From: Dehalococcoidia bacterium
GTDB lineage: Bacteria > Chloroflexota > Dehalococcoidia > DSTF01 > WHTK01
NCBI GenBank assembly: GCA_035714925.1
Contig: DASTLN010000226.1
Location: 1 to 55,698, forward strand
Reading direction: 5' to 3'
DNA: 55,698 nt
Shown: positions 1 through 55,698 of the stretch, piece after piece
Numbering within the stretch: the first letter of the stretch is position 1
Layout of the letters: every line of letters begins with the position of its first letter
Translations under genes and position numbers: made by a program
Notes under the pieces: generated by a model
The model's database searches: none
What the model saw: the letters and a program-made list of their open reading frames with translations, nothing else
Told to the model about the DNA's origin: nothing

Positions 1-476
1 TCCACACCGACAGCCAGGCAGACTCGTTGAACCGCGCCGTTAGCGCAGAGGCGTTCACGACCGGAAACGACATCTTCTTCCGCAGCGGTAGCTACAGCCC
101 CGGCAGCGACGATGGTCAGAAACTGCTGGCGCATGAGCTGACCCACGTGGTCCAGCAACGCAACGCCCCTCCGACTTCCGAGATGACCGTCAGCAGCCCG
201 GATGACGCCTCCGAGCGCGAGGCGAGCGCCGTCGCCGACTCCTATGGCTCGCAGTCTGCGGAGGCGGCCGCAGTGAGCCGGGAAGCGATGCCGGAGGAAG
301 AGGAGATGCTGCAAGGCTCCTTCGTCGACCGGCAGGGCATGGAGGAAGAAGAGCTGGTCCAAGGCTCCTTCATCGATCGGGAGAGTATGCCCGAAGAGGA
401 GGAAATGCTGCAGGGGTCCTACCTTGACCGGCAGGAGATACCCGAGGACGAGGAAGCCCGCCAGGACCAGGCCTGA
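1..476 (+). CDS. DUF4157 (eCIS core domain) protein, 5' partial, HExxH motif, acidic tandem-repeat tail
   Basis: The frame is open to the window edge, so the TTG at 27 is an ORF-caller artefact. The translation ..[52 protein letters not shown] matches the DUF4157 signature as I remember it (HT..A....A.AfT.G.dI.F....y.P....G..[12 protein letters not shown]). Stop is TGA at 474-476. Confidence 0.75.
288..455 (+). repeat. In-frame tandem peptide repeat, about 3 copies of M(P)EEEE(M/L)(L/V)QGS(F/Y)xDR(Q/E)x
   Basis: The copies read directly as [17 protein letters not shown] / [16 protein letters not shown] / [17 protein letters not shown], followed by a degenerate [12 protein letters not shown]. 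Confidence 0.85.
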
Positions 477-740
477 CGAAGCCCGCCTCGGCAACCATCC
501 TCGGGCTGATGGTCGAAGGCCCGAGCGCTCTCTTTCGACTCACCTACTAGACACGCCTCGTGCCGCCTAGGCATCTGCGTCGATTTGACGTGCCTCGAAA
601 GTCCGGCAAGTTAGCGATGGAGTGGGGTTAACTGCCCCCAGCACACGCGAGCCTGTCGCGAGCTTCAGCCCACGAAGCGGCCCGGCTCAATCCGCTTTCA
701 ATTTTTCCTCAATCGCCGCTGACTAATCTCCGGCATAGCG

Positions 741-1661
741 ATGCTAAACGAGCTCGACGAGACTCTAAAGACCCTGCTCTTGCAGGATCTTCCGCGCGTG
801 ACCGAGCGCATCGAAGCGGATGGCTTCGATGTGAGTTTCGATGTGCCGAATCGGGAGTTCCGGTCTCGACTGACACGGCCGACACTCTCGCTGTACCTGT
901 ACAACATCCAGGAGAACCGTGACCTGCGGGGACGGACCTGGGACCGGCGCCACGATAACGGCAGCGTGACCACGCACCGGCCGCCCGTACGCCTCGATTG
1001 CAACTACATGGTTACGGCATGGTCCAACGAGGTCGAGGACGAGCATCGCCTCCTGACGGGGGCGACACGCGTGCTGTTCCGCAATCCGATCTTGCCGGTC
1101 GACGTGCTGCAGGGCGAGTTGGCCGGAAACATCGAGATCATGACCGAGGTCGCGCAGCCGGAGAGCTTCAAGGACGTCGTCGACATCTGGAGCGTGCTCG
1201 ACAACGACCTGCATCCATCCGTGCGGGTTAAGATCACGATCCCGCTGGAACTCGATGTTGAATACACGACGCCATCAATAACGAGTCACGACATCGGGGT
1301 GGACGACCCGTCATGGCAACCTGGACCGACGCGACCGATGCGGATGTCGGGGCGAGTCGAGCGCGATGGGCAGCCCGTGGCGGGCGCCCTGGTACGCGCG
1401 GACACCTCATCTGCCACGACGGACGAAAACGGCGAATACACGCTGCGCAGCGTGACGCCGGGACGCCAGCTGCTGTTCGTGCGTGAAGGCGAAAACTTCC
1501 ATCAACTCGCAGTGGACCTGCCCCAGGACATCAACGTCACGCTACCGAGCGCAAACGACGAGGCCGGGGGCAGTGGTGAGAGCAACGATGACGACGACTC
1601 AACGCCGCCATCCGGCGGCAGCGAACGTCGGCGAAGACCAAGGAACCGAGAGCAGGAATAA
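741..1661 (+). CDS. DUF4255 (Afp16/Pvc16-like) tail terminator/cap protein with C-terminal carboxypeptidase-regulatory-like Ig domain and charged tail
   Basis: The N-terminus MLNELDETLKTLLLQDLP.. is typical of DUF4255. The C-terminal segment GRVERDGQPVAGALVRADTSSATTDENGEYTLRSVTPGRQLLFV fits the CarboxypepD_reg pattern. It sits directly upstream of the sheath gene, as in eCIS loci. Confidence 0.75.
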   Translation: MLNELDETLKTLLLQDLPRVTERIEADGFDVSFDVPNREFRSRLTRPTLSLYLYNIQENRDLRGRTWDRRHDNGSVTTHRPPVRLDCNYMVTAWSNEVEDEHRLLTGATRVLFRNPILPVDVLQGELAGNIEIMTEVAQPESFKDVVDIWSVLDNDLHPSVRVKITIPLELDVEYTTPSITSHDIGVDDPSWQPGPTRPMRMSGRVERDGQPVAGALVRADTSSATTDENGEYTLRSVTPGRQLLFVREGENFHQLAVDLPQDINVTLPSANDEAGGSGESNDDDDSTPPSGGSERRRRPRNREQE

Positions 1662-1706
1662 GGCCGGCGAAAGACGCTGGGCAAGGCTCCCCGAGGAGGA
1701 GAAGAG

Positions 1707-3314
1707 ATGCCAACAACCTATCAGGCACCAGGGGTCTACGTAGAGGAGGTACCGGGCGGTAGCCGGCCGATCGAGGGCGTCGGCACTTCGGTGGCGGCCT
1801 TCGTCGGCTTCGCCGAGAAGGGGCCTGTGGACGAGCCGGTCCGTGTCACCAACTGGACCCAGTACACGAACACGTTCGGCGGGTTCGTCAAGAGCGGCTA
1901 CATGCCGCTATCCGTCTACGGCTTCTTCGCCAACGGCGGCGGCAACGCCTGGGTGATCCGAGTCGGCGGTGACGTGGTTTCGACGCCCGCGATCGCGGCG
2001 CTACCGGCACGCGCCGGAGCCGAAGTGGACTCGCTACGAATCACCTCGAAGCTCACCGGCATGGACGCTAACGACATCACGGTCGAGATCGCAGCGGAAT
2101 CGCCCGCCGCGCCACCGGAGGAGCCGGCCGAAGGTGAATCCGCAGAAGCCAGCGGCGGCGGTGGCAGCGCCGAGGAGCCACGATTCCGGATCACGGTACA
2201 GCGGCCGGGCGGCGCCGCGGAGGTCTTCGACAACCTGACCCTGCGACGCGGTGACGCGCGCAACGCCGTGGACGTGATCAACGCCGAGTCCGGCTCGCAG
2301 TTCATCTCTATAGAGGACCTGGCGCCGCGCGGTCTGTCGATCGCCGACCGCGTGCCGACACCGGGCAACTACCCGCTCTCCGGCGGCACCGAAGCGCTGA
2401 CCTCCCTGGCGCCGTCAGACTTCCAGGGCTCCGTGGCAACGCGAAGCGGCATCGAAGGGCTGGAAGCGCTGGACGACGTGACGATGGTCCTGGCCCCGGA
2501 CATCATGAAGGCGTACCAGGACGGGCACCTGGACGTCGACGGCGTGATCTCCCTGCAGAAGGCGATGCTCGGCCACTGCGCGCGAATGGGCGACCGCGTC
2601 GCTATCCTCGACACACCGCCAGACCTGGACCCGACGCAGGTTGACGAATGGAAGACCAACATCGCACGCCTGATCTCGGACGACGGCTACGGTGCGCTCT
2701 ACTACCCCTGGATCAAAGTGGACGACCCCGCGATCAAGGGGACGAGCTTCATCCCGCCCAGCGGCCACATGGCCGGCGTCTGGGCCCGCACCGATAACCG
2801 CCGTGGCGTCCACAAGGCACCCGCTAACGAAGAGGTCATCGGGGCCATCGATGTCGAGACGAACGTCACGCACGCCGAGCTCGGGACGCTGAACGTCAAG
2901 AGCATCAACTGCATCCGAGCCTTCCCAGGCCGCGGCATTCGCGTCTGGGGCGCTCGCACCCTGGCCGAGGCGGCCTCCGAGTGGCGCTACCTCAACGTGC
3001 GTCGCTTGTTCAACTTCGTCGAGGCGTCAATCGAAAACGGCACGCAGTGGGTGGTGTTCGAGCCGAACGACCAGCGACTCTGGGGCGCGGTCAAGCGCGA
3101 CATCAGCGCCTTCCTGACGCGAGTCTGGGGGACCGGAGCGCTGTTCGGCACCACGGCATCTGAGGCGTTCTACGTCAAGTGCGACCGCGAGACTAACCCG
3201 CCGGAGATCATCGACGCCGGCATGATGGTCTGCGAAATCGGCATCGCGCCGGTGAAGCCGGCGGAGTTCATCATCTTCCACATCCGGCAGATCACGCCCG
3301 GGGCCACCGAGTAG
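1707..3314 (+). CDS. Contractile tail sheath protein (Afp2-4 / P2 FI-like)
   Basis: MPTTYQAPGVYVEEVPGGSRPIEGVGTSVAAFVG is the classic sheath N-terminus, and conserved C-terminal sheath blocks are present (INCIRAFPGRGIRVWGARTL). RBS GAGGAGGAG lies at 1693-1701. Confidence 0.93.
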   Translation: MPTTYQAPGVYVEEVPGGSRPIEGVGTSVAAFVGFAEKGPVDEPVRVTNWTQYTNTFGGFVKSGYMPLSVYGFFANGGGNAWVIRVGGDVVSTPAIAALPARAGAEVDSLRITSKLTGMDANDITVEIAAESPAAPPEEPAEGESAEASGGGGSAEEPRFRITVQRPGGAAEVFDNLTLRRGDARNAVDVINAESGSQFISIEDLAPRGLSIADRVPTPGNYPLSGGTEALTSLAPSDFQGSVATRSGIEGLEALDDVTMVLAPDIMKAYQDGHLDVDGVISLQKAMLGHCARMGDRVAILDTPPDLDPTQVDEWKTNIARLISDDGYGALYYPWIKVDDPAIKGTSFIPPSGHMAGVWARTDNRRGVHKAPANEEVIGAIDVETNVTHAELGTLNVKSINCIRAFPGRGIRVWGARTLAEAASEWRYLNVRRLFNFVEASIENGTQWVVFEPNDQRLWGAVKRDISAFLTRVWGTGALFGTTASEAFYVKCDRETNPPEIIDAGMMVCEIGIAPVKPAEFIIFHIRQITPGATE

Positions 3315-3365
3315 ACGGCTCCCGGACGATTGAAGCGGCTATAGGCATAAGCAAGGAGTAGAGAC

Positions 3366-3824
3366 ATGCCAGACTTCTTCATTCCCGGCTTGCAGGACCC
3401 CCACGTAGTACACCACTTCGCGCTGGAGGTTCAGGGTGACGTCAAGGGGACGTTCCAGGAATGCACCGGTATGGAAACCAGCAACGAGGTTATCGAGCAC
3501 CGAGAGACCGACTTGCAGGGCAAGCAGCAACTGACGAAGATCCCCGGCCAGCTGAAGGTGGGCGACATCACGCTGAAGCGCGGCGTGACAGACGATACCT
3601 TCCTCTTCGACTGGCGCCAGCAGATCCTCAACGGCCAGGTCGACCTCGCCCGCAAGGACGGCTCGATCATCCTCCAGGACTCGATGGACCAGCAGGTCGC
3701 GCGGATCAACTTCACGCGGGCCTGGCCTCAGAAGTACAAGACCGGAGACTTCAAGGCCACCGAGAACAGCATCCTGATCGAGGAGGTTACCCTCGCAGTC
3801 GAGATGATTGAGAGAGCTCCGTGA
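3366..3824 (+). CDS. Tail tube protein (T4 gp19 / Afp1-like)
   Basis: It is 152 aa and directly follows the sheath gene. The FALEVQGDV.GTFQECTGMET pattern is typical of the conserved phage tail region tube family. RBS AAGGAG lies at 3352-3357. Confidence 0.85.
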   Translation: MPDFFIPGLQDPHVVHHFALEVQGDVKGTFQECTGMETSNEVIEHRETDLQGKQQLTKIPGQLKVGDITLKRGVTDDTFLFDWRQQILNGQVDLARKDGSIILQDSMDQQVARINFTRAWPQKYKTGDFKATENSILIEEVTLAVEMIERAP

Positions 3825-4216
3825 CCAATCTCCAGACGGAGTTCGACTTCATCCTGCCGAGAGGCTACGTCGACCGCAGCGGCACTGTGCACCGAAAGGG
3901 CCGCATGCGGTTGGCGACGGCGATGGACGAGATCACGCCGTTACGCGACCCGAGGGTGAGGCAGAACCAGGCTTACCACACGATCATCCTGCTGGCCCGC
4001 GTGGTCACCGAGTTGGGGACGCTGCCAGCGGCCGATACAGGTGTGATGGAAGGGCTGTTCACTGCCGACCTCGCGTTTCTGCAGGAGCTCTACCGCACAA
4101 AAAACGAGCTGGTGGGGCCGGACGCCGGAGAGGTACGGTGTCCCGCCTGCGGCGAGCACTTCGTCCCGCTGGCCGATACAGCGGAGGCCGTGGCAAACGC
4201 TGGCCCTTTAGTGTGA
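3821..4216 (+). CDS. P2 gpE-like tail assembly chaperone with C-terminal CxxC element
   Basis: The GTG start overlaps the tube stop (GTGA). The pattern GRMRLATAMDEI...ILLARVVTELGTL..ADTGVMEGLFTADLAFLQELY resembles the gpE / Phage_TAC_7 pattern (LR.pT.gd...lia.l.......i..L...Dy..Lq..y). Its position between the tube gene and the tape-measure-position gene also fits. Confidence 0.6.
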   Translation: MTNLQTEFDFILPRGYVDRSGTVHRKGRMRLATAMDEITPLRDPRVRQNQAYHTIILLARVVTELGTLPAADTGVMEGLFTADLAFLQELYRTKNELVGPDAGEVRCPACGEHFVPLADTAEAVANAGPLV

Positions 4217-4249
4217 GCGGACAGGAGGGCGAAGAACCCTGGCCTTTCC
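4204..4249 (+). promoter_or_regulatory. Candidate -1 programmed ribosomal frameshift signal: slippery heptamer C CCT TTA plus downstream stem-loop
   Basis: CCCTTTA at 4204-4210 is in the X XXY YYZ register of the 3821 frame, four codons before its stop. The A-site codon TTA is rare-looking for this GC-rich sequence. After an 8-nt spacer there is an imperfect stem-loop, GGACAGG-AGGG-cgaagaa-CCCT-gg-CCTTTCC, at 4219-4249. The -1 frame stays open to 4461. Confidence 0.45.
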
Positions 4250-4461
4250 AGATGTTGGGCCGGACCTGGGGCTCGGTTGGATACGACGAGTCGCAGATTT
4301 CGGAGGAGGTGGCGTACATCGCGTACCACTTCCACTGGCCGCTGGAGCAGATCCTGGAGCTGCAGCACTCCGACCGCCGTCGCTGGGCTCAGCTGATCAG
4401 CGGGATCAACGAGCGGATGAACGAGGAGGCCGGCAATCTGATGACGGCTTCCGGCCGGTAG
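4213..4461 (+). CDS. Small ORF: either an independent 69-82 aa protein or the E'-like -1 frameshift extension of the chaperone
   Basis: The frame is open from upstream. Candidate starts are GTG 4213 (GTGA overlap) or ATG 4252, and neither has a convincing SD. The translated tail GYDESQISEEVAYIAYHFHWPLEQILELQHSDRRRWAQLISGINERMNEE looks like a real folded peptide, unlike the Arg/Pro-rich upstream part of the same frame. Confidence 0.55.
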   Translation: MSGQEGEEPWPFQMLGRTWGSVGYDESQISEEVAYIAYHFHWPLEQILELQHSDRRRWAQLISGINERMNEEAGNLMTASGR

Positions 4462-4473
4462 CACAGAGGAACC

Positions 4474-4641
4474 ATGTCTGAGAGCCAGCCGATGCAACAG
4501 CCCGAAGCCGCGGAGAGCGAGCGTGTCCCCGACCTCGACCCGCGACAGGAAGAGCAGCTGACGGATCTCGTCTACCGGCTTCTGCGAAACGAGATCATGC
4601 GTGGACGAGAGCGTAGCGGCGAGCGACCGGTACGGAGATAG
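4474..4641 (+). CDS. 55-aa acidic/basic small protein (not in the supplied ORF track, below 60 aa)
   Basis: ATG at 4474 has AGAGGA 4-9 nt upstream. It translates as MSESQPMQQPEAAESERVPDLDPRQEEQLTDLVYRLLRNEIMRGRERSGERPVRR. It fills the gap between neighbouring genes, and its C-terminal motif recurs at the C-terminus of the 5093..6976 product. Confidence 0.5.
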   Translation: MSESQPMQQPEAAESERVPDLDPRQEEQLTDLVYRLLRNEIMRGRERSGERPVRR

Positions 4642-4644
4642 ACG

Positions 4645-5091
4645 ATGACGACCTTGCCGGGCAACGACGTCACCAGCAAGACGGCGGCCACTCAGCGCTT
4701 CTCGGTCGAGATAGATGGCTCGATCGCGGCGACCTTCAGCGAGTGCTCCGGCCTTGCGGTGCAGATCGCCACGGAGAAGTACGAAGAGGGCGGCGATAAC
4801 GGCGTGACGCTGAAGTTCCAGGGCAGGGTCGATTACACGAACATCGTGCTCAAACACGGCATTACGGAGTCAGCCGACCTGTTCGACTGGCTGTTGAGGA
4901 TCGTTCGGGGCGAATATGCCCGCAAGAACATTTCGGTCCGGGTCCTGACTTCAGACCTCTCGGAGATTCGCAGCTGGCAGTTCAAGGGCGCGTTTCCCGT
5001 GAAGTGGACAGGGCCAACACTCAATGCGACGTCGAGCTCGATCGCGATTGAAACGCTGGAGCTGGCACACGAAGGGTTTGTGACGGTCTAA
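4645..5091 (+). CDS. Second tail tube paralog (Afp5-like)
   Basis: It is 148 aa. The segment FSVEIDGSIAATFSECSGLAV...ITLKHGITES.DLFDWL parallels the first tube protein (FALEVQGDVKGTFQECTGMET...ITLKRGVTDDTFLFDW). Confidence 0.85.
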   Translation: MTTLPGNDVTSKTAATQRFSVEIDGSIAATFSECSGLAVQIATEKYEEGGDNGVTLKFQGRVDYTNIVLKHGITESADLFDWLLRIVRGEYARKNISVRVLTSDLSEIRSWQFKGAFPVKWTGPTLNATSSSIAIETLELAHEGFVTV

Positions 5092-5092
5092 C

Positions 5093-6976
5093 GTGACGAA
5101 CGAGAGAGATGGGCGGCCGATGTGGGGACGGCGGGACTGGTCCGGCTTGGCCCTCCGCCGCGCCAGCCGATGGCAGAGCCGCGGGACGGCACCGCGACCG
5201 GCATCGATCGGGCGGACGGTGAGGCAGCCCACGCTGCGACTCTTCGGTGCCGGGGCGCATCCGGGTCTGTCCATGGCGACCGCGCTGCCACGCTCGCTAC
5301 CGCTGGTCTTACGCCTGAAGCCGCCTGTGCGACCCGTCGGTCCCCCAATGCTGACAGTGCAAAGCAGCCTGCCCGCCGAAGCCGGCCCGAGCGCCCAACT
5401 GCCTGCTTTCAGCGGAGTAACGGCCAGCCAAACCGAAACGCAAGGCGTAGCGCCCGTGCCGGAGCCGCCGCGGGTGCAGGAGAAGCCCTCGCTGGTCAGC
5501 CAGGCTCTGCGGATATTGCGTAGGCAGGCTCCGCCAGCCGAGACAGAGCAGCCTCAGCCGTCTCCAGCGGTGGCAACGGGGGTAACTCCCGACGAAGCGG
5601 CACCCGCCGAGCCCGCGCGCTCCAGCGTCGAGACGCCAACACCGGCTCCGGTCGCTACTCGGCGGGCAGCACCGGCGCGGCCTGAGACACCGCGGGTCCT
5701 GCGACACACGACAGAGGCGCCTGCGGAGGCCACTTCGGAGCTGCCGGGAATCGCGCGTCAGCCGGAAGCACTGGATGCGCCGCAAAGACAGATTGCGAGC
5801 GCGCCGGAAGTCATCGAGGCTGAACAACCGACCGTGGCCGCAGAGAGGCCAACACCGCCCATGCCGAATTCTCAGAGGGCAGCGGGGCCTCGGCGCAGCG
5901 GCCTGCTTTATACCGTGCGGCGCGTCCTGCAGCGCGAGCCGACCAGCGCCGCTTTGGAGCCCGCAACACCGCAGGCGGCAAGCAGCGCATCGTCGCAGGC
6001 CCCATCCCCTCTCGCGAGCGAGCGCCAGGCAACGCCGAGGGAGACGCCGTCAACCGAGCCGGCGGCGCAAGAGGCGGGACCGCAGCGACACGAGACGGCA
6101 CAGGCGCCGGCCTACGCCGAGACGCCGCCACGCGGCGAGACGAATCCGCAGCCGGCCAGGCGCAGCGGGCCGTTGCTGACGTTGCGGCGGCTGTTCCGCC
6201 CCGATCCAGAGCCACCCGTTGAACGGCGGTCGGAGCTAGGCCAGGCCTTCACGTCCGACTCGCGTGAACCGGTGGTCCAACCGCACACACTCCGCGAGGA
6301 CCGGCTACCCGGCGAGCTGTTGCTGACTCCCGGAACACCGGCTCCGGCGACGCCGGTGATGCGCTCCGAGACCACCGAGACCGTGCGGGCGCTGGCGCGA
6401 CCACGGGCGGTCCAAACGGCCGGTTCGGCCGCGACCTCGGCCGCTACGGCAGCGACTCTCCAGGAGACGGCGACGACCCAGACGAGCCCAACGGCGAACT
6501 CACCTTCAACCGTGGTCGCCGAGCCGGTAGGGAGATCGGCTTCCGTGCCTACCGTGGACCGCAGCGACGCGGCAGGAACACGGACACGCGCGGCGCCGCG
6601 TTCGATGGTCTCGCCGCCGGCAACGTCTTTGGTGTACCTGGCCCGCAAGCCTTCGGCCGCGGCAGGGCGCGTTCCGGAGGGCATGACCACGTTCGAGGTA
6701 CCCCAGGAAGACCTGCGGTCGCTGGGGATCGCGGCGGCAGGCGACCCGGATCGAGGGGGCGATGTGCGGACGATCGCACGGGCCGTGTCGGTGTCAGATG
6801 TTGCCGCCGCAAGAGGCGCCACGGACGCCGCGAATGGCGACGAGACGAACGGCGAAGCCTCGCGAGGTGAGGTCAACCTGGAAACGCTAGCGCGACGGGT
6901 CTACGACCGTATACGCAATCGCCTGCGCATCGAGCGCGAACGCAGCGGGCTGAGCTCCGGGATTGTGGGCCGATGA
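5093..6976 (+). CDS. Pro/Ala/Thr/Glu-rich low-complexity protein in the tape-measure position (Afp14-like by position only)
   Basis: This is a long ORF between the second tube gene and the LysM gene. The start is uncertain: GTG 5093 or ATG 5273 (MATALPRSLPLVLRLKPP). Three basic motifs are present (SQALRILRRQ, RRSGLLYTVRRVLQ, RRSGPLLTLRRLFR), along with a conserved-looking C-terminus LETLARRVYDRIRNRLRIERERSG. Confidence 0.6.
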   Translation: MTNERDGRPMWGRRDWSGLALRRASRWQSRGTAPRPASIGRTVRQPTLRLFGAGAHPGLSMATALPRSLPLVLRLKPPVRPVGPPMLTVQSSLPAEAGPSAQLPAFSGVTASQTETQGVAPVPEPPRVQEKPSLVSQALRILRRQAPPAETEQPQPSPAVATGVTPDEAAPAEPARSSVETPTPAPVATRRAAPARPETPRVLRHTTEAPAEATSELPGIARQPEALDAPQRQIASAPEVIEAEQPTVAAERPTPPMPNSQRAAGPRRSGLLYTVRRVLQREPTSAALEPATPQAASSASSQAPSPLASERQATPRETPSTEPAAQEAGPQRHETAQAPAYAETPPRGETNPQPARRSGPLLTLRRLFRPDPEPPVERRSELGQAFTSDSREPVVQPHTLREDRLPGELLLTPGTPAPATPVMRSETTETVRALARPRAVQTAGSAATSAATAATLQETATTQTSPTANSPSTVVAEPVGRSASVPTVDRSDAAGTRTRAAPRSMVSPPATSLVYLARKPSAAAGRVPEGMTTFEVPQEDLRSLGIAAAGDPDRGGDVRTIARAVSVSDVAAARGATDAANGDETNGEASRGEVNLETLARRVYDRIRNRLRIERERSGLSSGIVGR

Positions 6977-6998
6977 TGCTGCCAGGAGGCCGGTTCTC

Positions 6999-7649
6999 AT
7001 GGCGCTGATGAAGGCCCTGATGATGGCGGTCGACCCGCCGGGCGGTCAGATCATCTTCCAGTACAACCCGACCAAGTACTCGGTGAAGAAGTCGGTCGAG
7101 TGGAAGGCGGGCGAGCAGAAGGGCGCAAACGTGCCGCCGCTGGAGTTCGTCAAGGGTAGCGGCCGCGAGGTCATGATGGAGCTCTTCCTCGACGACCTGC
7201 AAGGGGAGTCGGTGCGGACGGTGCTGGACCAAGTGGCGCAGCTCGACGTCTATACGCGGCCCAACATGCTGAACGTCTGGGCTTCAGGCAAGCCGCGACC
7301 GCCGCGCGTCATGTTCATCTGGTCCAACGTGCACGCGAACTTCCGGGCCGTGATCACCGGCATGACGGTTAACTACACGATGTTCCACGACGACGGACGG
7401 CCTTCGCGCGCCACGGTGAACCTGACGCTCAAGGAGTGGCACGACACGCTGCTGCCGCAGAACCCGACCTCGATGGGGAGCGCCGGTATGAGGACGCACC
7501 GCGTGATCGGCGGCGAGACGCTGGACACGATTGCGTTCCAGGAGCTGGGGTCGGCGGCTCAGTGGCGTCACATCGCGGAGCTAAACAACATTGACGACCC
7601 GCTGTCGATCTGGCCGGGTCAGCATCTGATGATCGCGCCGCCGAGGTAA
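6999..7649 (+). CDS. LysM-domain tube-initiator/baseplate hub protein (Afp7 / P2 gpX-like)
   Basis: ATG at 6999 has AGGAGG at 6984-6989, so the TTG 6963 start in the track is rejected. The C-terminal LysM pattern is HRVIGGETLDTIAFQELGSAAQWRHIAELNNIDDPLSIWPGQHLMI. Confidence 0.85.
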   Translation: MALMKALMMAVDPPGGQIIFQYNPTKYSVKKSVEWKAGEQKGANVPPLEFVKGSGREVMMELFLDDLQGESVRTVLDQVAQLDVYTRPNMLNVWASGKPRPPRVMFIWSNVHANFRAVITGMTVNYTMFHDDGRPSRATVNLTLKEWHDTLLPQNPTSMGSAGMRTHRVIGGETLDTIAFQELGSAAQWRHIAELNNIDDPLSIWPGQHLMIAPPR

Positions 7650-7651
7650 TC

Positions 7652-9415
7652 ATGGTTCTTCCTTCAGTCTCGCCTACCCTGAACCGTCCAATTACCCAGG
7701 TTTACGTCAAACTGGACGGCCGGGACCTTGACCCCGGCCTGGTCGAAGGCTTGCTGCGGGTTTCAGTTAACGGAAGCGTCCACCTGCCCGACCTAGCGAT
7801 CCTGGAGTTCGACAACCCGGACATGCGCTGGTCGGACGTCGATGCGATCAGGATCGGCCAGGAGATGACGGTCGGATTCGGTGACAACGAGCTGCAATCG
7901 GAGGAGCCCGTGTTCATGGGCGACGTCACGGCGCTGGACCTCGACGTCGGTATGGACGGGTCCGTGAAGCTGATAGTGCGCGGCTACGACCGGTCGCACC
8001 GCCTGCACCGCGGCCGCCAGACGAAGGTCTACGAGAACGTCAAAGACAGCGATATCGCGATGCAGATCGCGAGCGAGCTCGGGTTCGAGACGATCGAAAT
8101 CCAGACCACGCCGGGCACGCACGATTACGTGCTACAGGACAACCAGACGAACTGGGAATTCCTGCGGCAACGCGCCGCCCGACATGGCTACGAATTACAG
8201 GTGCGGGACAAGAAGCTGGTCTTCAAGCCGCCGCCCAGCACGGAGCGCCGCGACGTCGACCTAACCTGGAACCAGGAGCTGATCTCGTTCCGCGCGTCGA
8301 TGACGACCGGCGATCAGGTGAACAAGGTCGAGGTGCGCGGCTGGGACCCGGTGAACAAGGAAACGGTCCTTGGTACCGCCGACAGCGCCCAGACACTGCC
8401 TGACGTCCCGGGCGCAACGTTCGGCGGCAATGCTGGCGGTGCCGTTGCGCAACTGGCGTTTCAGCGCGAGGCCGTCATGGTCGTGGCGCGGCAGCCGATC
8501 TACAGCCAGGAGGACGCCGACCGCCTGGCGCAGTCCGTGCTGGAGGACCTGGCAGGCAGTTTCATCACGGCGCAGGGCGTCGCTGCAGGCAACCCGGAGC
8601 TTCAGCTGGGCAGCAAGGTCAATGTGAAGGACGTAGGGCGGCAGTTCTCCGGCAGTTACATGGTGACTCAGATCACCCACAACTACGAGCCCGAGAGCTA
8701 CACGATCAATTTCGAGGTTACGGGACGGCGGTCGACGGACCTGGTCAGCCTGCTCGAGGCGCCGCCGCACCAGGAGATGAACCTGCTGACGGGCATGGTG
8801 ATGGACCTCAATGACCCGGAAGGCTTGGGGCGAGTGAAGGTCAGCTTGCCGCAACTGGGCCCCGACATCTACACAGCGTGGTGTCGCCTAGTGGCGCCAG
8901 GCGCCGGCGCGACCCGAGGCATCTACTTCCTGCCCGAGATCGACGACGAGGTCCTGCTGATGGGAACGAGCATGGACAACCTCTACATCCTTGGCGGGCT
9001 GTGGAATAACCGCGACCAGCCGCCTTACGACAACAGCGATGCGGCACCAAACGGCGCGGTCATGAAGCGCACAATCCGGTCGCGGGAGGGGCACGAAATC
9101 CTTCTCGACGACGACCCGCGCGAGCCGGGGATATCGATTATCGACAAGGAAGGCAACAAGCTGCTGATAAAGTCGCGCGACAACAGCATGACGATCGACG
9201 TCCAGGGTGATATCAAGTTCAAAACGCCGGGCAATTTCGAGATCGACGCGACCGGCAACATCTCGATGAGCGCGACGGGCAACTTCAACGCCGAGGCGAT
9301 GGGCAACGCGTCCGTAGAGGCCAACGGGCAGGCGACTCTGCGCGGCACGGCCGGTGTCCGGGCAGAGAGCAGCGCAAACGCTGCGCTGAGCGCGCCGTCG
9401 GTGAGTCTGGGTTAG
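7652..9415 (+). CDS. VgrG-like spike/hub protein (Afp8; gpD-like N-terminus plus gp5 OB-fold plus beta-helix)
   Basis: The central segment GLGRVKVSLPQLGPDIYTAWCRLVAPGAGATRGIYFLPEIDDEVLL is the gp5/VgrG OB-fold signature. The C-terminus is repetitive in beta-helix style (GNFEIDATGNISMSATGNFNAEAMGNASVEANG). Confidence 0.9.
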   Translation: MVLPSVSPTLNRPITQVYVKLDGRDLDPGLVEGLLRVSVNGSVHLPDLAILEFDNPDMRWSDVDAIRIGQEMTVGFGDNELQSEEPVFMGDVTALDLDVGMDGSVKLIVRGYDRSHRLHRGRQTKVYENVKDSDIAMQIASELGFETIEIQTTPGTHDYVLQDNQTNWEFLRQRAARHGYELQVRDKKLVFKPPPSTERRDVDLTWNQELISFRASMTTGDQVNKVEVRGWDPVNKETVLGTADSAQTLPDVPGATFGGNAGGAVAQLAFQREAVMVVARQPIYSQEDADRLAQSVLEDLAGSFITAQGVAAGNPELQLGSKVNVKDVGRQFSGSYMVTQITHNYEPESYTINFEVTGRRSTDLVSLLEAPPHQEMNLLTGMVMDLNDPEGLGRVKVSLPQLGPDIYTAWCRLVAPGAGATRGIYFLPEIDDEVLLMGTSMDNLYILGGLWNNRDQPPYDNSDAAPNGAVMKRTIRSREGHEILLDDDPREPGISIIDKEGNKLLIKSRDNSMTIDVQGDIKFKTPGNFEIDATGNISMSATGNFNAEAMGNASVEANGQATLRGTAGVRAESSANAALSAPSVSLG

Positions 9416-9423
9416 AGAGAGCG

Positions 9424-9867
9424 ATGAACGACCACGCCAGCGGGAAAGAAATACTCGGTGTCGGATGGAACTTCCCGATCCGCGTCGACAGGCGACTGGA
9501 TACCGAGTTTGCGGCGCCGTACCGCGGCAGCGGCGGCATCGCCCTGTCGCGGCACGAGGAGGACATCGAGCAGGCGATCAGCATCGTGCTCTCGACGGCA
9601 AAGGGCGAACGCCGCATGCGGCCGACCTTCGGCTGCGACATCCATACGTTGGTCTACTCACCGGCCAACTCGTCGACGTTCAGTCTGATGCACGTCTACG
9701 TCGAGGAAGCGCTTCGGATGTGGGAGCCACGGATCGATGTCAGGGACGTGGGGATCACATCAGAAAACATCGACGGCCGGGTGGACATTACGGTCAGCTA
9801 CGAGGTCCGCACGACAAAGGATGCACGGACGCTGGTCTATCCCTTCTACATGTTAGGAGAGGACTAA
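9424..9867 (+). CDS. GPW/gp25 baseplate wedge protein (Afp9-like)
   Basis: GWNFPIRVD...IEQAISIVLSTAKGERRMRPTFGCDIHTLVYSP matches the gp25 family pattern. Confidence 0.88.
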   Translation: MNDHASGKEILGVGWNFPIRVDRRLDTEFAAPYRGSGGIALSRHEEDIEQAISIVLSTAKGERRMRPTFGCDIHTLVYSPANSSTFSLMHVYVEEALRMWEPRIDVRDVGITSENIDGRVDITVSYEVRTTKDARTLVYPFYMLGED

Positions 9868-9869
9868 TC

Positions 9870-11858
9870 ATGACGATGCAAGTGACGGAGCGGCGGCTGG
9901 ATTTGCGCGACTTCCAGGACATTGTCGACGAGGCGAAGCGCCTGATCCCTCGCTACTGCCCGGAGTGGACCGACCACAACGTCAGCGACCCCGGCGTGAC
10001 GCTTATCGAGCTGTTCGCCTGGATGACGGAGATGATCCTCTACCAACTCAATCGCCTGCCGGATGAGATGCACGAGCATTTCCTCGACCTGATCGGGGTG
10101 CAGCTCCGCCCGCCGGAGCCTGCTACGGTGGACATCACCTTTTACCTCTCGAAGCACCTGACGCAGCCGCTGGAGATCCCCACAGAAACGGAGATCGCAA
10201 CAGAGCGGACGGACGTTCAGGACGCAATCGTCTTCGCGACGACGAAGGCACTCAAGATGGAGCCGCCGCGGTTGGCGGGCCTGCGGGCCTGGCGCGAGGG
10301 CCAAGGCTTCGAAGACTACATGCCCTATGTCGCCAGCGGGCTGGTCGACGCGCCGATCTTCAACCAGGAGCCGGTCGACGGCGACGCGCTTTATATCGGC
10401 CTGCAGGGCGACCTCGGGGGCTCTAGCCTGGCGTTGCGCCTGGAGTGCCGAGAGCTCGAAGGCGTACACATCGACCCGAAAAATCCGCCCCTCGAGTGGG
10501 AGTACTGGTCCGCGAGCACGCAGATGTGGACACCGTTGCGGGTGTTGCACCAGTCGGGTACGGGACGGCTGCGTGAGCCGATGACGACCGATCCGACGCA
10601 TGGTCTCAACCGCGATGGCGACGTCTTCGTGAACATCCCCGTCGACTCTGCGCCGCGGGCGATCGATGGTATTGAGGCGACGTGGCTCCGCATTCGCTAC
10701 GTGCAAGAGGAAGGCCCCGGCTATACGGCATCTCCACGAATAACGGGCCTGCGTGCCGACCGCATCGGTGGGACCGTGACGGCGCGCCAGTCACAGCGAA
10801 TCAACGAGCTCGTGCTGGGCAAAGCCTCTGGAGAGCCCGGCGACCGCTTCACCGTGGCGCAGCGACCGATTTTGCGCAGCCGTGAACCGCACGTCATCGA
10901 GGCGAGATTAGGGGAAGACGTCACGACGTGGGTGGAGGTCGAAGACTTCTCGCTGTCCGGCGAGAGCGACCGGCACTTCATGATCCACTATCCCAGTGGC
11001 GAGATCCGCTTCGGCCCCGGCATCCGTTCCCGCGATGGTACCGAGCGTCAGCACGGCGCCGTGCCGCGAACCGGCGCTGACCTCGTGCTGCTGACCTACT
11101 ACACAGGCGGCGGCACGCGCGGCAACGTCGGCGAGCGGACGATCACGCAGATGAAGACCTCGATCCGGTACATCTCCGGCGTGACGAACTACGCACCGTC
11201 GATCGGTGGCCTGGACGAGGAGACGATCGGCGAAGCGAAGCTGCGCGGCGTGGCCGAGCTGAAGCACCCGGTGACGGCGGTAACCCGCGAGGACTTCGAG
11301 CTGCTGGCCGCGCAGACTCCCGGCGTGGGCGGTGCACGCTGCATTGCTCCCGGCGAAACGGGCGGCACGCCAGGCGTAATCCGGCTGCTGCTTCTACCCG
11401 ATCTCCCCGGACCGGACGTGGAGCTGACTCCGGAGCTAATGGTGCCCTCGCCTGCGCTGCTGCAGGCCGTGGGCGAGGTTGTCGAACAGCGGCGGAGCCT
11501 GGGCACGGTAGTCGAGATGGCGCCTGTGTCCGTCGTCTGGACGGAAATCGATGCGCACATCTACGTCAACCGCGGCATCGACGTCGACGAGGCGCAGAAG
11601 ATAGCAGAGGAGCGGCTACGGCGCCTGATGCACCCCACGATCGGTGGCGTGCAGGGCCAAGGCCTGTCCTTCGGCGGCGCTATCACGATGTCGCAGATCG
11701 CCGGGTCGCTGCAAAGCGTACAGGGCGTCGTCTACGTGGAGCGGGTGCTGTTGCGGCGGCAAGGAGACCCGGCGGAGCAGACGCGTATCCAGCCCTCGCC
11801 CGACTCCGTGCTGGCGCTGGGCCGCTGCTACGTCCTGGCCGAGGTCTTGGAGGACTGA
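9870..11858 (+). CDS. Baseplate J-like protein (Afp11 / P2 gpJ-like)
   Basis: ATG at 9870 follows AGGAGAGGA. The upstream 135 codons of the track ORF overlap the gp25 gene and are Arg-rich noise. The N-terminus is FQDIVDEAKRLIPRYCPEWTDHNVSDPGVTLIELFAWMTEMILYQLNRLPD, and a C-terminal TREDFE block is present. Confidence 0.88.
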   Translation: MTMQVTERRLDLRDFQDIVDEAKRLIPRYCPEWTDHNVSDPGVTLIELFAWMTEMILYQLNRLPDEMHEHFLDLIGVQLRPPEPATVDITFYLSKHLTQPLEIPTETEIATERTDVQDAIVFATTKALKMEPPRLAGLRAWREGQGFEDYMPYVASGLVDAPIFNQEPVDGDALYIGLQGDLGGSSLALRLECRELEGVHIDPKNPPLEWEYWSASTQMWTPLRVLHQSGTGRLREPMTTDPTHGLNRDGDVFVNIPVDSAPRAIDGIEATWLRIRYVQEEGPGYTASPRITGLRADRIGGTVTARQSQRINELVLGKASGEPGDRFTVAQRPILRSREPHVIEARLGEDVTTWVEVEDFSLSGESDRHFMIHYPSGEIRFGPGIRSRDGTERQHGAVPRTGADLVLLTYYTGGGTRGNVGERTITQMKTSIRYISGVTNYAPSIGGLDEETIGEAKLRGVAELKHPVTAVTREDFELLAAQTPGVGGARCIAPGETGGTPGVIRLLLLPDLPGPDVELTPELMVPSPALLQAVGEVVEQRRSLGTVVEMAPVSVVWTEIDAHIYVNRGIDVDEAQKIAEERLRRLMHPTIGGVQGQGLSFGGAITMSQIAGSLQSVQGVVYVERVLLRRQGDPAEQTRIQPSPDSVLALGRCYVLAEVLED

Positions 11859-12469
11859 TGACGGCCGAGCTTCTGCCGCAGACGTACACCAATGGCTTGT
11901 CCGGGAACGGCGGCCTCTATCCCGAGGATGAGGGCCTGGCCGCGACGCTGCCCAGCGCGTACCTGCGCTTCCTGCCCGCGATTTACTGGCAGGACTCGTT
12001 CATGGGGCGCTTCCTGCGTATTTTCGAGGACGTCCTCTCGCCGATTCAGACCAACGTGAGCCGGCGCGCCGACCAGTTCGACCCGGCGGTGGCGTCGCAG
12101 CCGCTTCTGCGCTTCATGGCGACATGGGTGGGCGCCAACGACCTCGGGGAGCTCCCAGAGCAGGAGCTTCGCGGCCTTGTACGGCGAACAGTGCGGCTGA
12201 ACCAGCTGCGCGGCACAAAAGCCGGCCTGCGGATGGCGCTGGAGACGATTACCGGCAAGCGTCCCTACATCACGGAGTACTCGGCCGGTCTGGTGCTGGG
12301 TGAGGATGCTGTGCTCGGCCTGAACACCTCCTTGCAAAGCGGCAGGCCGCTACAGATTCATGTTCTGTTCAATTGTGACGAAGATGAAGTAGACACCTCA
12401 TTAGCGCATGCTATAATTCGACGCTATAAACCCGCCGGAGCTGAATATAGCATTTCGTTCTTGACCTAG
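11858..12469 (+). CDS. P2 gpI-like tail/baseplate protein (N-terminal part of Afp12-type proteins)
   Basis: The start overlaps the upstream stop (TGATG). YLRFLPAIYWQDSFMGRFLRIFEDVLSPI and the C-terminal IIRRYKPAGAEYSISF fit the conserved phage-tail-region protein I family. Confidence 0.8.
   Translation: MTAELLPQTYTNGLSGNGGLYPEDEGLAATLPSAYLRFLPAIYWQDSFMGRFLRIFEDVLSPIQTNVSRRADQFDPAVASQPLLRFMATWVGANDLGELPEQELRGLVRRTVRLNQLRGTKAGLRMALETITGKRPYITEYSAGLVLGEDAVLGLNTSLQSGRPLQIHVLFNCDEDEVDTSLAHAIIRRYKPAGAEYSISFLT
12390..12417 (+). promoter_or_regulatory. Candidate sigma70-type internal promoter TAGACA-16 nt-TATAAT
   Basis: TAGACA at 12390-12395, a 16-nt spacer, then a perfect TATAAT at 12412-12417. 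It lies in a conspicuously AT-rich patch at the 3' end of the gpI-like gene, about 68 nt upstream of ATG 12485. Confidence 0.45.
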
Positions 12470-12484
12470 GGTTCGGACTTCCTG

Positions 12485-13687
12485 ATGAATCAGCTTCCGC
12501 TGCACTCGCCGATCAGGGTTCATCCATTCAGTGGCCTGGTAATAGACGTAGACACGTGGGCGACCGCTCACGACTACCATCGTCAACACCAGCAGCTTCA
12601 CTTACTCAGTCTGCACGGTACCGGAGTGGCCCAGGGTCTCGACGTCGTCTCGACGGACCCGCCGAGCGAGAGCGTGGTGGTGGAGGCGGGACTGGCGATC
12701 GATTCCTTCGGCAACACGATTATCGTGCCGGAGCGCCAGTATGTTGTCCTGGGCAACCAGGCCGGCCTTACGTACCTGGTGCTGGACTACGTCGAGGGCA
12801 TCCCGCCGTCCGACGGGAACAACCGCGATACGCGAGCCCGGGTTAAGGAAGACTTCAGGCTGCGCGCTGTACAGACGACGCCGGAGCCGCATTCGATCGA
12901 GCTGGCGCGCGTCGAGATGAAGAAGGGCGCGGCGCCGATCGTTGGAGCTGCCAACCCGTGGCTGCCGAAGGACAGCGAGCTGGACCTGAGGCACCGGCCT
13001 CGGCTCCACGTCACAGCGCCCAAGGTCATCAAAGTCGGGCTGGTCGTTCACGGCGACGAAGCGAGTCTCAGTGCGTCGCACCTGGCGGGGTTCCAGTTCC
13101 TGCTGCGCGAGATGGAGTACTGCGGCCTGCGAGCCGAGGTCACCAAGACGACCGACGCGGCGGTACCGGACGCCGACCTGCTTTACGTGACAGCGGATTC
13201 GGGCGCGACGGTACCCTCGGCGATGGTGAAGCGCCTCGGCGAGCGCGTGGCCGAGGGTGCCTGGATGTTCGTTGACCCCTGCGGCTCAGATACCAGCATG
13301 CTGGAGTCGTTCCGGACGCTGGTCAAACCGAAAACCGGCAGCGCGACTGAAGACCTCATGCTTGGGTCGCGCTTCGTGTTCGGCACGCCGCCTGAGGGCG
13401 CGTTCCCGACACGAAACATGACCTGGGGCGAGCGCGTTACGCTTTCGCCGAGGGACTACGGTTGCGCCTGGGCCGGTCGGCGAGGCGATCACGCCTTCCA
13501 GCGCGACGTGGTGCGCGCGGCACTTGAGTTCGGCGTTAACGCCGCGTTCTGTGTTGGACACTCGGGTGTAGGTCCGGAGACCGAACCCAGACGGTCGCGC
13601 GGCGCCGGCGGCAGCAACCCAGCTGCAGACAAGCCGGACGCCGAAGCGGAGTCGAAAGAGGAAGCCCAGGCGGCCGCAGAGTCATAG
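12485..13687 (+). CDS. CIS-associated protein with DUF4159-like C-terminal half
   Basis: This is a 400-aa ORF directly after the gpI-like gene. The segment LRHRPRL..VIKVGLVVHGDE..HLAGFQFLLREME...DADLLYVTADSGATVPSAMVKRLGERVAEGAWMFVDPCGSDTSMLESFR resembles the DUF4159 pattern recalled from memory (PFLYMTG..f.ls..e...Lr.Yl..GGfl.aDdc....fd.sfr). The N-terminal half is unassigned. Confidence 0.55.
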   Translation: MNQLPLHSPIRVHPFSGLVIDVDTWATAHDYHRQHQQLHLLSLHGTGVAQGLDVVSTDPPSESVVVEAGLAIDSFGNTIIVPERQYVVLGNQAGLTYLVLDYVEGIPPSDGNNRDTRARVKEDFRLRAVQTTPEPHSIELARVEMKKGAAPIVGAANPWLPKDSELDLRHRPRLHVTAPKVIKVGLVVHGDEASLSASHLAGFQFLLREMEYCGLRAEVTKTTDAAVPDADLLYVTADSGATVPSAMVKRLGERVAEGAWMFVDPCGSDTSMLESFRTLVKPKTGSATEDLMLGSRFVFGTPPEGAFPTRNMTWGERVTLSPRDYGCAWAGRRGDHAFQRDVVRAALEFGVNAAFCVGHSGVGPETEPRRSRGAGGSNPAADKPDAEAESKEEAQAAAES

Positions 13688-13751
13688 AATGGGGTTGCAG
13701 GACAGACTCATTGTCCATGCCCAGCAATGCTAAAGCTTAGTTGGTGAGCTG

Positions 13752-15554
13752 TTGCCGCAATCCCCTCTGATTCAGGTTTCGATCGAACCCGAAAGCCGGA
13801 GCGCGACCCCGGGCCAGCGGGTCGAATTCATCATTACCGCTGAAAACACGGGGAACGAGCCGCAGGCTCAGACCATCGAACTGATGGGCCTGCCGAACGC
13901 CTGGTACACGATCAACTTCGACACCAGCGAGCGCGCGCTGCCGGGCGAGAAACGCAGCGGGATGCTGGTCATCTCGGTACCGGCAACGATTAGCGGTGGC
14001 AGCTACGAATTCGACGTTGCGGTGCTGTCCGGCTCCGCCGAAAGCTCCGCCAGCGGCTCGATTGCGGTCGGCAGCGCGCTACCCGAACCGCCGCCCGCCG
14101 AATCACCGCCCGCTGAGCCCGCGCCCGACTCGGCGACCGTGGCGCCAGTGAAAACAGACGCGTTAGCGCCGATCGTGAGCCTCGAAGGCGGCCTGGTGAT
14201 ATGGCGTGGCCAGGGTTCCCCGGAGCGCAAGAGCCTGACGATCAGCAACCCGGGAAGCGTCGAGACGGAATACAACATCGAGGTTGAAGGCCTGGAGCAA
14301 GGTTGGTACACGGTGCTCAACCGCGCTCGTGTCGGACCGGGCCAGGAGCTGCAGACCGACTTTTCCATCCACCCGCCGAGCGGCGCACGGCAGCAGGATT
14401 ACCCCTTCCGCCTTAACGTCAGCGTGGACGGGCAATCCGGCCTGCGCAGCGAGGCGTCCGGCTGGCTGTCGATCCCTTCGGGCATGACATCGACTGCGCC
14501 GACGCCCACCACCTCACCCACACCGCCGGCCCCGCAGCCCGAACCGCCGCGGCCCTCGGCGCCGGAAGGCGTCTCGCCGCCGGACGTGGTGCTCTCGCCA
14601 CGGTCCAATTTCAGCTTCGGGCGCGCGGAGGCGGTGGCGCAGGCGCTGGTCACCGTTTATAACCGCAGCAAGGTCCGGGAGCGCTACCGCATCGTGGTCA
14701 ACGGCCTACCGGAAGACTGGTACCTGCTTTCGGACGCCGACATTCGGCTCGACCCGGGTGAGAACCGCCAGGTATCGCTTCGACTGGCGCCGATTACGGG
14801 TCCGAGTACGCCTGCCGGCGAGTACGAGTTCCTGGTCCGCGCCGTGCCGGACGGCATCGAGACCTACTTCGGCGAAGCCCTCGGCGTGCTTTCGATCGCG
14901 GGCGTGCCGAGATATGAGGCGCGCCTGGACCCGCTCGAGGCGGAAGGAACGCGCCGCAACTACAACGTTCGAGTCGAAAACACCGGCGATACCAGCCTGC
15001 AGCTGACGCTAAACGCCAGCGATCCGGAAGGGCGCTGCAAGTTCAAGGTCCCGCCGCCGCGCAACCTGGATCCGGGCCAAGTCGGGCTAATTCAGCTGAG
15101 GATAGGTGCGAAACGCAACGGCATCATCGGGGCGTCCGAAACGTTCGACTTCCGAGTCCGAATTGAGTCGGACGATGCAGAGGTCCAGACGAGCAAGGAC
15201 ACCTTCGACGGCCGCTTTGTCCATCATCCCAAGATCTCCTATCGCGCGGTGTTTATCGTCGCTTTCATGTGCGCGCTGGTGGGCCTGGTATTCCTTCTCG
15301 TCTGGGCCTTCTCACCGACTTTCGAGCGCGCCGGCGAATGGGTTGGCTGCCAGCTCGACCGGGACTACCGCCTGTCCAGCGACACACGGCTGCTACGCAA
15401 GGAGTCCTGCGATGGCAGGCCTCGAGAGCAAGAGCTGGACGAATGGCAACGCGAACGGCAGGAGAGCACCACGCGACTCTCGATTGATGACGAGGTAACC
15501 CTGGTCTACCCACCGGCCTTGGTCCCACCTGCAGCGATCTGGCGGGCCGACTAA
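13752..15554 (+). CDS. Membrane-anchored protein with four Ig-like (CARDB/NEW3-like) domains, no signal peptide, single C-proximal TM helix
   Basis: TTG start follows GGTGAG. Four roughly 100-aa modules carry the recurring G(L/I)P..WY motif, separated by Pro-rich linkers. The TM helix is AVFIVAFMCALVGLVFLLVWAF, followed by an approximately 80-aa Cys-containing tail. Confidence 0.7.
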   Translation: MPQSPLIQVSIEPESRSATPGQRVEFIITAENTGNEPQAQTIELMGLPNAWYTINFDTSERALPGEKRSGMLVISVPATISGGSYEFDVAVLSGSAESSASGSIAVGSALPEPPPAESPPAEPAPDSATVAPVKTDALAPIVSLEGGLVIWRGQGSPERKSLTISNPGSVETEYNIEVEGLEQGWYTVLNRARVGPGQELQTDFSIHPPSGARQQDYPFRLNVSVDGQSGLRSEASGWLSIPSGMTSTAPTPTTSPTPPAPQPEPPRPSAPEGVSPPDVVLSPRSNFSFGRAEAVAQALVTVYNRSKVRERYRIVVNGLPEDWYLLSDADIRLDPGENRQVSLRLAPITGPSTPAGEYEFLVRAVPDGIETYFGEALGVLSIAGVPRYEARLDPLEAEGTRRNYNVRVENTGDTSLQLTLNASDPEGRCKFKVPPPRNLDPGQVGLIQLRIGAKRNGIIGASETFDFRVRIESDDAEVQTSKDTFDGRFVHHPKISYRAVFIVAFMCALVGLVFLLVWAFSPTFERAGEWVGCQLDRDYRLSSDTRLLRKESCDGRPREQELDEWQRERQESTTRLSIDDEVTLVYPPALVPPAAIWRAD

Positions 15555-17566
15555 TGGTCCAGAGCACGCGTTCGCCCGATCTCCACCTCGACGTCTCACC
15601 CGACTCGCAGCGGGTGGAACGCGGCAACGAGGTCGTCTTCCTCGTCACCCTGGAGAACCGCGGCCGCGAAGCGCAGGCGCAGAGCCTGACGGTAAGCGGC
15701 CTACCCAGCGAGTGGTGCACCCTGGAGTTCGACACGCGTCGCCGCGTGTTTCCGGGAGAGCGCCGGACCGCGAGCCTGCTAGTCCAGGTGCCGGCAAGCG
15801 TCAACGCCGAGTACCACGATTTCGCGATCACAGCAAAAGCCGGCGCCGCCGAAAGCACCGCCGCCTGCAAGCTGGAGGTTACTGTACCGGGGCAGGTCGC
15901 ACCGCAGCCGCCCGCGCCGGAGCCTCCTCCTCCTACGGCACGACCGCCGGCGCTCTCTCTCAGCCCGACGGACGTGACCTGGCGCGGAGAGGCGCAGGGT
16001 GAGGAGACGCTGCGTCTGTCCGTGCGCAATGTGGGTACTGAAGATTCTGTCTACAACGTCTTGCTGGAGGGGCTGCCAGAACACTGGTACACGCTGGACG
16101 CACAAGTCAGCGTGCCCGGCGCCCGGGCTACCGACGTACAGCTCAAGATCAACCCGCCGGCACAAGCACGCCAGGGCAACTACACGCTGACAATCGCGGC
16201 GACGCTGCAGAGCGACTCCTCGGTACGCGGCGAGGTACGCGGCACGCTGACAATCGCGGCGCCGGAGCCCGTGTCGGCGCCGCAGCGCACGGTCGCGCCT
16301 GTCAGCATTCCCGAGACGCGAGAAGTGGAGCATACAGGCCCACCCGTAATGCCGCCGCGCGTGACGCTGGGACCGAGAACGACGTTTCGCTTCGGGCCGG
16401 GCGAGGTAACAGCCCAGGCGACGATCACTGTCGAAAACCAGAGCACCTCGATCGAGCGCTATCTAATCATGGTGCGCGGCATCGACGAGGGCTGGTACGA
16501 GATGGACAACCGCGAGGTGTCGCTCCAGCCCGGCGCGAGCATCGTCGTGCCTCTGCGACTCATGCCACGGACGGGTGGTCAGTTCCCGGCCGGCGACTAC
16601 AGCTTCCGGGTCCGTGTCGCGCCGTACCAGTTCCCCGATGCCTACGCGGAGCAGGTCGGCACGCTGGCAATCGCGGGGCAGGTCAGCTTCGACGCGCGCG
16701 TAACGCCCAACCGCCGCACGGGCCGCAAGGAGAAGTACAAGCTCACGCTGCTCAATACCGGCGGCCTCCCCTTCAGCCCCTGGCTGGAGGCATCCGACCC
16801 ACACGGTATGTGCAAGTTCAAGTACAACGCCCCGAGTAGCCTGGATGTCGGAGAGGAAGCCGTCGTGCCGATCTGGGTCGGCGCGACGCGTCAGGGCTTT
16901 GCCGGCCGGCCGCTAACGCTGGACTTCCGCCTGCGGGTCAGTCCCGCGGGAGGCGGCTCTTCATCGGCGCGCACGTTCGACGCGAGCTTCATCCACCAAC
17001 CCTTCCTGGGTCAGCGGATGTTCATCTGGTTTATGGGCCTGGCGGTTATCGCTGCGATCGTTGGGGTGCTGTTCGTGATCGGGTTCTCTAGTGTGGAGTC
17101 TGCCGTTACGTCAATCAAATGTGGATTCGACGACGACTACCAGGAGGTGCCGGGCGGCCCGGTGCTGGTCAAAGAGGAGTGTGGCGGCGCGCCGACGGTG
17201 TTACAGAAGGGTTTCTTCTCGCCATCCGGCGGTGGGCAGCTCACGACGCCGACCGTGGAACCCAGCGCCACGACGACGGTGACACCGGTGCCGGGTGAGA
17301 CCGAAGTGCCGGCGGGCGCCTGCGTCGCGGACGCAGACCTCGGTTTGGCCGTCAACGACCCGGTCAAGCTGCGAAACGACGCGGTCATCCGGGACGCGCC
17401 GGCGGGCAACGATACGGGCAGGCGAGGACTCAACCAGGACGGCGTAATCACGGCGGGTCCGGAGTGCACCAACAACCTGGTCTGGTGGGAAGTTGACGTC
17501 GCCGGCCAGAAGGGCTGGACGGCGGAGCAGACCGAGGACGAAATCCGGCTGATCCTGGAGCCCTAG
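15554..17566 (+). CDS. Paralog of the preceding protein: four Ig-like domains, TM helix, C-terminal SH3b-like domain
   Basis: The start overlaps the upstream stop (TAATG). It is collinear with the 13752 product (for example ASDPHGMCKFKY versus ASDPEGRCKFKV). The TM helix is MFIWFMGLAVIAAIVGVLFVIGF. The C-terminus VKLRNDAVIRDAPAGNDTGRRGLNQDGVITAGPECTNNLVWWEVDVAGQKGWTAE fits the bacterial SH3 pattern (W.eV...g..GW). Confidence 0.7.
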   Translation: MVQSTRSPDLHLDVSPDSQRVERGNEVVFLVTLENRGREAQAQSLTVSGLPSEWCTLEFDTRRRVFPGERRTASLLVQVPASVNAEYHDFAITAKAGAAESTAACKLEVTVPGQVAPQPPAPEPPPPTARPPALSLSPTDVTWRGEAQGEETLRLSVRNVGTEDSVYNVLLEGLPEHWYTLDAQVSVPGARATDVQLKINPPAQARQGNYTLTIAATLQSDSSVRGEVRGTLTIAAPEPVSAPQRTVAPVSIPETREVEHTGPPVMPPRVTLGPRTTFRFGPGEVTAQATITVENQSTSIERYLIMVRGIDEGWYEMDNREVSLQPGASIVVPLRLMPRTGGQFPAGDYSFRVRVAPYQFPDAYAEQVGTLAIAGQVSFDARVTPNRRTGRKEKYKLTLLNTGGLPFSPWLEASDPHGMCKFKYNAPSSLDVGEEAVVPIWVGATRQGFAGRPLTLDFRLRVSPAGGGSSSARTFDASFIHQPFLGQRMFIWFMGLAVIAAIVGVLFVIGFSSVESAVTSIKCGFDDDYQEVPGGPVLVKEECGGAPTVLQKGFFSPSGGGQLTTPTVEPSATTTVTPVPGETEVPAGACVADADLGLAVNDPVKLRNDAVIRDAPAGNDTGRRGLNQDGVITAGPECTNNLVWWEVDVAGQKGWTAEQTEDEIRLILEP

Positions 17567-18594
17567 CCTCCCAGCTCACGGCCGAGGCGTCGCGTCTCAT
17601 CTGACGGCTCGACGCCCAGTTCCCGGTCCAGGATCTCGACGCAGGCACGATACTGCTGCACCGCTAGCGACCGGTTCCCCATCATGAGATGAGCATTCAC
17701 GACCATGCAGTGCGCGCCCTCGTCGCAGGCATCTCGACCAAGGATCTGACCAGCATAATCCAGGACACCGGGCCAATCGCGCTGCGTGGTAGCCTCCGTA
17801 GCCAGCCAAGTCAGGGCCCGGTGCCAGGCGGCGTTGAAACGCCGACGCGGTTCGGCAGTCCATTCCTCGTAGGGATCACTGGACATCAGCTCGCCCCGGC
17901 AGAGGGCGACGGCATCGCGAAGATGCGCCCGCACGTTACGTTTGTCATCACGCTCCAGTGCCCGCCGCGCCTGGTCGAGGTGGCTCTGCAGGTCCCAGAG
18001 GTCCACGGCGACGTCTTCGAAGCCGATACCATAGAGGCCTTGGCGAACGGTAATCACGTCCGAGGCCTCCCGCGAGATCGCAGCAAGGCTGCTGCGGATC
18101 TGATAGATCGCGATGCTCAGGTTATTGGCGCCGCGGCCGGCGCGTGAGCCCGGCCAGAAGAGCTCGATGAGAATGTCCTTCGGGACCATGCGGCCCTTCT
18201 CCATGGCGAGGTAGGCAAGCAGGAGGCGCGCTTTGCGGCCGGGCCAGTTGGTCACGAGCCTTCCGCCGACGTGCGCCTCAAAGGGGCCGAGAAGCGACAG
18301 CGTCAGCCTGGGCTGCGTTGCCGGCGGCAAAGACGGGGCGGAATCGGCCATCGGCGCCGGTGCGGCGAGACGCTGGCTCACGGCATCGAGAATCTCGGTA
18401 CTCATCTCGCGCAGGCTGGTTAGCTCGACCTGGGAGCTCTCGGAAATCGCCTGCAGACGGTCGAGGCGTCCCAGGATGACCCGCAGCATATCTGGCTCGG
18501 CCGCCAACAGCGGCCTTTCGAGGATGAAGGGAAGCGCAGGTCGACCACCAAGCGTGACGGTAGGCGAAAGGATGGCTTCGCCGGGCATGTCCAA
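17563..18594 (-). CDS. SARP/AfsR-DnrI-type transcriptional regulator (winged helix plus BTAD)
   Basis: LSLLGPFEAHVGGRLVTNWPGRKARLLLAYLAMEKGRMVPKDILIELFWP is an OmpR/PhoB-type wHTH. The following DPYEEWTAEPRRRFNAAWHRAL...AVQQYRACVEILDRELGVEPSDET is a BTAD-type domain. Confidence 0.85.
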   Translation of the reverse strand: MDMPGEAILSPTVTLGGRPALPFILERPLLAAEPDMLRVILGRLDRLQAISESSQVELTSLREMSTEILDAVSQRLAAPAPMADSAPSLPPATQPRLTLSLLGPFEAHVGGRLVTNWPGRKARLLLAYLAMEKGRMVPKDILIELFWPGSRAGRGANNLSIAIYQIRSSLAAISREASDVITVRQGLYGIGFEDVAVDLWDLQSHLDQARRALERDDKRNVRAHLRDAVALCRGELMSSDPYEEWTAEPRRRFNAAWHRALTWLATEATTQRDWPGVLDYAGQILGRDACDEGAHCMVVNAHLMMGNRSLAVQQYRACVEILDRELGVEPSDETRRLGRELGG

Positions 18595-18790
18595 ACCCCT
18601 CTGGACTGGTCGGGCGTTCCAGATGGCGCGATCTTACTCAGGTGAGGGAGACTTATCAACGGTTTTCGCGCAAACTTGACCCGGGTACTGACTATTACCT
18701 TGCAAGGTCGGTCATAATGTCCGTAGCCCTAACAGGGCCGCGACCCATATCTCGGGTCGCATCGGAAGCAATTAGACCCTTAAAGAGCTC

Positions 18791-20725
18791 GTGGTAAAGA
18801 TCGGCGGCGGCATAGCAGCTCTCCTCATCGCGCTTCTGGTAGCGTTTTTTGTGTTCCGGGGAGACGACGAGGTGAGCGCTGAGGTCCGCTACGACGGCGT
18901 CCACCTCTGCGCCCCCAGCCAGCAGACCGCTGCGACGGCGCAGGCCCGGGCCGCATCGAGCGATGCGGAGCCGCGGGGCGAGGGAGCCGAAGCGCCGTTG
19001 TTCGCGCAAAACAGCGTCGCCTGGGGCCGAACCGAGTACGACCACGGCGCCCGCCAGGACGTCGGCTGCGGCCAGACGATTGAACAGTGCGGCTGTGCCA
19101 TGACCTCCGTGGCGACGGTCATGCAGCTATTCGAAGTGGTGTCCACCCCCAGCGGCGACTTCCTCGACCCGTCGGCCTTGAATACCTGGTTCAACCGGGA
19201 TGCGCAGCTCACGGAAGCGGGCTGGGTCAGCGCCGGATACGTCTACGGCAACGTCGTGTGGACCGCGATCAACGGCTGGAAGCCTGAACCCCCCGAGGAA
19301 GAGGAGCCGCAGGGCAGCAGCGAGATCGATCAATCGCTTTCGGAGCCGGATGAGGATGAATCGCTGGGGATCCTGGAAGAGACGGTGCTGGAGGGTGTGC
19401 GCTTCTCGGGTTGGGGCACCGGCAGCGAGGAGGAAATACGTGGCGAGCTGGAGGCGGGCCGGCCAATCGTGCTGGAGGTCCCGGGACACTACATCGCCGC
19501 GGTGGGCCTGCAGGGCGACACGATCATCATCAATGATCCTTACTACCGCGACCGCACCACGCTCGACGCCTACGAGGGTCGTGTCCTGAGCTCGCGCAGG
19601 TTCGAGCCGAGCCAGGACTTCCGGTCGATCCTGGTTACGGTACCGTCCAACCTGCGTATCGAGATACGCGACGAGGAAGGCCGGACCGTCGGCACGCTGG
19701 GCGGCGAAGACCCAGCCCTGGCGGAGGCCAATGCGGCCGATGAGATGGGCGTGATGCGTTACGAGGCAGGCTGGCGCGACCCGACCTGCACCGAGCGAGC
19801 GCCACCCGAGGGCAGCGGAGTCATCTCGGTCTTTATCCCATTTCCGGAGACAGGCACGTACAGCGTCGTGGTGATCAACCCTGACGGTGGCGACACAGCC
19901 GCGGCCGTGCACACGACAGACGTTAATGGAGTGCAGGGCGTTGATGTCCACGACGGCGGCTCTCGCATCGATTTCGAGATCGACTACGGCGCCGGCGAGC
20001 CGCCCGAGCCGCCCCCACCGACCACGCCGACGCCAACACCGACGCCGGCGCCAACCGACACGCCAACGCCGGGGCCGACGGATACGCCTGTGCCGGCATC
20101 GCTGACGCCGACTCCGACCGAAACGGCGACGCTAACGCCGACCCCTACCACCGTCCCACTGGACATCACCTCTTTCACGGTGGCACTCGATGAGGTCAGC
20201 CAGACGGATGCCGGCTGCCGAACGCGGCTTAACTGGACCGTGACCGGCAATCCGGCAGGGACGGTACGGCTGCTGAGGCAGTTTGGTGCGACCCTCAACA
20301 ACGGCACCGCGGAAGTATTGATTGAAGGCCCGCCGGGGCAGGGGGCGTATATCGACCCGTTCCGGGTTGGGCCCTGGACGTATCGCGTGCTGGCGACGTC
20401 CCCGCAACAGATCACATCTCAGACGCGAACGGTGCGGCCGATCTGCATTCGGTTGTTCTCGGCGAGCCAAGACTCACATAACTCCATCGCGGTGACGAGA
20501 CGCATCGAGGGAGAGGCACCGGCGACCTATACGCTCACACGGCTGGGAGCCGGTACCGTGAGTGCCGGCCAGGTCCTGTACGGGACGACGATCACGTTCA
20601 TCGATAGCCCGCTGCTGTGCGAGACGACTTACCAGTACACGCTGCAGGTCTTCGTGGAGAACAGGGTCGTTACGTCGAATACATTCTCAGCTACGACGGC
20701 TGATTGCCCGCCTGTCATCCTTTAG
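18791..20725 (+). CDS. Membrane-anchored C39-like (papain-fold) peptidase-domain protein with PT-rich linker and C-terminal Ig-like domains
   Basis: The N-terminal TM is IGGGIAALLIALLVAFFVF. Candidate catalytic residues are a Cys in GCGQTIEQCGCAMTSVATV and a His in GRPIVLEVPGHYIAAVG, followed by IINDPYY. The linker reads PPPTTPTPTPTPAPTDTPTPGPTDTP. Confidence 0.6.
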   Translation: MVKIGGGIAALLIALLVAFFVFRGDDEVSAEVRYDGVHLCAPSQQTAATAQARAASSDAEPRGEGAEAPLFAQNSVAWGRTEYDHGARQDVGCGQTIEQCGCAMTSVATVMQLFEVVSTPSGDFLDPSALNTWFNRDAQLTEAGWVSAGYVYGNVVWTAINGWKPEPPEEEEPQGSSEIDQSLSEPDEDESLGILEETVLEGVRFSGWGTGSEEEIRGELEAGRPIVLEVPGHYIAAVGLQGDTIIINDPYYRDRTTLDAYEGRVLSSRRFEPSQDFRSILVTVPSNLRIEIRDEEGRTVGTLGGEDPALAEANAADEMGVMRYEAGWRDPTCTERAPPEGSGVISVFIPFPETGTYSVVVINPDGGDTAAAVHTTDVNGVQGVDVHDGGSRIDFEIDYGAGEPPEPPPPTTPTPTPTPAPTDTPTPGPTDTPVPASLTPTPTETATLTPTPTTVPLDITSFTVALDEVSQTDAGCRTRLNWTVTGNPAGTVRLLRQFGATLNNGTAEVLIEGPPGQGAYIDPFRVGPWTYRVLATSPQQITSQTRTVRPICIRLFSASQDSHNSIAVTRRIEGEAPATYTLTRLGAGTVSAGQVLYGTTITFIDSPLLCETTYQYTLQVFVENRVVTSNTFSATTADCPPVIL

Positions 20726-21163
20726 GCAGTCTAAAGCGCGACTGGTTCTCGACTGCTTCTGGGATGCGAAGCGCGTGAGGACGACGGGCTAGAGCGACCG
20801 TTGCTCCTGCCGGCTCTTGGTTGGCCGACAGGAGTCGTAGAGGAGTAGTCGAATGACGGCGTTCACATCTCCGTAATGGCTTTGACACCTGAAGTAGGCG
20901 GCAACGGGTAACAAACCGACACCACTACCGATAACTCGTCAAAACCGACACCATAACTGTCCGTCCTTAAGGGGCTCCACGGCAACCGACCCCATGCTCA
21001 GAGCTTTCGTGTCGGGCCGCCTTCTAAGCGGCGGGTCGGTGTGCAGCAGTGATTGATGACGCCCACAAGGCGAATTCAAGCTTGCGTCGCCCAGGGGTAT
21101 TGCCTATCTTATTCGACTCGGGAAGCCGCGCACCACTGGGCGAGTTCTGCTCCAAGCCCCGCC

Positions 21164-22222
21164 CTAGTTTCGCGACTCGTAGTACTCGTACACGCCCCGC
21201 GAGATCGTCTCGATGAGATCGACACCGCTCTGACGGTCCCAGAGCACCACGAGCACGTAGGCTGCGCCGGGCAGGTAGACGATGCCGGCATCGTGCAGCG
21301 CCACCGGCAGGGAGCCCGTCTTGTGCGCGACGCCGATCTCGCTGGGCACACCGGCTCGCAGGCCGTAGTCGATACCCTCCGACAGCAGCAGGCCGACCAT
21401 CGCGTCGTGCGAAGCTTCCGGCAATCTGCCACCGGCGGCGACAGATTCTAGGAGCACGCCAACGTCCCGAGCCGTCGCGAGCGGATCGCCGGGATAGAAA
21501 AGACCGCTGTTGTCGATACTCAGCGCCTCCAGCGCCGCGTTGATCTCGGCGATGCCAACCGTGTCCTGCAAGAGGACACCTGTCGGCGTGTCGCTGATCG
21601 CCATCATCAGGCGCAGCGCCTCGCCGACCGTCACCACGTCACCCACCTCGACCGCGTTCGTTCCGAGTTCGAAGGTCTTGTAGTAGGGCGTGACTTCCAT
21701 GGTGGTGTCGAAGCTGATCAGCCCCAGCGACTCTTGTCGAAAAGCTTCCCACATGACGAAGAGCTTGAAGAGGGACGCCGCGCGGAAGACCTTATCGGCG
21801 TTGACGCTGGCGCCCGTGCCGTCCTTCAGGCTCTTCACGTACACGCCGTAGGACGGTAGAGAGTCGCCGGCTAACGCCTGCAGCAACGCCGCCAGCGCCG
21901 GGTCAGCCACATAGGCGGCGGGCGGAGCCTCGACGGCAGGGGTGGTCGGCGGCCGCGTCGGGACCTGCGTCGTGTTTGCGGCGCTGGCCGCCGGCGACAG
22001 CGTGGCAAGTGCCGCAACAGCCGTGGGCCGCGGTGTCGAGATCGTCGGGGCGTCGGTTTGGTCAGCCGGTGCCTGCGTGCAGCCGCCCAGCACCAGCGCA
22101 AAGCCAATCAGCATCGCACCCATTAGCCGGGACACTCCCGCCCAACCGGCCAGGTGGAAACGCTCTGCCAGCCGCCCCAGCGTGCCGGCGCCCGAAAGCA
22201 CCTGCGATTGTAGGGACGCCAT
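21164..22222 (-). CDS. Class A beta-lactamase-like serine hydrolase lipoprotein
   Basis: The SxxK motif (ASLFK), an SDT motif in the SDN position (AISDTP) and the KTG motif (HKTGS) are all present. A lipobox-like LVLGGC is near the N-terminus. Confidence 0.75.
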   Translation of the reverse strand: MASLQSQVLSGAGTLGRLAERFHLAGWAGVSRLMGAMLIGFALVLGGCTQAPADQTDAPTISTPRPTAVAALATLSPAASAANTTQVPTRPPTTPAVEAPPAAYVADPALAALLQALAGDSLPSYGVYVKSLKDGTGASVNADKVFRAASLFKLFVMWEAFRQESLGLISFDTTMEVTPYYKTFELGTNAVEVGDVVTVGEALRLMMAISDTPTGVLLQDTVGIAEINAALEALSIDNSGLFYPGDPLATARDVGVLLESVAAGGRLPEASHDAMVGLLLSEGIDYGLRAGVPSEIGVAHKTGSLPVALHDAGIVYLPGAAYVLVVLWDRQSGVDLIETISRGVYEYYESRN

Positions 22223-22247
22223 GCTGGAACGAGCCGGAATTCGCCGT

Positions 22248-23036
22248 CTACGGGTTCGCTGTCACCACGACCCAGTAGTGGCCGTAATAGCTACCGGGGT
22301 CGTAGTAGTACCCCACGCCCACCAGCGTCGCCTTCGGGCTGAGCAGGATCGCCGCGTGCGCCGAGCTACCCAGCAGCCGGCTCAACGCCACCGCCGGCGA
22401 CGCCTGCCCCGCCGACAGCGCCTCGCCCTGGTACTGCCCCTCGAAGCCCGCGGCGGCGATACGCCCTGACGGCGTCGACCCGCTGGGCGGGTAGTGCCCG
22501 AAGAAGTTAGTCGTTGCCATGTACTGCGCGTACCCCATCGCAGAAGCCGTCAGCGTCCCGTCGAACTGAAGCTCGGGGATGCCGTTTTCGCTGCGGTACT
22601 GGTTCAGCAGCGCCATCATCTCGCCGGCATATGCCGCGGGGTCCACTGGTGGCTCCGGCGTCGGCGTCGGTTCCTCTGGCCCGGCTGTCGCGGTCGCCGG
22701 CTCCGGCGTCTCTTCCTCGACCGCCCCGGCTTCCGGCGTTTCCTCCACGTCCGGCACGACGGTGGTCCCCGCCAGCTCGTCGTCCTCGAGAGCCGCCAGC
22801 GCGGAGGGTTGCTTATCGTCGTTCGCTGTCTGCTGCAGGCTCAGCGGATTGCTGCTCGGCGCGCCGGAGCTGGCCGACTGCACCTCGCTGCCGCTGCGAT
22901 CCTGCACCGGCGCCGGCAACTGGCTCTCCGCCGTGGCCGTTAGCTGCGGCGCCGGCAGGGGCACAGCGCAGCCCAACGCCAGCAGGGCCAGCGCGAATGG
23001 CAGCAGCGGAAGCAGTCGCGTTGCTCTCATCATCAC
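22248..23036 (-). CDS. CAP/SCP (YkwD-like) domain lipoprotein
   Basis: The signal/lipobox is LLALGCAV. The C-terminus LLNQYRSENGIPELQFDGTLTASAMGYAQYMATTNFFGHY...SSAHAAILLSPKATLVGVGYY matches the CAP domain pattern. Confidence 0.8.
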   Translation of the reverse strand: MMMRATRLLPLLPFALALLALGCAVPLPAPQLTATAESQLPAPVQDRSGSEVQSASSGAPSSNPLSLQQTANDDKQPSALAALEDDELAGTTVVPDVEETPEAGAVEEETPEPATATAGPEEPTPTPEPPVDPAAYAGEMMALLNQYRSENGIPELQFDGTLTASAMGYAQYMATTNFFGHYPPSGSTPSGRIAAAGFEGQYQGEALSAGQASPAVALSRLLGSSAHAAILLSPKATLVGVGYYYDPGSYYGHYWVVVTANP

Positions 23037-23109
23037 AAAGAAACCCTTCCTTGGAAGGGTCGCGGGGGAGCTATAAGTTAAGCGCCAGACCGATAACTAG
23101 TCAAATCAA

Positions 23110-23718
23110 CTACGGCGCCGGCGCCCAGGTCGCGCCGCCGTCAGACGTCGGCCAGTCGCCCTCCGGCGTCGTGGCCACGCCGTTCTCCGCGTCCGAAAAC
23201 TCAATCCCGGTCACCGGAAGGCCTGGTGGCAGATCGTCGGCCGCCGTCCAGCTGACGCCGCCATCCGTCGTCCCGAAGAGGTTCACACCCGGGCTGCTCA
23301 ACCCCAGCCAGCCCGTATCGGCATCGATGAAGTAGAGCGCTTCAGCGGCGTTGCCGTTCGGCAGCTCGCCGGCCCCTGCCTCCGGTGGCGGGTTGCCCAG
23401 CGTCGTCATCGAGAGCAGCGTCCAGGTGACGCCGCCGTCCGGCGTCCCGAAGAGGTACTTCTCGCTGCTCCCCGCCGCGGCGCCGCCGATGCACAGCTGC
23501 CAGCCATCGCCCTCCGCCAGGAGGAAGAAGGGCCCATCCACCAGCGGCTGCCCTTCCAGCGAATCGCGCAGCGTGCACGGGTCGACTAGCTCGGGCCCCG
23601 TCGTCACGGATGGCGCGGTCGGCGTCTCTGTCGGTTTGTCATCGTCGTTACACGCCGTCAACATCACCGCGATGACGGCGAGTAGCGCAAAGCAGAGCCG
23701 GGCGGGGAGGGATGCCAA
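23110..23718 (-). CDS. BNR/Asp-box repeat lipoprotein
   Basis: The lipobox is VMLTACND. Three Asp-box-like motifs are present: PDGGVTWT, TDGGVSWT and SDGGATWA. Confidence 0.7.
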   Translation of the reverse strand: MASLPARLCFALLAVIAVMLTACNDDDKPTETPTAPSVTTGPELVDPCTLRDSLEGQPLVDGPFFLLAEGDGWQLCIGGAAAGSSEKYLFGTPDGGVTWTLLSMTTLGNPPPEAGAGELPNGNAAEALYFIDADTGWLGLSSPGVNLFGTTDGGVSWTAADDLPPGLPVTGIEFSDAENGVATTPEGDWPTSDGGATWAPAP

Positions 23719-23725
23719 GAGTGGC

Positions 23726-23932
23726 CTACAGCTTCAAGCCAAGCACTTCGCGGCTCAGAACGCCCGAGTCGATGCGCACCCGCACGTCCAGGACACGCAC
23801 CTTCACCGTCTTGCCGCCCTCGGCGATCACGACCTCCTCGCCCTTCTCGAAGCGATAGTCCGTGTCGATACGCAGCAACAGCGCCGCCTTCTGCGGCGAA
23901 AACGGGTCGGACTCGTAAAACTCGGTCTTCAT
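23726..23932 (-). CDS. 68-aa hypothetical protein
   Basis: The ORF is packed tightly between the permease and lipoprotein genes on the same strand. No recognisable motif. Confidence 0.45.
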   Translation of the reverse strand: MKTEFYESDPFSPQKAALLLRIDTDYRFEKGEEVVIAEGGKTVKVRVLDVRVRIDSGVLSREVLGLKL

Positions 23933-23950
23933 GCCAGCAATTCTACCGCG

Positions 23951-26900
23951 CTAGCCCGCGTATCTCAGCGCCTCCGCCACCGGCACCTGCGATGCGCTGC
24001 GCGCCGGGATGAACGTCATCACCGCGCTCGCCCCGTACGCGATTCCGATGATGATCAGCAGTCTCGCCCACGGGAAGTGGAAGTCGATCTCCGTGCCTGC
24101 CTCACCGATCAGTTCCGGGCTGCTCAACAGGTTGTACGAAAGCGCCGACCCCAGGAACAGCCCCATACCGATTCCCGCAAGTGCAATGAACGACGACTCC
24201 ATGAAGAAGGAAAGCGCGACCATCCTGCGCGTGTAACCCAACGCTCTCAGCATGCCGATCTGCTGACGGCGCTCCGCCACCGTACGGAACGCGATCACTC
24301 CCAGCGCCGCAATACCGACGATCAACCCCAGCCCCATGAACCCCTCGAACAGGTACTGGAAAGCACTCGACTGGGCCGCCTGGTCGTCTAACTCCTGTTG
24401 CAGCGAGTCGGCGACCGCGCCGCGCTCGAGCAACGCCGCTTCGATGCTCGAAGCCACCTCGACCGTTGCGGCCTTGGATTTGCCCAATGTCGTGAGATAG
24501 AAGCTCTCGACCTCACCGCCGCCGAGGCGTTCCTCCACGACTGACCGCTGCGTGAATATCGCCAGCCAGGCGAACGTCACCGACGTGACCTGCGGCTCCA
24601 GGACCCCGATAACGCGCAGCTCAAACTCCTCGCCCGTCTCCGGGTCACGGACCGTCACCACGATAGGCTCCCAAGGCGCGTCGCGCAGGTCCTCCGTACT
24701 CGGCCCCAGCCGGAAGGTGTCTTCGCCGCCGCCGAAGTCGTCCTGAGCCCCGGTCGTCGACCCGTCAACGATGGCCAGCGTCGGGTCCTTGAGCAACGCC
24801 TCAAACACGGCCGCATCCGAGTCGTAGCCGATGGCGCGTGTTGCCAGCGGAAAGTCCGCCAACCGCGCAAAGTCTTCGTCCATGCCCTGCAACCGGTAGG
24901 TCGCGAAGTCCTCGTCTGAGCCAACTGCCTTGACCTGCGGGTCGTCTGTCAGCAAGGTACCAATGCCGGAGACATTCGCGTCGACGTCGTAACCCGCCTC
25001 CGTCAGCGCCTCGGCAAGGTCAGGGATGCGGTTGGAAGAGGTCGGCTGCACCCGAACGTCAAAGCCGCCTTTGGCGTCCTCGCCCAGGAACAGCTGCGTG
25101 AAGTTGGAGTTCAGTGTCGCCATCACCACCAGGCTGAAGACCACCAGCGTGAACATCGCCAGCGTCATGCCGGTGCGGAACTTTGACGCCAGCGGGTACG
25201 AGATCGCCATTCGCATCGCCGGTGTGATGCCGCCCAGCACACGCGTCAGGGCATTGACGGCGCCCAGCAGCCGGTCCGCGTTGAAGATCACGAACAGCGT
25301 CGCCGCCGATGTCATCGCGATACCCGAAACGAAGAACATCTCGATGTCGCCGATGACCTTCCCGTCGGGTGCTATTCCCAGCAGCTTGGCGAGCTGGAAC
25401 AACGGGTCGCTGTAGTCCGACGCCTCATCCACGAAGAGGCTGAAGGGCAGCGGCAGCAGCCAGTACCACAGCACCAGCAGACTGGCGATCGTAAACGCCG
25501 GCCGCGCCTGCGCCCCGAAATAAACCGCCAGCATCGCGACGGCAAAGATGAACAGCGTCGTGCCGCCCGTATACGCGAACGCCATGCTCCCGGGCCAGCC
25601 ACCCCACCAGATCCCCAGCGCGCCGATGATCAACCCCCAGGTCGCCCAGCCACCCAGGTTGCGGCGCTGAGCCGCCCAGCGCCGCGTGCGGAACAGCAGC
25701 CACGTCACGAAGGCCATCACGTTGAAGATGACCCACCACAGCAGATAGCCGATGCGGCCGCGCCAGTTCATCGCGCTCAGCGGCTTGTTAACCCGCATCA
25801 CGCCCCAGACATAGGCGCCCGCCAGCACGCCGCCGGCGAGCAGCCCGGCGCCGTAAGTCCCAAGACCCAGCGTGAAGAAGACGAAGGCCGCCACGCCCCA
25901 GATCACCACCAGCGCGATCCAGACCAGAGTCCACACGACGGCCAACGCCGCCGGGAAGAGCTTCTGCAGCGATCCTTCCTTCGGACTCAACCTCGCCTGG
26001 TCCGGCAGGTCCCGGATCGCTTCAACGATATTCAAATTTGCGGCGCGCCAGGAGGAAAACGCCACTGTGATGAACGTGATCACCAGGCCAAGGAAATAGG
26101 CAATCACGAATCCTTGCGCGTTGAAATGGAAAGTGATGCCGAGGCCGAAATCATCGAAGATCTGCGCCATGATCCAGATCAAGAGACCGGCCACCGCCAG
26201 CCCCAGCAGCGCCCCGACCAGCGCCGAGCCGATGTTATAGGCCATCCCCTCCGCGATGAACGACTCCGTGAGGTGCATGCGCTTCATGCCGACGGCCCGC
26301 GCCATGCCCATCTCGGAGCGCCGCTCTGCCGCCAGCATGATGAACATCAGGAAGATCAACATCACGCCGGCCGCGATCGAGAAAAGGCCGAACACGACGA
26401 AGAAGGTGACGAAAATCGACCCAATCAATTCGGCGAAGTCGACCAGTTCCTGCTTCGTCGTGATGACTTCCATTGGCGCGCCGGACTCGTCGATGTAGTC
26501 CTCGACCCGCTCTTCGACGCCGTCGACTCGGCTCAGCGAATCGCGCACGCCGCCCACTGCCGACACCACTATGAGGTCGATGCGCTGCGATTCTCCGGTA
26601 ATCGACCGCCACTGCGTCAGCGAAGTGACGATTCCGCCCCGCGTGCCCGAGAAGCCATCTTCACCCTCGTTGGAGCTCGTCATCGCGTTGTCTCGCACGA
26701 TGTCCAGCACCACCAGCTCAACCGGCTGGTTGGCATAGTAGATCGTCAGGCTGTCCCCCACCTCCGCGCCAATCTCTTCGCTCAGCCGTTTCGTGATGTA
26801 CACCTGATCGCCGCTGAGCGCTGCTGCCGTGAGTCGCTGCCCGTCCGGAGAGTTCAGCCCGCTGAGCACATCCGCCGACTCGGGGTCGACACCCGCCAGC

Positions 26901-27358
26901 GTGGCCAGCGGCTCGGCGCGGCGGTCGGCCGTGTTGATCGCCGGTACCCGCGTCTGCACCAGGCCGCTGACGCCCTCGACGTCGATATCGTCAGCTAGCG
27001 CCTGACGCAGCCCTTCCACATCGGCATCGGTCAGCTCGGTCACGCCGGGAGGCGCCGCATTCCTGTCGAAGGCCAGCACTACGTCGGCGCCCTGCAGGTC
27101 GTTGTAGATTTGGTTGGTCACGGAGTAGCCGACGGTGTCGCCGGTCGCGAACGCCGCGCTGACGATCAGCGTCGCCAGCATCATCCCGATCACGATCAGC
27201 GTGGTCTGCGTCTTGCGCCGCACCACGTTGCGCAGTCCCATGCGGACCAGCAGAGGGTTGCGCCACCAGATCCAGACCAGCACGCCCGCGATCAGGAGCA
27301 CCAGCAGAGTCAATGCGATCAGGAAACTGCTGAGCGGTACGCCGAAAAGGTTATCCAC
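23951..27358 (-). CDS. ABC transporter permease with two FtsX-type domains (MacB-like)
   Basis: It is 1135 aa. The N-terminus RMGLRNVVRRKTQTTLIVIGMMLATLIVSAAF and the internal and C-terminal FtsX blocks (MLRALGYTRRMVALSFFMES) fit. GTG start at 27358. Confidence 0.88.
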   Translation of the reverse strand: MDNLFGVPLSSFLIALTLLVLLIAGVLVWIWWRNPLLVRMGLRNVVRRKTQTTLIVIGMMLATLIVSAAFATGDTVGYSVTNQIYNDLQGADVVLAFDRNAAPPGVTELTDADVEGLRQALADDIDVEGVSGLVQTRVPAINTADRRAEPLATLAGVDPESADVLSGLNSPDGQRLTAAALSGDQVYITKRLSEEIGAEVGDSLTIYYANQPVELVVLDIVRDNAMTSSNEGEDGFSGTRGGIVTSLTQWRSITGESQRIDLIVVSAVGGVRDSLSRVDGVEERVEDYIDESGAPMEVITTKQELVDFAELIGSIFVTFFVVFGLFSIAAGVMLIFLMFIMLAAERRSEMGMARAVGMKRMHLTESFIAEGMAYNIGSALVGALLGLAVAGLLIWIMAQIFDDFGLGITFHFNAQGFVIAYFLGLVITFITVAFSSWRAANLNIVEAIRDLPDQARLSPKEGSLQKLFPAALAVVWTLVWIALVVIWGVAAFVFFTLGLGTYGAGLLAGGVLAGAYVWGVMRVNKPLSAMNWRGRIGYLLWWVIFNVMAFVTWLLFRTRRWAAQRRNLGGWATWGLIIGALGIWWGGWPGSMAFAYTGGTTLFIFAVAMLAVYFGAQARPAFTIASLLVLWYWLLPLPFSLFVDEASDYSDPLFQLAKLLGIAPDGKVIGDIEMFFVSGIAMTSAATLFVIFNADRLLGAVNALTRVLGGITPAMRMAISYPLASKFRTGMTLAMFTLVVFSLVVMATLNSNFTQLFLGEDAKGGFDVRVQPTSSNRIPDLAEALTEAGYDVDANVSGIGTLLTDDPQVKAVGSDEDFATYRLQGMDEDFARLADFPLATRAIGYDSDAAVFEALLKDPTLAIVDGSTTGAQDDFGGGEDTFRLGPSTEDLRDAPWEPIVVTVRDPETGEEFELRVIGVLEPQVTSVTFAWLAIFTQRSVVEERLGGGEVESFYLTTLGKSKAATVEVASSIEAALLERGAVADSLQQELDDQAAQSSAFQYLFEGFMGLGLIVGIAALGVIAFRTVAERRQQIGMLRALGYTRRMVALSFFMESSFIALAGIGMGLFLGSALSYNLLSSPELIGEAGTEIDFHFPWARLLIIIGIAYGASAVMTFIPARSASQVPVAEALRYAG

Positions 27359-27403
27359 GCCGCTTCATCCCCCGGCAAACAGTGTTCCGCCGTACCTCCG
27401 CCT

Positions 27404-28147
27404 TCATTTCGCGCTGCGGGCGACGGCGAGGCCGCGTTCGGTCCGCGTCTCCTCGCTGATCTGCCCGTCGAGCATGTTGATGATGCGATTCGTCGACTGG
27501 GCGATCCGCAGATCGTGCGTCACGATAACGAACGTCTGCTGGTTGCGCTCGTTCAGCCCGACGATCAGCTCCATGATCTCGTCCGCGTTTTTCGAGTCGA
27601 GGTCACCCGTCGGTTCGTCGGCCCAGACGATGGCGGGCTCGTTGACCAGCGCCCGTGCGATCGTCACGCGCTGCCGCTGTCCGCCGGAGAGCTGCGCCGG
27701 CTTGTGTCCCGCCCAGCCTTCGAGATGGACCAAAGCCAGCGACTGCATCGCCCGTTCGCGCGCTTCCCTGGCCGGCACGCCGCTGACTAGCAAAGGCATC
27801 TCCACGTTTTCCGCCGCGCTGAGCACGGGCAGCAGGTTGTAGAACTGGAACACAAAGCCCATACGCTGGGCCCGGTAGTGGCTCTTGTCGTCGTCCGAAA
27901 GCGAGTTGAGGTCGACGCCGTCTACCCGGACCAGGCCATCGTCAATGGCATCGAGACCGCTGAGGCAGTTCAGCAACGTCGTCTTGCCGCAGCCCGATGG
28001 GCCCATGATCGCCACCATGTCGCCTTTCGGCACCTGCAGCGACACACCGCGTAGGGCGTGCACCTCAACGTCGTCGGTCTGATACGTCTTCACCACGTCC
28101 ACCGCCTCAACGGCGAACGAGCTGGCGATGTCTTCGGTTTGGTTCAT
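27404..28147 (-). CDS. ABC transporter ATP-binding protein (MacB/LolD-like)
   Basis: Walker [10 protein letters not shown], signature LSGGQRQR and Walker [13 protein letters not shown] are present. ATG at 28147 (MNQTEDI) is preferred over the longer track ORF. Confidence 0.92.
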
Positions 28148-28289
28148 GCGTAGCTCCGGGGAAAGGACGGCGTTACGCCGTGAAATCGCGCACAAGTGGC
28201 TCTACTAGGCTACCGCAACCAGTCGGCAGATGACACCCACGGTTTCGATAGACGGCAAGCGGTAAGATCAGTCCTGGAGTAAGCGATGA

Positions 28290-28475
28290 CATCATCAAGC
28301 GACAGGCGTTCTTGACCTGCTGGCGGAACGCGTCGTGGTCATCTGGTACGCCGAAATCGTCCGCTGGTTCGGCGATAAGGACACGACAACACGGCGCTTG
28401 ATGGAGGAGCTCCTGGCCAAAGAAGAGAAGCACGCCAACGATTTAGCGGACCTCATGGAAGAGCTCGACCGCTGA
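28290..28475 (+). pseudogene. Ferritin-like (bacterioferritin/rubrerythrin-type) C-terminal fragment
   Basis: The + frame reads ..LDLLAERVVVIWYAEIVRWFGDKDTTTRRLMEELLAKEEKHANDLADLMEELDR*. It has no ATG and an in-frame TGA at 28287-28289. It resembles only the last helix of ferritin-like proteins (LL.eiL..EE.H.d.L...L). Confidence 0.35.
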
Positions 28476-28519
28476 CAACTCTTGTCACTTTCCCTTTCAT
28501 GGTGTATGGTGTATACACC

Positions 28520-28792
28520 ATGAAACGAAAGCAGATTTACGTTGATCCCCAGCATGATGAGCAGCTTCAGCAGCTGGCCCTCAGCCGTAAGGTGCCTGTC
28601 TCCCTGCTGATTCGCGAAGCCATTGCAGAGTACCTCGTTGAGCAAGAAGAAGCTCCGTCTCTGGAACGTCCGGAGGATCACCCCCTCTGGGGCATCGTCG
28701 GCCTCGTTGATGATCCGGAAGCACCGACCGACGGCGCTGAGAACCACGACCATTACCTCTACGGCGCCCCAAAGCGCCGCTCTCGCAAGTGA
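28520..28792 (+). CDS. vapB: Ribbon-helix-helix (CopG/VapB-type) antitoxin
   Basis: MKRKQIYVDPQHDEQLQQLALSRKVPVSLLIREAIAEYL is an RHH pattern. The gene overlaps the downstream PIN gene by 4 nt. Confidence 0.75.
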   Translation: MKRKQIYVDPQHDEQLQQLALSRKVPVSLLIREAIAEYLVEQEEAPSLERPEDHPLWGIVGLVDDPEAPTDGAENHDHYLYGAPKRRSRK

Positions 28793-29202
28793 CGTTGGCT
28801 TTCGTCGATACCGGCGCCTGGATCGCCCTCATGGTGCCGCGCGACGGCCACCATAGACAAGCGCGGGAATTCTTTCGAGATGTCGCGACTGTAGCGCGGC
28901 TCCTCACGTCGAATTACGTCCTTGCGGAGACGGTGACTTGGCTTGCCTATCACGGCCTACGACATCGAGCTGTTCAACTGCGTGAGATGGTGACCGCTGC
29001 CGCGGCTATGCGCCGCCTGGAAATCGTTTGGGCGACACCGGAAATCGATGCGGAGGCCTGGGACTACTATCAGCGCCTCGACTCCCGCGAACTCTCGTTT
29101 TGCGATTGCGCCAGCTTCGCGATCAGCCATTCGCGCAGCGTGGACTATGTTTTCGGTTTCGATACTGATTTTCGAATCGCGGGCCTCGAACTCAGGCCCT
29201 GA
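28789..29202 (+). CDS. vapC: PIN-domain toxin VapC
   Basis: The N-terminal FVDTGAWIAL carries the first acidic residue, and later SFCDCASFAI and FGFDTDF fit the PIN acidic residues. The GTG start overlaps the antitoxin stop. Confidence 0.8.
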   Translation: MTLAFVDTGAWIALMVPRDGHHRQAREFFRDVATVARLLTSNYVLAETVTWLAYHGLRHRAVQLREMVTAAAAMRRLEIVWATPEIDAEAWDYYQRLDSRELSFCDCASFAISHSRSVDYVFGFDTDFRIAGLELRP

Positions 29203-29215
29203 CGCCTCGGCCGCC

Positions 29216-30100
29216 CTACTCGCCCTGCGACGAACCGCGCAGGAAGTCCTCGATGTCCTGGACAATGCTCTCGGTCGCCGGAAGCTCCTCCTCGACGACC
29301 TCGTAATCGTCATCGTCGTCGAAGCCCTCTGAGTCGATGCGCTCTTCCAACGACTTCACGTAGTCGGAGACCTCGGTATTGCGCGACGTCGCCTCGTTAA
29401 GCTGCGCGTCGAAGGCGGCTGAGGCGCGCACCATGCGGCCCAATGGCACTTCCAGCGATAGCATCGCGCTCAGTGACTTCAGCAACGCCAGCGTCGCCGG
29501 CGGGTTCGGCGATGCCGAGACGTAGTGAGGCACGTTGGCCCAGATGCTGCCGTTCTGCACAGTCTTGTCCCGCAACGAGGCGCTGAAAACGCCGTTGATC
29601 CCCGTCGGGCCCTCGTAGCGGCCGCCCCGCGTGTAGATCCCGGCGCGCTCCAGCATCTCGGCGTCGGGCGCCGTGCCGGTTACGCGCATCGGGCGCGTGT
29701 GCGGGTAGTCGACGAACAACGCGCCGAGCGAGATAACGAGCTTCACGTCGAACTTCTCAATCACTTCCATCATCGAAGCCGCGTATGTCTTCCAACGGAG
29801 ATGGGGTTCGATGCCGTTGAAGATGATCAGGTCCTGGTCGCCGGTCTGGTGGTAGTAAAAGGCGTTGTCCGGCCAATCGATGACACGCTGCTCGCCCTCG
29901 TAGCGCACCGTGGGTCGCAGCTGCGTGAAGTCGTAAAACTCCTCCGCCTCGAACTCCGCGATCCGCGTCGCGTGCCAGCGGTCGATCAAGTACTGCGCGG
30001 CGCCACTGGCAGCCCCGCCGGCGTCCGACCAGCCCGCGAAGGCCACGATCAGGATTGGCTCTTTCAACTCCGGCGTCTGCAGGATACGCAGATAGGTCAT
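29216..30100 (-). CDS. PAC2 (proteasome assembly chaperone 2-like) family protein
   Basis: LKEPILIVAFAGWSDAGGAASGAAQYL matches the PAC2 family N-terminus. ATG at 30100 has GGAGG 8 nt upstream. Confidence 0.7.
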   Translation of the reverse strand: MTYLRILQTPELKEPILIVAFAGWSDAGGAASGAAQYLIDRWHATRIAEFEAEEFYDFTQLRPTVRYEGEQRVIDWPDNAFYYHQTGDQDLIIFNGIEPHLRWKTYAASMMEVIEKFDVKLVISLGALFVDYPHTRPMRVTGTAPDAEMLERAGIYTRGGRYEGPTGINGVFSASLRDKTVQNGSIWANVPHYVSASPNPPATLALLKSLSAMLSLEVPLGRMVRASAAFDAQLNEATSRNTEVSDYVKSLEERIDSEGFDDDDDYEVVEEELPATESIVQDIEDFLRGSSQGE

Positions 30101-30192
30101 AAGGGTGGCCTCCAATCCAAGGCGTCCTGGCCACTTAGACTTGTCTCGATTCTAGCATGGGCAGGAATCGGGTCGAGAGTCCTGCGCTCCGC

Positions 30193-30253
30193 CCCCTGTT
30201 GCCCTCACCGCTGAGGAGCGCACACACAGCTCCCCTGTTCCCCGTCCCCTGTT
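30193..30253 (+). repeat. Three dispersed copies of CCCCTGTT in the tRNA-Phe 3' flank
   Basis: CCCCTGTT occurs at 30193-30200, 30232-30239 and 30246-30253. Confidence 0.7.
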
Positions 30254-30280
30254 GCGTGTTCCCTGGGGGGTGTCGCACGG

Positions 30281-30356
30281 TGGTGCCAAGGGCCGGACTT
30301 GAACCGGCGACCCCAGCTTTTTCAGAGCTGTGCTCTACCAACTGAGCTACCTTGGC
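30281..30356 (-). tRNA. tRNA-Phe (anticodon GAA), CCA encoded
   Basis: The reverse complement is GCCAAGGTAGCTCAGTTGGTAGAGCACAGCTCTGAAAAAGCTGGGGTCGCCGGTTCAAGTCCGGCCCTTGGCACCA. It folds with a 7-bp acceptor stem, D stem GCTC/GAGC, anticodon stem CAGCT/AGCTG with loop CTGAAAA, and T stem GCCGG/CCGGC with loop TTCAAGT. Confidence 0.95.
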
Positions 30357-30415
30357 ACGTGGGACAGGCGTCAACTATAGGAATTCGCCGCGCGGCAAGT
30401 CAATCCAGACCAGGC

Positions 30416-31033
30416 CTACTGCAGATTCGATACCACCTGCTGCATCGCCGTCGTCAGAGTCTCCAGAGCCGCCTCGTCGGGGCGGTTCGGTCCCGCGATG
30501 TTGATCTGGATGTAGAGGCTGCTGGTCAGCGCCGCCATGGTTAGAAAGCGGTAGTTGTTCGGCGTGTCCATCCCGGGCAACGCGAACGCTTCGTCGCCGA
30601 TCCCTGGTACGCTCACCGCGCCTTCGACGTCGCGGTAGTTACTCTCGAACACCGACGTCGCAAACTGCGCTGTACGGATCGTCAGCATCACGAATCGATT
30701 GCCGGTCTTGGTCCCCTGCCACTGGCAGGTCGAAACTGCCTCCGTCGGCGGCTCACCCGCGCTCGAAGCGACCGTGTCATCACCTAACGCGGCGTTCACT
30801 TGCCCTTCGGTAAGCAGCGTACAGGCGTCCTGCAAGGTCGTACCGCCTCCGCCGCCCGGCGACCCGCCACCCACCACCTGCGTGGGCGCCTCCGCTCCTC
30901 CGCCACCGCCACTGCTCCCACCGTCGCCACCCGGCGACCCTCCACCGTCGTCGCCGCCGCCACACGCGACGCCAAGCGCCAGACTGAGCCCGACCAGTAC
31001 CGCGAGCAGAGAACGCAACTTCATTTCCTCCAA
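30416..31033 (-). CDS. Secreted lipoprotein with Gly-rich linker
   Basis: The signal plus lipobox is LSLALGVACGGG, followed by a Gly/Ser-rich stretch and then a Cys-containing globular part. Confidence 0.6.
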   Translation of the reverse strand: MEEMKLRSLLAVLVGLSLALGVACGGGDDGGGSPGGDGGSSGGGGGAEAPTQVVGGGSPGGGGGTTLQDACTLLTEGQVNAALGDDTVASSAGEPPTEAVSTCQWQGTKTGNRFVMLTIRTAQFATSVFESNYRDVEGAVSVPGIGDEAFALPGMDTPNNYRFLTMAALTSSLYIQINIAGPNRPDEAALETLTTAMQQVVSNLQ

Positions 31034-31160
31034 CCTGCGCCAGTGCTAACAATGTAGCGCCCGCAAACCATACGCTCCAGCACCGCAGCCGCTCTGCCGG
31101 ACCCGCGCGACGAAGCCTGCAGGGCGCGCCAAACGAATCTAAAACGCCGCATCGTGACGC

Positions 31161-31190
31161 TTGACACAAACTCGAAGCCAAACCTATGCT
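31161..31190 (+). promoter_or_regulatory. Candidate sigma70-type promoter TTGACA-18 nt-TATGCT upstream of the cytochrome oxidase operon
   Basis: TTGACA at 31161-31166 and TATGCT at 31185-31190, about 50 nt upstream of ATG 31240. Confidence 0.45.
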
Positions 31191-31239
31191 GCGGGTGCCC
31201 TGCCCGTCTTGGCAGGCGGGCGACGGGGGAGGGATCCGA

Positions 31240-32055
31240 ATGACTCAAGACCCTGCGGGCCGCCCCAGGCCGCCAGTCTCGATAATCATCGCGGCTACCC
31301 TCATTCTTATCCTCGCGATTGTCACCGTGGTTGGCGCGGTCACCGTATTCCAACTGCCGGACGCCGTCACCGAAGCTGGCAAGGACGTTGACCTGCTTTA
31401 CCAGGCTGTCCTCGCTGTCTCCTTCTTCGTCTTCTTCCTTGTTACCGCGGGCATCATCTGGGCCGTATTCCGCTACCGCCGTGTCGATGACACGATCCCG
31501 GAGCAGGTTCACGGCAGCAGCGTCCTTGAGTTCACCTGGACCATCATCCCGATCATCATCCTCGTGGCGCTCTTCATCCCGGCGCTGGTCATTCTGCTCG
31601 ACCTCAAGACGCCGCCCGATGACGCCGACATCGACCTCACCGTGGAAGCCGTCGGCCACCAGTGGTGGTGGGAGTTCAGGTACCTCGACGACGGCGTCAC
31701 CGTCCAGGCAACGCCGCCCAACTACGACGATCTTGTCCCGCCGGCGCTCGTATTGCCCGTCGGCAAGACCATCGTTATCAAGGTACGCTCAACCGACGTC
31801 GTCCACAGCTTCTCGGCGCCCAACACGCTCTACAAGATTCAGGCCATTCCCGGCACGATTAACCAGATGCACCTCGTCATCGAGGAAGAGGGCGTCTACA
31901 TCGGCCAGTGCTACCAATTCTGCGGCCTGCGCCACTCCGACATGCTCTTCGTCATCGACGCCCGCTCCGAGGCCGACTACGAAGCCTGGCTTTCTGAGAC
32001 GCAGGCCGCGCAGGGCGTGAAGCCACAACAGACCGCATCTAGAGGGGACGACTAG
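31240..32055 (+). CDS. ctaC: Cytochrome c oxidase subunit II
   Basis: GHQWWWEFRY and the CuA site DVVHSF...CYQFCGLRHSDM are present. ATG at 31240 follows a GGGGGAGGG stretch. Confidence 0.93.
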   Translation: MTQDPAGRPRPPVSIIIAATLILILAIVTVVGAVTVFQLPDAVTEAGKDVDLLYQAVLAVSFFVFFLVTAGIIWAVFRYRRVDDTIPEQVHGSSVLEFTWTIIPIIILVALFIPALVILLDLKTPPDDADIDLTVEAVGHQWWWEFRYLDDGVTVQATPPNYDDLVPPALVLPVGKTIVIKVRSTDVVHSFSAPNTLYKIQAIPGTINQMHLVIEEEGVYIGQCYQFCGLRHSDMLFVIDARSEADYEAWLSETQAAQGVKPQQTASRGDD

Positions 32056-32057
32056 GT

Positions 32058-32660
32058 ATGGCGATTCACGCCGCTGCCGCGCCGGCTCACGCTCACGCCA
32101 CTGAGGGTATGAGCCGTGGCATGGCCGGTATGGTCCTTTTCATCGCCTCGGAGATCATGCTCTTCGGCGGCATGTTTGCCGGCTACTTCTACGTCCGCAA
32201 CCAGGCCGTCGACTGGCCGCCTCCGGACATCGAGCACACGGTCGACAAGACCTTTGGCGTGATCCTCTCCGTCTTTCTGATCTCCAGCAGCGTCACGGCG
32301 CATGCGGCCATCGTCTCCTTGAAAAAGGGCAACCAACAGATATTCAAGCTCGGGCTCGTCCTCACGCTCGTCCTCGGTGGCGTATTTATCGGCGGCCAGA
32401 TCTACGAGTGGCTCAACCTCATGGACGAAGGCCTCAATGCCAGCTCCGGCACCTACGGCGCCACTTTCTTCCTCATCACCGGCTTCCACGGTTCGCACGT
32501 CATCGTCGGCCTCGCGATGCTGTTCGTCGTTCTCTTGCGGGCCTTCTGGAGCGACTTCACACCGACACGGCACCTCTTCGCCGACGCGTCTGTGCTGTAC
32601 TGGCACTTCGTCGACGTGGTCTGGATATTCGTGCTATCGATTCTCTACCTGTCGTATTAG
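32058..32660 (+). CDS. ctaE: Cytochrome c oxidase subunit III
   Basis: This 200-aa polytopic protein has FFLITGFHGSHVIVG and LYWHFVDVVWIFV motifs. Confidence 0.9.
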   Translation: MAIHAAAAPAHAHATEGMSRGMAGMVLFIASEIMLFGGMFAGYFYVRNQAVDWPPPDIEHTVDKTFGVILSVFLISSSVTAHAAIVSLKKGNQQIFKLGLVLTLVLGGVFIGGQIYEWLNLMDEGLNASSGTYGATFFLITGFHGSHVIVGLAMLFVVLLRAFWSDFTPTRHLFADASVLYWHFVDVVWIFVLSILYLSY

Positions 32661-32689
32661 TACGCAGGCCCACCGGGGGGTGAGCTAAC

Positions 32690-34354
32690 TTGGCGACCGA
32701 AGCAATCGCAAGACCAGCGCACGGAGCGCATTCGCGCAACGTCATCCTCGAGTGGCTGCTCACCACGGACCACAAGAAGATCGGCATCATGTATCTGATC
32801 TTCACGCTGTCGTTTTTTGTCGTCGGCGGCATCCTTGCGCTGCTTGTACGCACCCAGCTCGCCTGGTCGGACAGCACTTTCCTCTCCCAAAAGGAATACA
32901 ACCAGTTCTTCACCATGCACGCATCGACGATGCTGTTCCTCTTCGTCATCCCCGTCGGCGCCGGCTTCGGCAACTACTTGCTGCCGCTCATGATCGGCGC
33001 CAAGGATATGGCCTACCCCCGCATCAACGCCTTTAGCCTCTGGCTCATCCCCCTCGCCGCCGTCATCATGTTCAGCTCCTTCTTCGTCGAAGGCGGCAGC
33101 GCCGCCGCCGGCTGGACGGAGTACCCCCCGGTGACCGGCAAGACCTTCAGCCCCGGCCAGGGCACCGACCTCTGGATCCTCGGCGTTCAGATCCTCGGAA
33201 TCTCGTCCGTCGGCGGCGCGATCAACTTCCTCGTCACCACGATGACGATGCGCGCGCCTGGCATGTCGATGATCCGCATGCCGATCTTCGTCTGGATGAT
33301 CGTCGTAACGTCCGTGCTCGTCGTCTTCGCCACGCCGGTGCTCGCCGGCGTATTGACCATGCTCTTCTCCGACCGCTACATCGGCACCCACTTCTTCGAC
33401 CCGCAGTTCGGCGGCAACCCCATCCTTTACCAGCAGTTGTTCTGGTTCTACAGCCACCCTGCCGTCTACATCATGATCCTGCCCGCTATGGGCATCATCT
33501 CCGAGATACTGCCCGTCTTCGCCCGCAAGCCGTTGTTTGGCTACAAGGCGGTGATCTACGCCGGTGCCGGCATCGGCGTTCTTGGCTTCACCGTCTGGAT
33601 GCACCACATGTTCGCCACCGGCCTCAGCGTGCCGCTCACCGTCTGGACCATGCTCGCCACGATGATGATCGCGGTGCCTTCCGGCGTGAAGATGTTTAAC
33701 TGGCTCGGCACCATCTGGGGCGGCAGCATCAGCCTGCGCGTGCCCATGATGTTCGCCCTCGGCTTCCTCTTCATGTTCCTCATCGGCGGCGTCGATGGCG
33801 TCTTCAACGCCATCGTGCCTGTCGACTACGCGCTCAACGACACCTACTGGGTCGTCAGCCACATCCATTACGTTCTCTTCGGCGGCTCCGTCTTCGGCGT
33901 CTTCGCCGGAATCTACTTCTGGATGCCGAAGATGACGGGCAAGATGCTGGATGAGACCCTGGGCATGATTCACTTCTGGCTCATGCTGATTGGCATGAAC
34001 CTCGCTTTCATGCCGATGCACATCCTTGGTATCAAGGGCATGCCGCGCCGCATCGCCGACTACCAGGGCGGCCAGGGCTGGGAAGAATGGAACCTGATCT
34101 CCACCATCGGCGCCTTCATCATCGCCGTCTCAATCGTTGTGTTCATCGTCAACGTCATCAAGACGCTCGCGCTCGCCCCGAAGTCCGCCGGCGATGACCC
34201 CTGGGAGGGCAACTCGATGGAGTGGATGACCTCTTCGCCGCCGCCGGAGCACAACTTTGACGAGATGCCGGAGGTCCACAGCGAACGGCCGGCCCGGGAC
34301 CGGCGCATGGCGCGGCAGTCCGCCTCAACCCAGGCGCACGGAGCAGCGCATTAG
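32690..34354 (+). CDS. ctaD: Cytochrome c oxidase subunit I
   Basis: LTTDHKKIGIMYL, WFYSHPAVYIMILP and HHMFATG are present. TTG start follows a G-rich SD. Confidence 0.95.
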   Translation: MATEAIARPAHGAHSRNVILEWLLTTDHKKIGIMYLIFTLSFFVVGGILALLVRTQLAWSDSTFLSQKEYNQFFTMHASTMLFLFVIPVGAGFGNYLLPLMIGAKDMAYPRINAFSLWLIPLAAVIMFSSFFVEGGSAAAGWTEYPPVTGKTFSPGQGTDLWILGVQILGISSVGGAINFLVTTMTMRAPGMSMIRMPIFVWMIVVTSVLVVFATPVLAGVLTMLFSDRYIGTHFFDPQFGGNPILYQQLFWFYSHPAVYIMILPAMGIISEILPVFARKPLFGYKAVIYAGAGIGVLGFTVWMHHMFATGLSVPLTVWTMLATMMIAVPSGVKMFNWLGTIWGGSISLRVPMMFALGFLFMFLIGGVDGVFNAIVPVDYALNDTYWVVSHIHYVLFGGSVFGVFAGIYFWMPKMTGKMLDETLGMIHFWLMLIGMNLAFMPMHILGIKGMPRRIADYQGGQGWEEWNLISTIGAFIIAVSIVVFIVNVIKTLALAPKSAGDDPWEGNSMEWMTSSPPPEHNFDEMPEVHSERPARDRRMARQSASTQAHGAAH

Positions 34355-34403
34355 ATGACAAGCACTCAGAAACCGGCAACTGGCAGCGAGGCTCCACGGG
34401 GAC

Positions 34404-34430
34404 CCCGGTTCCTTGTTCCCGGTTCCTTGT
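34404..34430 (+). repeat. Tandem duplication of CCCGGTTCCTTGT (14-nt period)
   Basis: Copies at 34404-34416 and 34418-34430, between ctaD and the cupredoxin gene. Confidence 0.8.
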
Positions 34431-34459
34431 GCCGGGCGGGGCGAGGCTAAGGGGGCCCT

Positions 34460-34921
34460 GTGTTCAAAAGCTGGCAGATATTCGTCTTCTCTCTCATACC
34501 ACTCGCGCTGGTCTTCGCCGGCGTGATCATCGGTTCGATGGACGGTATCGACGCCCAACGAGAAGTCTTCCCCACGCGGGCGCCACACGCGGAAAACGGC
34601 AACACGCCGCCGCCGACCCCCAGCGCGCCCGGTGAGACCGTGATCCAGCTCGTCGCCCAGAACCTCGCGTTCGACCAGCGCGCGCTGAGCGCCACGGCAG
34701 GCGCGTCCGTCACAATTCAATTAGACAACCGCGACGCCAGCGTCCTGCACAACTTCGCGCTCTACGGCGACCAGACCCTCGCGCAGAAGGTCTTCGTTGG
34801 CGATCTCGTCACCGGCCCCGTCGTCGAAAACTACACGTTCGACGCACCGGCGGCCGGCACCTACTACTTCCGCTGCGACGTCCACCCGGACACCATGAAC
34901 GGCTCCTTCACCGTCCGATAG
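34460..34921 (+). CDS. Membrane-anchored cupredoxin (plastocyanin/azurin-like) protein
   Basis: An N-terminal TM is followed by type-1 copper ligand spacing: HNF ... CDVHPDTM (C-x2-H-x3-M). Confidence 0.75.
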   Translation: MFKSWQIFVFSLIPLALVFAGVIIGSMDGIDAQREVFPTRAPHAENGNTPPPTPSAPGETVIQLVAQNLAFDQRALSATAGASVTIQLDNRDASVLHNFALYGDQTLAQKVFVGDLVTGPVVENYTFDAPAAGTYYFRCDVHPDTMNGSFTVR

Positions 34922-34934
34922 GAATTCAGCGCCC

Positions 34935-35228
34935 TCAGTTTTCCTGCAAGACCAGCCGCGGGCGTAAGGCGCACCGCCACAGGGATGCGCGGGTCGCTGG
35001 CGAACGAGCCTGATCTTCCTCCGGGCCGATAATTTCCGGACCGCATGCGCCAAATGGCGGAGACTCGTCATGCGTCTTGCGCCAGATCCCCGCCACCAGA
35101 ATGTTGACGAAGCGAAGAACGAGCAGCGTACTGGTAATCAACGCCGCCAGGGCACCCACAGTCGCAGTGAACACCCGCTCCTCTGAGGCCGTTCGGCCCT
35201 CGTCCCGGCATCGCCTCGGGCTCATCAT
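34935..35228 (-). CDS. Possible 97-aa single-TM protein
   Basis: The sub-ORF MMSPRR...VFTATVGALAALITSTLLVLRFVNILVAGIW... almost exactly fills the 313-nt gap between the cupredoxin and RibD_C genes. Third codon positions are GC-rich. Confidence 0.3.
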   Translation of the reverse strand: MMSPRRCRDEGRTASEERVFTATVGALAALITSTLLVLRFVNILVAGIWRKTHDESPPFGACGPEIIGPEEDQARSPATRASLWRCALRPRLVLQEN

Positions 35229-35234
35229 CTTGAC

Positions 35235-35882
35235 ATGCGACCAAAGGTCATCTTGCACAACGCGGTCAGCGCCGATGGCCGGACGACGGGCCTCCATCCC
35301 AACCTCGGCCTCTTCTATCAGCTTGCCGGCGCCTGGCACGAGGACGTAACGCTGGCCGGCAGCGATACGATCCTCGCCGCGCTGCGCCGGCCCGTGGAAA
35401 CTGCACCTCAAGTACCCGCGAGCGCCACCAGGGGCAGGCTCGCCGTCATCGACAGCCGGGGTCGCATCAAGGACTGGCGCAGCATCAAGGCCTGGCCCTT
35501 CTGGTCGGCTCACGTTTCGATTTGCGCCTCCACCACGCCACGCCAGCATTTCGACTACCTTCGCTACCAGGAGGTAGACAACCTCACGGCCGGCGACCGG
35601 GAGGTGGACCTCGCGCTGGCGCTGCAGGAGCTGGCGAACCGCTATGGTGCGACCACTGTGCGGGTCGAGTCCGGCGGAACGCTCAACGGAGCCCTGCTGA
35701 ATCAGGACCTGGTCGACGAGGTCAGCCTGCTACTGCATCCCGTGCTGGTCGGCGGGATGAGTCCTCATACCGTCTACCGCACCACTGAGCTCGCCAAGAC
35801 TGCACCAATAGAGATGATGCTGCGCGACTGCCAGATGCTGGATGGCGGCTATGCCTGGCTTCGCTACGACGTGGTCAGGTAA
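35235..35882 (+). CDS. RibD C-terminal domain / dihydrofolate-reductase-like family protein
   Basis: MRPKVILHNAVSADGRTTG and RVESGGTLNGALLNQDLVDEVSLLLHPVLVGG match the RibD_C pattern. Confidence 0.7.
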   Translation: MRPKVILHNAVSADGRTTGLHPNLGLFYQLAGAWHEDVTLAGSDTILAALRRPVETAPQVPASATRGRLAVIDSRGRIKDWRSIKAWPFWSAHVSICASTTPRQHFDYLRYQEVDNLTAGDREVDLALALQELANRYGATTVRVESGGTLNGALLNQDLVDEVSLLLHPVLVGGMSPHTVYRTTELAKTAPIEMMLRDCQMLDGGYAWLRYDVVR

Positions 35883-35983
35883 CCGCGACCAGCAGTCATC
35901 CCGATGGTGACAGCCGGAGGATCAAAGCACCGCGACTGCAGCGGACGAATCGGGTTGGAACGGCGGGCTGATCACAGACGTGG

Positions 35984-36958
35984 CTAGCTGAGGACTTCCT
36001 CCAGCGCGTTCACCAGCTCCTGCATGCTCGTCGGTCCCTCGAGCTTCATCGACACCTTGCCCTCGGCATCGATCACGAAGAACCACGGCTCGGTCTGCAG
36101 CCCGAAGTCCACCGCCGTCTGCACCAGCACCCTGTCCGGGCTCGACGGCACCTCGAACGGCTCGACGTGGATAAACGAGACGCGGTCGCGGTACTGCGGG
36201 TAGAGCTTGCGCATGATCTCCAGCTCCGGACCGCACAGCTGGCTCGTGCAGTAACCCGGCACCGCGAACAGCACCAGCACCGGCCGCCCGGCCTCAATCG
36301 CCCCCGCGATCGTCTCCGTGTGCATCTCCTCGGAGGGCTCGGCAGAGCTGTCGATCAGCGTGATGTCATCCACGTCATCGATCGTGCGGTTGACGCTGCG
36401 CGGCGCGTCCGCGCCGATCGGCACCGTCGTCGACGTCGTCCCCACGCTGAAGCTGGGACGAATAGTCTCCTTGCGCTCGCCGGTGTCGATCTCAAGCTCC
36501 ACGCCCCAGCGCCCGGCCTCGTCGAACTCGAGCACCGACGTGTAGATGCCCACCTGCTCACCAACGTTTGCGTGGTTGTGCACGGTCCCGTCAGTGTGAA
36601 CGTGCTCGATGATCTCTTCGATGCCGGCGTCGCGCGCCGGCACGCTGGAGAGCGCGTCAAGTTCGAAGCGCTTCTCTTCCGTCCCATCCTCGAGCAGCCG
36701 GTAGAAGACCATGTGCACGTCGGCGTCGATTATCAAAAGCCCGTCCGCGTCGATCAGCGCGAAGGCAAAGCGATTCTTCCCCGTGACCAGCTCCGTGCTG
36801 ACCAGCTCGGGACGAATGTCATCCGCGCCGATCACCACGGTATCCGCGAATTTCTTGCCATCCCCACCACCGCAGGCGCTGAGGAAAATGGCAGCGGCGG
36901 TGACCGCGATTAAGACGCAAAACTTTGTGTACACAGTCACAAGGATCGTAGCACGCAC
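35984..36958 (-). CDS. Thioredoxin-fold (SCO/TlpA-like) lipoprotein with His-rich N-terminal domain
   Basis: The lipobox-like signal is IFLSACGG. The His cluster IIEHVHTDGTVHNHAN is present. The thioredoxin-like motif VLVLFAVPGYCTSQLCGPEL resembles the SCO motif F.yT.C...CP. Confidence 0.55.
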   Translation of the reverse strand: MRATILVTVYTKFCVLIAVTAAAIFLSACGGGDGKKFADTVVIGADDIRPELVSTELVTGKNRFAFALIDADGLLIIDADVHMVFYRLLEDGTEEKRFELDALSSVPARDAGIEEIIEHVHTDGTVHNHANVGEQVGIYTSVLEFDEAGRWGVELEIDTGERKETIRPSFSVGTTSTTVPIGADAPRSVNRTIDDVDDITLIDSSAEPSEEMHTETIAGAIEAGRPVLVLFAVPGYCTSQLCGPELEIMRKLYPQYRDRVSFIHVEPFEVPSSPDRVLVQTAVDFGLQTEPWFFVIDAEGKVSMKLEGPTSMQELVNALEEVLS

Positions 36959-37068
36959 TTCGGGGGTCAGAGCAAGACAGACGCGCTCCGACGCGATAAT
37001 CTGTCCCCGTCCCGGCAGCCGCCTTCGGGCCTCAGGGCCATGGCGCGACTCTTCACTATGATGCCAAT

Positions 37069-37689
37069 GTGACCAGCGAACTGCTTCAGCTCAGAACGAA
37101 CACTCGATGGGCCCTCGGCCTCGTCGGCGCCACCCTCGCCTACAACACCGCCGAGGCTGCTCTCTCCATCGCCGCGGGGATCGTCGCCGGCAGCGTCGCA
37201 CTCGTCGGCTTCGGCTTCGACAGCACAATCGAGGTCAGCGCCGGCATCGTCGTCCTCGTCCACCTGCTCCAGCGCAGCGAGGAAGACTCCGCCTGGGAGC
37301 AGCGCACCGCGCAGTTCGTCGGTCTCACGTTTGTCCTGCTCGCCGTCTACGTTGGCTACGAAGCCATCAGCGACCTCATCGCCACCCATGAGCCCGATGT
37401 CTCCTACCTCGGCATCGCAATCGCAATCGCCTCGCTCGTCATCATGCCCGCCATGTCCGTTGCCAAGCACCGCCTCGCGCATCGCATCAACAGCCGCGCC
37501 CTCGAGGCTGAATCCCGCGAAACGCTGATCTGCAGCTACCTCTCGGCCGCGTTGCTCCTGGGTCTCGGCGCCAACGCGCTGCTCGGCTGGTGGTGGGCGG
37601 ACCCCGTCGCCGCGCTCGTCATCGTCGCCGTCCTCGCCCGCGAGGGCTGGGAGGCCTTCACCCGAAAAGAGCTCTGCTGCATCGACTAA
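37069..37689 (+). CDS. Cation efflux (CDF-like) membrane protein, TM domain only
   Basis: AEAALSIAAGIVAGSVALVGFGFDSTIEVSAGIVVL resembles CDF TM2 with a metal-site Asp. The protein is about 200 aa and has no obvious cytoplasmic domain. Confidence 0.5.
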   Translation: MTSELLQLRTNTRWALGLVGATLAYNTAEAALSIAAGIVAGSVALVGFGFDSTIEVSAGIVVLVHLLQRSEEDSAWEQRTAQFVGLTFVLLAVYVGYEAISDLIATHEPDVSYLGIAIAIASLVIMPAMSVAKHRLAHRINSRALEAESRETLICSYLSAALLLGLGANALLGWWWADPVAALVIVAVLAREGWEAFTRKELCCID

Positions 37690-37736
37690 GTGACAGGTGA
37701 TAGATAACAGTCAAAAGCTAGCAGGCCACCCCTCAA

Positions 37737-37785
37737 CCTGTTACCTGTTACCTGTTATCCGCAATCTGCGGCCCTATGCCCTATG
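37737..37785 (+). repeat. Short tandem heptamers (CCTGTTA)x3 and (CCCTATG)x2
   Basis: CCTGTTA x3 at 37737-37757 and CCCTATG x2 at 37772-37785. Inverted related words (ACAGGTGATAGATAACAG) lie at 37692-37710. Confidence 0.85.
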
Positions 37786-38250
37786 CCGCCCCATCGTCAT
37801 AATGAAGCAGACGGGGTGATGCCTGTGATGGTCGAATGGCCGGGGCGCTGCAGCAGCTGCAGCGATCAAATCGAAGACTGGTCCAGCGCCGGACTCCTGG
37901 ACAAACGCTGGATCCACAAGACTTGCTACACGCGGCGCTGGAACGACGCCCATTCGCGTGGTGAGACGCCGCCCGAGCTCCAGTCGCCCGTCGAGCGCGG
38001 CCGCCTCCTCGAGTTGCCGATGCTGCTCTTTCTCCTCATGTTCCACTTTGGTCTCGGCGCCGCCGTCGCCGGCTGGATCATGATCGACCAGGACCAGACG
38101 CCTGGCACCGGCGCCTTGCTGCTCGTCATCGGCATCGTTGTCCCCTTGATCGGCGTCGCTGGCGTCGCTCTAAACATCCTCAGCCGCCGCCGCATCCAGA
38201 TGGTGCAACAGGCAGTCGACCTCGCCGGCGGCTGGAAGCCGGGGCCGTAA
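37783..38250 (+). CDS. Hypothetical membrane protein with N-terminal Cys/His cluster
   Basis: CSSCSDQIEDW...IHKTCY is followed by two hydrophobic helices. The start is uncertain (ATG 37783 within the repeat, or ATG 37819). Confidence 0.5.
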   Translation: MPPHRHNEADGVMPVMVEWPGRCSSCSDQIEDWSSAGLLDKRWIHKTCYTRRWNDAHSRGETPPELQSPVERGRLLELPMLLFLLMFHFGLGAAVAGWIMIDQDQTPGTGALLLVIGIVVPLIGVAGVALNILSRRRIQMVQQAVDLAGGWKPGP

Positions 38251-38252
38251 GT

Positions 38253-39074
38253 ATGCCGCTCCTGCTCCACCTCGGCCACCAGATCGGCACCTGGAGCCTC
38301 GAGCCCAGCGTGGTCACCGGAGCCTTCATCGCCCTTGCCTTCTATGCTTACGGCGTCTTAACCCTCAAGGACGCCTTCAACGGCTGGCGCGCCGCGTCCT
38401 TCACGGCAGGCGTCGCGGCCATGTTCCTTGCGCTCGTCTCGCCCCTCGATTCAGGGGCAGACCGCCTGCTCTCGTTGCACATGCTGCAACACGTCGCCAT
38501 CACGACGGTCGGCCCGCCACTGCTCCTCCTCGGCCTCACGCCCGCGCTCATCGACCCCGTCCTGCGCCTCAGACTGATCAACCGCGTCGCGCGTACGGTC
38601 ACGCATCCCCTGTTCGCCGGCACGCTGTTCATCGTCAACATGTGGTTCTGGCACGTACCGCCTGTCTATGGCGCCGCACTCGACCACCTCGCGATTCACA
38701 TCACGATGCACCTGGCATTCATCGCCACGGGCATCCTGTTCTGGTGGCCCGTGATCCAGCCCACGCCCGCTACCGGCCGTCACGGCGACGGCGCTCGCTT
38801 GCTCTACCTCTTTGCGACCGGCATGCCGATGGGCCTGCTCGCGCTGCTCTTCTTCGCCAGCAGCGGCGTCATCTACGACCACTACGCGACCGTCGACAGG
38901 CTGTGGGGCGTATCGGCCACGGACGACCAGCAGATCGCAGGCCTCGTGATGGGTGCCCTCGGCGAAGCCGCCAGCTTCGCCGCGATTACGATCCTCTTCT
39001 TCCGCTTCCTCGACCACGAGGACGCGGTGGTGGCGGGGCCGGGACCGGTTCCGGGCCGAACAGACGCAACATGA
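38253..39074 (+). CDS. ctaG: Cytochrome c oxidase assembly factor CtaG (caa3-type)
   Basis: HMLQHVAITTVGPPLLLLG, WFWHVP and LFWWPV fit the Caa3_CtaG family pattern. Confidence 0.8.
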   Translation: MPLLLHLGHQIGTWSLEPSVVTGAFIALAFYAYGVLTLKDAFNGWRAASFTAGVAAMFLALVSPLDSGADRLLSLHMLQHVAITTVGPPLLLLGLTPALIDPVLRLRLINRVARTVTHPLFAGTLFIVNMWFWHVPPVYGAALDHLAIHITMHLAFIATGILFWWPVIQPTPATGRHGDGARLLYLFATGMPMGLLALLFFASSGVIYDHYATVDRLWGVSATDDQQIAGLVMGALGEAASFAAITILFFRFLDHEDAVVAGPGPVPGRTDAT

Positions 39075-39246
39075 GCTTCTGGGCCAGCACGCTCCCCACC
39101 AGCGCCCCGATCACGCCCGCGACCAGCACCGCCCACTGCGGCAGCCCCACCACCGACGCAACCACGAAAAATAGAACAGTCACGCTGGCGCCGAAACCCC
39201 ACCGCACCGCGCGTCGACCCAGCATTCGGAAGTAACCCCGCAACAT
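38986..39246 (-). CDS. Possible small two-TM membrane protein
   Basis: WGFGASVTVLFFVVASVVGLPQWAVLVAGVIGALVGSVLAQKL looks like genuine TM sequence. Its 3' end overlaps the ctaG 3' end convergently. The start is uncertain. Confidence 0.35.
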   Translation of the reverse strand: MLRGYFRMLGRRAVRWGFGASVTVLFFVVASVVGLPQWAVLVAGVIGALVGSVLAQKLMLRLFGPEPVPAPPPPRPRGRGSGRRGS

Positions 39247-39272
39247 CGCTCCGCAGTATAGCCGCGACCCGA

Positions 39273-39334
39273 TTGACACGCCCGCTGCCCCGCGATAAAG
39301 TCACCGCGACGGGACGTTATTGCAATTGGTTGCA
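39273..39334 (+). promoter_or_regulatory. Candidate promoter TTGACA-17 nt-TAAAGT followed by palindrome TGCAA-ttgg-TTGCA
   Basis: TTGACA at 39273-39278, TAAAGT at 39296-39301, and the inverted repeat at 39321-39334. It lies 27 nt upstream of the NicO-like gene. Confidence 0.45.
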
Positions 39335-39360
39335 TTTAGCTTTAGCCGCGGGACGCTCTC

Positions 39361-40383
39361 ATGAGTTTTGAGTCTCTCCTGTTGACGGCCGGTATCGGCG
39401 GCATCGGCGTCTACGCCGCCGCGCTGGCGCTTGGCATTCGTCACGGCATCGACTGGGACCACATCGCAGCGATCACCGACATCACCAGCACCACCGCCGC
39501 CATCGACGACGAAGACGAAAGCTGGCTCATCGGCGAACCCGGCGTCATGCTCACAGACGAAAGCCACCACTCAACCCACTCGCACACCCACGAGGACGAA
39601 GGTGCGCCGCTGGTCGCCGCCGGAGCCCCGCTCCCGTCTGCCACGCCCGGCTCCGCGACCGCAACCCTGACGCGCCCGCTCTCCGGCGTCCGCGTCCTGA
39701 CGGCCTCGCTGCCGCCCAGCCAGAAGCAGGCGCTCTGGCTCGGCTCGCTCTACGCCATCGGTCACGGCGCCGTCGTCGTCGTGCTCGGCGTCATTGCCAT
39801 CCTCGCCGCCGAAGTCCTCCCGGACTGGATCGACCCGATCATGGAGAAGCTCGTCGGCGCGACCCTGCTCTTCCTCGCCGTATACCTCTTCTACTCCGTC
39901 TACCGCTACTACCGTGGCGGCGGCCAGTTCCACATGCGCAGCCGATGGATGCTCGTCTTCGCCGGCGTCAGCAACGCCTGGCACTGGATGCGCTCCCACG
40001 TCGGCCAGCACGAGCACGTCCACGTCGAGCCGCAGAACTACAGCTCCCGCACCGCCCTCGGCATCGGCGTCATCCACGGCATCGGCGCCGAGACCGGCAC
40101 CCAGGCCTTGATCATCGCGACCGCCGTCGGCGCCACAAGCCAGGGCGTCGCCATCAGCGCCCTCTTCGTCTTCGTCGCCGGCCTGCTCGTCTCCAACACC
40201 GTAATCACCGTGACGTCCACGTTCGGCTTCGTCTCAACACGGCGACGTCAGACCATCTACGTCATGGCCGGCCTCGTCGCGGCCGTCTTCAGTCTCGTGC
40301 TCGGGTTCGTCTTCCTAACCGCCTCCACCGGCATCCTGCCCGACCTCGACCCCTACTTCCGCTGGATCGGCGGCCCGGGCTAG
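39361..40383 (+). CDS. NicO/RcnA-type nickel/cobalt transporter with His-rich loop
   Basis: The signature HGIDWDHIAAI (H-x4-D-H) is present, with the His-rich loop DESHHSTHSHTHEDE, in a polytopic protein. Confidence 0.7.
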   Translation: MSFESLLLTAGIGGIGVYAAALALGIRHGIDWDHIAAITDITSTTAAIDDEDESWLIGEPGVMLTDESHHSTHSHTHEDEGAPLVAAGAPLPSATPGSATATLTRPLSGVRVLTASLPPSQKQALWLGSLYAIGHGAVVVVLGVIAILAAEVLPDWIDPIMEKLVGATLLFLAVYLFYSVYRYYRGGGQFHMRSRWMLVFAGVSNAWHWMRSHVGQHEHVHVEPQNYSSRTALGIGVIHGIGAETGTQALIIATAVGATSQGVAISALFVFVAGLLVSNTVITVTSTFGFVSTRRRQTIYVMAGLVAAVFSLVLGFVFLTASTGILPDLDPYFRWIGGPG

Positions 40384-40865
40384 CCGAGCCACGCGCAGTC
40401 AGGACCGTTACGCACAAGGAAGCTTCGGCTCCCCTGGCGCTCTCTAGGACCTGCATCCCCGCCACGCCCTCGAAGCTTCAGGTTTCAACCTGCAGGGTCC
40501 GTTTCTCATACAAAAGCCCCGTCCAATCCCAACCCACGTCCAACCACCCACACGAGCGGGTCTCCAGCAACGCAACCGGACTCAGTAGTGCCGCAGCCTC
40601 AGCTCCGTCCGTGCCCCAACGCAGTCCACGAGGCGCTTTGCCTGCAACAACGCAAGCAGGGTCAGTAGGGGCGCAGTACATCCTGAGCTGCGTCGAAGGG
40701 CACCTGCGGGGGAGTCTGAGGGTCGCAGAGTCGCCCAGAGACGTCTCCCCTCAGGATCAAAGTTGGAAAGAAGGTGAAGCGCACAAGCCAGAGCGGTAGC
40801 GACGGCGCAGGCCTGCCCGTCGCGGAGTGGAAGGGACGCGAAGCCTTCGCCGCTCCGAGAGCCCT

Positions 40866-41699
40866 CTAGACCTCCGCCCGCGCCAACAGCAACGGCAACG
40901 GCGACCGCCCCAGCAGCGTCAACGCCACGCTCCCCATCACCACGTGCCGCCGAGCGCTATATCCATGCGTCGATATGGCGATCGCGTGCGCCCCCAACTC
41001 CTGCGCCTTCTCGATGATCGTCGTATCGACGCCGGCGCCGCGTGGGATCTCCCGCACCACCGTCTCAACGCTAAGCGATGCGGGCAGCAGCCCTCGCGCG
41101 GCTTCCAGCTCGTCCCGGCAGGACTGCATCGCCGCCTCGTTGTCGTGACCGCCGGGCTCGTGCTCGTGCACCCGCAGCAGCGTGAGCTCGAAGCCGCCGT
41201 CGCCTGCAAGCGCCCCCAGCGCGTGCAGCACCGCCGCGGAGGCCGGCGAGCCGTCGCTCGTCGCCACGATGCGATACGGCGCGGCTTCGGGCGCGGGCAG
41301 CTCCACCAGCGGTCCGCTCACCAGCAGCGGCAGCCTGGCCGCACCCAGCACCTCCAGCGCCACGCTGCCGTGTAGCGCGTGGCGTAGCGCTCCGTGGCCC
41401 CGCGAGTCAATCGCCAGCACCGCCGCATCCAGGCGCTCTGCGACTCTCAGGACCGCCTCAGCCGTCCTCTCTCGTCCCTCCCGCGCCTCCACCAGAACCT
41501 CACCGGCGATACCCAGGCGGGTAAGCGTGGCGATCGCCGCCTCGCGCGCCCGGCTTGCGTCAGCCTCGGCCTCATCCGGCACCTGAAGCAGTATCAAGGG
41601 AACGTTGAGCGCCGTGGCCAGTAGTGTCGCGTGCGGCAACACACGGTGCGAGTGCACCGAGCCGTCAGTCGTAACCAGTACCGGTTTGTTCCTGTTCAT
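40866..41699 (-). CDS. Tandem universal stress protein (two UspA domains)
   Basis: Two repeats follow the Usp pattern (PVLVTTDGS...AIDSRGHG and YRIVATSDGS...AISTHGYS..MGSVA). Confidence 0.8.
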   Translation of the reverse strand: MNRNKPVLVTTDGSVHSHRVLPHATLLATALNVPLILLQVPDEAEADASRAREAAIATLTRLGIAGEVLVEAREGRERTAEAVLRVAERLDAAVLAIDSRGHGALRHALHGSVALEVLGAARLPLLVSGPLVELPAPEAAPYRIVATSDGSPASAAVLHALGALAGDGGFELTLLRVHEHEPGGHDNEAAMQSCRDELEAARGLLPASLSVETVVREIPRGAGVDTTIIEKAQELGAHAIAISTHGYSARRHVVMGSVALTLLGRSPLPLLLARAEV

Positions 41700-41711
41700 G
41701 TTGCCTTCCGT

Positions 41712-42647
41712 TCAGGCCGACTCGAGCTCGGGGCTACGGTTCCGCGTCGCGAAAAGCGACCCCAGGATAGCCGCCAGCAGCACCAGACCAATGACCCCCA
41801 GCGAAAGCCAGATCGAAACGTGAACCGCATCCTCGGTCAGCATCTTCACGCCCACCAGCACGAGCACCAGGGCCAGGCCCACCTTGAGATAAATGAATCG
41901 GTGCATCGCGCTCGCCAGCATGAAGTACAGCACCCTCATGCCCAGGATCGCGAACGCGTTCGAGGAGAAGACGATGAACGCATCGTCCGTGACCGCGAAG
42001 ATCGCCGGGATTGAGTCCACCGCAAAGATGATGTCTGTCGTCTCGATCACGACTAGCACGGCAACCAGCGGCGTCGCCATCAGCACTCCGCCCTGACGGA
42101 CAAAGAACCGCGTCCCGTGATAGTCGGCCGTGATCCTGACGACTCGCCGCAGCAACCGCAGCGCCTGGTTGTTCTCCGGATGGACCTCCATCTCCTTCGA
42201 GATCGCCATCCTGATACCCGTGAACACCAGGAAACCGCCGAAGACGTAGATCATCCAGTGGAACGCGTCCAGCAGGCTGGCGCCCGCCGCTATGAACGCG
42301 ATTCGGAACACGACGGCGCCCAGGATGCCCCAGACCAGCACGCGATGCTGGTACGCCGCCGGTACGTTGAAGTACCCGAAAATCAACGCGAAAACGAAGA
42401 TGTTGTCGACGGAGAGGCTGCGCTCGATGACGTAGCCCGCCATGTACTCACCGGCACTATCGCTGCCGTGCCACAACCAGATAACGCCCGCGAAGCCGAC
42501 GCCGATGACGGTCCAAATGACGCTCCAGACGAACGCCTCCGAGAAAGAAATCTCGTGTGCCTCCCGGTGGAACACCAGCAGGTCGAGTGCCAGGAGAACG
42601 AAGATGAGACCGATGAATGCGGGCCAGACCCAGAGATCGACGTCCAC
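41712..42647 (-). CDS. TerC family integral membrane protein
   Basis: YVIERSLSVDNIFVFALIF and the second repeat ETTDIIFAVDSIPAIFAVT are TerC hallmarks. Confidence 0.88.
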   Translation of the reverse strand: MDVDLWVWPAFIGLIFVLLALDLLVFHREAHEISFSEAFVWSVIWTVIGVGFAGVIWLWHGSDSAGEYMAGYVIERSLSVDNIFVFALIFGYFNVPAAYQHRVLVWGILGAVVFRIAFIAAGASLLDAFHWMIYVFGGFLVFTGIRMAISKEMEVHPENNQALRLLRRVVRITADYHGTRFFVRQGGVLMATPLVAVLVVIETTDIIFAVDSIPAIFAVTDDAFIVFSSNAFAILGMRVLYFMLASAMHRFIYLKVGLALVLVLVGVKMLTEDAVHVSIWLSLGVIGLVLLAAILGSLFATRNRSPELESA

Positions 42648-42674
42648 AAAACCTCCAGCTGATAAAGCTATCAG

Positions 42675-42771
42675 CCGAAGGTCTGTCCCGCCGCCGTGGG
42701 CCGCGTCACCGGCCCCGTTGTGATTGAGGCGTCTTGACGATAACGCTGTCTAGGGTTACTCCCCTTCGGTC
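42675..42771 (-). promoter_or_regulatory. yybP-ykoY manganese riboswitch aptamer
   Basis: The minus strand reads CCGAAGG-GGAGUAA...GUCAAGAC...GGGCCG-gugacg-CGGCCC...GGGACAGA-CCUUCGG. The P1 stem is CCGAAGG/CCUUCGG. The conserved GGGGAGUA 5' element and CAGACC 3' element parallel the L. lactis sequence as I recall it (GGAAAGGGGAGUAG...AGCAAGACCUUUCC). It sits directly upstream of a TerC gene, the canonical context. Confidence 0.7.
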
Positions 42772-42909
42772 TACTCAGCTTACTCGGCTCTCGAGACTCG
42801 AAACAACAGCCCAACCGCCATCGCAATGCCATTTCGATTCCGATCGCGCAGCTTCGCGCACGTTTGACACTCCCTGACCAGCCCGTATGATTGCGACAAG
42901 GCTTCGCTT

Positions 42910-44295
42910 ATGTCAGACAGGACCTCCCCCGCAACCGCGGCCATCCTCACCCTCGGCTGCAAGCTCAACATCGCCGACTCTGAGGCGATGGCCCGCCGCC
43001 TGCGCGACGCCGGCTGGAACGTTGTCGACCGCCTCACGCCCGATACCGGCGCCCGGGCCGTCATCGTCAACTCCTGCAGCGTCACCCACGTCGCCGACCA
43101 GAAGTCGCGTCACCTCGTCCGCCTCGCCCGTCGCCTCGCCCCGGACGCCACCGTCGCCTTCACCGGCTGCATGCTCGAAACCGCGCCCCGGGACCAGCTC
43201 GACGCCCTGGCAGCCGACCTCATCTACCATCAGCCCAACCAGCTCGCCCTCGCAGACCGTCTGATCCAGATGCATCCTGTGCTCCAACCAGCTGAGTTTC
43301 CTCTCCCCAGTCCAACATCCCCTCTCCCTCGGCAGGGAGAGGGCGAGAGTGAGGATGCGGCGCCCCGTCCGTCTCAAGCGCCTCATCTCACAGCGCCTCG
43401 CACGCGTACCCTCAAGACTCGCGCCTTCATCAGCGCCCAGGAAGGCTGCAACGACCTCTGCGCCTTCTGCATCATCCCCAAAACTCGCGGCCGCGAGCGC
43501 TCCAAGTCCGTTGATGCCGTCGTCGCCGAGGCGCTCGCCCGCGAAGCCGAAGGCGTCCAGGAGATCGTCATCACCGGCACCCAGCTCGGCGCCTATGGCC
43601 GCGACTGGGGCCACCGCACGCCGTATCCCGTCCTCAAAGCCCTCATCGACCAGACGTCGATACCGCGCATCCGCATGTCGTCGCTGCAGCCTCAGGACCT
43701 TTCAGACGAGGTGATCGACCTCTGGCAGAGCCCTCGTCTCTGCCGTCACTTCCACCTCGCCCTGCAGAGCGGCAGCGCCGCCGTCCTGCAGCGTATGCGC
43801 CGGCGCTACACGCGGGACGAGTACCGCGACGCCGTGCGCCGCCTACGCAACGCCAGCCCCGATGTCGCCATCACCACGGACGTCATCGTCGGCTTCCCCG
43901 GCGAGACAGAAGCCGAGTTCGAAGCGAGCTTCGCCTTCTGCGAGGAGATCCAGTTTGCCGGCATCCACGTCTTCCCCTACTCCCAGCGCAGCGGCACCGT
44001 CGCCTTCAAAATGCCGGACCAGGTGTCTGACCCCGTCAAGAAGCAGCGCGTCCACCGCCTCATTGAGCTCGCGGACCGCATGTCGGCCGCCTACCGCGCC
44101 CGATTCCTCGGTCAAACCACAGCAGTCCTTTGGGAGCCGCGCCGTGGCGGCGCCTGGGAAGGACTGACGGACACCTACATCCGCGTCCGTGCCGAATCCA
44201 GCACGGACCTCACCAATCAGCTCACATCCGCCCTGCTCCTGGATCAGCGCGATGGCGTCATGTGGGCACAAATCACCGAGGAGGTGACGCCGTGA
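42910..44295 (+). CDS. mtaB: Radical SAM methylthiotransferase, MtaB-like
   Basis: ILTLGCKLNIADSEAMARRL (UPF0004 domain), the radical SAM motif CNDLCAFCIIP, and a TRAM-like C-terminus are present. An extra low-complexity insert lies between the N-terminal domain and the SAM domain. Confidence 0.75.
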   Translation: MSDRTSPATAAILTLGCKLNIADSEAMARRLRDAGWNVVDRLTPDTGARAVIVNSCSVTHVADQKSRHLVRLARRLAPDATVAFTGCMLETAPRDQLDALAADLIYHQPNQLALADRLIQMHPVLQPAEFPLPSPTSPLPRQGEGESEDAAPRPSQAPHLTAPRTRTLKTRAFISAQEGCNDLCAFCIIPKTRGRERSKSVDAVVAEALAREAEGVQEIVITGTQLGAYGRDWGHRTPYPVLKALIDQTSIPRIRMSSLQPQDLSDEVIDLWQSPRLCRHFHLALQSGSAAVLQRMRRRYTRDEYRDAVRRLRNASPDVAITTDVIVGFPGETEAEFEASFAFCEEIQFAGIHVFPYSQRSGTVAFKMPDQVSDPVKKQRVHRLIELADRMSAAYRARFLGQTTAVLWEPRRGGAWEGLTDTYIRVRAESSTDLTNQLTSALLLDQRDGVMWAQITEEVTP

Positions 44296-44963
44296 ACACA
44301 TTCAACCGCGTCTCCCTGGTCCTGCTCTGCCTCGTCCTCATGTTTGGCGCCGCAGCGATCACCGCGCTCGCCTGGGGCGGCCCCGACGAGTCGATCGACT
44401 GGCTACGTGACGCCATCAACTGGCTCGACGAGCGCAACACGGACGGCACGAAGTTCATCATCACCACCGCCGCGGTCGTCGTGATGATGATGTCTCTGAC
44501 CGTCTTGATCGTCGAGCTCTATCCGCGCGCCGGCGGCCAGGTTAAGGTCACCGACCTCCATGTCGGCGACGCCGTGCTCTCCACCGCCGCCATCGGCCAG
44601 CGCGTAGAAGAGGCCGTCACCCTGGTGCCCGATGTCGCCGACGTACGCGCCACCGTGAGGGCGAAGCGCAAGGGCGTCGTGGTCAATCTCGACCTCCACG
44701 TCGACCCACAGGCCAACCTCGCAGCCGTCATCGACGAAGCCAGCGAGGCCGCCCGCACAGTCCTCACGGAGAAGGTACACGTCGCGCTTGCGGAGCCACC
44801 CCGCACCCGCATCCACTACCGTGAGCTACGACTGCGCGGCCGTCCACCACGCCGCCCGGCCGCGATCGAGACCGTGGTTAGTGAGCCCGAGCCCGTGACT
44901 CCGGACGAACCGGAAGTCGAGGCGCCCGCCGAGAATCAGGAGGAGACAGCCGTCAAGGCATGA
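44292..44963 (+). CDS. AmaP-like (alkaline shock response membrane anchor) protein
   Basis: The GTG start overlaps the mtaB stop (GTGA). Two TM segments are followed by an Asp23-like segment, VKVTDLHVGDAVLSTAAIGQRVEEAV...VVVNLDLHV. Confidence 0.5.
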   Translation: MNTFNRVSLVLLCLVLMFGAAAITALAWGGPDESIDWLRDAINWLDERNTDGTKFIITTAAVVVMMMSLTVLIVELYPRAGGQVKVTDLHVGDAVLSTAAIGQRVEEAVTLVPDVADVRATVRAKRKGVVVNLDLHVDPQANLAAVIDEASEAARTVLTEKVHVALAEPPRTRIHYRELRLRGRPPRRPAAIETVVSEPEPVTPDEPEVEAPAENQEETAVKA

Positions 44964-45634
44964 ACAAACGCCTGCCATCCCTCAGCAAGGACAACCTCCC
45001 GGCCGTCATCGAAAGCATCCTCTTCGTCGCCGACGGCGCGGTGGAAATCTCGATGCTCTCCCGCGCCCTGCGTCGCCCGGCCGATGCCATCGAAGGGGCG
45101 CTCGCCGAGCTCGAAACGCGCTGCGCCGAGGGCGGCACTCGCCTCCAGCGCACCCGCGACGCCGTGCAACTCGTCACCTCCCCAGAGACGGGTCCCTACG
45201 TCGAGCGCTTCCTCGGCCTCGAAAGCCGCCAGCGGCTCTCAGGCGCCGCCCTGGAGTCGCTCGCCATCATCGCCTACAAGCAGCCGATGACTCGCGCTGG
45301 CGTCGAGCAGATACGCGGTGTCAACTCGGACGGCGCTATCGCCTCCCTGATCGCCCGCGGCCTCGTCGAAGAGGTCGGCCGCGCCCCGAGCCCCGGACGT
45401 CCCGCTCTGCTGGGCACCACGCTGCGCTTTCTGGAGCACTTCGGCCTCAGCAAGCCCGGCGACCTCCCGCCCCTGCCCGCCAATGGCTCAATCCTCGACC
45501 TGGCAGAAGGCCTCGTAGAAGCCGCCTCCAGCGCGGACGAGGACGAAGAGGCCGAAACCGCCGAAGCGGCAGGCGAAGCGTCCGAGGGCGGTGAAGCCCC
45601 CGTTGAGGACGAAGAGCCCGCCCCGGCCGGCTAA
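44960..45634 (+). CDS. scpB: Segregation and condensation protein B
   Basis: IESILFVADGAVEISML and LESLAIIAYKQPMTRAGVEQIRGVNSDGAIASLIARGLVEEVGR match the ScpB pattern. Confidence 0.88.
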   Translation: MNKRLPSLSKDNLPAVIESILFVADGAVEISMLSRALRRPADAIEGALAELETRCAEGGTRLQRTRDAVQLVTSPETGPYVERFLGLESRQRLSGAALESLAIIAYKQPMTRAGVEQIRGVNSDGAIASLIARGLVEEVGRAPSPGRPALLGTTLRFLEHFGLSKPGDLPPLPANGSILDLAEGLVEAASSADEDEEAETAEAAGEASEGGEAPVEDEEPAPAG

Positions 45635-45664
45635 CGGCTCCGGCCTCTCCATGCCTTACACCCT

Positions 45665-46003
45665 GTGTCCTATGCCTCTGTTCTCCGTCCCGGTGGGGCA
45701 GGGCTGAGCGGCGTCGTGCCCGTCGCGCTCTGCCACGTCACGCTGCGACTGCCCGAAAACGCCTCCCTCAAGGGGAAACGCGCCGTCATCAAATCGATTC
45801 AGCAGCGCCTGCACAACCGCTTCAACGTCTCCGTCGCCGAAGTCGACCACAACGACGCCTGGCAACTCGCCGGCATCGAGATCGCCGCCGTGGCAAACAC
45901 AGGTGCCCACGCGTCGGAGGTGGTGGCTAACGCCGTCGCCTACATGCAGGCGCTTCGACTGGACGTTGAGGTCGTTGAGGAAGAAACGGAAGTAATCGGC
46001 TAG
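45665..46003 (+). CDS. DUF503 (YlxP-like) protein
   Basis: LRLPENASLKGKRAVIKSIQQRLHNRFNVSVAEVDHNDAWQLAGIEIAAV fits the DUF503 pattern. Confidence 0.75.
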   Translation: MSYASVLRPGGAGLSGVVPVALCHVTLRLPENASLKGKRAVIKSIQQRLHNRFNVSVAEVDHNDAWQLAGIEIAAVANTGAHASEVVANAVAYMQALRLDVEVVEEETEVIG

Positions 46004-46470
46004 GCCCTGCGGCGGCGGTCGAAGTCACCCTGGGTCAGAGTCGCGTCCGGCAATGTCACCATCTCCGTCCAGAACAGGCGCACCGTATCCATCACCTTCT
46101 GAAACTCGGCCAGATCAACGGGCTTGATGATGTAGGCGTTAGCGCCTGCCGCGTAGCTGCGAAGGACGTCCTCCGCCCGGCCGGAAGTCGTGAGCATGAT
46201 TACTGGAATATGGCCCAACTTCGGATCGCCGCGGATCTCCTTCAACACCTCAATGCCGTCCATCTTCGGAAGGTTCAGGTCCAGGAGAATCAACGTCGGC
46301 AGCGGCCCGGTGCCGCTGCGCAGGAGATCAACCGCCTCCAGCCCGTCACCAGCGTGCGTGATCGGAATCTCAGTGCCTTGTCTCGAGAAAACGCGACGAG
46401 TCAACGCCACGTCAAGCGGATTGTCTTCCACGAGTAGGATCCGGGGCTGGTTGATGGTCTGCCTCAACAC
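46000..46470 (-). CDS. CheY-like single-domain response regulator
   Basis: ILLVEDNPLD, LILLDLNLPKMDG, PVIMLTTS and ANAYIIKP are the REC motifs. Confidence 0.9.
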   Translation of the reverse strand: MLRQTINQPRILLVEDNPLDVALTRRVFSRQGTEIPITHAGDGLEAVDLLRSGTGPLPTLILLDLNLPKMDGIEVLKEIRGDPKLGHIPVIMLTTSGRAEDVLRSYAAGANAYIIKPVDLAEFQKVMDTVRLFWTEMVTLPDATLTQGDFDRRRRA

Positions 46471-48388
46471 TAGTTATCGGTAGGCTGAAGTAAAAGGTGC
46501 TACCTTCGCCCGGCTCCGACTCAACCCAGATACGTCCGTCCAGCGATTCAACCGCCTTCTTGCAGATCGTTAGGCCAATCCCCGTGCCCTCGGTTTCAAG
46601 CCGCGGGTCCAGCCGCTGGAAAATCCCAAAGATCCGATCGTGAAAGCGCGCGTCGATGCCCTTGCCGTTATCCCGCACAAAGAACGTGTAGCTGGCCGCG
46701 TTATCCTGTTGCCAACCGACCTCGATCACGGGCTTCGCGTTGTCGTCGTATTTCACCGCGTTGCTGATCAGATTGCGGAGGATCTGCTTCACTCGGACCG
46801 GGCCGCTATGGATCACCGGCAGGTCTTCGGCAACCTTGAGGACAATGCCCTTCTCCTTGAGCAGATAAGCCATCTCCGCCTCCACTTCGCGGACTTCCTC
46901 CAGCATCGAGATGTCAGAGTGGCCGTTCTCGGCGCGCGCGATGCGGGAAAGACTCAGGAGGTCGTCTATCAGCCCTCGCATCTGCTCCGCGCTTTGCTTG
47001 ACAACTGTCAGGCTCTCCCGAGCGCTGTCATTCAGACTCTCCGAATTGTCTTCCAGCACCATGGACGCGAATCCGGAGATACCCCGCAAAGGCGCCTTCA
47101 GGTCGTGGCTGACCGCATAGGTGAACTCCTCGAGGTCCGTGTTCGTGCGGGACACCTGTACCGCGAAGCGCTCCAGTTCCGCTTCTGCCGCTTTACGCTG
47201 TTCGATCTCATACTCCAGGCGGACGTTTCGCTCATTCAATTCCTGCGTTCGCCCGGCCACGCGGCGTTCTAGCTGGACATTCGACTCCTCCAATTCATCC
47301 GCTGCCTCCTCGCGTTGCCGATCCCGCAGATCGATGACGGAGGCCATCGAGTGAAAGGCGTTGTGTAGCTCCGTAATCTCGCGCACTCCTCCGCGCTCCG
47401 GGGCGTGCCAGACGGTTTCGCCGCTGGCATAACGCTGCACGTCGGAGATCAGTCGGCGAGTCTGCCGGCTCAAGAACACCGAGCCAAGCCAGACCGCAAA
47501 CATCGCAGCCACCGCAACAATGCCCATGAGCGCGAGGTTACGGGTCAGGGCGCGGTCAATGGCTCCATAGGCGACCGAAGTCGGAATCCCTACGACCAGC
47601 GTCAGGCCGGTCGCATCGAGTGTGCCCACCGGCGTGAAGCCATAGAGACGCTCCTCGCCATCGAGACCGGCCACCTCGGCCGTACCGGCACGGCCGCCAA
47701 TGACCGTCGCCAGCTCGGAACCCGCGACGCTTTGACCGACCCCTGTCTTTGCATCCACGTTTGTTGCAATGACCGTACCGTTGCGGTCCAGCAGAAGATA
47801 AACGGCACCATCGGGCAACGACGCGTCGGAAACACGGCTGCTTAATACCTCTGCGGGGATCCCGGCGAGGAGCACCGCCACCATCTCTCGGCCGGCAAAG
47901 ACAGGCTGAGCGTACGTAACGCTGCCGATGCCGTCACCCTGGCCGGCTTCATACGAACCCACGGTAAACTTCCCGCCCGCCACGGCGCGCTTGAAGAAGT
48001 CCCTCTCACTGAGGCTGGCGATAGGATCGCCCGGCTCCAGCGGACTGTCCGAGCATACGGTGTCGCCTCGCAAGTCTGCCACCAGGAAGTAGCCATCCTT
48101 GTAGGCCGGATAGTCGTCCTGCAGGCTGGCCAGCAACTGGTTACAACCATCGCTGTCAAGCCTCCTGACGGCGTCGCGAAGCGACAGAGACAGAAGCAGG
48201 TCCTGGATCGATCCAACGGAACGCTCGACCTCTCGGCCGGTCCCATCGGCATAGCGGATGGCGTTGACGCTCGCGTCGTGACGCTCGCTGTCGCGCTCCT
48301 CTATCGAAATGAAGACCAGTAGCCCGAAGGCAGGGAGCATCGCGAAGGCAACCAGGAGAAGCAGTCGACTGCGAAGTGAACTCAGCAT
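46412..48388 (-). CDS. Sensor histidine kinase (periplasmic Cache-like domain, coiled coil, HisKA, HATPase_c)
   Basis: Two TM helices flank an approximately 270-aa extracytoplasmic domain. The H-box is FTYAVSHDLKAPLR, with an N-box (NLISNAVKY) and G-boxes (DNGKGID, GTGIGL). ATG at 48388 is preferred. Confidence 0.9.
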   Translation of the reverse strand: MLSSLRSRLLLLVAFAMLPAFGLLVFISIEERDSERHDASVNAIRYADGTGREVERSVGSIQDLLLSLSLRDAVRRLDSDGCNQLLASLQDDYPAYKDGYFLVADLRGDTVCSDSPLEPGDPIASLSERDFFKRAVAGGKFTVGSYEAGQGDGIGSVTYAQPVFAGREMVAVLLAGIPAEVLSSRVSDASLPDGAVYLLLDRNGTVIATNVDAKTGVGQSVAGSELATVIGGRAGTAEVAGLDGEERLYGFTPVGTLDATGLTLVVGIPTSVAYGAIDRALTRNLALMGIVAVAAMFAVWLGSVFLSRQTRRLISDVQRYASGETVWHAPERGGVREITELHNAFHSMASVIDLRDRQREEAADELEESNVQLERRVAGRTQELNERNVRLEYEIEQRKAAEAELERFAVQVSRTNTDLEEFTYAVSHDLKAPLRGISGFASMVLEDNSESLNDSARESLTVVKQSAEQMRGLIDDLLSLSRIARAENGHSDISMLEEVREVEAEMAYLLKEKGIVLKVAEDLPVIHSGPVRVKQILRNLISNAVKYDDNAKPVIEVGWQQDNAASYTFFVRDNGKGIDARFHDRIFGIFQRLDPRLETEGTGIGLTICKKAVESLDGRIWVESEPGEGSTFYFSLPITSVEADHQPAPDPTRGRQSA

Positions 48389-48532
48389 CGTCTTTGCAAA
48401 TCGGCCCAAAACTCTAACGACATGAGACTTTCTGCCGAAATACGTGGGCGAGGTGGTGAAACTTGCCCGCATTGCATCGGCCCCATGACCGGCGCACGGA
48501 GCGTCTCACCCGCGAAAGTAGAGGTGGTTTCA

Positions 48533-49402
48533 ATGATCAAGACCGTGTTCACCAAGCCTGCAGACGCCAGAGCCGATCTCAAACCCTTCTCGCCACGCGC
48601 GATGCGAGTTTTGATCGTCGAAGACGATCCGCTGGACAAGACCTTGATGGCGCGGGCCATGGAGAAGTTTGGCGCCAAGCGCATCACCACGACCGAGACG
48701 GGGGAGGACGCCTTGCGACGCCTTGAGCGCGAGAGCTTCGACGTCGTCCTGGCAGACCAGGGGTTGCCGCGCATGAGCGGGCTCGATCTGGTGGAAATCG
48801 TACATCAGCGGTGGCCGGAGACTCGCATCATCCTCGTCACCGGCGCGCGCAACGAGCATGTTGCCGCCGCGGCCATCAAGGCGGGCGCCTGGGAATACGT
48901 CGCCAAGGACGACTTCCTGACCTCCGGCCTGATCCGCGCAGTCCACTCGGCCGTCCGCACCGATCAGCACCTCAATCGGCAGGCGATAGGCGCCACCACA
49001 GACGCCTTGCAATTGCTGCGCCAGTCCCAGGCCGAGCTGCGATGGCTGCGAGAGTCGGAGTTGACTTCACACTCCGCGGCCTTCGAGCTAAGCCTCAACG
49101 ACGTCGAGCTCGACCGCAGTCGCGGCGCGATCGAGAGGTACCTCGAGGAATCCATGATCTCCTTCCCGCTGGTGCCGCGCCGCGAGGAAGACGCTCTCAT
49201 AACCGTACTGCTCGCGCGCGGGTCCAGCCCGCTGGAAGTCACCCGCCTGGTCGAAGAGGCCATGGAGGTCATGGAAGTTAGCGCGCCGCAGGACTCAACC
49301 CTCGCCTTCCGGCCCTCCCTTTGTCTTTCCCGGCTGCTGATGCGCTTGCTGCAGGAGTACCAGGGGCAGATCGGTCTGGCGGCAATGCAGGAGGCTGCCT
49401 GA
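48533..49402 (+). CDS. Response regulator with REC domain and uncharacterised approximately 160-aa C-terminal domain
   Basis: VLIVEDDPLD, VVLADQGLPRMSG, IILVTG and WEYVAKD are present. ATG at 48533 has GAGGTGG upstream. Confidence 0.85.
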   Translation: MIKTVFTKPADARADLKPFSPRAMRVLIVEDDPLDKTLMARAMEKFGAKRITTTETGEDALRRLERESFDVVLADQGLPRMSGLDLVEIVHQRWPETRIILVTGARNEHVAAAAIKAGAWEYVAKDDFLTSGLIRAVHSAVRTDQHLNRQAIGATTDALQLLRQSQAELRWLRESELTSHSAAFELSLNDVELDRSRGAIERYLEESMISFPLVPRREEDALITVLLARGSSPLEVTRLVEEAMEVMEVSAPQDSTLAFRPSLCLSRLLMRLLQEYQGQIGLAAMQEAA

Positions 49403-49596
49403 GTCGTTCACTCAACGCGCTTCGAAGCCACCACGCGGCCCAGCAGCTGTTCGGTATCTGTTACCTGCTGCGCGAGCGCAAGCCGCGGCGTTTTGGCGTC
49501 ATCCGCGAAGCGCCGCCCGGCAGCCTGCTCGGCGAGATGCTCTACCCTTCCGCTCACCACCTCGGGTCGAGGTCACCACCGCTGAATAGACTAATG

Positions 49597-49627
49597 AAAC
49601 AGGCCGGTCGTTAGGACCGGCCTGTTT
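49597..49627. terminator. Bidirectional intrinsic terminator hairpin
   Basis: The perfect 13-bp stem AAACAGGCCGGTC / GACCGGCCTGTTT has a 5-nt loop, is flanked by A-run and T-run, and lies between convergent genes. Confidence 0.8.
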
Positions 49628-49684
49628 GTTGCAGGGCACGATGCTTGCTACCGCTGGTTCACCCAGCCCGCCCAGTTGGGCGTC

Positions 49685-50512
49685 TTACTCGTAACGGGCG
49701 GCCCCTTGATAGGCGTAGTCCGTAAACTCCCAGACTCCCGCCACACGGGCCCACAGCCGGACGAACACGCTTCTGCTCTGCCATGGCAGGTTGCTCACCG
49801 TCACTGCCGTGGCCTCGCCTTGCGAAGCCGAGTAGATGTCATTGCCACCTGGCTTCGTGCCAATCTCCAGCCTGAACTCGTCAACCGACTGCGTCGAAGC
49901 CCACTTGAACGTAACCGTCGTGCTGGCGAGCTGCGTGTGCGGCGTCGGACCGACCAGCTCAACGCTGGAGGACATCCGCGTGCCGTCGTCCGGGACGCTA
50001 AAGGTGGTCACCCAGTACCACTTGTAGCGCGAGGTGGGGTTATACGCCCTCGCGATGCCGATCTGGGTGTAAGACTCGAAAAGCATGTTGCGGTTGTGGC
50101 CGCTGGAAGAGCGCCACAGCCCGAACGCCGACACCGCGGAATCGATGATTGTGCCGGCTGCCAGGTTCTCGCCGGAATTCATCGTCGCGCCGCACTCCGC
50201 GATGCGCGTCTGTGAGTCGCGACCCATGGAGTCGCGGTGCGAGAAGTAATTCTTCGTCGCCAGGTCCTGCGCCATCCACGACGCGGACTGGTTGAGGTTC
50301 ACCGATACCGTCAGCGGCGCCAGGCCGTTGCTCGTCCGGTACTGGTTGATGATGCCTAGAAAAGCTTGCTCCGCTTCGTCGAACGTCGCATCTGCAACGC
50401 CACACGTGGCCGAGGCTTCTGCTGACTTGACGCCGCCGGAAGCCACGAGCATCAGCGTCGCGATAGCGAAGATGCCGGCTAGCAGGTGACGCAGGCTACG
50501 GGGATATGGCAT
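49685..50512 (-). CDS. Secreted CAP/SCP-domain protein with C-terminal beta-rich domain
   Basis: A signal peptide is followed by IINQYRTSNGLAPLTVSVNLNQSASWMAQDLATKNYFSH...SSSGHNRNMLFESYTQIGIA. GGAGG precedes the ATG. Confidence 0.8.
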   Translation of the reverse strand: MPYPRSLRHLLAGIFAIATLMLVASGGVKSAEASATCGVADATFDEAEQAFLGIINQYRTSNGLAPLTVSVNLNQSASWMAQDLATKNYFSHRDSMGRDSQTRIAECGATMNSGENLAAGTIIDSAVSAFGLWRSSSGHNRNMLFESYTQIGIARAYNPTSRYKWYWVTTFSVPDDGTRMSSSVELVGPTPHTQLASTTVTFKWASTQSVDEFRLEIGTKPGGNDIYSASQGEATAVTVSNLPWQSRSVFVRLWARVAGVWEFTDYAYQGAARYE

Positions 50513-50682
50513 GCGGGTTATGCCTCCTTGCCTCTGCTATAGGTTTCGTCGCCGGGCCCCCGAACCTTGAGTCAGGGAAGACCACGAAACCGCTATCGGC
50601 GACACAGAGAGAGACGGCGGTTGAAAACCTCTCTCTTTTGCCCCGCCGTCGTTTGTTGTGCGCCTGCCGTCAGCCGGTTCAA

Positions 50683-51366
50683 TCAGCTCTGGGGAGCCTT
50701 TGTCGAAACTCCGGCAGCAGCGAACGATGCGGCTCTCGCGTTCGTCGCCTCGATCATGTGACGCGGGATCGCTTTCGGGCCGCCCAGGCCGTACGCGTAG
50801 AGGCAGATTTCGGCCGCCTCTTCTACCGTGATGTTGGCTCGCACGGCGCCACCCAGCGAGTCAGCGAAGACCAACACGCCGTGGTTCTCCAGCAGGACGC
50901 CTTTGATACCCTGGTGCCCGTTCAGCACCTCGGCGATGTTGTTAATCGATTCGTCCGAGCCCCTCGGGCCGTACTTGGCCAGCGGTACACCATCCACCAT
51001 CCCGTTTCGCACCAGCGCCTCATAGGCGCTCGGGATTGCCTTACCCGCCACGGCGAAACCCGTCGCGAAAGGCGAATGCGTGTGGATGACGCTGGAAAAC
51101 TCGGGACGCTGCCGGTAAACGATGCCGTGCATCTGAATGATCTCGGCGCCAACCGGCATCACCGTGCCCTCGATCAACGTACCGTCCAGCTTGAACAGCG
51201 CGATGTTTTCGGGCTCCATCGTCGCGAGCGAGCCGCCCGCCGTGAGCAGGAACGCATCCTGGTCCGGGAGCCTCATGCTCACATTGCCGTGCAGACTCTT
51301 CGTCATGATTCCGCTCTGCACGATTTGCTGCGTGGCCTCAATGACCTCTTTCTTGTAGTTGGCCAT
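50683..51366 (-). CDS. Class II aldolase/adducin family protein
   Basis: HGNVSMRL...LLTAGG...SVIHTHSP fits the class II aldolase pattern. ATG at 51366 (MANYKK) has GGAGG upstream. Confidence 0.8.
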   Translation of the reverse strand: MANYKKEVIEATQQIVQSGIMTKSLHGNVSMRLPDQDAFLLTAGGSLATMEPENIALFKLDGTLIEGTVMPVGAEIIQMHGIVYRQRPEFSSVIHTHSPFATGFAVAGKAIPSAYEALVRNGMVDGVPLAKYGPRGSDESINNIAEVLNGHQGIKGVLLENHGVLVFADSLGGAVRANITVEEAAEICLYAYGLGGPKAIPRHMIEATNARAASFAAAGVSTKAPQS

Positions 51367-51596
51367 GTTGGCTGTCGTCAAAGTAAGCCTCCTGGTACCA
51401 GCGGAGTACACGCTCACTAAGGACCTATAGGACGCTCGCAGTATGCTCAGCGGCCTTAACGGAGGGCAAGCTATGGAAATGTAACGTCTTAGCTTTGAAA
51501 AAGGCTTCAGCGCATTACGAAATCCGTGCAATGCGTAACAATCGGCCTCAAACCCCCCGGATCACTTCAGGAGTCATCACCCGCTAACCTGTAGAC

Positions 51597-52139
51597 ATGC
51601 GAATGAAGGCCATAGCAACCCTGCGCCCGATCTCCTCTGTCGTCGCCCTCTCGATCGCCGCCCTGCTCGTGGTCGCTACGCTGATCGCGGCCTGCGACTC
51701 CAACAGCGACCCGGAAATCACCACCGTAACCGTCAAGGGTGACACCCTGAGCATCCTCCAGCCGCTCGCCATCACCACCGCGGCTGGCAAGGACGTCGAA
51801 CTCACGGCGGAAGTCGCCGAGACGCCGGAGGAGCGCGCTCAGGGCCTCATGGGCCGGACGCGGCTGGCGCCGGACACCGGCATGCTCTTCGTCATCGAGC
51901 CGCCGGGGCGTGGCTTCTGGATGCGTGGCACCACGCTGGCGCTGACGGTGGCGTTTGTCGCTGAGTGCGGCGAGATCGTCGACTTCGCGGACCTCGAGCC
52001 GCTCTCGGAGGAGATCAAGAATACGGATCGTCCCTACGCGTTCGCGCTGGAGATGGAGCGCGGCTGGTTCACCACCAACGGCGTCGTGGCCGGCGACACC
52101 CTCCAGCTACCGCCTCGGCTGCGGCCGGACACTTGCTAA
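51597..52139 (+). CDS. DUF192 domain protein
   Basis: A signal/TM is followed by AEVAETPEERAQGLMGRTRLAPDTGMLFV....FWMRGTTLALTVAF...ALEMERGWF. Confidence 0.75.
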   Translation: MRMKAIATLRPISSVVALSIAALLVVATLIAACDSNSDPEITTVTVKGDTLSILQPLAITTAAGKDVELTAEVAETPEERAQGLMGRTRLAPDTGMLFVIEPPGRGFWMRGTTLALTVAFVAECGEIVDFADLEPLSEEIKNTDRPYAFALEMERGWFTTNGVVAGDTLQLPPRLRPDTC

Positions 52140-52213
52140 CCAGCTCGAAACCGGAACAACCGCGACCGGGCACACCTGCCCCGCTACGGTCGCTGCTCCC
52201 CGCTTGCCCCTTC

Positions 52214-52402
52214 TTAGCGCCGCACGAGCGGCAGAATAATGGCAAGCGCCAGCAGCGTCAGCAGGCCAAACCAGCCCGCCGCGATCAAGGTCGATGCCGT
52301 CAACCCGATCTGGTCCTGAAGGCTCTCCGCCGACGCGATCTGCGTCGCTGTCAGCAGCCCCGAGATACCTGCGATAAGCGAAATCAATCCTGGCTTTGCC
52401 AC
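52214..52402 (-). CDS. 62-aa two-helix membrane protein
   Basis: Hydrophobic segments LISLIAGISGLL and LIAAGWFGLLTLLALAIILPL are present. It starts 12 nt downstream of the ATPase gene on the same strand. Confidence 0.45.
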   Translation of the reverse strand: MAKPGLISLIAGISGLLTATQIASAESLQDQIGLTASTLIAAGWFGLLTLLALAIILPLVRR

Positions 52403-52414
52403 CGTCGTGTCTCC

Positions 52415-53389
52415 TTACACCTGGTTTCGAATGTGCTGGCGGTCCATCGTCACGAGTGTTGTTTCTTTCTCCTCCAGCGTTGTCTCTCCCGGCGAGCCGA
52501 TCTGGCGCAAACCACGGATCAAGCTGAGCGAACCTTGCAGGTCGGCCAGCAACTCGTCCACGGCGATTTCGAGCGGCCTCACCGGCGCGCCTCGCAGTTC
52601 GGCCGCCTCTTCGACGGGCGACGTCATCGCCACAGCCGCCGGCGCGGTGATCACCACCGGCGCGCGATTGAGGACGGTGCCCATCAGCCCGGCAGACGCG
52701 TCTCGCAACGTCGCGACGGCGCGCGTGGCGTCCTTCCGCTTCGTGTCTCCAGCCCGCAAGACGATCAACGTCACGTCCGCAAGGCGTGTCAGGTACGGCA
52801 GGTCGTCTGCCACCGCTGCAACGTCGAAGATGACGTAGTCCGCCAGCTCGCGCAGCCCGTCAACGACACGCGGCAGCCTCGACGATTGCAGCAGGCCGTC
52901 CGTCGTGCCGGTGATGCTCCCTGCCGGCAGCAGCTTGAGCCTCAGGTCCATTGTGTGGACCAGGGCGTTGCCCGGGCGTATCAGCTGATTTGTCAGCAGG
53001 CCGGCGAAACCACTCGAAGAGGTCCCGTCTCCTGGACGCCGCCTCGCGATTCGATTGACGTTCGCGTCCACCAGGATCGCCTTGCTGCCGCCGCGCGCCA
53101 ACAGCGTCGCCAGGTTCTTCGCCACCGTCGACTTGCCGGCACCGGCGACAGCGCTCGTGACGACGATCGTGCGGCCTCGCAGGTGAAACTCCGGCAGGCG
53201 CACCACGTCGGTCAGACGGCAGTAGGCTTCCAGCGCCTCCGGATACTCATCTCCCGGCAGGCGGGCTCCGGGCCGCGGCTCGAACTCGGAGATCGAGCCC
53301 AGCACCGGTATGCCAAGCTGCGCGGCGTCGTCGATGCTGCGCAGCATGCCGGGGCGCCGGCTAAAGAAGTTGTACGGGAGTCTTGGCAT
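52415..53389 (-). CDS. CpsD/CapB-like (BY-kinase-type, MinD/ParA superfamily) P-loop ATPase without C-terminal Tyr cluster
   Basis: Walker A is TSAVAGAGKSTVAKNLA, and Walker A'/B-like segments are ILVDANV and YVIFDVAAV. The C-terminal 80 aa contain no tyrosine. Confidence 0.7.
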   Translation of the reverse strand: MPRLPYNFFSRRPGMLRSIDDAAQLGIPVLGSISEFEPRPGARLPGDEYPEALEAYCRLTDVVRLPEFHLRGRTIVVTSAVAGAGKSTVAKNLATLLARGGSKAILVDANVNRIARRRPGDGTSSSGFAGLLTNQLIRPGNALVHTMDLRLKLLPAGSITGTTDGLLQSSRLPRVVDGLRELADYVIFDVAAVADDLPYLTRLADVTLIVLRAGDTKRKDATRAVATLRDASAGLMGTVLNRAPVVITAPAAVAMTSPVEEAAELRGAPVRPLEIAVDELLADLQGSLSLIRGLRQIGSPGETTLEEKETTLVTMDRQHIRNQV

Positions 53390-53506
53390 TCCGCAGCATC
53401 CCTATCTGAGCCATGCCCTGGCGAGCACAGCATGTGATTCCATTCACTGATAGAACGCGGCAGGTGGTGCGATATTTCGAAGCGACGCTGAGCGAAGCTG
53501 AGAAGC

Positions 53507-54124
53507 CTACTTATTCGATCGTCGGTGCTTCTCCTCGACCATGATCTCGTGCACGCGGCGCGCCGTCGCCTCAAGCTCCCCAGCGGCGTTGACGACCACG
53601 TGGTCGAACTGCGCCGCCGCCGCCATCTCGCTCTTGGCGATTTCCAGGCGCCGCTGCTGCGCTTCTTCCGTGTCGAGGCCGCGTCCCTGCATTCGGCGCG
53701 CCGTCTCCTCCACCGAGCCTGGCGAGATGAAGATCAGCAGCGCCTGGGGCAAGAGGCTCTTCAACGTCGCGGCGCCCTGCACGTCGAGCCGCGCGATCGC
53801 GTCGCGGCCGAACGCCATCGGGTCCTCGACCTCTATACGCGGCACGCCGTTGCGGTGGTCGTAAACGAAGGCGTGCTCAATGAAACCCCCCGTCGTTAGC
53901 AGCTCGTCGAACGTCTCTTCGCTGATGAAGTGATAGTCGCGCCCCTCGACTTCGCCGGGACGTGGACCACGCGTGGTGGCGGTGACGACGCGGTGCAAGC
54001 CCGGCTCCCACGCCAGCAGCAGATCACGGACCGAGTCCTTGCCCGCCCCGGACGGCCCGGACAGGATGACCAGCAAAGGCGGCTCGGCCGGCATCTCCGG
54101 CAGATCGTCGGGTCGCTCGCTCAT
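53507..54124 (-). CDS. gmk: Guanylate kinase
   Basis: LVILSGPSGAGKDSV and TTRGPRPGEVEGRDYHF match the guanylate kinase pattern. Confidence 0.92.
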   Translation of the reverse strand: MSERPDDLPEMPAEPPLLVILSGPSGAGKDSVRDLLLAWEPGLHRVVTATTRGPRPGEVEGRDYHFISEETFDELLTTGGFIEHAFVYDHRNGVPRIEVEDPMAFGRDAIARLDVQGAATLKSLLPQALLIFISPGSVEETARRMQGRGLDTEEAQQRRLEIAKSEMAAAAQFDHVVVNAAGELEATARRVHEIMVEEKHRRSNK

Positions 54125-54127
54125 GCG

Positions 54128-55459
54128 TCAGCCAGCGTACAGCGCCTCGCCGCTTAACGCCTGCCCCGTCTTCGCGTCCAGCACCTTCGCGCCGATACCG
54201 TCTGGCGGCGGGGTAGCCAGCTTGGCGAAGAAATTCGGGAACGTCTTCTCCACGCAGTTCGGGTTGCGAATCCGCATGCCCGGCACCTTCAGCCCCAGCG
54301 TCGCGAAGCACATCGCGATGCGGTGGTCGTCGTACGTGTCGATTTCAGCGCCGTGCAGCTCGGACGGGAAGACCTCCAGCGTGTCTCCCGCCTCGACCAC
54401 CCGCGCGCCGCACTTCGTCAGCTCCACGCGCAGCGCCGCCACGCGTTCCGACTCCTGGATCCGCAGCCGCCCCAGGTCGACGAACCGCGACGGCTGCGGC
54501 AGCAACGGCGCCATCACAATCGCCGTCATGATCGAGTCCCCCAGGTCACTCATCCGCGACAACGCCGAATAAGCCGTCTGACCCTCACCTATGCCCGTAT
54601 GCCCGTATGCCCGTATGCCTGCGCCATCGAACCTATCGAGATATGCCACGAACCGCGCATCAATCTGCCAGTCGCTGTCCGGCCACGACGCGACCTGGAG
54701 CTTCGTCTCCGGCAGCAGCGCCCCCGCCGCCAGGAAATAGCTCGCGCTGGAGCAGTCCGGCTCGATGCTCACCTCACCGCCGCCCCGCGGGAACGCCTCG
54801 ATCAGCTGCGACGTCATCGCCACGTAGGCCGACTCCTCAGCGTCCTCGCCAACGACCTCCACCTCCCACCCGCCAACGCCCGCCGCCAGCAGCAGCGCCG
54901 ATGCGAACTGTGAGCTCTCGTCGATGCTCACCGTGCAAGCGCGCTTCGGCGAGCCGCTTTCGCCGGACACAACCACCGGCAGCCGCCCCTTTTCGGCTTC
55001 GATTCGATATCCCAGCTGCCGCAGCGCGTCGATCAGCGCCCCCTGCGGCCGCTCGTGCATCCGCGCCGTCCCGTGCAGCCGGTACGCGCCACCGCCGAGG
55101 CACAGCATGGCCATCAGGAATCGCGCCACCGTCCCCGCGTTGCCAACGTAAATCTCCAGCGGCTCGCTTTGGGTCCCGGCGTTTGGGATCCGCCCACCCA
55201 GGCCGTCGACCGTAATCGTGCGGTTGCCTGCCTCGGCCGCGTCCGGCTCCACCCTGACGTTGAACCCCAGAGTACGCAGCGCCTCGACCATGATCTCGGT
55301 GTCTTCGCTCCACAGCGCGCCGCGCAGCGTCGTCGTCCCATCCGCCAGCGCCGCCAGCACCAGCGCCCGGTTCGTCAGGCTCTTTGATCCCGGCACCGTA
55401 ACCACCACCGGCGCCACCCGCTCCGGCGCCACAATCTCCACAACATCAGGCAGCGTCAT
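54128..55459 (-). CDS. aroA: 3-phosphoshikimate 1-carboxyvinyltransferase (EPSP synthase)
   Basis: VPGSKSLTNRALVLAALADG, LGNAGT-like VGNAGTVARF, RIQESERVAAL and DDHRIAMCF match the EPSP synthase pattern. Confidence 0.93.
   Translation of the reverse strand: MTLPDVVEIVAPERVAPVVVTVPGSKSLTNRALVLAALADGTTTLRGALWSEDTEIMVEALRTLGFNVRVEPDAAEAGNRTITVDGLGGRIPNAGTQSEPLEIYVGNAGTVARFLMAMLCLGGGAYRLHGTARMHERPQGALIDALRQLGYRIEAEKGRLPVVVSGESGSPKRACTVSIDESSQFASALLLAAGVGGWEVEVVGEDAEESAYVAMTSQLIEAFPRGGGEVSIEPDCSSASYFLAAGALLPETKLQVASWPDSDWQIDARFVAYLDRFDGAGIRAYGHTGIGEGQTAYSALSRMSDLGDSIMTAIVMAPLLPQPSRFVDLGRLRIQESERVAALRVELTKCGARVVEAGDTLEVFPSELHGAEIDTYDDHRIAMCFATLGLKVPGMRIRNPNCVEKTFPNFFAKLATPPPDGIGAKVLDAKTGQALSGEALYAG
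54590..54619 (+). repeat. (TATGCCCG) x 3.75 tandem octamer inside aroA
   Basis: Read directly at 54590-54619. On the coding strand it gives GCATACGG repeats translating to AGIRAYGHTGIG. Confidence 0.9.
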
Positions 55460-55698
55460 ACCAGACCCACGCCTCTACTGAGCGAAACGGCAGCAGGGGT
55501 AGCGGGGGCGCAGCCCATGCGCGGGGGGCCTGGGGGGCGTCCCCCCAGGCTTCCAACTAATGGGGGGTGGGGGCGGGCAGCGCGAGAGCGATGCAAAGCA
55601 AACGTGGCAGGCCTCAGGGACGTCACCTCATAGGAATGCGCGTGTCCCGGTCTAGTCGTCCTCATCTTCCATGAGCCGCCGCCGGCGCGCAGCCTCAC

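Follow-up and report, generated by a model that had tools for sequence, protein, structure and literature searches.

Positions 1-18594 of the stretch of DNA analyzed here (55.7 kb, hereafter the window) hold most of a chromosomal contractile injection system (CIS) locus, with a SARP regulator gene at its right edge (Table 1), and the remaining 35 kb of the window contains housekeeping genes. Going by the titles of related metagenome-assembled genomes (MAGs), the host is an uncultured soil Dehalococcoidia-like Chloroflexota bacterium, mesophilic and not a thermophile. Up to position 17566 we count 16 plus-strand genes, where the initial annotation had thirteen; the DUF6760 gene, the gene for a 400-aa fiber-position protein and two membrane-protein genes also belong to the locus. 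Neighboring genes overlap by 1-4 nt, as had been noticed, with GTGA at 3821, TAATG at 15554 and junctions of the ATGA type. The contractile tail and baseplate set that had been proposed is real: profile searches recovered the cap, sheath, two tubes, LysM tube initiator, VgrG spike, gp25, Baseplate_J and Tail_P2_I, all in the order first described.

Table 1. Features of the CIS locus and its right flank, with the evidence for each assignment
Feature	Coordinates	Strand	Evidence
DUF4157 / eCIS_core gene, 3' part, HExxH motif	1..476	+	Pfam PF13699, E 1e-19
Putative SARP-dependent promoter	687..729	+	three TCAAT repeats, 11-bp spacing, 687-713
Cis16/Afp16-type cap, Pvc16_N plus extra CarboxypepD_reg beta-sandwich domain and charged tail	741..1661	+	Pfam E 3e-35 and 8e-9
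Sheath (Cis2)	1707..3314	+	Pfam Phage_sheath_1 and 1C
Inner tube (Cis1a)	3366..3824	+	Pfam Phage_T4_gp19, E 8e-35
Zinc-ribbon protein, conserved in class-IId loci	3821..4216	+	weak Zn_ribbon_4 / MJ0042_CXXC matches
DUF6760 small protein	4252..4461	+	Pfam PF20546, E 1e-15; start chosen at ATG 4252
Second tube paralog (Cis1b, tube initiator layer)	4645..5091	+	Pfam gp19, E 1e-41
Pro/Ala-rich protein, tape-measure position	5093..6976	+	position only
Cis7, CIS_tube + LysM baseplate hub / tube initiator	6999..7649	+	Pfam CIS_tube E 2e-23, LysM E 9e-4
VgrG-like spike (Cis8)	7652..9415	+	Pfam Phage_base_V / GPD; PDB 9gtr_q E 6e-53
gp25-like sheath initiator (Cis9)	9424..9867	+	Pfam E 4e-24
Baseplate wedge protein J (Cis11)	9864..11858	+	Pfam Baseplate_J E 1e-16
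Tail_P2_I / TssG-like wedge protein (Cis12)	11858..12469	+	Pfam E 2e-5; TIGR02242 E 2e-24
Fiber-position protein, 400 aa	12485..13687	+	AF2 model pLDDT 83, Foldseek, NCBIfam
Sco4256-family single-pass membrane protein A	13752..15554	+	Pfam; AF2 model pLDDT 80; TM prediction
Sco4256-family single-pass membrane protein B	15554..17566	+	Pfam; alignment; TM prediction
SARP-type activator, Trans_reg_C + BTAD	17563..18594	-	Pfam BTAD E 3e-19
Possible accessory protein	18791..20725	+	Pfam Peptidase_C39_2-like weak, E 1e-3; TM prediction

Two of the core genes call for comment. The tape-measure-position protein gave no match in Pfam and NCBIfam searches, and only its ends are conserved, residues 1-155 and 503-627 aligning to relatives. 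The Cis7 open reading frame opens at 6963, its likely start being ATG 6999, and orthologs are 212-217 aa long.

Relationship to described contractile injection systems

What kind of machine is encoded here? The best solved-structure match of every core protein is the cytoplasmic CIS of S. coelicolor, and the system is therefore of class-IId type and not an Afp/PVC look-alike: CIS-Sc (S. coelicolor / S. venezuelae, class IId; PDB 8bky, 9gtp, 9gtr, 9gts) is the top match for the sheath, Cis8, Cis11, Cis12 and Cis16. The sheath aligns over its full length with the Streptomyces sheath (8bky/9gtp, E 3e-152, 511 bits), versus at most 189 bits for PVC/Afp, where similarity is confined to the C-terminal domain. 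The cap finds 9gts_0A (E 1e-22), Cis11 matches 9gtp_1K nearly end to end (E 1e-111), and Cis12 matches 9gtp_E (E 5e-16). A Streptomyces plasmid CIS cluster has the same order of sheath, tube, Zn-ribbon, DUF6760, long protein, tube, LysM, VgrG, gp25, J and I, with 30-52% identity between the shared genes. The gene after the inner tube, initially read as a gpE-like chaperone, has no profile behind that reading and encodes a conserved zinc-ribbon protein, 50-80% identical across phyla and 51% identical to its positional equivalent in the Streptomyces cluster, labeled 'zinc-ribbon domain-containing protein'; the DUF6760 gene also has its counterpart there. Best matches and gene content together indicate a real phage-tail-like injection machine of class-IId type, from the Streptomyces "cytoplasmic" lineage.

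The earlier label 'Afp/PVC-type' holds at the superfamily level only. With the Serratia and Photorhabdus systems it shares the cap, sheath and tube, the Afp7/8/9/11 components and the AAA+ ATPase, but the window encodes a single sheath protein where those systems have three, Tail_P2_I replaces Afp12, the cargo families are others, and the adenovirus-like fiber and PAAR are absent. The claim of a strongly non-canonical CIS is not supported either, as the locus matches the described Streptomyces-type CIS protein by protein. Missing targeting and payload parts do not support it, because the described class itself lacks a conventional fiber and S. coelicolor also lacks PAAR (PMC10066040), and most of the supposedly missing parts are present in disguise or just past the window edge. 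The reported absence of PAAR is correct here and in the nearest relatives: no PAAR/DUF4280 gene occurs anywhere in the window, and after VgrG there is no room for one, because the gp25 gene starts 8 nt past the VgrG stop codon.

The window sheath is 79-82% identical to sheaths of Dehalococcoidia MAGs, ~50% identical to actinobacterial sheaths, and only ~45% identical to those of the class Chloroflexia (Kouleothrix, Chloroflexaceae; L019-L021). This last distance separates it from the class IId-related Chloroflexota-Deinococcota clade that includes Roseiflexus, in the same phylum, whose particles were imaged free and unanchored in the cytoplasm (Gaisin et al., ISME J 2026; PMC12998442). In those loci a PAAR gene separates VgrG from gp25, and, going by MAG titles, the window host also differs in being mesophilic and not a thermophile. 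That clade was reported to be without close cisA homologs (PMC12998442), and Roseiflexus has several Sco4256 homologs.

Every structural protein has a phage-tail homolog and the gene order is P2-like, as would suit an R-type tailocin or the decayed tail module of a myovirus prophage. This origin is highly improbable. As the initial annotation had argued, capsid, terminase and portal genes are absent from the 55.7-kb window, as are TssB/C/M genes of a type VI secretion system (T6SS); integrase and lysis genes, including any holin or endolysin, are absent from the window too. The examined flanks of relatives' loci likewise have no terminase, portal, capsid, integrase or lysis gene. Genes specific to extracellular CIS are present (Pvc16_N cap, DUF4157, DUF6760, and an Afp15-type ATPase in relatives), the locus is conserved intact across genomes whose proteins differ by up to 50% in sequence, and its GC content is that of the surrounding chromosome, being uniform over the window as first noted.

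The fiber-position protein

Contrary to the report of a missing fiber, a 400-aa fiber-position protein follows Tail_P2_I, as a gene of this type does in every locus seen. It consists of a shoulder domain (~1-175) with the fold of phage receptor-binding proteins, TssK and the tCIS crown, a flavodoxin-like DUF4159 domain (~180-360) and a disordered tail. Foldseek against the PDB returned as top matches the trimeric 700-729-aa baseplate chains AA/AB/AC of the Anabaena tCIS (7b5h), which we take to be the tCIS Cis19 crown protein, together with TssK, at marginal E-values (about 1e-3) covering the shoulder domain only. A BFVD search gave 35 matches at E<=1e-3, mostly receptor-binding or tail-fiber proteins, and NCBIfam CIS13_fam matched at E 1e-7, far under the family cut-off. 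Sequence and model thus point to a fiber-derived baseplate protein. The same architecture recurs in many other CIS loci, for example L073, which has no Ig membrane proteins and where a CHAT-TPR protein comes next. There is no CisA homolog in the locus, and comparing the 400-aa family with a CisA-type protein by hhalign gave 0.3%.

The resemblance of the N-terminal domain to receptor-binding proteins, tail fibers and the CIS13 family would fit a conventional extracellular CIS, released by lysis of some cells, with the 400-aa protein as its minimal target-binding fiber. A Nat Commun 2026 catalog indeed lists shoulder-type (eBAP3) proteins after Tail_P2_I as fibers, including 'minimal attachment-only modules' (PMC12923769). 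We regard such a particle as unlikely, if not negligibly so: the protein has neither a shaft nor a lectin or receptor-binding C-terminal domain, ending its folded part in DUF4159 instead, the lysis genes are absent as described above, and the nearest characterized systems are intracellular.

The same fold can be read in another way, as a TssK-like trimeric connector seated on a TssG-like Tail_P2_I in a membrane-docked, T6SS-like machine, triggered at the membrane or firing outward through the envelope of the producer. The (J)2-I wedge is like TssF2-TssG, and Tail_P2_I/eBAP3 baseplates have been likened to TssG/TssK (PMC12923769). We consider this quite unlikely, since the structural matches to TssK and the crown protein are marginal and restricted to the shoulder domain, and since the shoulder-DUF4159 protein also occurs in loci without Ig membrane proteins. 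The TssB/C split sheath, TssM/L/J membrane complex, TssA, TssE-specific features and ClpV are lacking, and the ATPase of relatives is of Afp15 type. The Anabaena tCIS offers a parallel for in-cell action, with fiber-derived proteins repurposed for membrane contact, as may be the case here. The tCIS is anchored by a TM helix within Cis13 together with an extension of Cis12, whereas the fiber-position protein of the window is soluble and the TM helices lie in separate proteins; the tCIS sheath is also much more distant (182 bits).

Membrane proteins of the Sco4256 family

The 'unusual membrane proteins' of the initial annotation turn out to be homologs of class IId's own effector family. Protein A lacks a signal peptide and carries four ASH/PapD-like Ig domains; its TM helix (497-519) is followed by a tail of 80 aa containing an invariant Cys pair (C533/C553). 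It aligns with a Streptomyces CIS-linked 'hydrolytic protein' (hhalign 98.8%, E 7e-17) across two Ig domains and the TM helix, order preserved. Ciliary ASH-domain arrays lead its Foldseek matches, among them chain 7sqc_T0, which HHpred also found for Sco4256. Protein B is a paralog of A (32% identity) with a longer Cys-containing ectodomain (about 150 aa), and the two genes are translationally coupled through their TAATG junction. The pair is conserved in L063, L064, L065, L068 and L069; four of these keep the whole module of Tail_P2_I, 400-aa protein, A, B and SARP, and L068 keeps it minus SARP, with membrane-protein identity falling to 43%. This strict, translationally coupled synteny with baseplate genes speaks against the extracellular reading, in which the membrane proteins would serve release, immunity or something unrelated.

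The Sco4256 family, defined by an Ig-like domain, a TM helix and a variable C-terminus, is described as IId-specific and as occurring in Chloroflexi (PMC10020575). In Streptomyces such proteins were reported to be toxic, tube-filling CIS effectors, and a Sco4256-58 triple mutant had empty tubes (PMC10066040). By analogy, A and B are probable payload proteins where none had been recognized. Empty tubes argue for cargo and against docking, in which A and B would be bitopic receptors or anchors, with their Ig arrays in the cytoplasm and their small ectodomains disulfide-bonded, and not lumen cargo. Several features nevertheless favor docking. In both proteins, the lack of a signal peptide, the single TM helix and the invariant Cys pair that follows imply an N-in, C-out topology, the four folded Ig domains come without a disordered N-terminal loading sequence, the genes fill the slot of the membrane adaptor CisA in Streptomyces, and Sco4256 and Sco4242 each co-purify with particles. 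In relatives the Ig module is fused to FHA and kinase domains: in L008 it has a cytoplasmic FHA domain on one side and a TM helix on the other, and in P0022 it comes after a Ser/Thr kinase and FHA. Such fusions recall the FHA/kinase control of T6SS assembly, and they suit a platform in the membrane no less well than cargo in the lumen.

The DUF4157 gene and the upstream ATPase

The DUF4157 gene that had been noted upstream is confirmed; with no upstream stop codon in the window, its reading frame runs off the left edge. The whole gene (L001, 55-825) encodes 256 aa, with a 16-aa acidic tandem repeat at the C-terminus (window positions 297-401). AlgoCIS carries DUF4157 proteins as tube cargo, and its Cgo1/2 consist of a disordered N-terminus plus DUF4157 (bioRxiv 10.64898/2026.05.27.728243), an architecture that the window protein shares. 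It is thus a further candidate for the effector said to be missing. In an extracellular particle, the cargo would be this protein and the genes between ATPase and DUF4157, which in L003 and L004 are variable and include putative metallopeptidases. Tme-type CIS of Streptomyces davawensis (PMC11126660) share the DUF4157 association, the long tape-measure-position protein and, in loci such as L073, the shoulder-DUF4159 protein. They differ in that DUF4157 is a separate protein in the window, where the protein at the tape-measure position lacks DUF4157, TM helices and a nuclease domain.

The AAA+ ATPase is, as stated initially, not found in the window, but a WHD+AAA (Afp15-type) protein is encoded upstream of DUF4157 in all five close relatives (L002, L003, L004, L005, L007). 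As position 1 falls within the DUF4157 gene, the absence is a window-edge effect, a placement that rests on the relatives, as the window's own upstream DNA reaches only 349 bp.

A SARP regulator and a putative SARP site

What is new in this locus is the SARP regulator that closes it and the three TCAAT repeats at 11-bp spacing before the cap gene. The SARP gene is convergent with the operon and forms the right-hand limit of the locus. Its position is unchanged in L063, L064, L065 and L069, and the flanking genes past it differ. The triple repeat occurs once in the window, versus 0.01 expected, with a -10-like TAATCT (724-729) 8 bp past the last heptamer and the cap ATG at 741. It is the only conserved block in the otherwise unalignable intergenic DNA of five loci. 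The repeat is at the equivalent place in L002, L003 and L005, and L003 has a second copy before the ATPase gene. Classical SARP sites comprise three heptamers with 4-nt spacers (PMC10972967), and the TCAAT repeats are a putative SARP site.

A possible mode of action

We favor, at a probability of about 60%, a class-IId-type CIS under a SARP switch that is assembled in the cytoplasm and fires at or near the producer's own membrane. The SARP would bind the three repeats overlapping the -35 region and turn on the cis16-sheath operon, and in relatives it would likely switch on the ATPase operon too. Particles would assemble in the cytoplasm, the ATPase aiding assembly and loading the DUF4157 protein and/or the Sco4256-type proteins. 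Under stress, the particle would fire from inside the producer, at or near its cytoplasmic membrane, causing death or lysis as in Streptomyces; the shoulder-DUF4159 protein would replace CisA as baseplate-side adaptor. Action inside the producer is suggested by the absence of receptor-binding fibers and lysis genes, and self-directed firing is extrapolated from Streptomyces and Roseiflexus. Against this main reading, CIS-Sc requires CisA for firing and this locus has no CisA homolog, and the shoulder-domain protein could be the short fiber of an extracellular particle.

The window is like CIS-Sc in having no conventional fiber, in lacking PAAR as in S. coelicolor, and in encoding Sco4256-family single-pass membrane proteins. 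It differs in placing a soluble shoulder-DUF4159 protein in the slot after Cis12; in Sco4256-type proteins with four Ig domains instead of two and no ricin/lectin domain, encoded after the baseplate genes instead of near the ATPase and cap; in a SARP instead of a LuxR-type regulator; in the extra CarboxypepD_reg domain of the cap; and in a separate small DUF4157 gene.

The product of the gene past the SARP gene has an N-terminal TM anchor, a weak Peptidase_C39_2-like domain, a Pro/Thr linker and an Ig-like C-terminus, and is possibly part of the CIS. Its homologs adjoin CIS loci in L003, L007 and L008, and in L008 a protein of this type is fused with FHA and Sco4256-type Ig domains in a single open reading frame.

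Results

The locus encodes a complete contractile injection system (CIS) particle resembling CIS-Sc, the cytoplasmic CIS of Streptomyces coelicolor. The + strand from 1 to 17566 is a single compact gene array, and at many junctions neighbouring genes share 1-4 nt (GTGA at 3821, ATGA-type at 9864 and 11858, TAATG at 15554). A contractile tail and baseplate gene set had been read here from the sequence, and Pfam profiles recover its sheath, tube, VgrG, gp25 and baseplate J, so that the core of the CIS superfamily (sheath, inner tube, gp25-like protein, baseplate J-like protein and VgrG-like spike) is found in one cluster. The matches to core genes lie above the gathering thresholds, LysM excepted. 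One assignment of the initial annotation needs changing. The supposed gpE-like chaperone has no chaperone signal, either in profiles or in PDB matches, and is rejected; its zinc-ribbon signal is the only one, and the gene encodes a conserved zinc-ribbon protein. The tape-measure protein keeps its label by position only, having no family match and conservation limited to its two termini. A DUF6760 gene had been overlooked.

Features of the locus and its right flank
Position	Strand	Feature	Profile match or remark
297-401		48-nt (16-aa) tandem repeat	acidic units at DUF4157 protein C-terminus
687-713		three TCAAT units	
724-729		-10-like TAATCT	
741-1661	+	Pvc16_N cap (Afp16/Pvc16-type, DUF4255)	Pfam E 3e-35
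1707-3314	+	sheath domains	Pfam E 2e-19 / 5e-18
3366-3824 and 4645-5091	+	gp19-type tubes	Pfam E 8e-35 / 1e-41
4252-4461	+	DUF6760	
5093-6976	+	tape-measure position	
6963-7649	+	CIS_tube + LysM	Pfam E 2e-23 / 9e-4
7652-9415	+	VgrG (Phage_base_V)	Pfam E 5e-18
9424-9867	+	gp25	Pfam E 4e-24
9864-11858	+	Baseplate_J	Pfam E 1e-16
11858-12469	+	Tail_P2_I	Pfam E 2e-5; TIGR02242 E 2e-24
12485-13687	+	400-aa shoulder+DUF4159 protein	
13752-15554	+	membrane protein A	Sco4256-type
15554-17566	+	membrane protein B	Sco4256-type
17563-18594	-	SARP	BTAD + Trans_reg_C
18791-20725		644-aa protein	
20017-20088		tandem repeats	Pro/Thr-rich linker of 644-aa protein
21164-23036	-	class-A beta-lactamase-family protein + CAP/SCP-domain secreted protein	

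Compared with all solved structures, the sheath scores highest against those of Streptomyces CIS: 8bky/9gtp at E 3e-152 (511 bits over the full length) and 8bl4/9gts at E 2e-149; PVC, Afp, AlgoCIS and thylakoid CIS sheaths reach at most 189 bits and match the C-terminal domain only. Cis11 (9gtp_1K, E 1e-111), VgrG (9gtr_q, E 6e-53), the cap (9gts_0A, E 1e-22) and Tail_P2_I (9gtp_E, E 5e-16) also have their best PDB sequence matches in CIS-Sc entries, as the sheath does, making five proteins. A Streptomyces plasmid CIS cluster (DUF4255, ATPase, sheath, tube, zinc-ribbon, DUF6760, long protein, tube, LysM, VgrG, PAAR, gp25, J, I) shares its gene order with the window at 30-52% identity. Because the best structure matches and the Streptomyces gene order agree, the locus very probably specifies a relative of the class-IId 'cytoplasmic CIS' (Casu et al. 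2023, 2025; Vladimirov et al. 2023), judging by best hits and gene content. Class-IId CIS have also been described in Roseiflexus, other Chloroflexota and Deinococcota (Gaisin et al. 2026, PMC12998442). The cap is extended by a CarboxypepD_reg beta-sandwich domain and a tail rich in charge (residues 202-306), both kept in Dehalococcoidia relatives but lacking in the Streptomyces cap, whose alignment to the window cap ends near residue 181.

Could the array belong to a phage or a T6SS? The window contains no Pfam families for the T6SS hallmarks (TssB/TssC pair, TssJLM membrane complex, ClpV), and its one sheath is phage-type. A prophage remnant or a tailocin is highly improbable, since the window has no head or packaging genes and no lysis cassette with fibre and chaperone. 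Neither the window nor the examined flanks of relatives contain capsid, portal or terminase genes. The initial verdict of neither prophage nor T6SS therefore stands, with head, packaging, lysis and T6SS-specific genes all absent from the window.

The sheath is 79-82% identical to the sheaths of three MAGs (two labelled Dehalococcoidia, one 'Chloroflexia'), 48-51% identical to actinobacterial sheaths (Streptosporangiaceae, Actinocrinis) and about 45% identical to Chloroflexia-class sheaths (Kouleothrix, Chloroflexaceae). The other 35 kb of the window is housekeeping in character (MacB/FtsX permease, histidine kinase, MiaB-like radical SAM enzyme, EPSP synthase, TerC, PAC2, tRNA-Phe), and GC content is even throughout, in line with the earlier remark that the locus is composed like its surroundings. 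We found no relevant paper on CIS in Dehalococcoidia in the literature.

Tail_P2_I, the 400-aa protein, membrane proteins A and B and a SARP gene convergent with them form a module that is found again in the loci L063 (from the genome of the close relative L003), L064, L065 and L069. In L068, which matches the lineage of the close relative L007, the module lacks a SARP gene at that end, and the SARP homologue of L007 lies upstream of the locus instead. Over all these loci, membrane protein A identity drops as low as 43%. The genes past the SARP gene differ between module loci; together with the recurrence of the module, this sets the right boundary of the locus at the SARP gene, about 1 kb past the end first assigned.

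The left-edge gene encodes DUF4157, now Pfam 'eCIS_core', as had been noticed at the outset. No stop codon lies upstream of it, which places the start of the window inside the gene. In the full 256-aa product, supplied by a 2.2-kb metagenome contig, the DUF4157 domain lies between a disordered N-terminus and a short C-terminus of acidic repeats. Cgo1 and Cgo2, tube cargo proteins of AlgoCIS, have the same architecture (bioRxiv 10.64898/2026.05.27.728243).

No match to an Afp15-type ATPase occurs in the window. Each of the five close relatives (L002, L003, L004, L005 and L007) encodes a WHD+AAA protein of this type, 714-730 aa long, upstream of the DUF4157 gene, immediately so in L007 and with two to four variable genes intervening in L003 and L004, including a DUF922/DUF6782 putative metallopeptidase. 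An exact-protein look-up upstream of position 1 gave only the metagenome contig mentioned above (L001, 2,258 bp), adding 349 bp; this being all the upstream DNA recoverable, we infer the ATPase from relatives only. The initial annotation had allowed that it might lie upstream of position 1 and, on the evidence of the relatives, its absence is probably a window-edge effect. The variable genes (L004 186-7830, L003 5397-7100) include the metallopeptidase, of 1081 aa with DUF922 and DUF6782, and a 713-aa partial paralogue (32% identical, ~230 aa). They may serve as interchangeable cargo; in the window's own genome the corresponding region lies off the left edge.

The absence of PAAR is of another kind. 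Only 8 nt separate the VgrG stop from the gp25 start, a tight junction common to the close relatives L002-L004 and L007 and to the loci L010, L011 and L015, whereas most other related loci have a PAAR or DUF4280 gene in a VgrG-gp25 gap of 390-770 nt. A tblastn search with seven PAAR/DUF4280 proteins from related loci found nothing below E 0.04 in the window or close relatives, and we reject a displaced PAAR gene within the 55 kb. Junction and search together indicate that PAAR is truly absent from this sub-clade, bearing out what had first been reported for the window. The absence looks like a loss, because the locus L070, which holds a distant member of the 400-aa family, carries a PAAR gene. 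There is a precedent in Streptomyces, where Cis10/PAAR is confined to S. venezuelae and missing in S. coelicolor (PMC10066040).

Directly after Tail_P2_I, in the position of a fibre, lies the unannotated gene for a 400-aa protein. Its AlphaFold2 model (pLDDT 83, from an input of 40 homologues) has an N-terminal helix and beta domain (~1-175), an alpha/beta domain (~180-360) and a disordered tail. The C-terminal domain is DUF4159, weak in the window protein and pre-computed for many homologues; its Foldseek matches are flavodoxin-like. The top PDB matches of the N-terminal domain (E about 1e-3, probabilities 0.99-1.0) are a phi812 baseplate protein, several TssK structures and chains AA/AB/AC of 7b5h, the last being a trimeric 700-729-aa tCIS baseplate chain set, presumably the Cis19 crown. 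Against predicted viral structures it has 35 matches at E<=1e-3 (best 2e-7), mostly 'Receptor Binding Protein' or 'Tail fiber protein' where named, aligned over ~140-175 residues, and its residues 27-145 match the NCBIfam CIS13 family with E 1e-7, far under the family cut-off. The domain is the 'shoulder-like' baseplate-anchor domain named eBAP3/4 by Levy and co-workers, which is linked to Tail_P2_I baseplates in a pair compared to TssK/TssG (PMC12923769).

The statement that no fibre is present is thus half right: a fibre-derived protein with the fibre-type shoulder domain is there, but shaft and receptor-binding domain are missing. A released eCIS that used the 400-aa protein as a minimal fibre would draw on that shoulder domain and its viral fibre matches, and is unlikely in view of the missing parts. 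The protein is not a novelty of this clade, an idea that we reject: an exhaustive profile search recovered 240 clusters at E<=1e-30, mostly of 360-400 aa, matched end to end and sharing the two-domain layout, and the two distant members looked up both directly follow Tail_P2_I. Invariant histidines (H29, H32, H39, H44) in the N-terminal helix and invariant cysteines (C266, C327) in DUF4159 run through the family alignment, and may form a metal or catalytic site.

Nor is the 400-aa protein a counterpart of the membrane adaptor CisA (Sco4242), which follows the baseplate genes in Streptomyces. The family of this gene after Cis12 has no CisA similarity (hhalign 0.3% against the CisA-type protein of the Streptomyces plasmid cluster, which has zinc ribbons, a disordered region, a TM helix and a C-terminal sugar-binding-like domain). 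CisA is missing from 21-25% of Streptomyces loci (PMC10066040, PMC10020575), and Roseiflexus has no close CisA homologue (PMC12998442). In a distant Tme-type CIS (L073), a 1674-aa CHAT-TPR protein (9227-14251) replaces the Ig membrane proteins after shoulder+DUF4159, so the gene following shoulder+DUF4159 varies between CIS lineages.

Membrane proteins A and B are paralogues (32% identical), neither with a signal peptide. The AlphaFold2 model of A (pLDDT 80) has four beta-sandwich domains, one TM helix (497-519) and a short tail; the helix is followed by an invariant Cys pair (C533/C553), from which an N-in, C-out topology is predicted. An SH3-like C-terminal domain in B, suspected by eye, was dropped when Pfam gave nothing at E<=0.1. 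Weaker homologues, in which two Ig domains and a TM helix are followed by a C-terminal domain, adjoin the actinobacterial CIS loci L011-L015 and L017. The Actinocrinis homologue matches Streptomyces plasmid genes labelled 'hydrolytic protein', 'RICIN domain-containing protein' and 'hydrolase', including one on S. cattleya pSCATT; Sco4256 itself is listed as 'hydrolytic' and pSCATT is among its published homologues (Vladimirov et al., PMC10020575). Profile alignment of the window family with a Streptomyces CIS-adjacent 'hydrolytic protein' (hhalign 98.8%, E 7e-17) spans Ig domains 3 and 4 and the TM helix with their order kept. Predicted membership of the Sco4256 family thus comes through this CIS-adjacent homologue rather than the Sco4256 sequence itself. 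The top Foldseek matches of the A model are ciliary ASH/PapD-like Ig arrays, including chain 7sqc_T0, and HHpred on Sco4256 domain 1 gave the same 7sqc entry (PMC10020575).

According to Vladimirov et al. (PMC10020575), members of the Sco4256 family combine an Ig-like domain with a TM helix and a variable C-terminus, occur almost only in IId loci and are represented in Chloroflexi; Sco4256 was found to co-purify with particles. Sco4256-4258 are toxic in E. coli, and the triple mutant has empty tubes and phenocopies CIS loss (Casu et al., PMC10066040). The window had been said to lack any recognisable effector; the Sco4256-type membrane proteins and the architecture of the DUF4157 protein provide payload candidates.

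The SARP gene closes the locus on the minus strand. Among five loci, the 264-nt spacer between the DUF4157 and cap genes is unalignable except for one block, CTCAATCCGCT TTCAATTTTTC CTCAATCGCC, which comprises three TCAAT units at exact 11-bp spacing; a -10-like element begins 8 bp past the third heptamer, and the cap ATG follows at 741. The window has one occurrence of the exact pattern, where 0.01 would be expected. With at most one mismatch allowed across 1.25 Mb of fetched loci, the block is found upstream of the cap gene in L001, L002, L003 and L005, and its only other sites are upstream of the ATPase gene in L003 and of an unknown 585-aa ORF in L007 (block coordinates: L002 2648-2674, L003 2890-2916, L005 3956-3982, L007 822-848); L004 has the block with a 1-nt deletion in one spacer. 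A classical SARP operator has three heptameric direct repeats with 4-nt spacers overlapping the -35 region (PMC10972967). With a SARP gene, and operator-like repeats before the cap gene kept in relatives, the locus has the sequence features of a SARP-regulated operon. The TCAAT block looks like the operator of the locus-end SARP, and we infer that this SARP acts as activator of the structural operon. Alignment of intergenic DNA revealed the putative SARP-type promoter; a sigma-70 promoter and terminator scan of 400-1800 gave no match. Streptomyces and Actinocrinis loci differ in having a LuxR-type regulator gene in place of SARP.

Discussion

How might such a particle work? SARP-controlled expression would turn the operon on, particles would assemble in the cytoplasm aided by the upstream ATPase, cargo loading would follow, and the particle would act from within on the producer's own membrane, the mode described for Streptomyces. 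We give this reading as a whole, a CIS-Sc-like, SARP-controlled, cytoplasmically assembled, cargo-loaded and self-directed system, a probability of about 60%; its intracellular, self-directed mode, taken by analogy, is an even bet. The kind of system is already known and will not surprise specialists. It is nevertheless a coherent variant conserved in at least six loci, without CisA or PAAR, with SARP control and an extended cap, with enlarged four-Ig Sco4256-type proteins moved behind the baseplate genes, and with the widespread, uncharacterised shoulder+DUF4159 protein. Work on 'cytoplasmic' CIS has until now dealt with Actinomycetota, thermophilic Chloroflexia and Deinococcota; this locus adds a soil Dehalococcoidia-like lineage in which the class is also conserved.

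Fusion proteins bear on a different role for the membrane proteins. In the locus L008 a single ORF just upstream of the CIS ATPase gene (2658-5978) combines FHA, two Sco4256-type Ig domains, a TM helix, a Peptidase_C39_2-like ectodomain homologous to the window's 644-aa protein, and Big_3_5; a separate protein, P0022, joins a Ser/Thr kinase and FHA to the same Ig module. These fusions support cytoplasmic Ig arrays and give a hint that the arrays serve signalling or act as a platform. On one further reading, the shoulder+DUF4159 protein and the pair of four-Ig bitopic proteins might be a dedicated membrane-docking apparatus, a TssK-like connector and a membrane receptor rather than cargo, with the CIS assembled inside, docked T6SS-like to the cytoplasmic membrane and fired there or outward. 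The TssK matches of the shoulder domain and the particle association of Sco4256 fit this arrangement, while the empty tubes of the Streptomyces triple mutant argue for cargo; we consider the docking arrangement quite unlikely. If true, the class-IId Sco4256 family would be a docking or trigger platform, sometimes FHA/kinase-wired, instead of or besides lumen cargo, and a functional analogue of the T6SS membrane complex with an independent origin.

The locus is a natural experiment on firing, with neither CisA nor PAAR and with a fixed module of shoulder+DUF4159 followed by two enlarged Sco4256-type membrane proteins. It offers comparative material on how cytoplasmic CIS meet the membrane and fire, a question left open by the Streptomyces and Roseiflexus papers. 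The SARP gene and three-repeat box would link an antibiotic-cluster regulator family to a cell-death machine, a testable connection. Before a locus is called payload-less, any 'unusual membrane protein' beside its CIS baseplate should be compared with the Sco4256 family.

Just beyond the locus, the beta-lactamase-family and CAP/SCP genes are without evident CIS link. The 644-aa protein, which has an N-terminal TM anchor, a weak C39_2-like domain, a Pro/Thr-rich linker with tandem repeats and Ig-like C-terminal domains, may be an envelope-side accessory protein, and its homologues adjoin the CIS loci of L003, L007 and L008.

What the first reader, a model, noticed from the sequence alone, without database searches (positions are those of the whole stretch)
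3821..4461. Candidate gpE/E'-type -1 programmed frameshift inside a CIS locus
The 131-aa ORF after the tube gene has a gpE-like tail-assembly-chaperone pattern. Four codons before its stop sits a canonical X XXY YYZ slippery heptamer, C CCT TTA (4204-4210), in the correct register. The A-site codon TTA appears rare in this GC-rich sequence and is the same A-site codon as in the HIV-1 UUUUUUA site. Eight nt downstream is a stem-loop (4219-4249). The -1 frame continues for about 83 codons into a peptide that looks genuinely protein-like (..YDESQISEEVAYIAYHFHWPLEQILELQHSDRRRW..). That downstream ORF has no good SD for either of its possible own starts. This mirrors the conserved lambda G/GT and P2 E/E+E' recoding located between the tube and tape-measure genes. 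I am not aware of this being described for Afp/PVC-type loci. The predicted fusion junction is ..VANAGPL|SVSGQEGEE..
Basis: partly seen in the sequence, partly recalled or inferred. Interest (0 to 1): 0.7.

Follow-up and report, generated by a model that had tools for sequence, protein, structure and literature searches.

The report
Conserved -1 frameshift in injection-system chaperone gene
A gene in a phage-tail-like bacterial injection system almost certainly makes two proteins from one message by a programmed ribosome slip, as phage tail-assembly chaperone genes do; comparison with 155 related loci shows the slip is conserved in bacteria and archaea, and I found no description of it.

Summary
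C CCT TTA (4204-4210) sits in the correct register two codons before the stop of the 131-aa ORF (3821-4216). The -1 frame then runs 83 codons to TAG 4459-4461 and encodes DUF6760 (PF20546, E=1.3e-15).

The frameshift reading is strongly supported by comparison.
- DUF6760 lies in the -1 frame in 155 of 156 loci (bacteria and archaea).
- 123 loci have a canonical X XXY YYZ heptamer in register in the overlap, and 30 more have a G5 run.
- About half have no start codon before the conserved DUF6760 core.
- In the window's own clade (19 loci, 75-87% identity where reported), CCCTTTA is invariant in 18, despite rare codons and diverged flanks. The window's possible starts, GTG 4213 and ATG 4252, are not conserved.

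The claimed stem-loop (4219-4249) is not supported: it is no better than shuffles and not conserved. Most other clades do have a conserved hairpin a few nt 3' of their G-rich slip site.

The upstream ORF is remotely related to phage tail assembly chaperones (PHROG 508). RefSeq annotates two separate genes, and I found no paper describing this recoding. I class it as a new member of a known kind (lambda G/GT, P2 E/E+E'). It gives DUF6760 an expression route and a likely role. Protein-level proof is still missing.

The parts
3366..3824 (+). Tube gene (T4 gp19 / Afp1-like) immediately upstream; its stop overlaps the GTG start of the chaperone-like ORF
   Evidence: PF06841 E=8.2e-35
3821..4216 (+). 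0-frame ORF, 131 aa. Tail-assembly-chaperone-like protein with a single C-terminal CPxC knuckle. This is the short product.
   Evidence: PHROG 508 'tail assembly chaperone' E=6.6e-5 for the window protein; 51 of 61 homologues match, best 3.8e-10. Zn_ribbon_4 is below threshold. NCBI names homologues 'phage tail assembly protein'.
4183..4187 (+). SD-like GGAGG 16 nt 5' of the heptamer; possible dnaX-type upstream stimulator (inferred, not shown)
   Evidence: GGAGG sits 10-17 nt upstream of the slip site in most of the 19 clade members, and every member has at least GAGG or GGAG there (read by eye from the listing). Across 153 loci, GAGG occurs at -24..-5 in 59% against 8% of control windows. 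This may partly reflect coding for Glu-Val/Ala.
4204..4210 (+). Slippery heptamer C CCT TTA in X XXY YYZ register
   Evidence: Sequence. Invariant in 18 of 19 clade members; L002 has C CCT TTC. Flanks are diverged. Both codons are rare.
4210..4461 (+). -1 frame extension: 83 codons plus TAG. Contains an acidic linker, an FxxLGxxW motif and DUF6760. The long product is 130 + 83 = 213 aa.
   Evidence: Translation. GC3 0.9 in this frame. The linker is conserved as protein in relatives.
4282..4431 (+). DUF6760 core (..YDESQISEEVAYIAYHFHWPLEQILELQHSDRRRW..), predicted as a small three-helix domain
   Evidence: PF20546 E=1.3e-15, residues 24-73 of the 82-aa reading. AlphaFold2 model has helices 26-40, 44-48 and 52-80, with core pLDDT 84-87.
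4219..4249 (+).
   Evidence: z=-0.07 and +0.50 against shuffles. No conserved structure in the clade. No Rfam match.
4474..4641 (+). 55-aa ORF between the recoded gene and the second tube gene. It shares a C-terminal motif, RNx[IL]xxxRERSG, with the 627-aa ORF.
   Evidence: also called as a gene on the public contig
4645..5091 (+). Second tube gene (Afp5-like)
   Evidence: PF06841 E=9.6e-42
5093..6976 (+). 627-aa Pro/Ala/Arg/Thr-rich, probably disordered protein just upstream of the LysM/tube-initiator and VgrG genes. Positional candidate for the tape-measure-like client of the chaperone (inferred).
   Evidence: No Pfam, PHROG or NCBIfam hit. Composition and C-terminal motif. Its position matches that of Tme in S. 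davawensis (PMC11126660).

Best explanation
The chaperone-like gene is decoded in two ways.

Most ribosomes read CCU-UUA-GUG-UGA and release a 131-aa protein. A minority slip one base back on C CCU UUA: tRNA-Pro moves from CCU to CCC and tRNA-Leu from UUA to UUU. They then read AGU GUG AGC .. in the -1 frame and make a 213-aa protein. This long product has the same N-terminal 130 residues, joined through an acidic linker to the DUF6760 three-helix domain.

By analogy with lambda gpG/gpGT and P2 gpE/gpE+E', I infer the following roles. The shared N-terminal domain holds an extended tape-measure-like or lumen protein; candidates are the 627-aa ORF 5093-6976 or the 55-aa ORF. The DUF6760 domain, made at a fixed low ratio, recruits tube subunits so that the tube polymerises on the baseplate hub. 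Neither product is expected in the finished particle.

What is shown: the anatomy; the conservation of frame, overlap and slip site; and the lack of conserved start codons. What is inferred: the slip itself, its efficiency, and the chaperone role of each domain.

In this clade the slip site has moved about 57 nt upstream of where most clades have it. It has no downstream hairpin. An upstream GGAGG may serve as the stimulator.
For: Family level:
- DUF6760 is in the -1 frame in 79/80 genome loci and 75/75 metagenome loci. These span Chloroflexota, Bacillota, Actinomycetota, Armatimonadota, Verrucomicrobia, Desulfobacterales, Haloferax, Methanosarcina and ANME-2.
- The open -1 frame overlaps the end of the chaperone gene in all but one of these loci.
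- 123 loci have a canonical heptamer (G GGG GGG/A, A AAT TTT, T TTT TTG/A, C CCG GGG, C CCT TTA ...), 30 have a G5 run, and 1 has neither.
- Register control: 59, 17 and 7 of 80 loci for the three registers. Control windows inside the gene: 27/491.
- 39/81 loci have no ATG/GTG/TTG between the upstream -1-frame stop and the DUF6760 core, which usually begins 4-16 nt before the 0-frame stop.
- G-rich classes have a hairpin a few nt 3' of the slip site: z about -3; 79% of cells paired against 33-49% for slid controls; 33 double-change cells against 11.5 in shuffles. Another clade has a stem of different sequence at the same place.
- No clean in-frame fusion appears among more than 1000 homologues. 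The few 'fusions' carry indel errors.

Window clade:
- CCCTTTA is invariant in 18/19.
- The 0-frame stop is TAG in most relatives, so the GTGA overlap becomes GTA-G and cannot start translation.
- ATG 4252 is not conserved.
- The linker is conserved as protein.
- Both slip-site codons are rare.

Chaperone link: PHROG 508. CIS context.
Against: - There is no proteomic, ribosome-profiling or reporter evidence for any member.
- In this window the downstream ORF does have possible starts of its own (GTG 4213 overlapping TGA; ATG 4252), so some independent initiation cannot be excluded here.
- C CCU UUA is not among the heptamers known to be efficient in bacteria. Its precedent (Giardiavirus) is itself disputed (PMC8230311).
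- No stimulatory structure was found for this clade.
- One locus (L069) has no overlap and has its own SD plus TTG, so DUF6760 can apparently be made separately.
- Homology to P2 gpE / Pfam Phage_TAC_7 is not detectable.
- The AlphaFold model of the chaperone domain is too poor (pLDDT 60) for a fold comparison.
- No recognisable tape measure gene lies immediately downstream.
Confidence: 0.85

Rival explanations
1. There are two ordinary genes. DUF6760 is started independently, by stop-start coupling at GTG 4213 (GTGA overlap) or at ATG 4252. The heptamer is then incidental.
For: - The window has GTG 4213 overlapping TGA 4214-4216, and ATG 4252.
- Gene callers and PGAP annotate two genes.
- Some loci have an ATGA/GTGA overlap.
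- L069 has its own SD and TTG.
- A 4-nt overlap would also give a -1 frame relation.
Against: - In the window's clade the codon at the overlap is GTA in most relatives (stop TAG). ATG 4252 is not conserved. 10/19 have no start codon before the core.
- Family-wide, 39/81 loci have no start codon before the conserved core.
- The overlap is usually 10-40 nt or more, not 4 nt.
- The conserved protein sequence (..GG[IV]xGYPLDRL.., or PFSVxGE..FRxLGxxW here) starts at the slip site, upstream of any start.
- Coupling does not explain why in-register heptamers are enriched (74% against 5.5%).
- GTG 4213 has no SD, and AGGAGG lies 23 nt from ATG 4252.
Confidence: 0.1
2. The frame change happens in the mRNA, not on the ribosome. 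RNA polymerase slips on a homopolymer run and makes transcripts with one base more or less.
For: Many relatives have runs of 7-8 G or 6-7 T at the site. Such runs could support some transcriptional realignment.
Against: - The window's clade has only CCC TTT, with no run longer than 3, yet keeps the same arrangement.
- Heptamers such as A AAT TTT, C CCG GGG and G GGA AAC/T fit tandem tRNA slippage, not polymerase slippage.
- The conserved hairpin a few nt 3' of the site in G-run clades is the classic ribosomal stimulator layout.
Confidence: 0.03
3. It is chance. A heptamer near a stop codon, plus a long open -1 frame, is simply what GC-rich DNA produces.
For: The -1 frame is open across the whole chaperone gene (3808-4461), as is common at 64% GC. 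The gene contains two other in-register heptamers, at 3895 and 4099.
Against: - In-register heptamers occur about once per 600 codons.
- The -1 frame relation holds in 155/156 loci, including low-GC Bacillota whose -1 frame opens only 10-40 nt before the stop.
- CCCTTTA is invariant in the clade despite rare codons.
Confidence: 0.01

Closest known systems
Conserved -1 programmed frameshift in tail assembly chaperone genes of tailed phages: lambda G/GT, P2 E/E+E', Mu and others (Xu, Hendrix & Duda, Mol Cell 2004; JMB 2014; cited from my own knowledge. The P2 annotation was seen.)
   Same: - Two overlapping ORFs lie directly after the tube gene.
- The downstream ORF is in the -1 frame and has no conserved start.
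- A slippery heptamer sits in the overlap, a few codons before the 0-frame stop.
- The slip position and frame are conserved while the heptamer sequence varies between lineages. T TTT TTG, the P2 heptamer, is used by the Paenibacillus and other Bacillota loci here.
- The short product shows remote homology to a phage chaperone family (PHROG 508).
   Different: - The host is a non-viral contractile injection system. There is no hit in 50,697 phage genomes.
- The extension is DUF6760, a family with no assigned function.
- The short product carries a CPxC knuckle.
- No recognisable tape measure gene follows directly: a 55-aa ORF and a second tube gene come first.
- There is no detectable sequence similarity to P2 gpE or Pfam Phage_TAC_7 (1 of 61 homologues, E=0.006).
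E. coli dnaX -1 frameshift: upstream SD-like element, A AAA AAG, downstream hairpin (from my own knowledge)
   Same: - It is a cellular (non-phage) -1 frameshift that gives two products sharing an N-terminus.
- The window clade has a possible upstream GGAGG 10-17 nt from the heptamer.
- Other clades have a hairpin a few nt downstream.
   Different: - In dnaX the shifted product is the shorter one. Here the shift extends the protein by a whole domain.
- The heptamer is different.
- The stimulatory role of the GGAGG is untested.
Lineage II eCIS / cytoplasmic CIS loci (Chen et al. 2019, PMC6899500; Casu et al. 2023, PMC10066040; Nagakubo et al. 2024, PMC11126660)
   Same: The gene set and order match: Pvc16-type cap, sheath, tube..., tube, LysM/tube initiator, VgrG, baseplate J, eCIS_core/DUF4157 protein. 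Related loci also carry the AAA+ ATPase.
   Different: These papers list 'subtype-specific genes' of unknown function and say typical tape measure and Afp6/12/13/14 homologues are absent or divergent. In term searches of the four CIS papers I checked for 'frameshift' and 'chaperone', frameshift never occurs and no CIS assembly chaperone is named. DUF6760 occurs in no paper of the searched library.

Membership tests
Phage-type tail assembly chaperone with conserved -1 frameshift (G/GT, E/E+E') | Downstream ORF in the -1 frame, overlapping the 3' end of the upstream ORF, across homologues | tested here: met
   155/156 loci are in the -1 frame. All but L069 of the -1 loci overlap.
Phage-type tail assembly chaperone with conserved -1 frameshift (G/GT, E/E+E') | Slippery sequence in the overlap, in the 0-frame register, conserved in position but not in sequence | tested here: met
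   123 loci have a canonical heptamer and 30 have a G5 run. CCCTTTA is invariant in the window clade.
Phage-type tail assembly chaperone with conserved -1 frameshift (G/GT, E/E+E') | Downstream ORF lacks its own translation start | tested here: met
   39/81 loci, and 10/19 clade members, have no ATG/GTG/TTG before the conserved core. The window itself has two candidate starts, but neither is conserved and neither has a usable SD.
Phage-type tail assembly chaperone with conserved -1 frameshift (G/GT, E/E+E') | Located between the tube (major tail) gene and the tape measure gene | tested here: inconclusive
   The pair lies directly after the tube gene. Downstream come a 55-aa ORF, a second tube gene, and then a 627-aa disordered ORF with no tape-measure homology.
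Phage-type tail assembly chaperone with conserved -1 frameshift (G/GT, E/E+E') | Sequence or fold homology of the short product to known chaperone families | tested here: inconclusive
   PHROG 508 is matched by 51/61 homologues (best 3.8e-10; window protein 6.6e-5). Pfam Phage_TAC_7 is matched by 1/61 (E=0.006). hhalign against P2 gpE gives probability 0.3%. The AlphaFold model has pLDDT 60 and Foldseek is uninformative.
Phage-type tail assembly chaperone with conserved -1 frameshift (G/GT, E/E+E') | Both products are made at a fixed ratio, are needed for tail or tube assembly, and are absent from the finished particle | not testable with these tools
   Needs proteomics, genetics and particle analysis.
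DUF6760 (PF20546) | Match to the Pfam model above the gathering score | tested here: met
   57.7 bits against 27, E=1.3e-15. All 71 homologues carry PF20546.
Contractile injection system locus (eCIS / CIS, lineage II-like) | Cap (Pvc16/Afp16), sheath, tube, LysM tube initiator, VgrG spike, baseplate J, eCIS_core protein; no phage head or replication genes | tested here: met
   Pfam hits. No match to any phage genome for the recoded gene. I did not look for the AAA+ ATPase across the whole window, but it is adjacent in related loci.
dnaX-type stimulated -1 frameshift | Upstream SD-like element and/or downstream hairpin at the right spacing | tested here: inconclusive
   Window: GGAGG lies 16 nt upstream, and there is no significant or conserved hairpin. 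Other clades have a conserved hairpin a few nt downstream.

The most novel reading that the evidence does not exclude
Lineage-II-type contractile injection systems of bacteria and archaea may assemble their tubes by a phage-like chaperone pathway that has gone unnoticed. That would include systems said to lack a typical tape measure. The pathway would depend on an obligatory -1 frameshift that makes a chaperone-DUF6760 fusion, with DUF6760 as the functional counterpart of the lambda 'T' domain. In most clades the stimulatory hairpin is built from the codons of DUF6760's own conserved GYPL...EEVA motif, so an RNA signal and a protein motif would be co-encoded. The archaeal members (Haloferax, Halogeometricum, Methanosarcina, ANME-2) would be cellular archaeal genes with a conserved -1 programmed frameshift, which I believe has few documented cases.
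Probability: 0.5. Interest if true: 0.72.

Novelty: new member of a known kind. Interest (0 to 1): 0.62.

Why it matters
1. It gives an uncharacterised Pfam family (DUF6760) an expression mechanism and a testable role. Gene callers give its members arbitrary or truncated starts (46-100 aa). RefSeq lists the pair as two genes.
2. How CIS tube length and assembly are controlled is described as poorly understood (bioRxiv 10.64898/2026.05.27.728243). Lineage II and Streptomyces systems are said to lack a typical tape measure. A conserved chaperone pair points to the client protein and to experiments.
3. People who re-code, codon-optimise or split these operons to engineer protein-delivery particles would unknowingly destroy the slip site and its hairpin.
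4. The 156 aligned sites are a natural series of slip sites (G-run, T-run, A AAT TTT, C CCU UUA), with and without a hairpin. This is useful for studying frameshift signals in Gram-positives, Chloroflexota and archaea.

Tried and rejected
- Stem-loop 4219-4249 as stimulator: rejected. z is about 0 against shuffles and there is no conserved structure in 14 clade sequences. No Rfam match in 3700-4700.
- GTGA stop-start coupling at 4213: rejected as the conserved mechanism, because relatives have GTA-G there.
- Natural in-frame fusions as 'Rosetta stone' evidence: none is reliable.
  - L050 is fused at a 6-G run, but it comes from a long-read MAG and its frame breaks again downstream.
  - P0296, P0312, P0291, P0342 and P0344 carry out-of-frame stretches or come from a 0.48x-coverage contig.
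- Fold comparison of the chaperone domain: the model is too poor (pLDDT 60) and the best Foldseek E is 0.025. PDB sequence and profile searches found nothing.
- hhalign against P2 gpE: no similarity.
A structure I defined by hand was then counted on that alignment.
- Literature searches for DUF6760 and for frameshifting in CIS, eCIS or tailocins found nothing relevant.
- The second heptamer, A AAA AAC at 4099, was rejected as the slip site. The -1 frame is not open there in relatives such as L091.
Full report
**1. What is in the window**

The region lies in a contractile injection system (CIS) locus. In order, the genes are:
- an eCIS_core/DUF4157 protein (27-476)
- a Pvc16-type cap (741-1661)
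- sheath (1707-3314)
- tube (3366-3824)
- the 131-aa ORF of the finding (3821-4216)
- a DUF6760 ORF in the next frame (to 4461)
- a 55-aa ORF (4474-4641)
- a second tube gene (4645-5091)
- a 627-aa ORF with no family match (5093-6976)
- LysM/CIS_tube (6963-7649)
- VgrG (7652-9415)
- baseplate J (9465-11858)
- Tail_P2_I (11858-12469)

The heptamer C CCT TTA is at 4204-4210. The 0-frame codons are CCT TTA GTG TGA, so the register is X XXY YYZ. The -1 frame from 4210 runs 83 codons to TAG 4459-4461. GC3 is about 0.9 in frame 2 up to roughly 4200 and about 0.9 in frame 1 afterwards. The -1 product is DUF6760 (PF20546, 57.7 bits, E=1.3e-15).

TTA is 1.8% of Leu codons and CCT is 9% of Pro codons in the window's CIS genes. 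In-register heptamers occur 10 times in 6000 codons.

**2. The stem-loop**

The hairpin 4219-4249 appears in the MFE fold, but it is no more stable than dinucleotide shuffles (z=-0.07 for 4211-4255; z=+0.50 for 4204-4290). In 14 sequences of the window's clade, RNAalifold finds essentially no consensus structure (-0.3 kcal/mol). Rfam has no match. This part of the finding is not supported.

**3. Comparative test across the family**

I built HMMs of the two proteins from database hits. I applied them to stop-to-stop segments of 80 loci from species-representative genomes and 80 metagenome loci.

The genome loci come from Chloroflexota, Bacillota (Lachnospiraceae, Oscillospiraceae, Paenibacillus, Cohnella), Actinomycetota, Armatimonadota, Verrucomicrobiia, Desulfobacterales, a Haloferax plasmid, Methanosarcina and ANME-2.

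Results for the 156 loci that hold both domains, counting the window:
- DUF6760 is in the -1 frame in 155.
- The exception, L050, is an in-frame reading at a 6-G run. It comes from a long-read MAG whose frame breaks again downstream.
- The open -1 frame overlaps the end of the upstream gene in all but one of the -1 loci.
- That one, L069, has its own GAGGTGA plus TTG start.
- 123 loci have a canonical X XXY YYZ heptamer in the 0-frame register inside the overlap.
- 30 more have a run of five or more G (typically CUG GGG GAA) at the same place.

| Heptamer | Loci |
|---|---|
| G GGG GGG | 38 |
| G GGG GGA | 22 |
| C CCT TTA | 18 |
| A AAT TTT | 12 |
| C CCG GGG | 11 |
| T TTT TTG | 9 |
| T TTT TTA | 6 |
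| others | 7 |

Controls:
- In the last 45 nt of the gene, 59/80 loci have a heptamer in the correct register, against 17 and 7 in the other two registers.
- Only 27/491 interior windows have one.
- The DUF6760 homology usually begins 4-16 nt before the 0-frame stop.
- 39/81 loci have no ATG, GTG or TTG between the preceding -1-frame stop and that core.

A 4-nt ATGA/GTGA overlap would also give a -1 relation. It cannot explain these features.

**4. The window's own clade**

Nineteen loci form the clade: the window, L001, L002, and L081-L097 without L090. The 16 metagenome members are 75-87% identical to the window protein.
- CCCTTTA is invariant in 18. L002 has CCCTTTC.
- The 30 nt on either side, and the encoded residues, vary.
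- In most relatives the 0-frame stop is TAG. The codon matching the window's GTG 4213 is then GTA, which cannot start translation.
- ATG 4252 is not conserved.
- 10/19 have no start codon between the slip site and the DUF6760 core.
- The linker is conserved as protein in the -1 frame (PFSV-x-GE-acidic-..-F/I-R-x-L-G-x-x-W-..-Y), and its indels are multiples of three.

So the region right after the heptamer is translated in the -1 frame in genomes where nothing but a frameshift can bring ribosomes into it.

Compared with most clades, the slip site here lies about 57 nt further upstream of the DUF6760 core, and a linker of about 20 residues has been added.

**5. Stimulatory elements**

I folded the 60 nt that start 4 nt after the heptamer. 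Mean z-scores against shuffles:

| Slip-site class | Mean z |
|---|---|
| G-run classes | -2.8 to -3.6 |
| T TTT TTG | -0.1 |
| A AAT TTT | -1.0 |
| T TTT TTA | -1.4 |
| C CCT TTA (window's class) | -0.43 |

The G-run structure is a 14-bp hairpin, GGCUACC.CCUCG ... CGAGG.AGGUAGCC. It starts about 5-7 nt after the heptamer in the loci I checked by eye. It is built from the codons of the DUF6760 motif G-Y-P-L ... E-E-V-A.

I counted this structure on 94 distinct sequences:

| Measure | Structure as given | Slid controls | Shuffles |
|---|---|---|---|
| Cells paired | 79% | 33-49% | 75.8% |
| Cells changed on both sides | 33 | 21-36 | 11.5 (0/500 reach 33) |
| Covariation score | 0.152 | 0.07-0.09 | 0.112 |

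The double-change count alone does not separate the structure from the slid controls. The percentage paired and the covariation score do.

An Actinomycetota/Limnocylindria subclade has a stem of quite different sequence at the same place (GACGUACGCGA ... UCGCGUACGUC). This is the classic layout of a -1 frameshift signal. It supports ribosomal frameshifting for the family.

The window's clade has no such hairpin. It does have GGAGG 10-17 nt upstream of the heptamer (4183-4187 in the window, 16 nt away) in most of its 19 members (by eye). Family-wide, GAGG lies at -24..-5 in 59% of loci against 8% of control windows. This resembles the dnaX upstream SD-like stimulator. It may also reflect Glu-Val/Ala coding, so I treat it as a lead only.

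**6. What the proteins are**

The 131-aa protein:
- It matches PHROG 508 'tail assembly chaperone' (E=6.6e-5). 51 of 61 diverse homologues match, best 3.8e-10.
- NCBI names homologues 'phage tail assembly protein'.
- Only 1/61 reaches Pfam Phage_TAC_7 (E=0.006).
- hhalign against P2 gpE finds nothing.
- PDB searches find nothing.
- The AlphaFold2 model is poor (pLDDT 60), so the Foldseek result is meaningless.
- It has a single conserved CPxC. Zn-ribbon models score below threshold.

DUF6760 is predicted as three helices, with pLDDT 84-87 in the core.

The pair has no tblastn match in 50,697 phage genomes. It occurs on plasmids and megaplasmids of Streptomyces, Rhodococcus, Ralstonia, Paraburkholderia, Deinococcus, Haloferax and Halogeometricum. 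Where annotation is available, it lies among AAA+ ATPase, Pvc16, sheath, tube, LysM, gpD/VgrG, PAAR, gp25 and baseplate J genes. RefSeq annotates two separate genes. In Rhodococcus, DUF6760 is cut down to 47 aa. The junctions of these cultured strains show the same architecture: G GGG GGA, G GGA AAT, or a G5 run.

**7. Mechanism and function**

Best explanation, confidence about 0.85: a -1 programmed ribosomal frameshift at C CCU UUA makes a minor 213-aa chaperone-DUF6760 fusion beside the major 131-aa product.

The function is inferred from lambda G/GT and P2 E/E+E' (my own knowledge of Xu, Hendrix & Duda 2004 and 2014). The shared domain would coat an extended tape-measure-like protein. The frameshift-added domain would recruit tube subunits.

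Positional candidates for the client are the 627-aa Pro/Ala/Arg/Thr-rich ORF and the 55-aa ORF. They share a C-terminal RNx[IL]xxxRERSG motif. The 627-aa ORF lies just upstream of the tube-initiator and spike genes, as does the tape-measure-related effector Tme of S. davawensis (PMC11126660).

No clean in-frame fusion appears among more than 1000 homologues. This fits selection for two products.

Rivals:
- Independent initiation (0.1). It is possible as a side route in this window and evidently real in L069.
- Transcriptional slippage (0.03). It does not fit CCCTTT.
- Chance (0.01).

**8. Novelty**

- DUF6760 occurs in no paper of the searched library.
- Searches combining CIS, eCIS or tailocin with frameshift and chaperone terms found nothing relevant.
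- Chen et al. 2019 call the extra lineage II genes subtype-specific and say Afp6/12/13/14 are absent or divergent.
- Casu et al. 2023 state that a typical tape measure is absent from the Streptomyces CIS.
- A 2026 preprint says the eCIS length-determining mechanism is not well understood, and cites phage chaperones only by analogy.

The mechanism itself is textbook for phage tails, and CIS derive from phage tails. I therefore rate this as a new member of a known kind. It has practical consequences for annotation and for engineering these systems, and some wider interest because archaeal cellular members are included.

CCCUUUA as a -1 heptamer has a proposed but disputed precedent in Giardiavirus (PMC8230311).

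**9. Limits**

- All evidence is comparative. No protein, ribosome-profiling or reporter data exist.
- The census covers the CPxC-type homologues with at least about 53% identity to the window protein. The Zn-less actinobacterial homologues were not examined.
- The frameshift efficiency, the role of the GGAGG, and the binding partners are all unknown.

Noticed in passing
L004, L006, L017, L018, L025 and others (G-run loci), a few nt 3' of their slip sites; L005, L014, L029, L059, L073 for the alternative stem: A conserved 10-14 bp hairpin, GGCUACC.CCUCG...CGAGG.AGGUAGCC, is built from the codons of the DUF6760 motif GYPL...EEVA. An actinobacterial/Limnocylindria subclade has a stem of different sequence (GACGUACGCGA...UCGCGUACGUC) at the same place. 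The window's CCCTTTA clade has neither.
   Followed up: yes
window 4474-4641 and 5093-6976: The 55-aa ORF and the 627-aa Pro/Ala/Arg/Thr-rich, probably disordered ORF end in the same motif (..RNEIMRGRERSG.. and ..RNRLRIERERSG..). Similar tails appear downstream in L050 and in P0288. This could be a shared docking signal of tape-measure-like or lumen proteins.
   Followed up: partly
L069 4340-4400 (Oscillospiraceae MAG): This is the only locus where the -1 frame does not overlap the chaperone gene. DUF6760 has its own GAGGTGA SD and TTG start there, so the frameshift seems to have been replaced by independent initiation.
   Followed up: partly
L050 345-1154; proteins P0296, P0312, P0291, P0342, P0344: Apparent single-ORF chaperone-DUF6760 fusions exist in databases. 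All show out-of-frame stretches, homopolymer length differences or very low coverage, so they are probably sequencing or assembly errors at or near the slip site rather than natural fusions.
   Followed up: yes
proteins P0192-P0199 and P0242, P0254, P0263, P0268, P0272: Some representatives carry two or three tandem copies of the chaperone domain in one protein. Actinobacterial homologues without the CPxC have long acidic tails ending in a conserved RRxRIEEVG-like motif. I did not check whether these are followed by DUF6760.
   Followed up: no
window 4099-4105 and 3895-3901: Two more in-register heptamers (A AAA AAC, A AAG GGC) lie inside the chaperone gene, where the -1 frame is open in the window. 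In relatives the -1 frame is closed there, so they are probably incidental.
   Followed up: partly
window 4183-4187, and the same position in L001, L002, L081-L097: GGAGG lies 10-17 nt upstream of the slip site in most clade members. Family-wide, GAGG is enriched at -24..-5 (59% against 8%). This could be a dnaX-like stimulator or a by-product of Glu-Val/Ala codons.
   Followed up: partly
window 27-476 and 17563-18594 (-): An eCIS_core (DUF4157) protein lies at the left edge of the window. A SARP-type regulator (BTAD + Trans_reg_C) lies on the opposite strand at the right end of the CIS operon.
   Followed up: no
L161 7390-7533 (Rhodococcus pWB1); L162 3519-3788 (Halogeometricum pHBOR03): RefSeq annotates DUF6760 as a separate gene with inconsistent starts: 47 aa starting inside the conserved core in one record, and a 4-nt overlap start in the other. 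No ribosomal slippage is annotated.
   Followed up: yes

Follow-up and report, generated by a model that had tools for sequence, protein, structure and literature searches.

A putative membrane/cell-wall docking or trigger module in the fibre position of a class IId-type contractile injection system of a Dehalococcoidia bacterium

INTRODUCTION

Proteins associated with contractile injection systems (CISs) and located in or near membranes have been described in several bacteria. In Streptomyces, Sco4256-4258 consist of a PapD/Cep192/FAP47-like region (residues 2-215), a transmembrane (TM) segment (219-255) and a lectin/ricin C-terminus (PMC10066040; PMC10020575), and they were published as 'CIS-associated effectors' (Casu et al. 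2023, PMC10066040; Vladimirov et al. 2023, PMC10020575). Deletion of sco4256-58 phenocopies CIS loss, the triple mutant has tubes with an empty lumen, the proteins are toxic in E. coli, and Sco4256-58 homologs are listed as present in S. clavuligerus (Casu et al. 2023, PMC10066040); Sco4256 was also detected in purified particles (Vladimirov et al. 2023, PMC10020575). Another Streptomyces protein, CisA (Sco4242), is a membrane adaptor that the Streptomyces CIS needs in order to fire, and its N-in/C-out layout was established experimentally (Casu et al. 2025, PMC12237407). CisA is not an effector; it too is toxic in E. coli and co-purifies with particles, and a sensor or checkpoint role has been proposed for it (PMC12237407). 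Close cisA homologues are reported to be lacking in Roseiflexus (Chloroflexota/Deinococcota IId clade), and related Roseiflexus and Deinococcota CIS particles were seen unattached in the cytoplasm. In Anabaena, a fibre-position TM product (Cis13, Cis12) anchors an intracellular CIS (Weiss et al. 2022, PMC8894136), and in the type VI secretion system (T6SS) TssK joins the baseplate to the membrane complex.

RESULTS AND DISCUSSION

Gene layout and synteny

The window analysed here is a 55,698-nt stretch of DNA from a Dehalococcoidia bacterium (contig DASTLN010000226.1), and it encodes a class IId-type CIS, i.e. the Streptomyces/Chloroflexota type that assembles in the cytoplasm. Its structural set (Pvc16_N cap, sheath, two tubes, CIS_tube+LysM, VgrG, gp25, gpJ and gpI) lies upstream of three co-oriented genes, A (12485-13687, + strand; 400 aa), B (13752-15554, +; 600 aa) and C (15554-17566, +; 670 aa), and the outer boundaries and the lengths agree exactly with a preliminary description that had placed three genes directly after gpI. 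A starts 15 nt after the end of gpI, A and B are 64 nt apart, and the stop codon of B overlaps the start codon of C by 1 nt (TGATG). The gpI gene (11858-12469, +; Pfam Tail_P2_I, E 2.4e-5) encodes a Cis12-type baseplate wedge protein and precedes the A-B-C module as a conserved neighbour.

A homolog of A is found directly 3' of gpI in 17 of the 20 distinct loci that we fetched, and again right after gpI in four remote A members (L020-L023) and in L007. All main-clade loci keep the order gp25-gpJ-gpI-A-B-C. The link between the trio and the CIS, which the preliminary description had proposed, is borne out by the B/C family: every fetched locus has the order (gpJ-gpI-)A-B-C as far as its contig extends, no exception was seen, and no B/C homolog was found apart from CIS genes among these loci. 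Such comparisons support the trio as a conserved terminal module of the CIS lineage represented here. An obligate contact between A and B/C is not implied, as A is present without B-like neighbours in L021-L023, and B-like proteins are present without A in Actinobacteria.

Protein A

The N-terminal domain of A (residues 1-175; 12485-13009, +) matches the NCBIfam family CIS13_fam (E 1.1e-7), as does the N-domain of all 34 A-family members, at 31 bits for A, far under the equivalog cut-off of 370. Using Foldseek, the model of A was matched to TssK entries in the PDB (probability 0.97-1.0) and also to Anabaena Cis19 (All3314), a likeness that is weak (E about 5e-3, query-normalised TM-score about 0.25). 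The A1 profile matched Cis19 colinearly (residues 31-86, E 0.021), the Pfam TssK family had no match in A, and 24 matches at E<=1e-3 were found in BFVD, many of them named tail fibre or receptor-binding protein (RBP). According to the model, together with the weak sequence signal, this domain is of the baseplate-attachment type seen in tail fibres, RBP shoulders, TssK and Cis19. Since domains of this type in fibres, siphophage RBPs, TssK and Cis19 are attached to the wedge, A is probably a trimer.

The second half of A had been called DUF4159-like, and this holds at the level of the family: DUF4159 is matched in 34 of 34 members (best E 7e-10), with the window's own A at 17.8-20.1 bits, below the Pfam threshold of 25.9. 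The corresponding 'head' (residues 176-360; 13010-13564, +) is modelled by AlphaFold2 with pLDDT >90, has flavodoxin-fold matches in Foldseek, and carries an invariant SPRDYGCAWAG motif in the family alignment. It is followed by an acidic/Ala-rich tail (residues 361-400 and the stop codon; 13565-13687, +) that is predicted to be disordered (pLDDT <50) and is not conserved, most A homologs being 362-371 aa long. At 50% identity the family falls into at least 242 clusters (E<1e-30).

A shares with TssK, Cis19 and the CIS13 family the N-domain fold class and a gene position right after a TssG/gpI-type wedge gene. It differs in its head (DUF4159 versus the TssK C-terminal head) and in size, Cis19 being a 1476-aa 'crown' protein. 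By its predicted fold and these analogies, A is probably a baseplate-peripheral adaptor that carries the DUF4159 head where a fibre would be.

Proteins B and C

B and C are paralogs, as had been noticed from the sequence (35% identity over 560 aa, E 2e-101). In each, four Ig modules are followed by a single TM helix and a tail with paired Cys, and only C has an SH3b-like domain in addition. The Ig modules were identified by Pfam (NPCBM_assoc, FixG_C) and by an AlphaFold2 model of C (mean pLDDT 83). In B they cover about residues 5-490 (13764-15221, +; colinear with C), and in C residues 10-481 (15581-16996, +), at 10-110, 133-234, 269-373 and 379-481. The preliminary description had given each module a G(L/I)P..WY motif and separated the modules by Pro-rich linkers; the four modules stand, whereas a G(L/I)x..W(Y/C) motif is found in only three of them, and Pro-rich linkers only at the Ig1/Ig2 and Ig2/Ig3 junctions. 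The best Foldseek matches of the C array are intracellular Ig arrays of the hydin/CFAP/FAP47 type. Among C orthologs, identity is 65-72% in Ig3 and Ig4 and 44-54% in Ig1 and Ig2; judged from sequence conservation, Ig3-Ig4 is the core unit of the superfamily.

In B the array leads into the motif F-D-x-R-F-[VI]-H-x-P and the single TM helix (residues 485-521; 15204-15314, +; KD19 3.08); the H and P are invariant in the 30 sequences of alignment A2. The TM helix of C (residues 487-510; 17012-17083, +; KD19 2.82) is also a helix in the model. Beyond it lies, in B, a short, predicted extracytoplasmic tail (15315-15551, +) with the Cys pair W-x-G-C ... C-G-G (alignment A2), and in C the Cys-pair motif common to B (residues 513-548; 17090-17197, +; C523 invariant), predicted to be extracytoplasmic as well. 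C continues through a Pro/Thr-rich linker into the SH3b-like beta-barrel (residues 599-662; 17348-17539, +; pLDDT >90), of which 603-657 is modelled with confidence. The SH3b-like tail proposed earlier for C is thus seen in the model and at the aligned position of orthologs P0090 and P0100 (SH3_3, 33.3 and 31.6 bits versus a gathering threshold of 27), but not by Pfam in the window's own C tail, which has no match and reaches no SH3 threshold.

Membrane topology

The preliminary description proposed that the Ig arrays face the cytoplasm and the Cys/SH3b tails the outside, and several independent lines now back this topology. No hydrophobic N-terminal segment or signal peptide was found in 41 homologs (maximum KD19 1.25), the ORFs of B and C are maximal, and there is one strong TM segment per protein, as had been stated. 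The charge bias noticed earlier is real and conserved: the 15-aa TM flanks have net charges of +1.8 (N side) and -1.2 (C side), with N>C in 37 of the 41 homologs and the reverse in none. Tail Cys residues number exactly two in the 17 full-length B homologs scored (17/17) and are always even (4 or 6) in C homologs. P0022 and a Deinococcus IId CIS locus both show the homologous Ig unit flanked by a Ser/Thr kinase+FHA region on one side and the only TM helix on the other. The missing signal peptide, the charge bias, the even Cys counts and these kinase/FHA-Ig-TM relatives together support a predicted N-in topology for B and C. Kinase and FHA are cytoplasmic domain types.

Ig domains of the NPCBM_assoc/NEW3, FixG_C and DUF11 types are mostly extracytoplasmic elsewhere, and some homologs bear the JGI name 'uncharacterized membrane protein', so one could take B and C for ordinary cell-surface Ig-repeat proteins (NEW3/CARDB type) with the array outside and the CIS as a chance neighbour. 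We consider this extremely unlikely, given that none of the 41 homologs has a signal peptide and the ORFs cannot be extended, that the opposite orientation is indicated by the charge bias and by the paired Cys of the tail, that kinase-FHA-Ig-TM fusions exist, and that the linkage to the CIS baseplate is strict in all loci and reaches Actinobacteria.

A proposed docking or trigger role

With gene structure, synteny, homologies and fold predictions computed as above, we infer a topology, a contact between A and B/C, and a role: the chances are about even, in our judgement, that A-B-C is an accessory fibre-position module for membrane/cell-wall docking or triggering of the class IId-type CIS. B and C would mark a fixed membrane site that is tied to the cell wall or reads it, with a small disulfide-type Cys motif outside that is followed, in C, by the SH3b-like, putatively wall-binding domain. 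Their cytoplasmic Ig stalks of about 480 residues would capture the CIS baseplate, via the head of A or directly. Capture would orient the particle onto the membrane and license firing, and firing would lead to envelope puncture and cell death.

The proposed role parallels those of CisA in Streptomyces, Cis13/Cis12 in Anabaena, and TssK with the TssJLM complex in the T6SS. Like B and C, CisA is bitopic (N-in/C-out), combines a large cytoplasmic part with an extracytoplasmic domain (about 150 aa in CisA), is encoded downstream of baseplate wedge genes, and is proposed to recruit the baseplate to the membrane. Its cytoplasmic part is disordered with a Zn-ribbon, whereas B and C have an Ig array, and its outer domain is discoidin- or solute-binding-like rather than SH3b-like as in C. 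CisA-like proteins of Kitasatospora and S. clavuligerus had no match to the B/C profile; B and C would be functional analogs, not homologs, of CisA. In Anabaena the TM helix is within the fibre-like protein and the target is the thylakoid membrane, whereas here the putative baseplate-binding protein A is separate from the TM proteins B and C, and anchoring would presumably be to the cytoplasmic membrane.

Among published findings, we counted for docking the CIS-null phenocopy of the sco4256-58 deletion, the co-purification of Sco4256 with particles, the reported lack of close cisA homologues in Roseiflexus and the experimentally shown layout of CisA. We counted several observations against docking: the unattached Roseiflexus and Deinococcota particles; the effector reading, E. 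coli toxicity and empty lumen (triple mutant) of the Streptomyces relatives; the weak A-TssK/Cis19 signal; and the score of the C tail below the SH3 thresholds.

Actinobacterial relatives

The A2 profile matched 2xIg-TM proteins of actinobacterial IId CIS clusters (Kitasatospora, S. cadmiisoli, S. cattleya pSCATT and S. clavuligerus) at 70-82 bits, with profile positions 285-519 aligned to a colinear Ig-Ig-TM region. By this profile similarity, B and C are homologous to these proteins in the Ig3-Ig4-TM core, and the proteins in turn fit Sco4256-4258 when compared with their published description. On that description, Sco4256-4258 typify a 2xIg-TM-variable-C-terminus family of which B and C would be enlarged members. 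The preliminary description had regarded the module as different proteins and not as described components, which does not hold: undescribed parts are ruled out by the CIS13-family N-domain of A and by the Sco4256-4258-like relatives of B and C.

Both sets are tandem paralogs within IId CIS clusters; a PapD/Cep192/FAP47-like Ig N-terminus leads directly into one TM helix, and the C-terminus beyond it varies and is of a wall- or carbohydrate-binding kind. They differ in Ig count (four in B/C, with the extra Ig1 and Ig2 joined by Pro-rich linkers, versus two), in C-terminus (Cys-pair motif with or without SH3b versus ricin or lectin), and in gene position (fibre position after gpI and A versus near sheath and ATPase genes).

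B and C could be CIS effectors or cargo, as published for Sco4256-4258, i.e. membrane-active or wall-targeting toxins on or in the particle that are released on contraction and kill the producer, with A as an unrelated fibre-position adaptor. The homology to a family with E. coli toxicity, an empty lumen and a CIS-null phenocopy (Casu 2023), the presence of Sco4256 in purified particles (Vladimirov 2023), and C-termini (ricin, lectin, SH3b) of the kind expected of envelope-targeting toxins all speak for it. Even so we find it rather unlikely. Domain searches of B and C found no toxin or enzyme domain, conservation peaks at the membrane-proximal Ig3-Ig4-TM unit and not at the C-terminus, and the kinase/FHA fusions of the Ig unit in CIS-linked relatives fit a resident membrane protein better. 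The CIS tube lumen is narrow, and a large folded multi-Ig TM protein is an improbable occupant; at 600-670 aa, B and C each carry four folded Ig domains plus a TM helix that is strongly hydrophobic. Toxicity in E. coli and co-purification with particles are, moreover, shared by the non-effector CisA.

Regulatory neighbourhood

A sigma-70-like motif, TAGACA-N16-(TGC)TATAAT (12390-12417, +), lies within the 3' end of gpI. With 11 of its 12 positions as in the consensus, it is a candidate for an internal promoter that would serve A-B-C. L001, L002, L003, L006, L008, L010 and L011 all have TATAAT at a constant distance (66-81 nt) from the start of A; L012 has TACAAT instead with the distance kept. 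The TATAAT site upstream of A is absent from the divergent loci compared. We note that TATAAT is kept inside gpI despite rare AT-rich Ile codons. C is followed by a convergent SARP-type regulator gene (17563-18594, -; Pfam Trans_reg_C + BTAD), which is found after C in L001, L002, L003, L006, L008, L011 and L029-L036. The adjacent regulator and the conserved promoter-like site suggest that expression of the module is under its own control.

The same two features would suit B and C as envelope-stress sensors or transducers that control CIS expression or firing and form no physical dock, the Cys/SH3b part outside reading the wall and the Ig array inside recruiting regulators. So would the Ser/Thr kinase and FHA fusions of the Ig unit in relatives, the FHA, VWA and periplasmic-binding-protein genes that occupy the B/C position in some A-containing loci, and the sensor/checkpoint role proposed for CisA. 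We judge a purely sensory function improbable, however, because no output domain (kinase, HTH, anti-sigma) is recognisable in B or C, and because two paralogs with long multi-Ig stalks point to structural reach over signalling. Sensing and docking by B and C are compatible with each other.

Downstream of the regulator, an N-terminally anchored protein with a PT-rich linker and a C39-like peptidase domain (18791-20725, +; weak Peptidase_C39_2 match) is encoded. Its homologs follow the BTAD gene in L008, L011, L029-L032 and L034, and by this co-conservation it may belong to the module.

Gene layout of the CIS cluster

[quoted passage not shown] According to Pfam searches of the window ORFs, a complete CIS structural set lies upstream on the same strand: a truncated eCIS_core (DUF4157) gene (1-476, with the window edge inside the gene) is followed by genes for a Pvc16_N cap, the sheath, two gp19-type tubes, a 627-aa protein that matches no family, a CIS_tube+LysM protein, VgrG, gp25, gpJ (from about 9870, +) and gpI. 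Since the genes further downstream are unrelated housekeeping and transport genes, the CIS cluster ends after this module. Neither the CIS cluster (1-20725) nor the ten larger ORFs scanned downstream of it yielded a gene for an Afp15/Cis15-type AAA ATPase; because the window begins inside the eCIS_core gene, the ATPase gene and any further cluster genes probably lie upstream of it. Between the tube genes, a 131-aa ORF (3821-4216, +) contains an MJ0042-type zinc-ribbon at residues 91-114 (NCBIfam E-value 1.9e-4, equal to its cut-off), and it overlaps an alternative 217-aa ORF (3808-4461), so this gene call is uncertain.

Domain architecture of B and C

B and C are paralogous (35% identical over 560 aa, E-value 2e-101), and both contain NPCBM_assoc/NEW3 and FixG_C Ig-like domains (Pfam). 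The AlphaFold2 model of C (30-sequence alignment, mean pLDDT 83) has beta-sandwich modules at residues 10-110, 133-234, 269-373 and 379-481. After these come the TM helix (487-510) and a short helix, and a disordered stretch rich in Pro/Thr then leads to a small beta-barrel that is modelled with confidence (603-657). The paralogy, the four Ig modules and the single TM helix had all been predicted in the preliminary description, which was correct overall for the trio except for two minor points about the repeats: the G(L/I)x..W(Y/C) motif occurs in Ig1-Ig3 and is missing from Ig4, and Pro-rich linkers are found at Ig1/Ig2 and Ig2/Ig3 only, Ig3-Ig4 being a contiguous unit. Among C orthologs the Ig3-Ig4-TM unit shares 65-72% identity (vs 44-54% for Ig1 and Ig2), and this unit is the portion common to relatives across phyla; the distal Ig modules and linkers look like spacers that lengthen the reach.

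The SH3b-like tail proposed for C is a putative assignment: the orthologs P0090 and P0100 score 33.3 and 31.6 bits at the aligned position (SH3_3, PF08239; gathering score 27) and the model has the confident barrel, while the isolated tail of the window protein has no Pfam match, SH3_3 included. The tail of B has no SH3b-like domain. NCBIfam searches of B and C returned sub-threshold noise only, and no toxin domain was found in either protein using Pfam and NCBIfam. We also considered whether the TM helix could be a sortase, exosortase or tail-anchor signal, which was rejected because the tail after the helix is 48-169 aa long and conserved, and there is no N-terminal signal.

B and C resemble the Sco4256-4258 family

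When C served as tblastn query against 72,556 plasmids, six records were returned in all. Four are actinobacterial, representing three distinct replicons (from Kitasatospora, S. cadmiisoli and S. cattleya; the last, pSCATT, is deposited twice), and each of these records also contains a CIS of class IId (the cytoplasmically assembled Streptomyces/Chloroflexota type), including a IId-type gpJ. Scored with the profile of the B/C family, the Kitasatospora (Kit_476), S. cadmiisoli (Scad_460) and pSCATT proteins reach 80.5, 82.1 and 81.6 bits, and a 'hydrolase' (WP_003963535.1) encoded in the S. clavuligerus CIS cluster reaches 70.2 bits (BLASTP E-values of the latter: 3.9e-11 vs B and 6.7e-8 vs C). 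Profile positions ~285-519 (Ig3, Ig4, a juxtamembrane motif and the TM helix) align to actinobacterial residues ~17-253, and across a 13-sequence core alignment this 2xIg-TM unit stays colinear and its N, W, N and G positions do not vary. In the actinobacterial relatives, two Ig modules precede a TM helix at ~220-240, and a low-complexity linker joins the helix to a C-terminal domain.

[quoted passage not shown] The top Foldseek matches of C include FAP47 (7sqc_T0) and other ciliary Ig arrays, the Foldseek and Pfam results for C and its relatives also include CFAP65 Ig, and Pfam reports Cep192_D3 in the Kitasatospora member. Casu et al. 2023 (PMC10066040) list S. clavuligerus as positive for Sco4256-58 homologs, and a 'hydrolytic/hydrolase' label is common to Sco4256 and the S. 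clavuligerus protein. Because of this listing, the common label and the identical architecture, we assign B and C as putative four-Ig members to the Sco4256-4258 family with high but not complete confidence, the Sco proteins being compared by their published description. The likeness covers the genomic setting (a class IId-type CIS cluster with structural genes directly upstream), the colinearity of Ig3-Ig4-TM with the ~215-aa Ig region and the single TM segment immediately after it, and the occurrence as tandem paralogs with a variable C-terminal carbohydrate- or wall-binding domain (SH3b-like in C; only a Cys motif in B). The preliminary description had not recognized these proteins as a described component; this view has to be given up, as they are homologous to actinobacterial IId CIS proteins that fit the published description of Sco4256-4258, and they are best filed as an expanded variant of that family.

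Vladimirov et al. reported that the IId loci of Roseiflexus (WP_012121300.1, WP_012121305.1 and WP_012121306.1) and of cyanobacteria encode homologs too, with several in each genome, and gave AEW99800.1 as the Sco4256 homolog of pSCATT (PMC10020575). The pSCATT 2xIg-TM protein found here adjoins SCATT_p13670, within their IId region, and may be a gene other than AEW99800.1. On the Kitasatospora plasmid NZ_CP108248.1 (comparison locus L024, 6916-10386), gpI, a CisA-like gene and a 2xIg-TM gene are adjacent in this order, so 2xIg-TM proteins hold the fibre position in an actinomycete too. This locus joins two kinds of membrane protein, CisA-like and Sco4256-like, in one fibre-position block.

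Predicted membrane topology

Four in-silico lines agree on an N-in/C-out topology for B and C, with the Ig array predicted to be cytoplasmic, as had been suggested from the flanking charges. Neither a signal peptide nor an N-terminal hydrophobic segment is present in any of 41 B/C homologs, and a 480-aa folded region lies ahead of the sole TM helix; B and C themselves have no hydrophobic N-segment, and their ORFs are already maximal, so the cleavable signal peptides that would contradict a cytoplasmic array are not seen. The 15 residues ahead of the TM helix carry a mean net charge of +1.8, vs -1.2 for those after it, the N-side being more positive in 37 of the 41 homologs and the order reversed in none (these homologs are mutually related, so this is a conserved bias and not 41 independent trials). 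The number of Cys residues in the tail is always even (two in B-type, four or six in C-type proteins), including an invariant Cys after the TM helix, vs odd and variable counts in the Ig region. The SH3b domain type is characteristically extracytoplasmic.

Fusions with signalling domains point the same way. On the Deinococcus taeanensis plasmid NZ_CP083458.1 (L027, 12101-16942), the gene after gpI of a IId CIS encodes a 1613-aa protein with Pkinase (10-273), FHA (340-395) and an Ig unit (444-564; E-value 1.6e-10 with the B/C profile), followed by a single TM helix at ~700 and then ~900 more residues. The metagenomic protein P0022 similarly has Pkinase, FHA (271-337), a 2xIg unit (369-585; 68 bits), a TM helix at 604 and TSP3 repeats. 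Since kinase and FHA domains belong in the cytoplasm and are not separated from the Ig unit by a TM helix, that unit is expected to be cytoplasmic in both proteins. The D. taeanensis kinase/FHA product, together with FHA/VWA genes at two other comparison loci (L021 and L022), recalls the threonine-phosphorylation control of T6SS.

A is predicted to be a fibre-position adaptor with a DUF4159 head

The AlphaFold2 model of A (pLDDT 82) has a beta-rich N-domain (1-175), a flavodoxin-like C-domain (180-360) and a disordered tail. When the model was searched against PDB using Foldseek, ten chains of the T6SS baseplate protein TssK were among the top 50 matches of the N-domain (probability 0.97-1.0), though these matches are weak (E-value ~5e-3, query-normalised TM-score ~0.25, rmsd ~8 A); Anabaena All3314/Cis19 (a tCIS baseplate protein), a phi812 baseplate chain and, for the C-domain, flavodoxins were also matched, again with weak E-values (~5e-3). 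In a PDB sequence search, the A family profile aligns colinearly with Cis19 residues 31-86 at a marginal E-value of 0.021, and apart from this match only NHL-repeat noise was returned. A library of viral structures gave 24 matches to A at E<=1e-3, many of them annotated as tail fibre or receptor-binding protein. The NCBIfam model NF053767 ('CIS13 family') matches the N-domain (model positions ~10-176) with an E-value of 1.1e-7 for A of the window, and it matches all 34 A members (best 3.2e-14); the member at L020 reaches 8.1e-16. A scores 31.4 bits, far below the full-length CIS13 equivalog cut-off (at least 370 bits); the N-domain alone aligns, and the C-terminal half is DUF4159. Pfam has no match for the N-half of A alone, and the Pfam TssK family matches none of the 34 members at E<=1, the head of A being DUF4159.

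DUF4159 (PF13709) had been proposed for the second half of A. The window protein itself scores 17.8-20.1 bits, under the gathering threshold of 25.9, but DUF4159 is matched by 34 of 34 relatives (best E-value 7.3e-10), several of which have it as a precomputed domain. Because of the TssK/Cis19 structure matches, the Cis19 profile match, the CIS13 matches and the viral fibre/receptor-binding matches, A is predicted from sequence and model to be a fibre-position protein that keeps a baseplate-attachment domain and carries a DUF4159 head; we class it as a Cis13/TssK-type adaptor whose head is new. This architecture is common: an exhaustive profile search found 242 representatives at E<1e-30, rising to 994 at E<1e-10; most are 360-400 aa long and align end to end. 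With at least 242 clusters, the family of fibre-position adaptors with a Cis13/TssK-type N-domain and a DUF4159 head is large. No paper that mentions both DUF4159 and 'contractile injection' turned up in a full-text literature search. In the head (A residues 176-360, window 13010-13564), H199, D264-x-C266-G267 and S321/D324/G326-C327-A328-W329 (in SPRDYGCAWAG) are invariant and recall the nucleophile-elbow/His arrangement of the GATase1/DJ-1 type; by this analogy the head might be an enzyme or retain a ligand pocket.

Conservation and genomic linkage of A-B-C

We fetched six contexts via B and A homologs, nine metagenome loci via the B/C alignment, and twelve species-level genome loci via the A alignment, the last from a scan that relies on two peptide patterns and understates the family (242 clusters at E<1e-30). 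Almost all named homologs are from Dehalococcoidia MAGs. Every B/C-family locus in these three sets has the order (gp25-gpJ-gpI-)A-B-C as far as the contig extends, including all nine metagenome loci, and none of the fetched B/C-family loci is away from CIS genes; the comparative genomics thus upholds the proposed co-occurrence of the trio with one CIS lineage. In the distant Dehalococcoidia loci L007, L017, L018, L019 and L020, A is followed by a single shorter B/C-like protein, which lacks a signal peptide, contains two or four Ig modules and a single TM helix, and has Cys residues in its tail.

In L007 and in four remote A members with fetched contexts, A is found immediately after gpI in CIS loci, and the gene after A varies: B-like, an SBP-containing membrane protein with FHA and VWA neighbors, a methyltransferase, or an M23 peptidase (L021 and L022 have FHA and VWA genes as well as genes for periplasmic binding proteins at this position). 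A visible CIS context is missing only at the A loci L015 (9785-11098) and L016 (316-1341), in which the A-family gene adjoins a BTAD regulator; L015 has 10 kb of upstream sequence without CIS genes, and L016 is a 2.4-kb contig binned as Myxococcota. These two genes may be remnants or represent a second context for the A family.

Possible roles of the module at the membrane

As to how the cytoplasmic CISs of the Streptomyces/Chloroflexota/Deinococcota lineage reach the membrane and get triggered, CisA (Sco4242) gives an answer for Actinobacteria only; Roseiflexus is reported to be without close cisA homologues (Gaisin et al. 2026). [quoted passage not shown] CisA has a disordered N-region, a Cys-rich Zn-ribbon before the TM helix and a ~150-aa glycan- or solute-binding-like C-domain, whereas the corresponding parts of B and C are folded Ig modules and, in C, an SH3b-like domain. 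Kit_662 and Scla_584, both CisA-like, contain a Zn-ribbon and NADase/discoidin domains and share no similarity with A, B or C. We do not place B and C in the CisA family, since the defining features of CisA are absent and there is no sequence homology to CisA-like proteins; by analogy, B and C would work like CisA but are not CisA, and the A-B-C locus is a candidate replacement module for it.

B and C fit a resident membrane protein because the Ig3-Ig4-TM unit is the most conserved part and is common across phyla. They would reside in the membrane, with the cytoplasmic Ig stalk engaging the CIS and the outer part tied to, or sensing, the cell wall. As A has a baseplate-attachment domain and a globular head, and its gene lies between gpI and B, it is the obvious candidate for the piece connecting the baseplate to B/C, as TssK does in T6SS; we infer this contact, and in some lineages A is found without a B-like gene, and B-like genes without A. 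More broadly, and with more doubt than conviction, we suggest that the 2xIg-TM family, Sco4256-4258 included, could be the resident membrane receptor of the cytoplasmic IId CIS and not a set of effectors, and that in Dehalococcoidia it would have been extended to four Ig modules, with a TssK-like, DUF4159-headed adaptor as its partner, giving a T6SS-like baseplate-membrane-wall link of independent origin in a Chloroflexota lineage without CisA. Counting against docking, related Roseiflexus and Deinococcota particles have been seen free in the cytoplasm; so have those of Streptomyces, where membrane contact is thought to be transient (PMC12237407).

The main rival is that B and C are effectors, as published for Sco4256-58 on three grounds: the proteins are toxic in E. 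coli, the triple mutant has an empty tube lumen, and it phenocopies the CIS-null strain (PMC10066040). CisA, however, is likewise toxic and co-purifying (PMC12237407), and B and C are large, contain a strongly hydrophobic helix, have no toxin domain, and have relatives that fuse the same Ig unit to signalling domains; we rate an effector role as less probable than docking. The kinase/FHA fusions bear directly on this choice, being sequence-based evidence for a cytoplasmic orientation of the Ig part in the Sco4256-58 family. A further possibility, compatible with docking, is that B and C act as sensor or regulator. The new elements are the sequence argument for a cytoplasmic Ig part in the Sco4256-58 family and the recognition that a large family of DUF4159-headed adaptors follows gpI; taken together, the module is a variant assembled from parts of known kinds. 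The candidate replacement of CisA, the cytoplasmic Ig part and the DUF4159-headed adaptors are all testable in Streptomyces, using genetics and established cryo-ET.

Regulation and flanking genes

A near-consensus sigma-70-like promoter site, TAGACA-N16-TATAAT with an upstream TG, is found within the 3' end of gpI (12390-12417, +), its -10 element ending 67 nt before the A start codon. The TATAAT is encoded via Ala-Ile-Ile using rare AT-rich Ile codons in a 65% G+C genome; it is kept at the same distance from the A start in eight loci of the main clade (TACAAT in L012) and is absent from the divergent loci. The terminator scan found none separating gpI from A, and between gpI and C nothing beyond chance (7 sites vs 4.0 +/- 1.8 in shuffles, all inside coding sequence). 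The site may be an internal promoter for A-B-C. A SARP-type (BTAD) regulator (17563-18594, -) converges on the end of C, and a convergent SARP regulator is next after C in most loci. Because both the promoter-like site and the SARP regulator are conserved, the sequence suggests that A-B-C could be expressed separately from the structural operon. SARP/BTAD regulators are found with IId CIS here and in S. clavuligerus, which has two (L028, 6977-8974 and 24589-27291), suggesting a regulation mode common across phyla.

Downstream of the regulator, a gene at 18791-20725 (+) encodes a C39-like protein of 644 aa that is membrane-anchored at its N-terminus, matches Peptidase_C39_2 weakly, contains a linker rich in Pro/Thr and has beta-rich domains at its C-terminus. 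It may be part of the module, e.g. as an extracytoplasmic peptidase acting on the wall, and it is found after the SARP regulator in eight loci (among them L008, L011, L029-L032 and L034).
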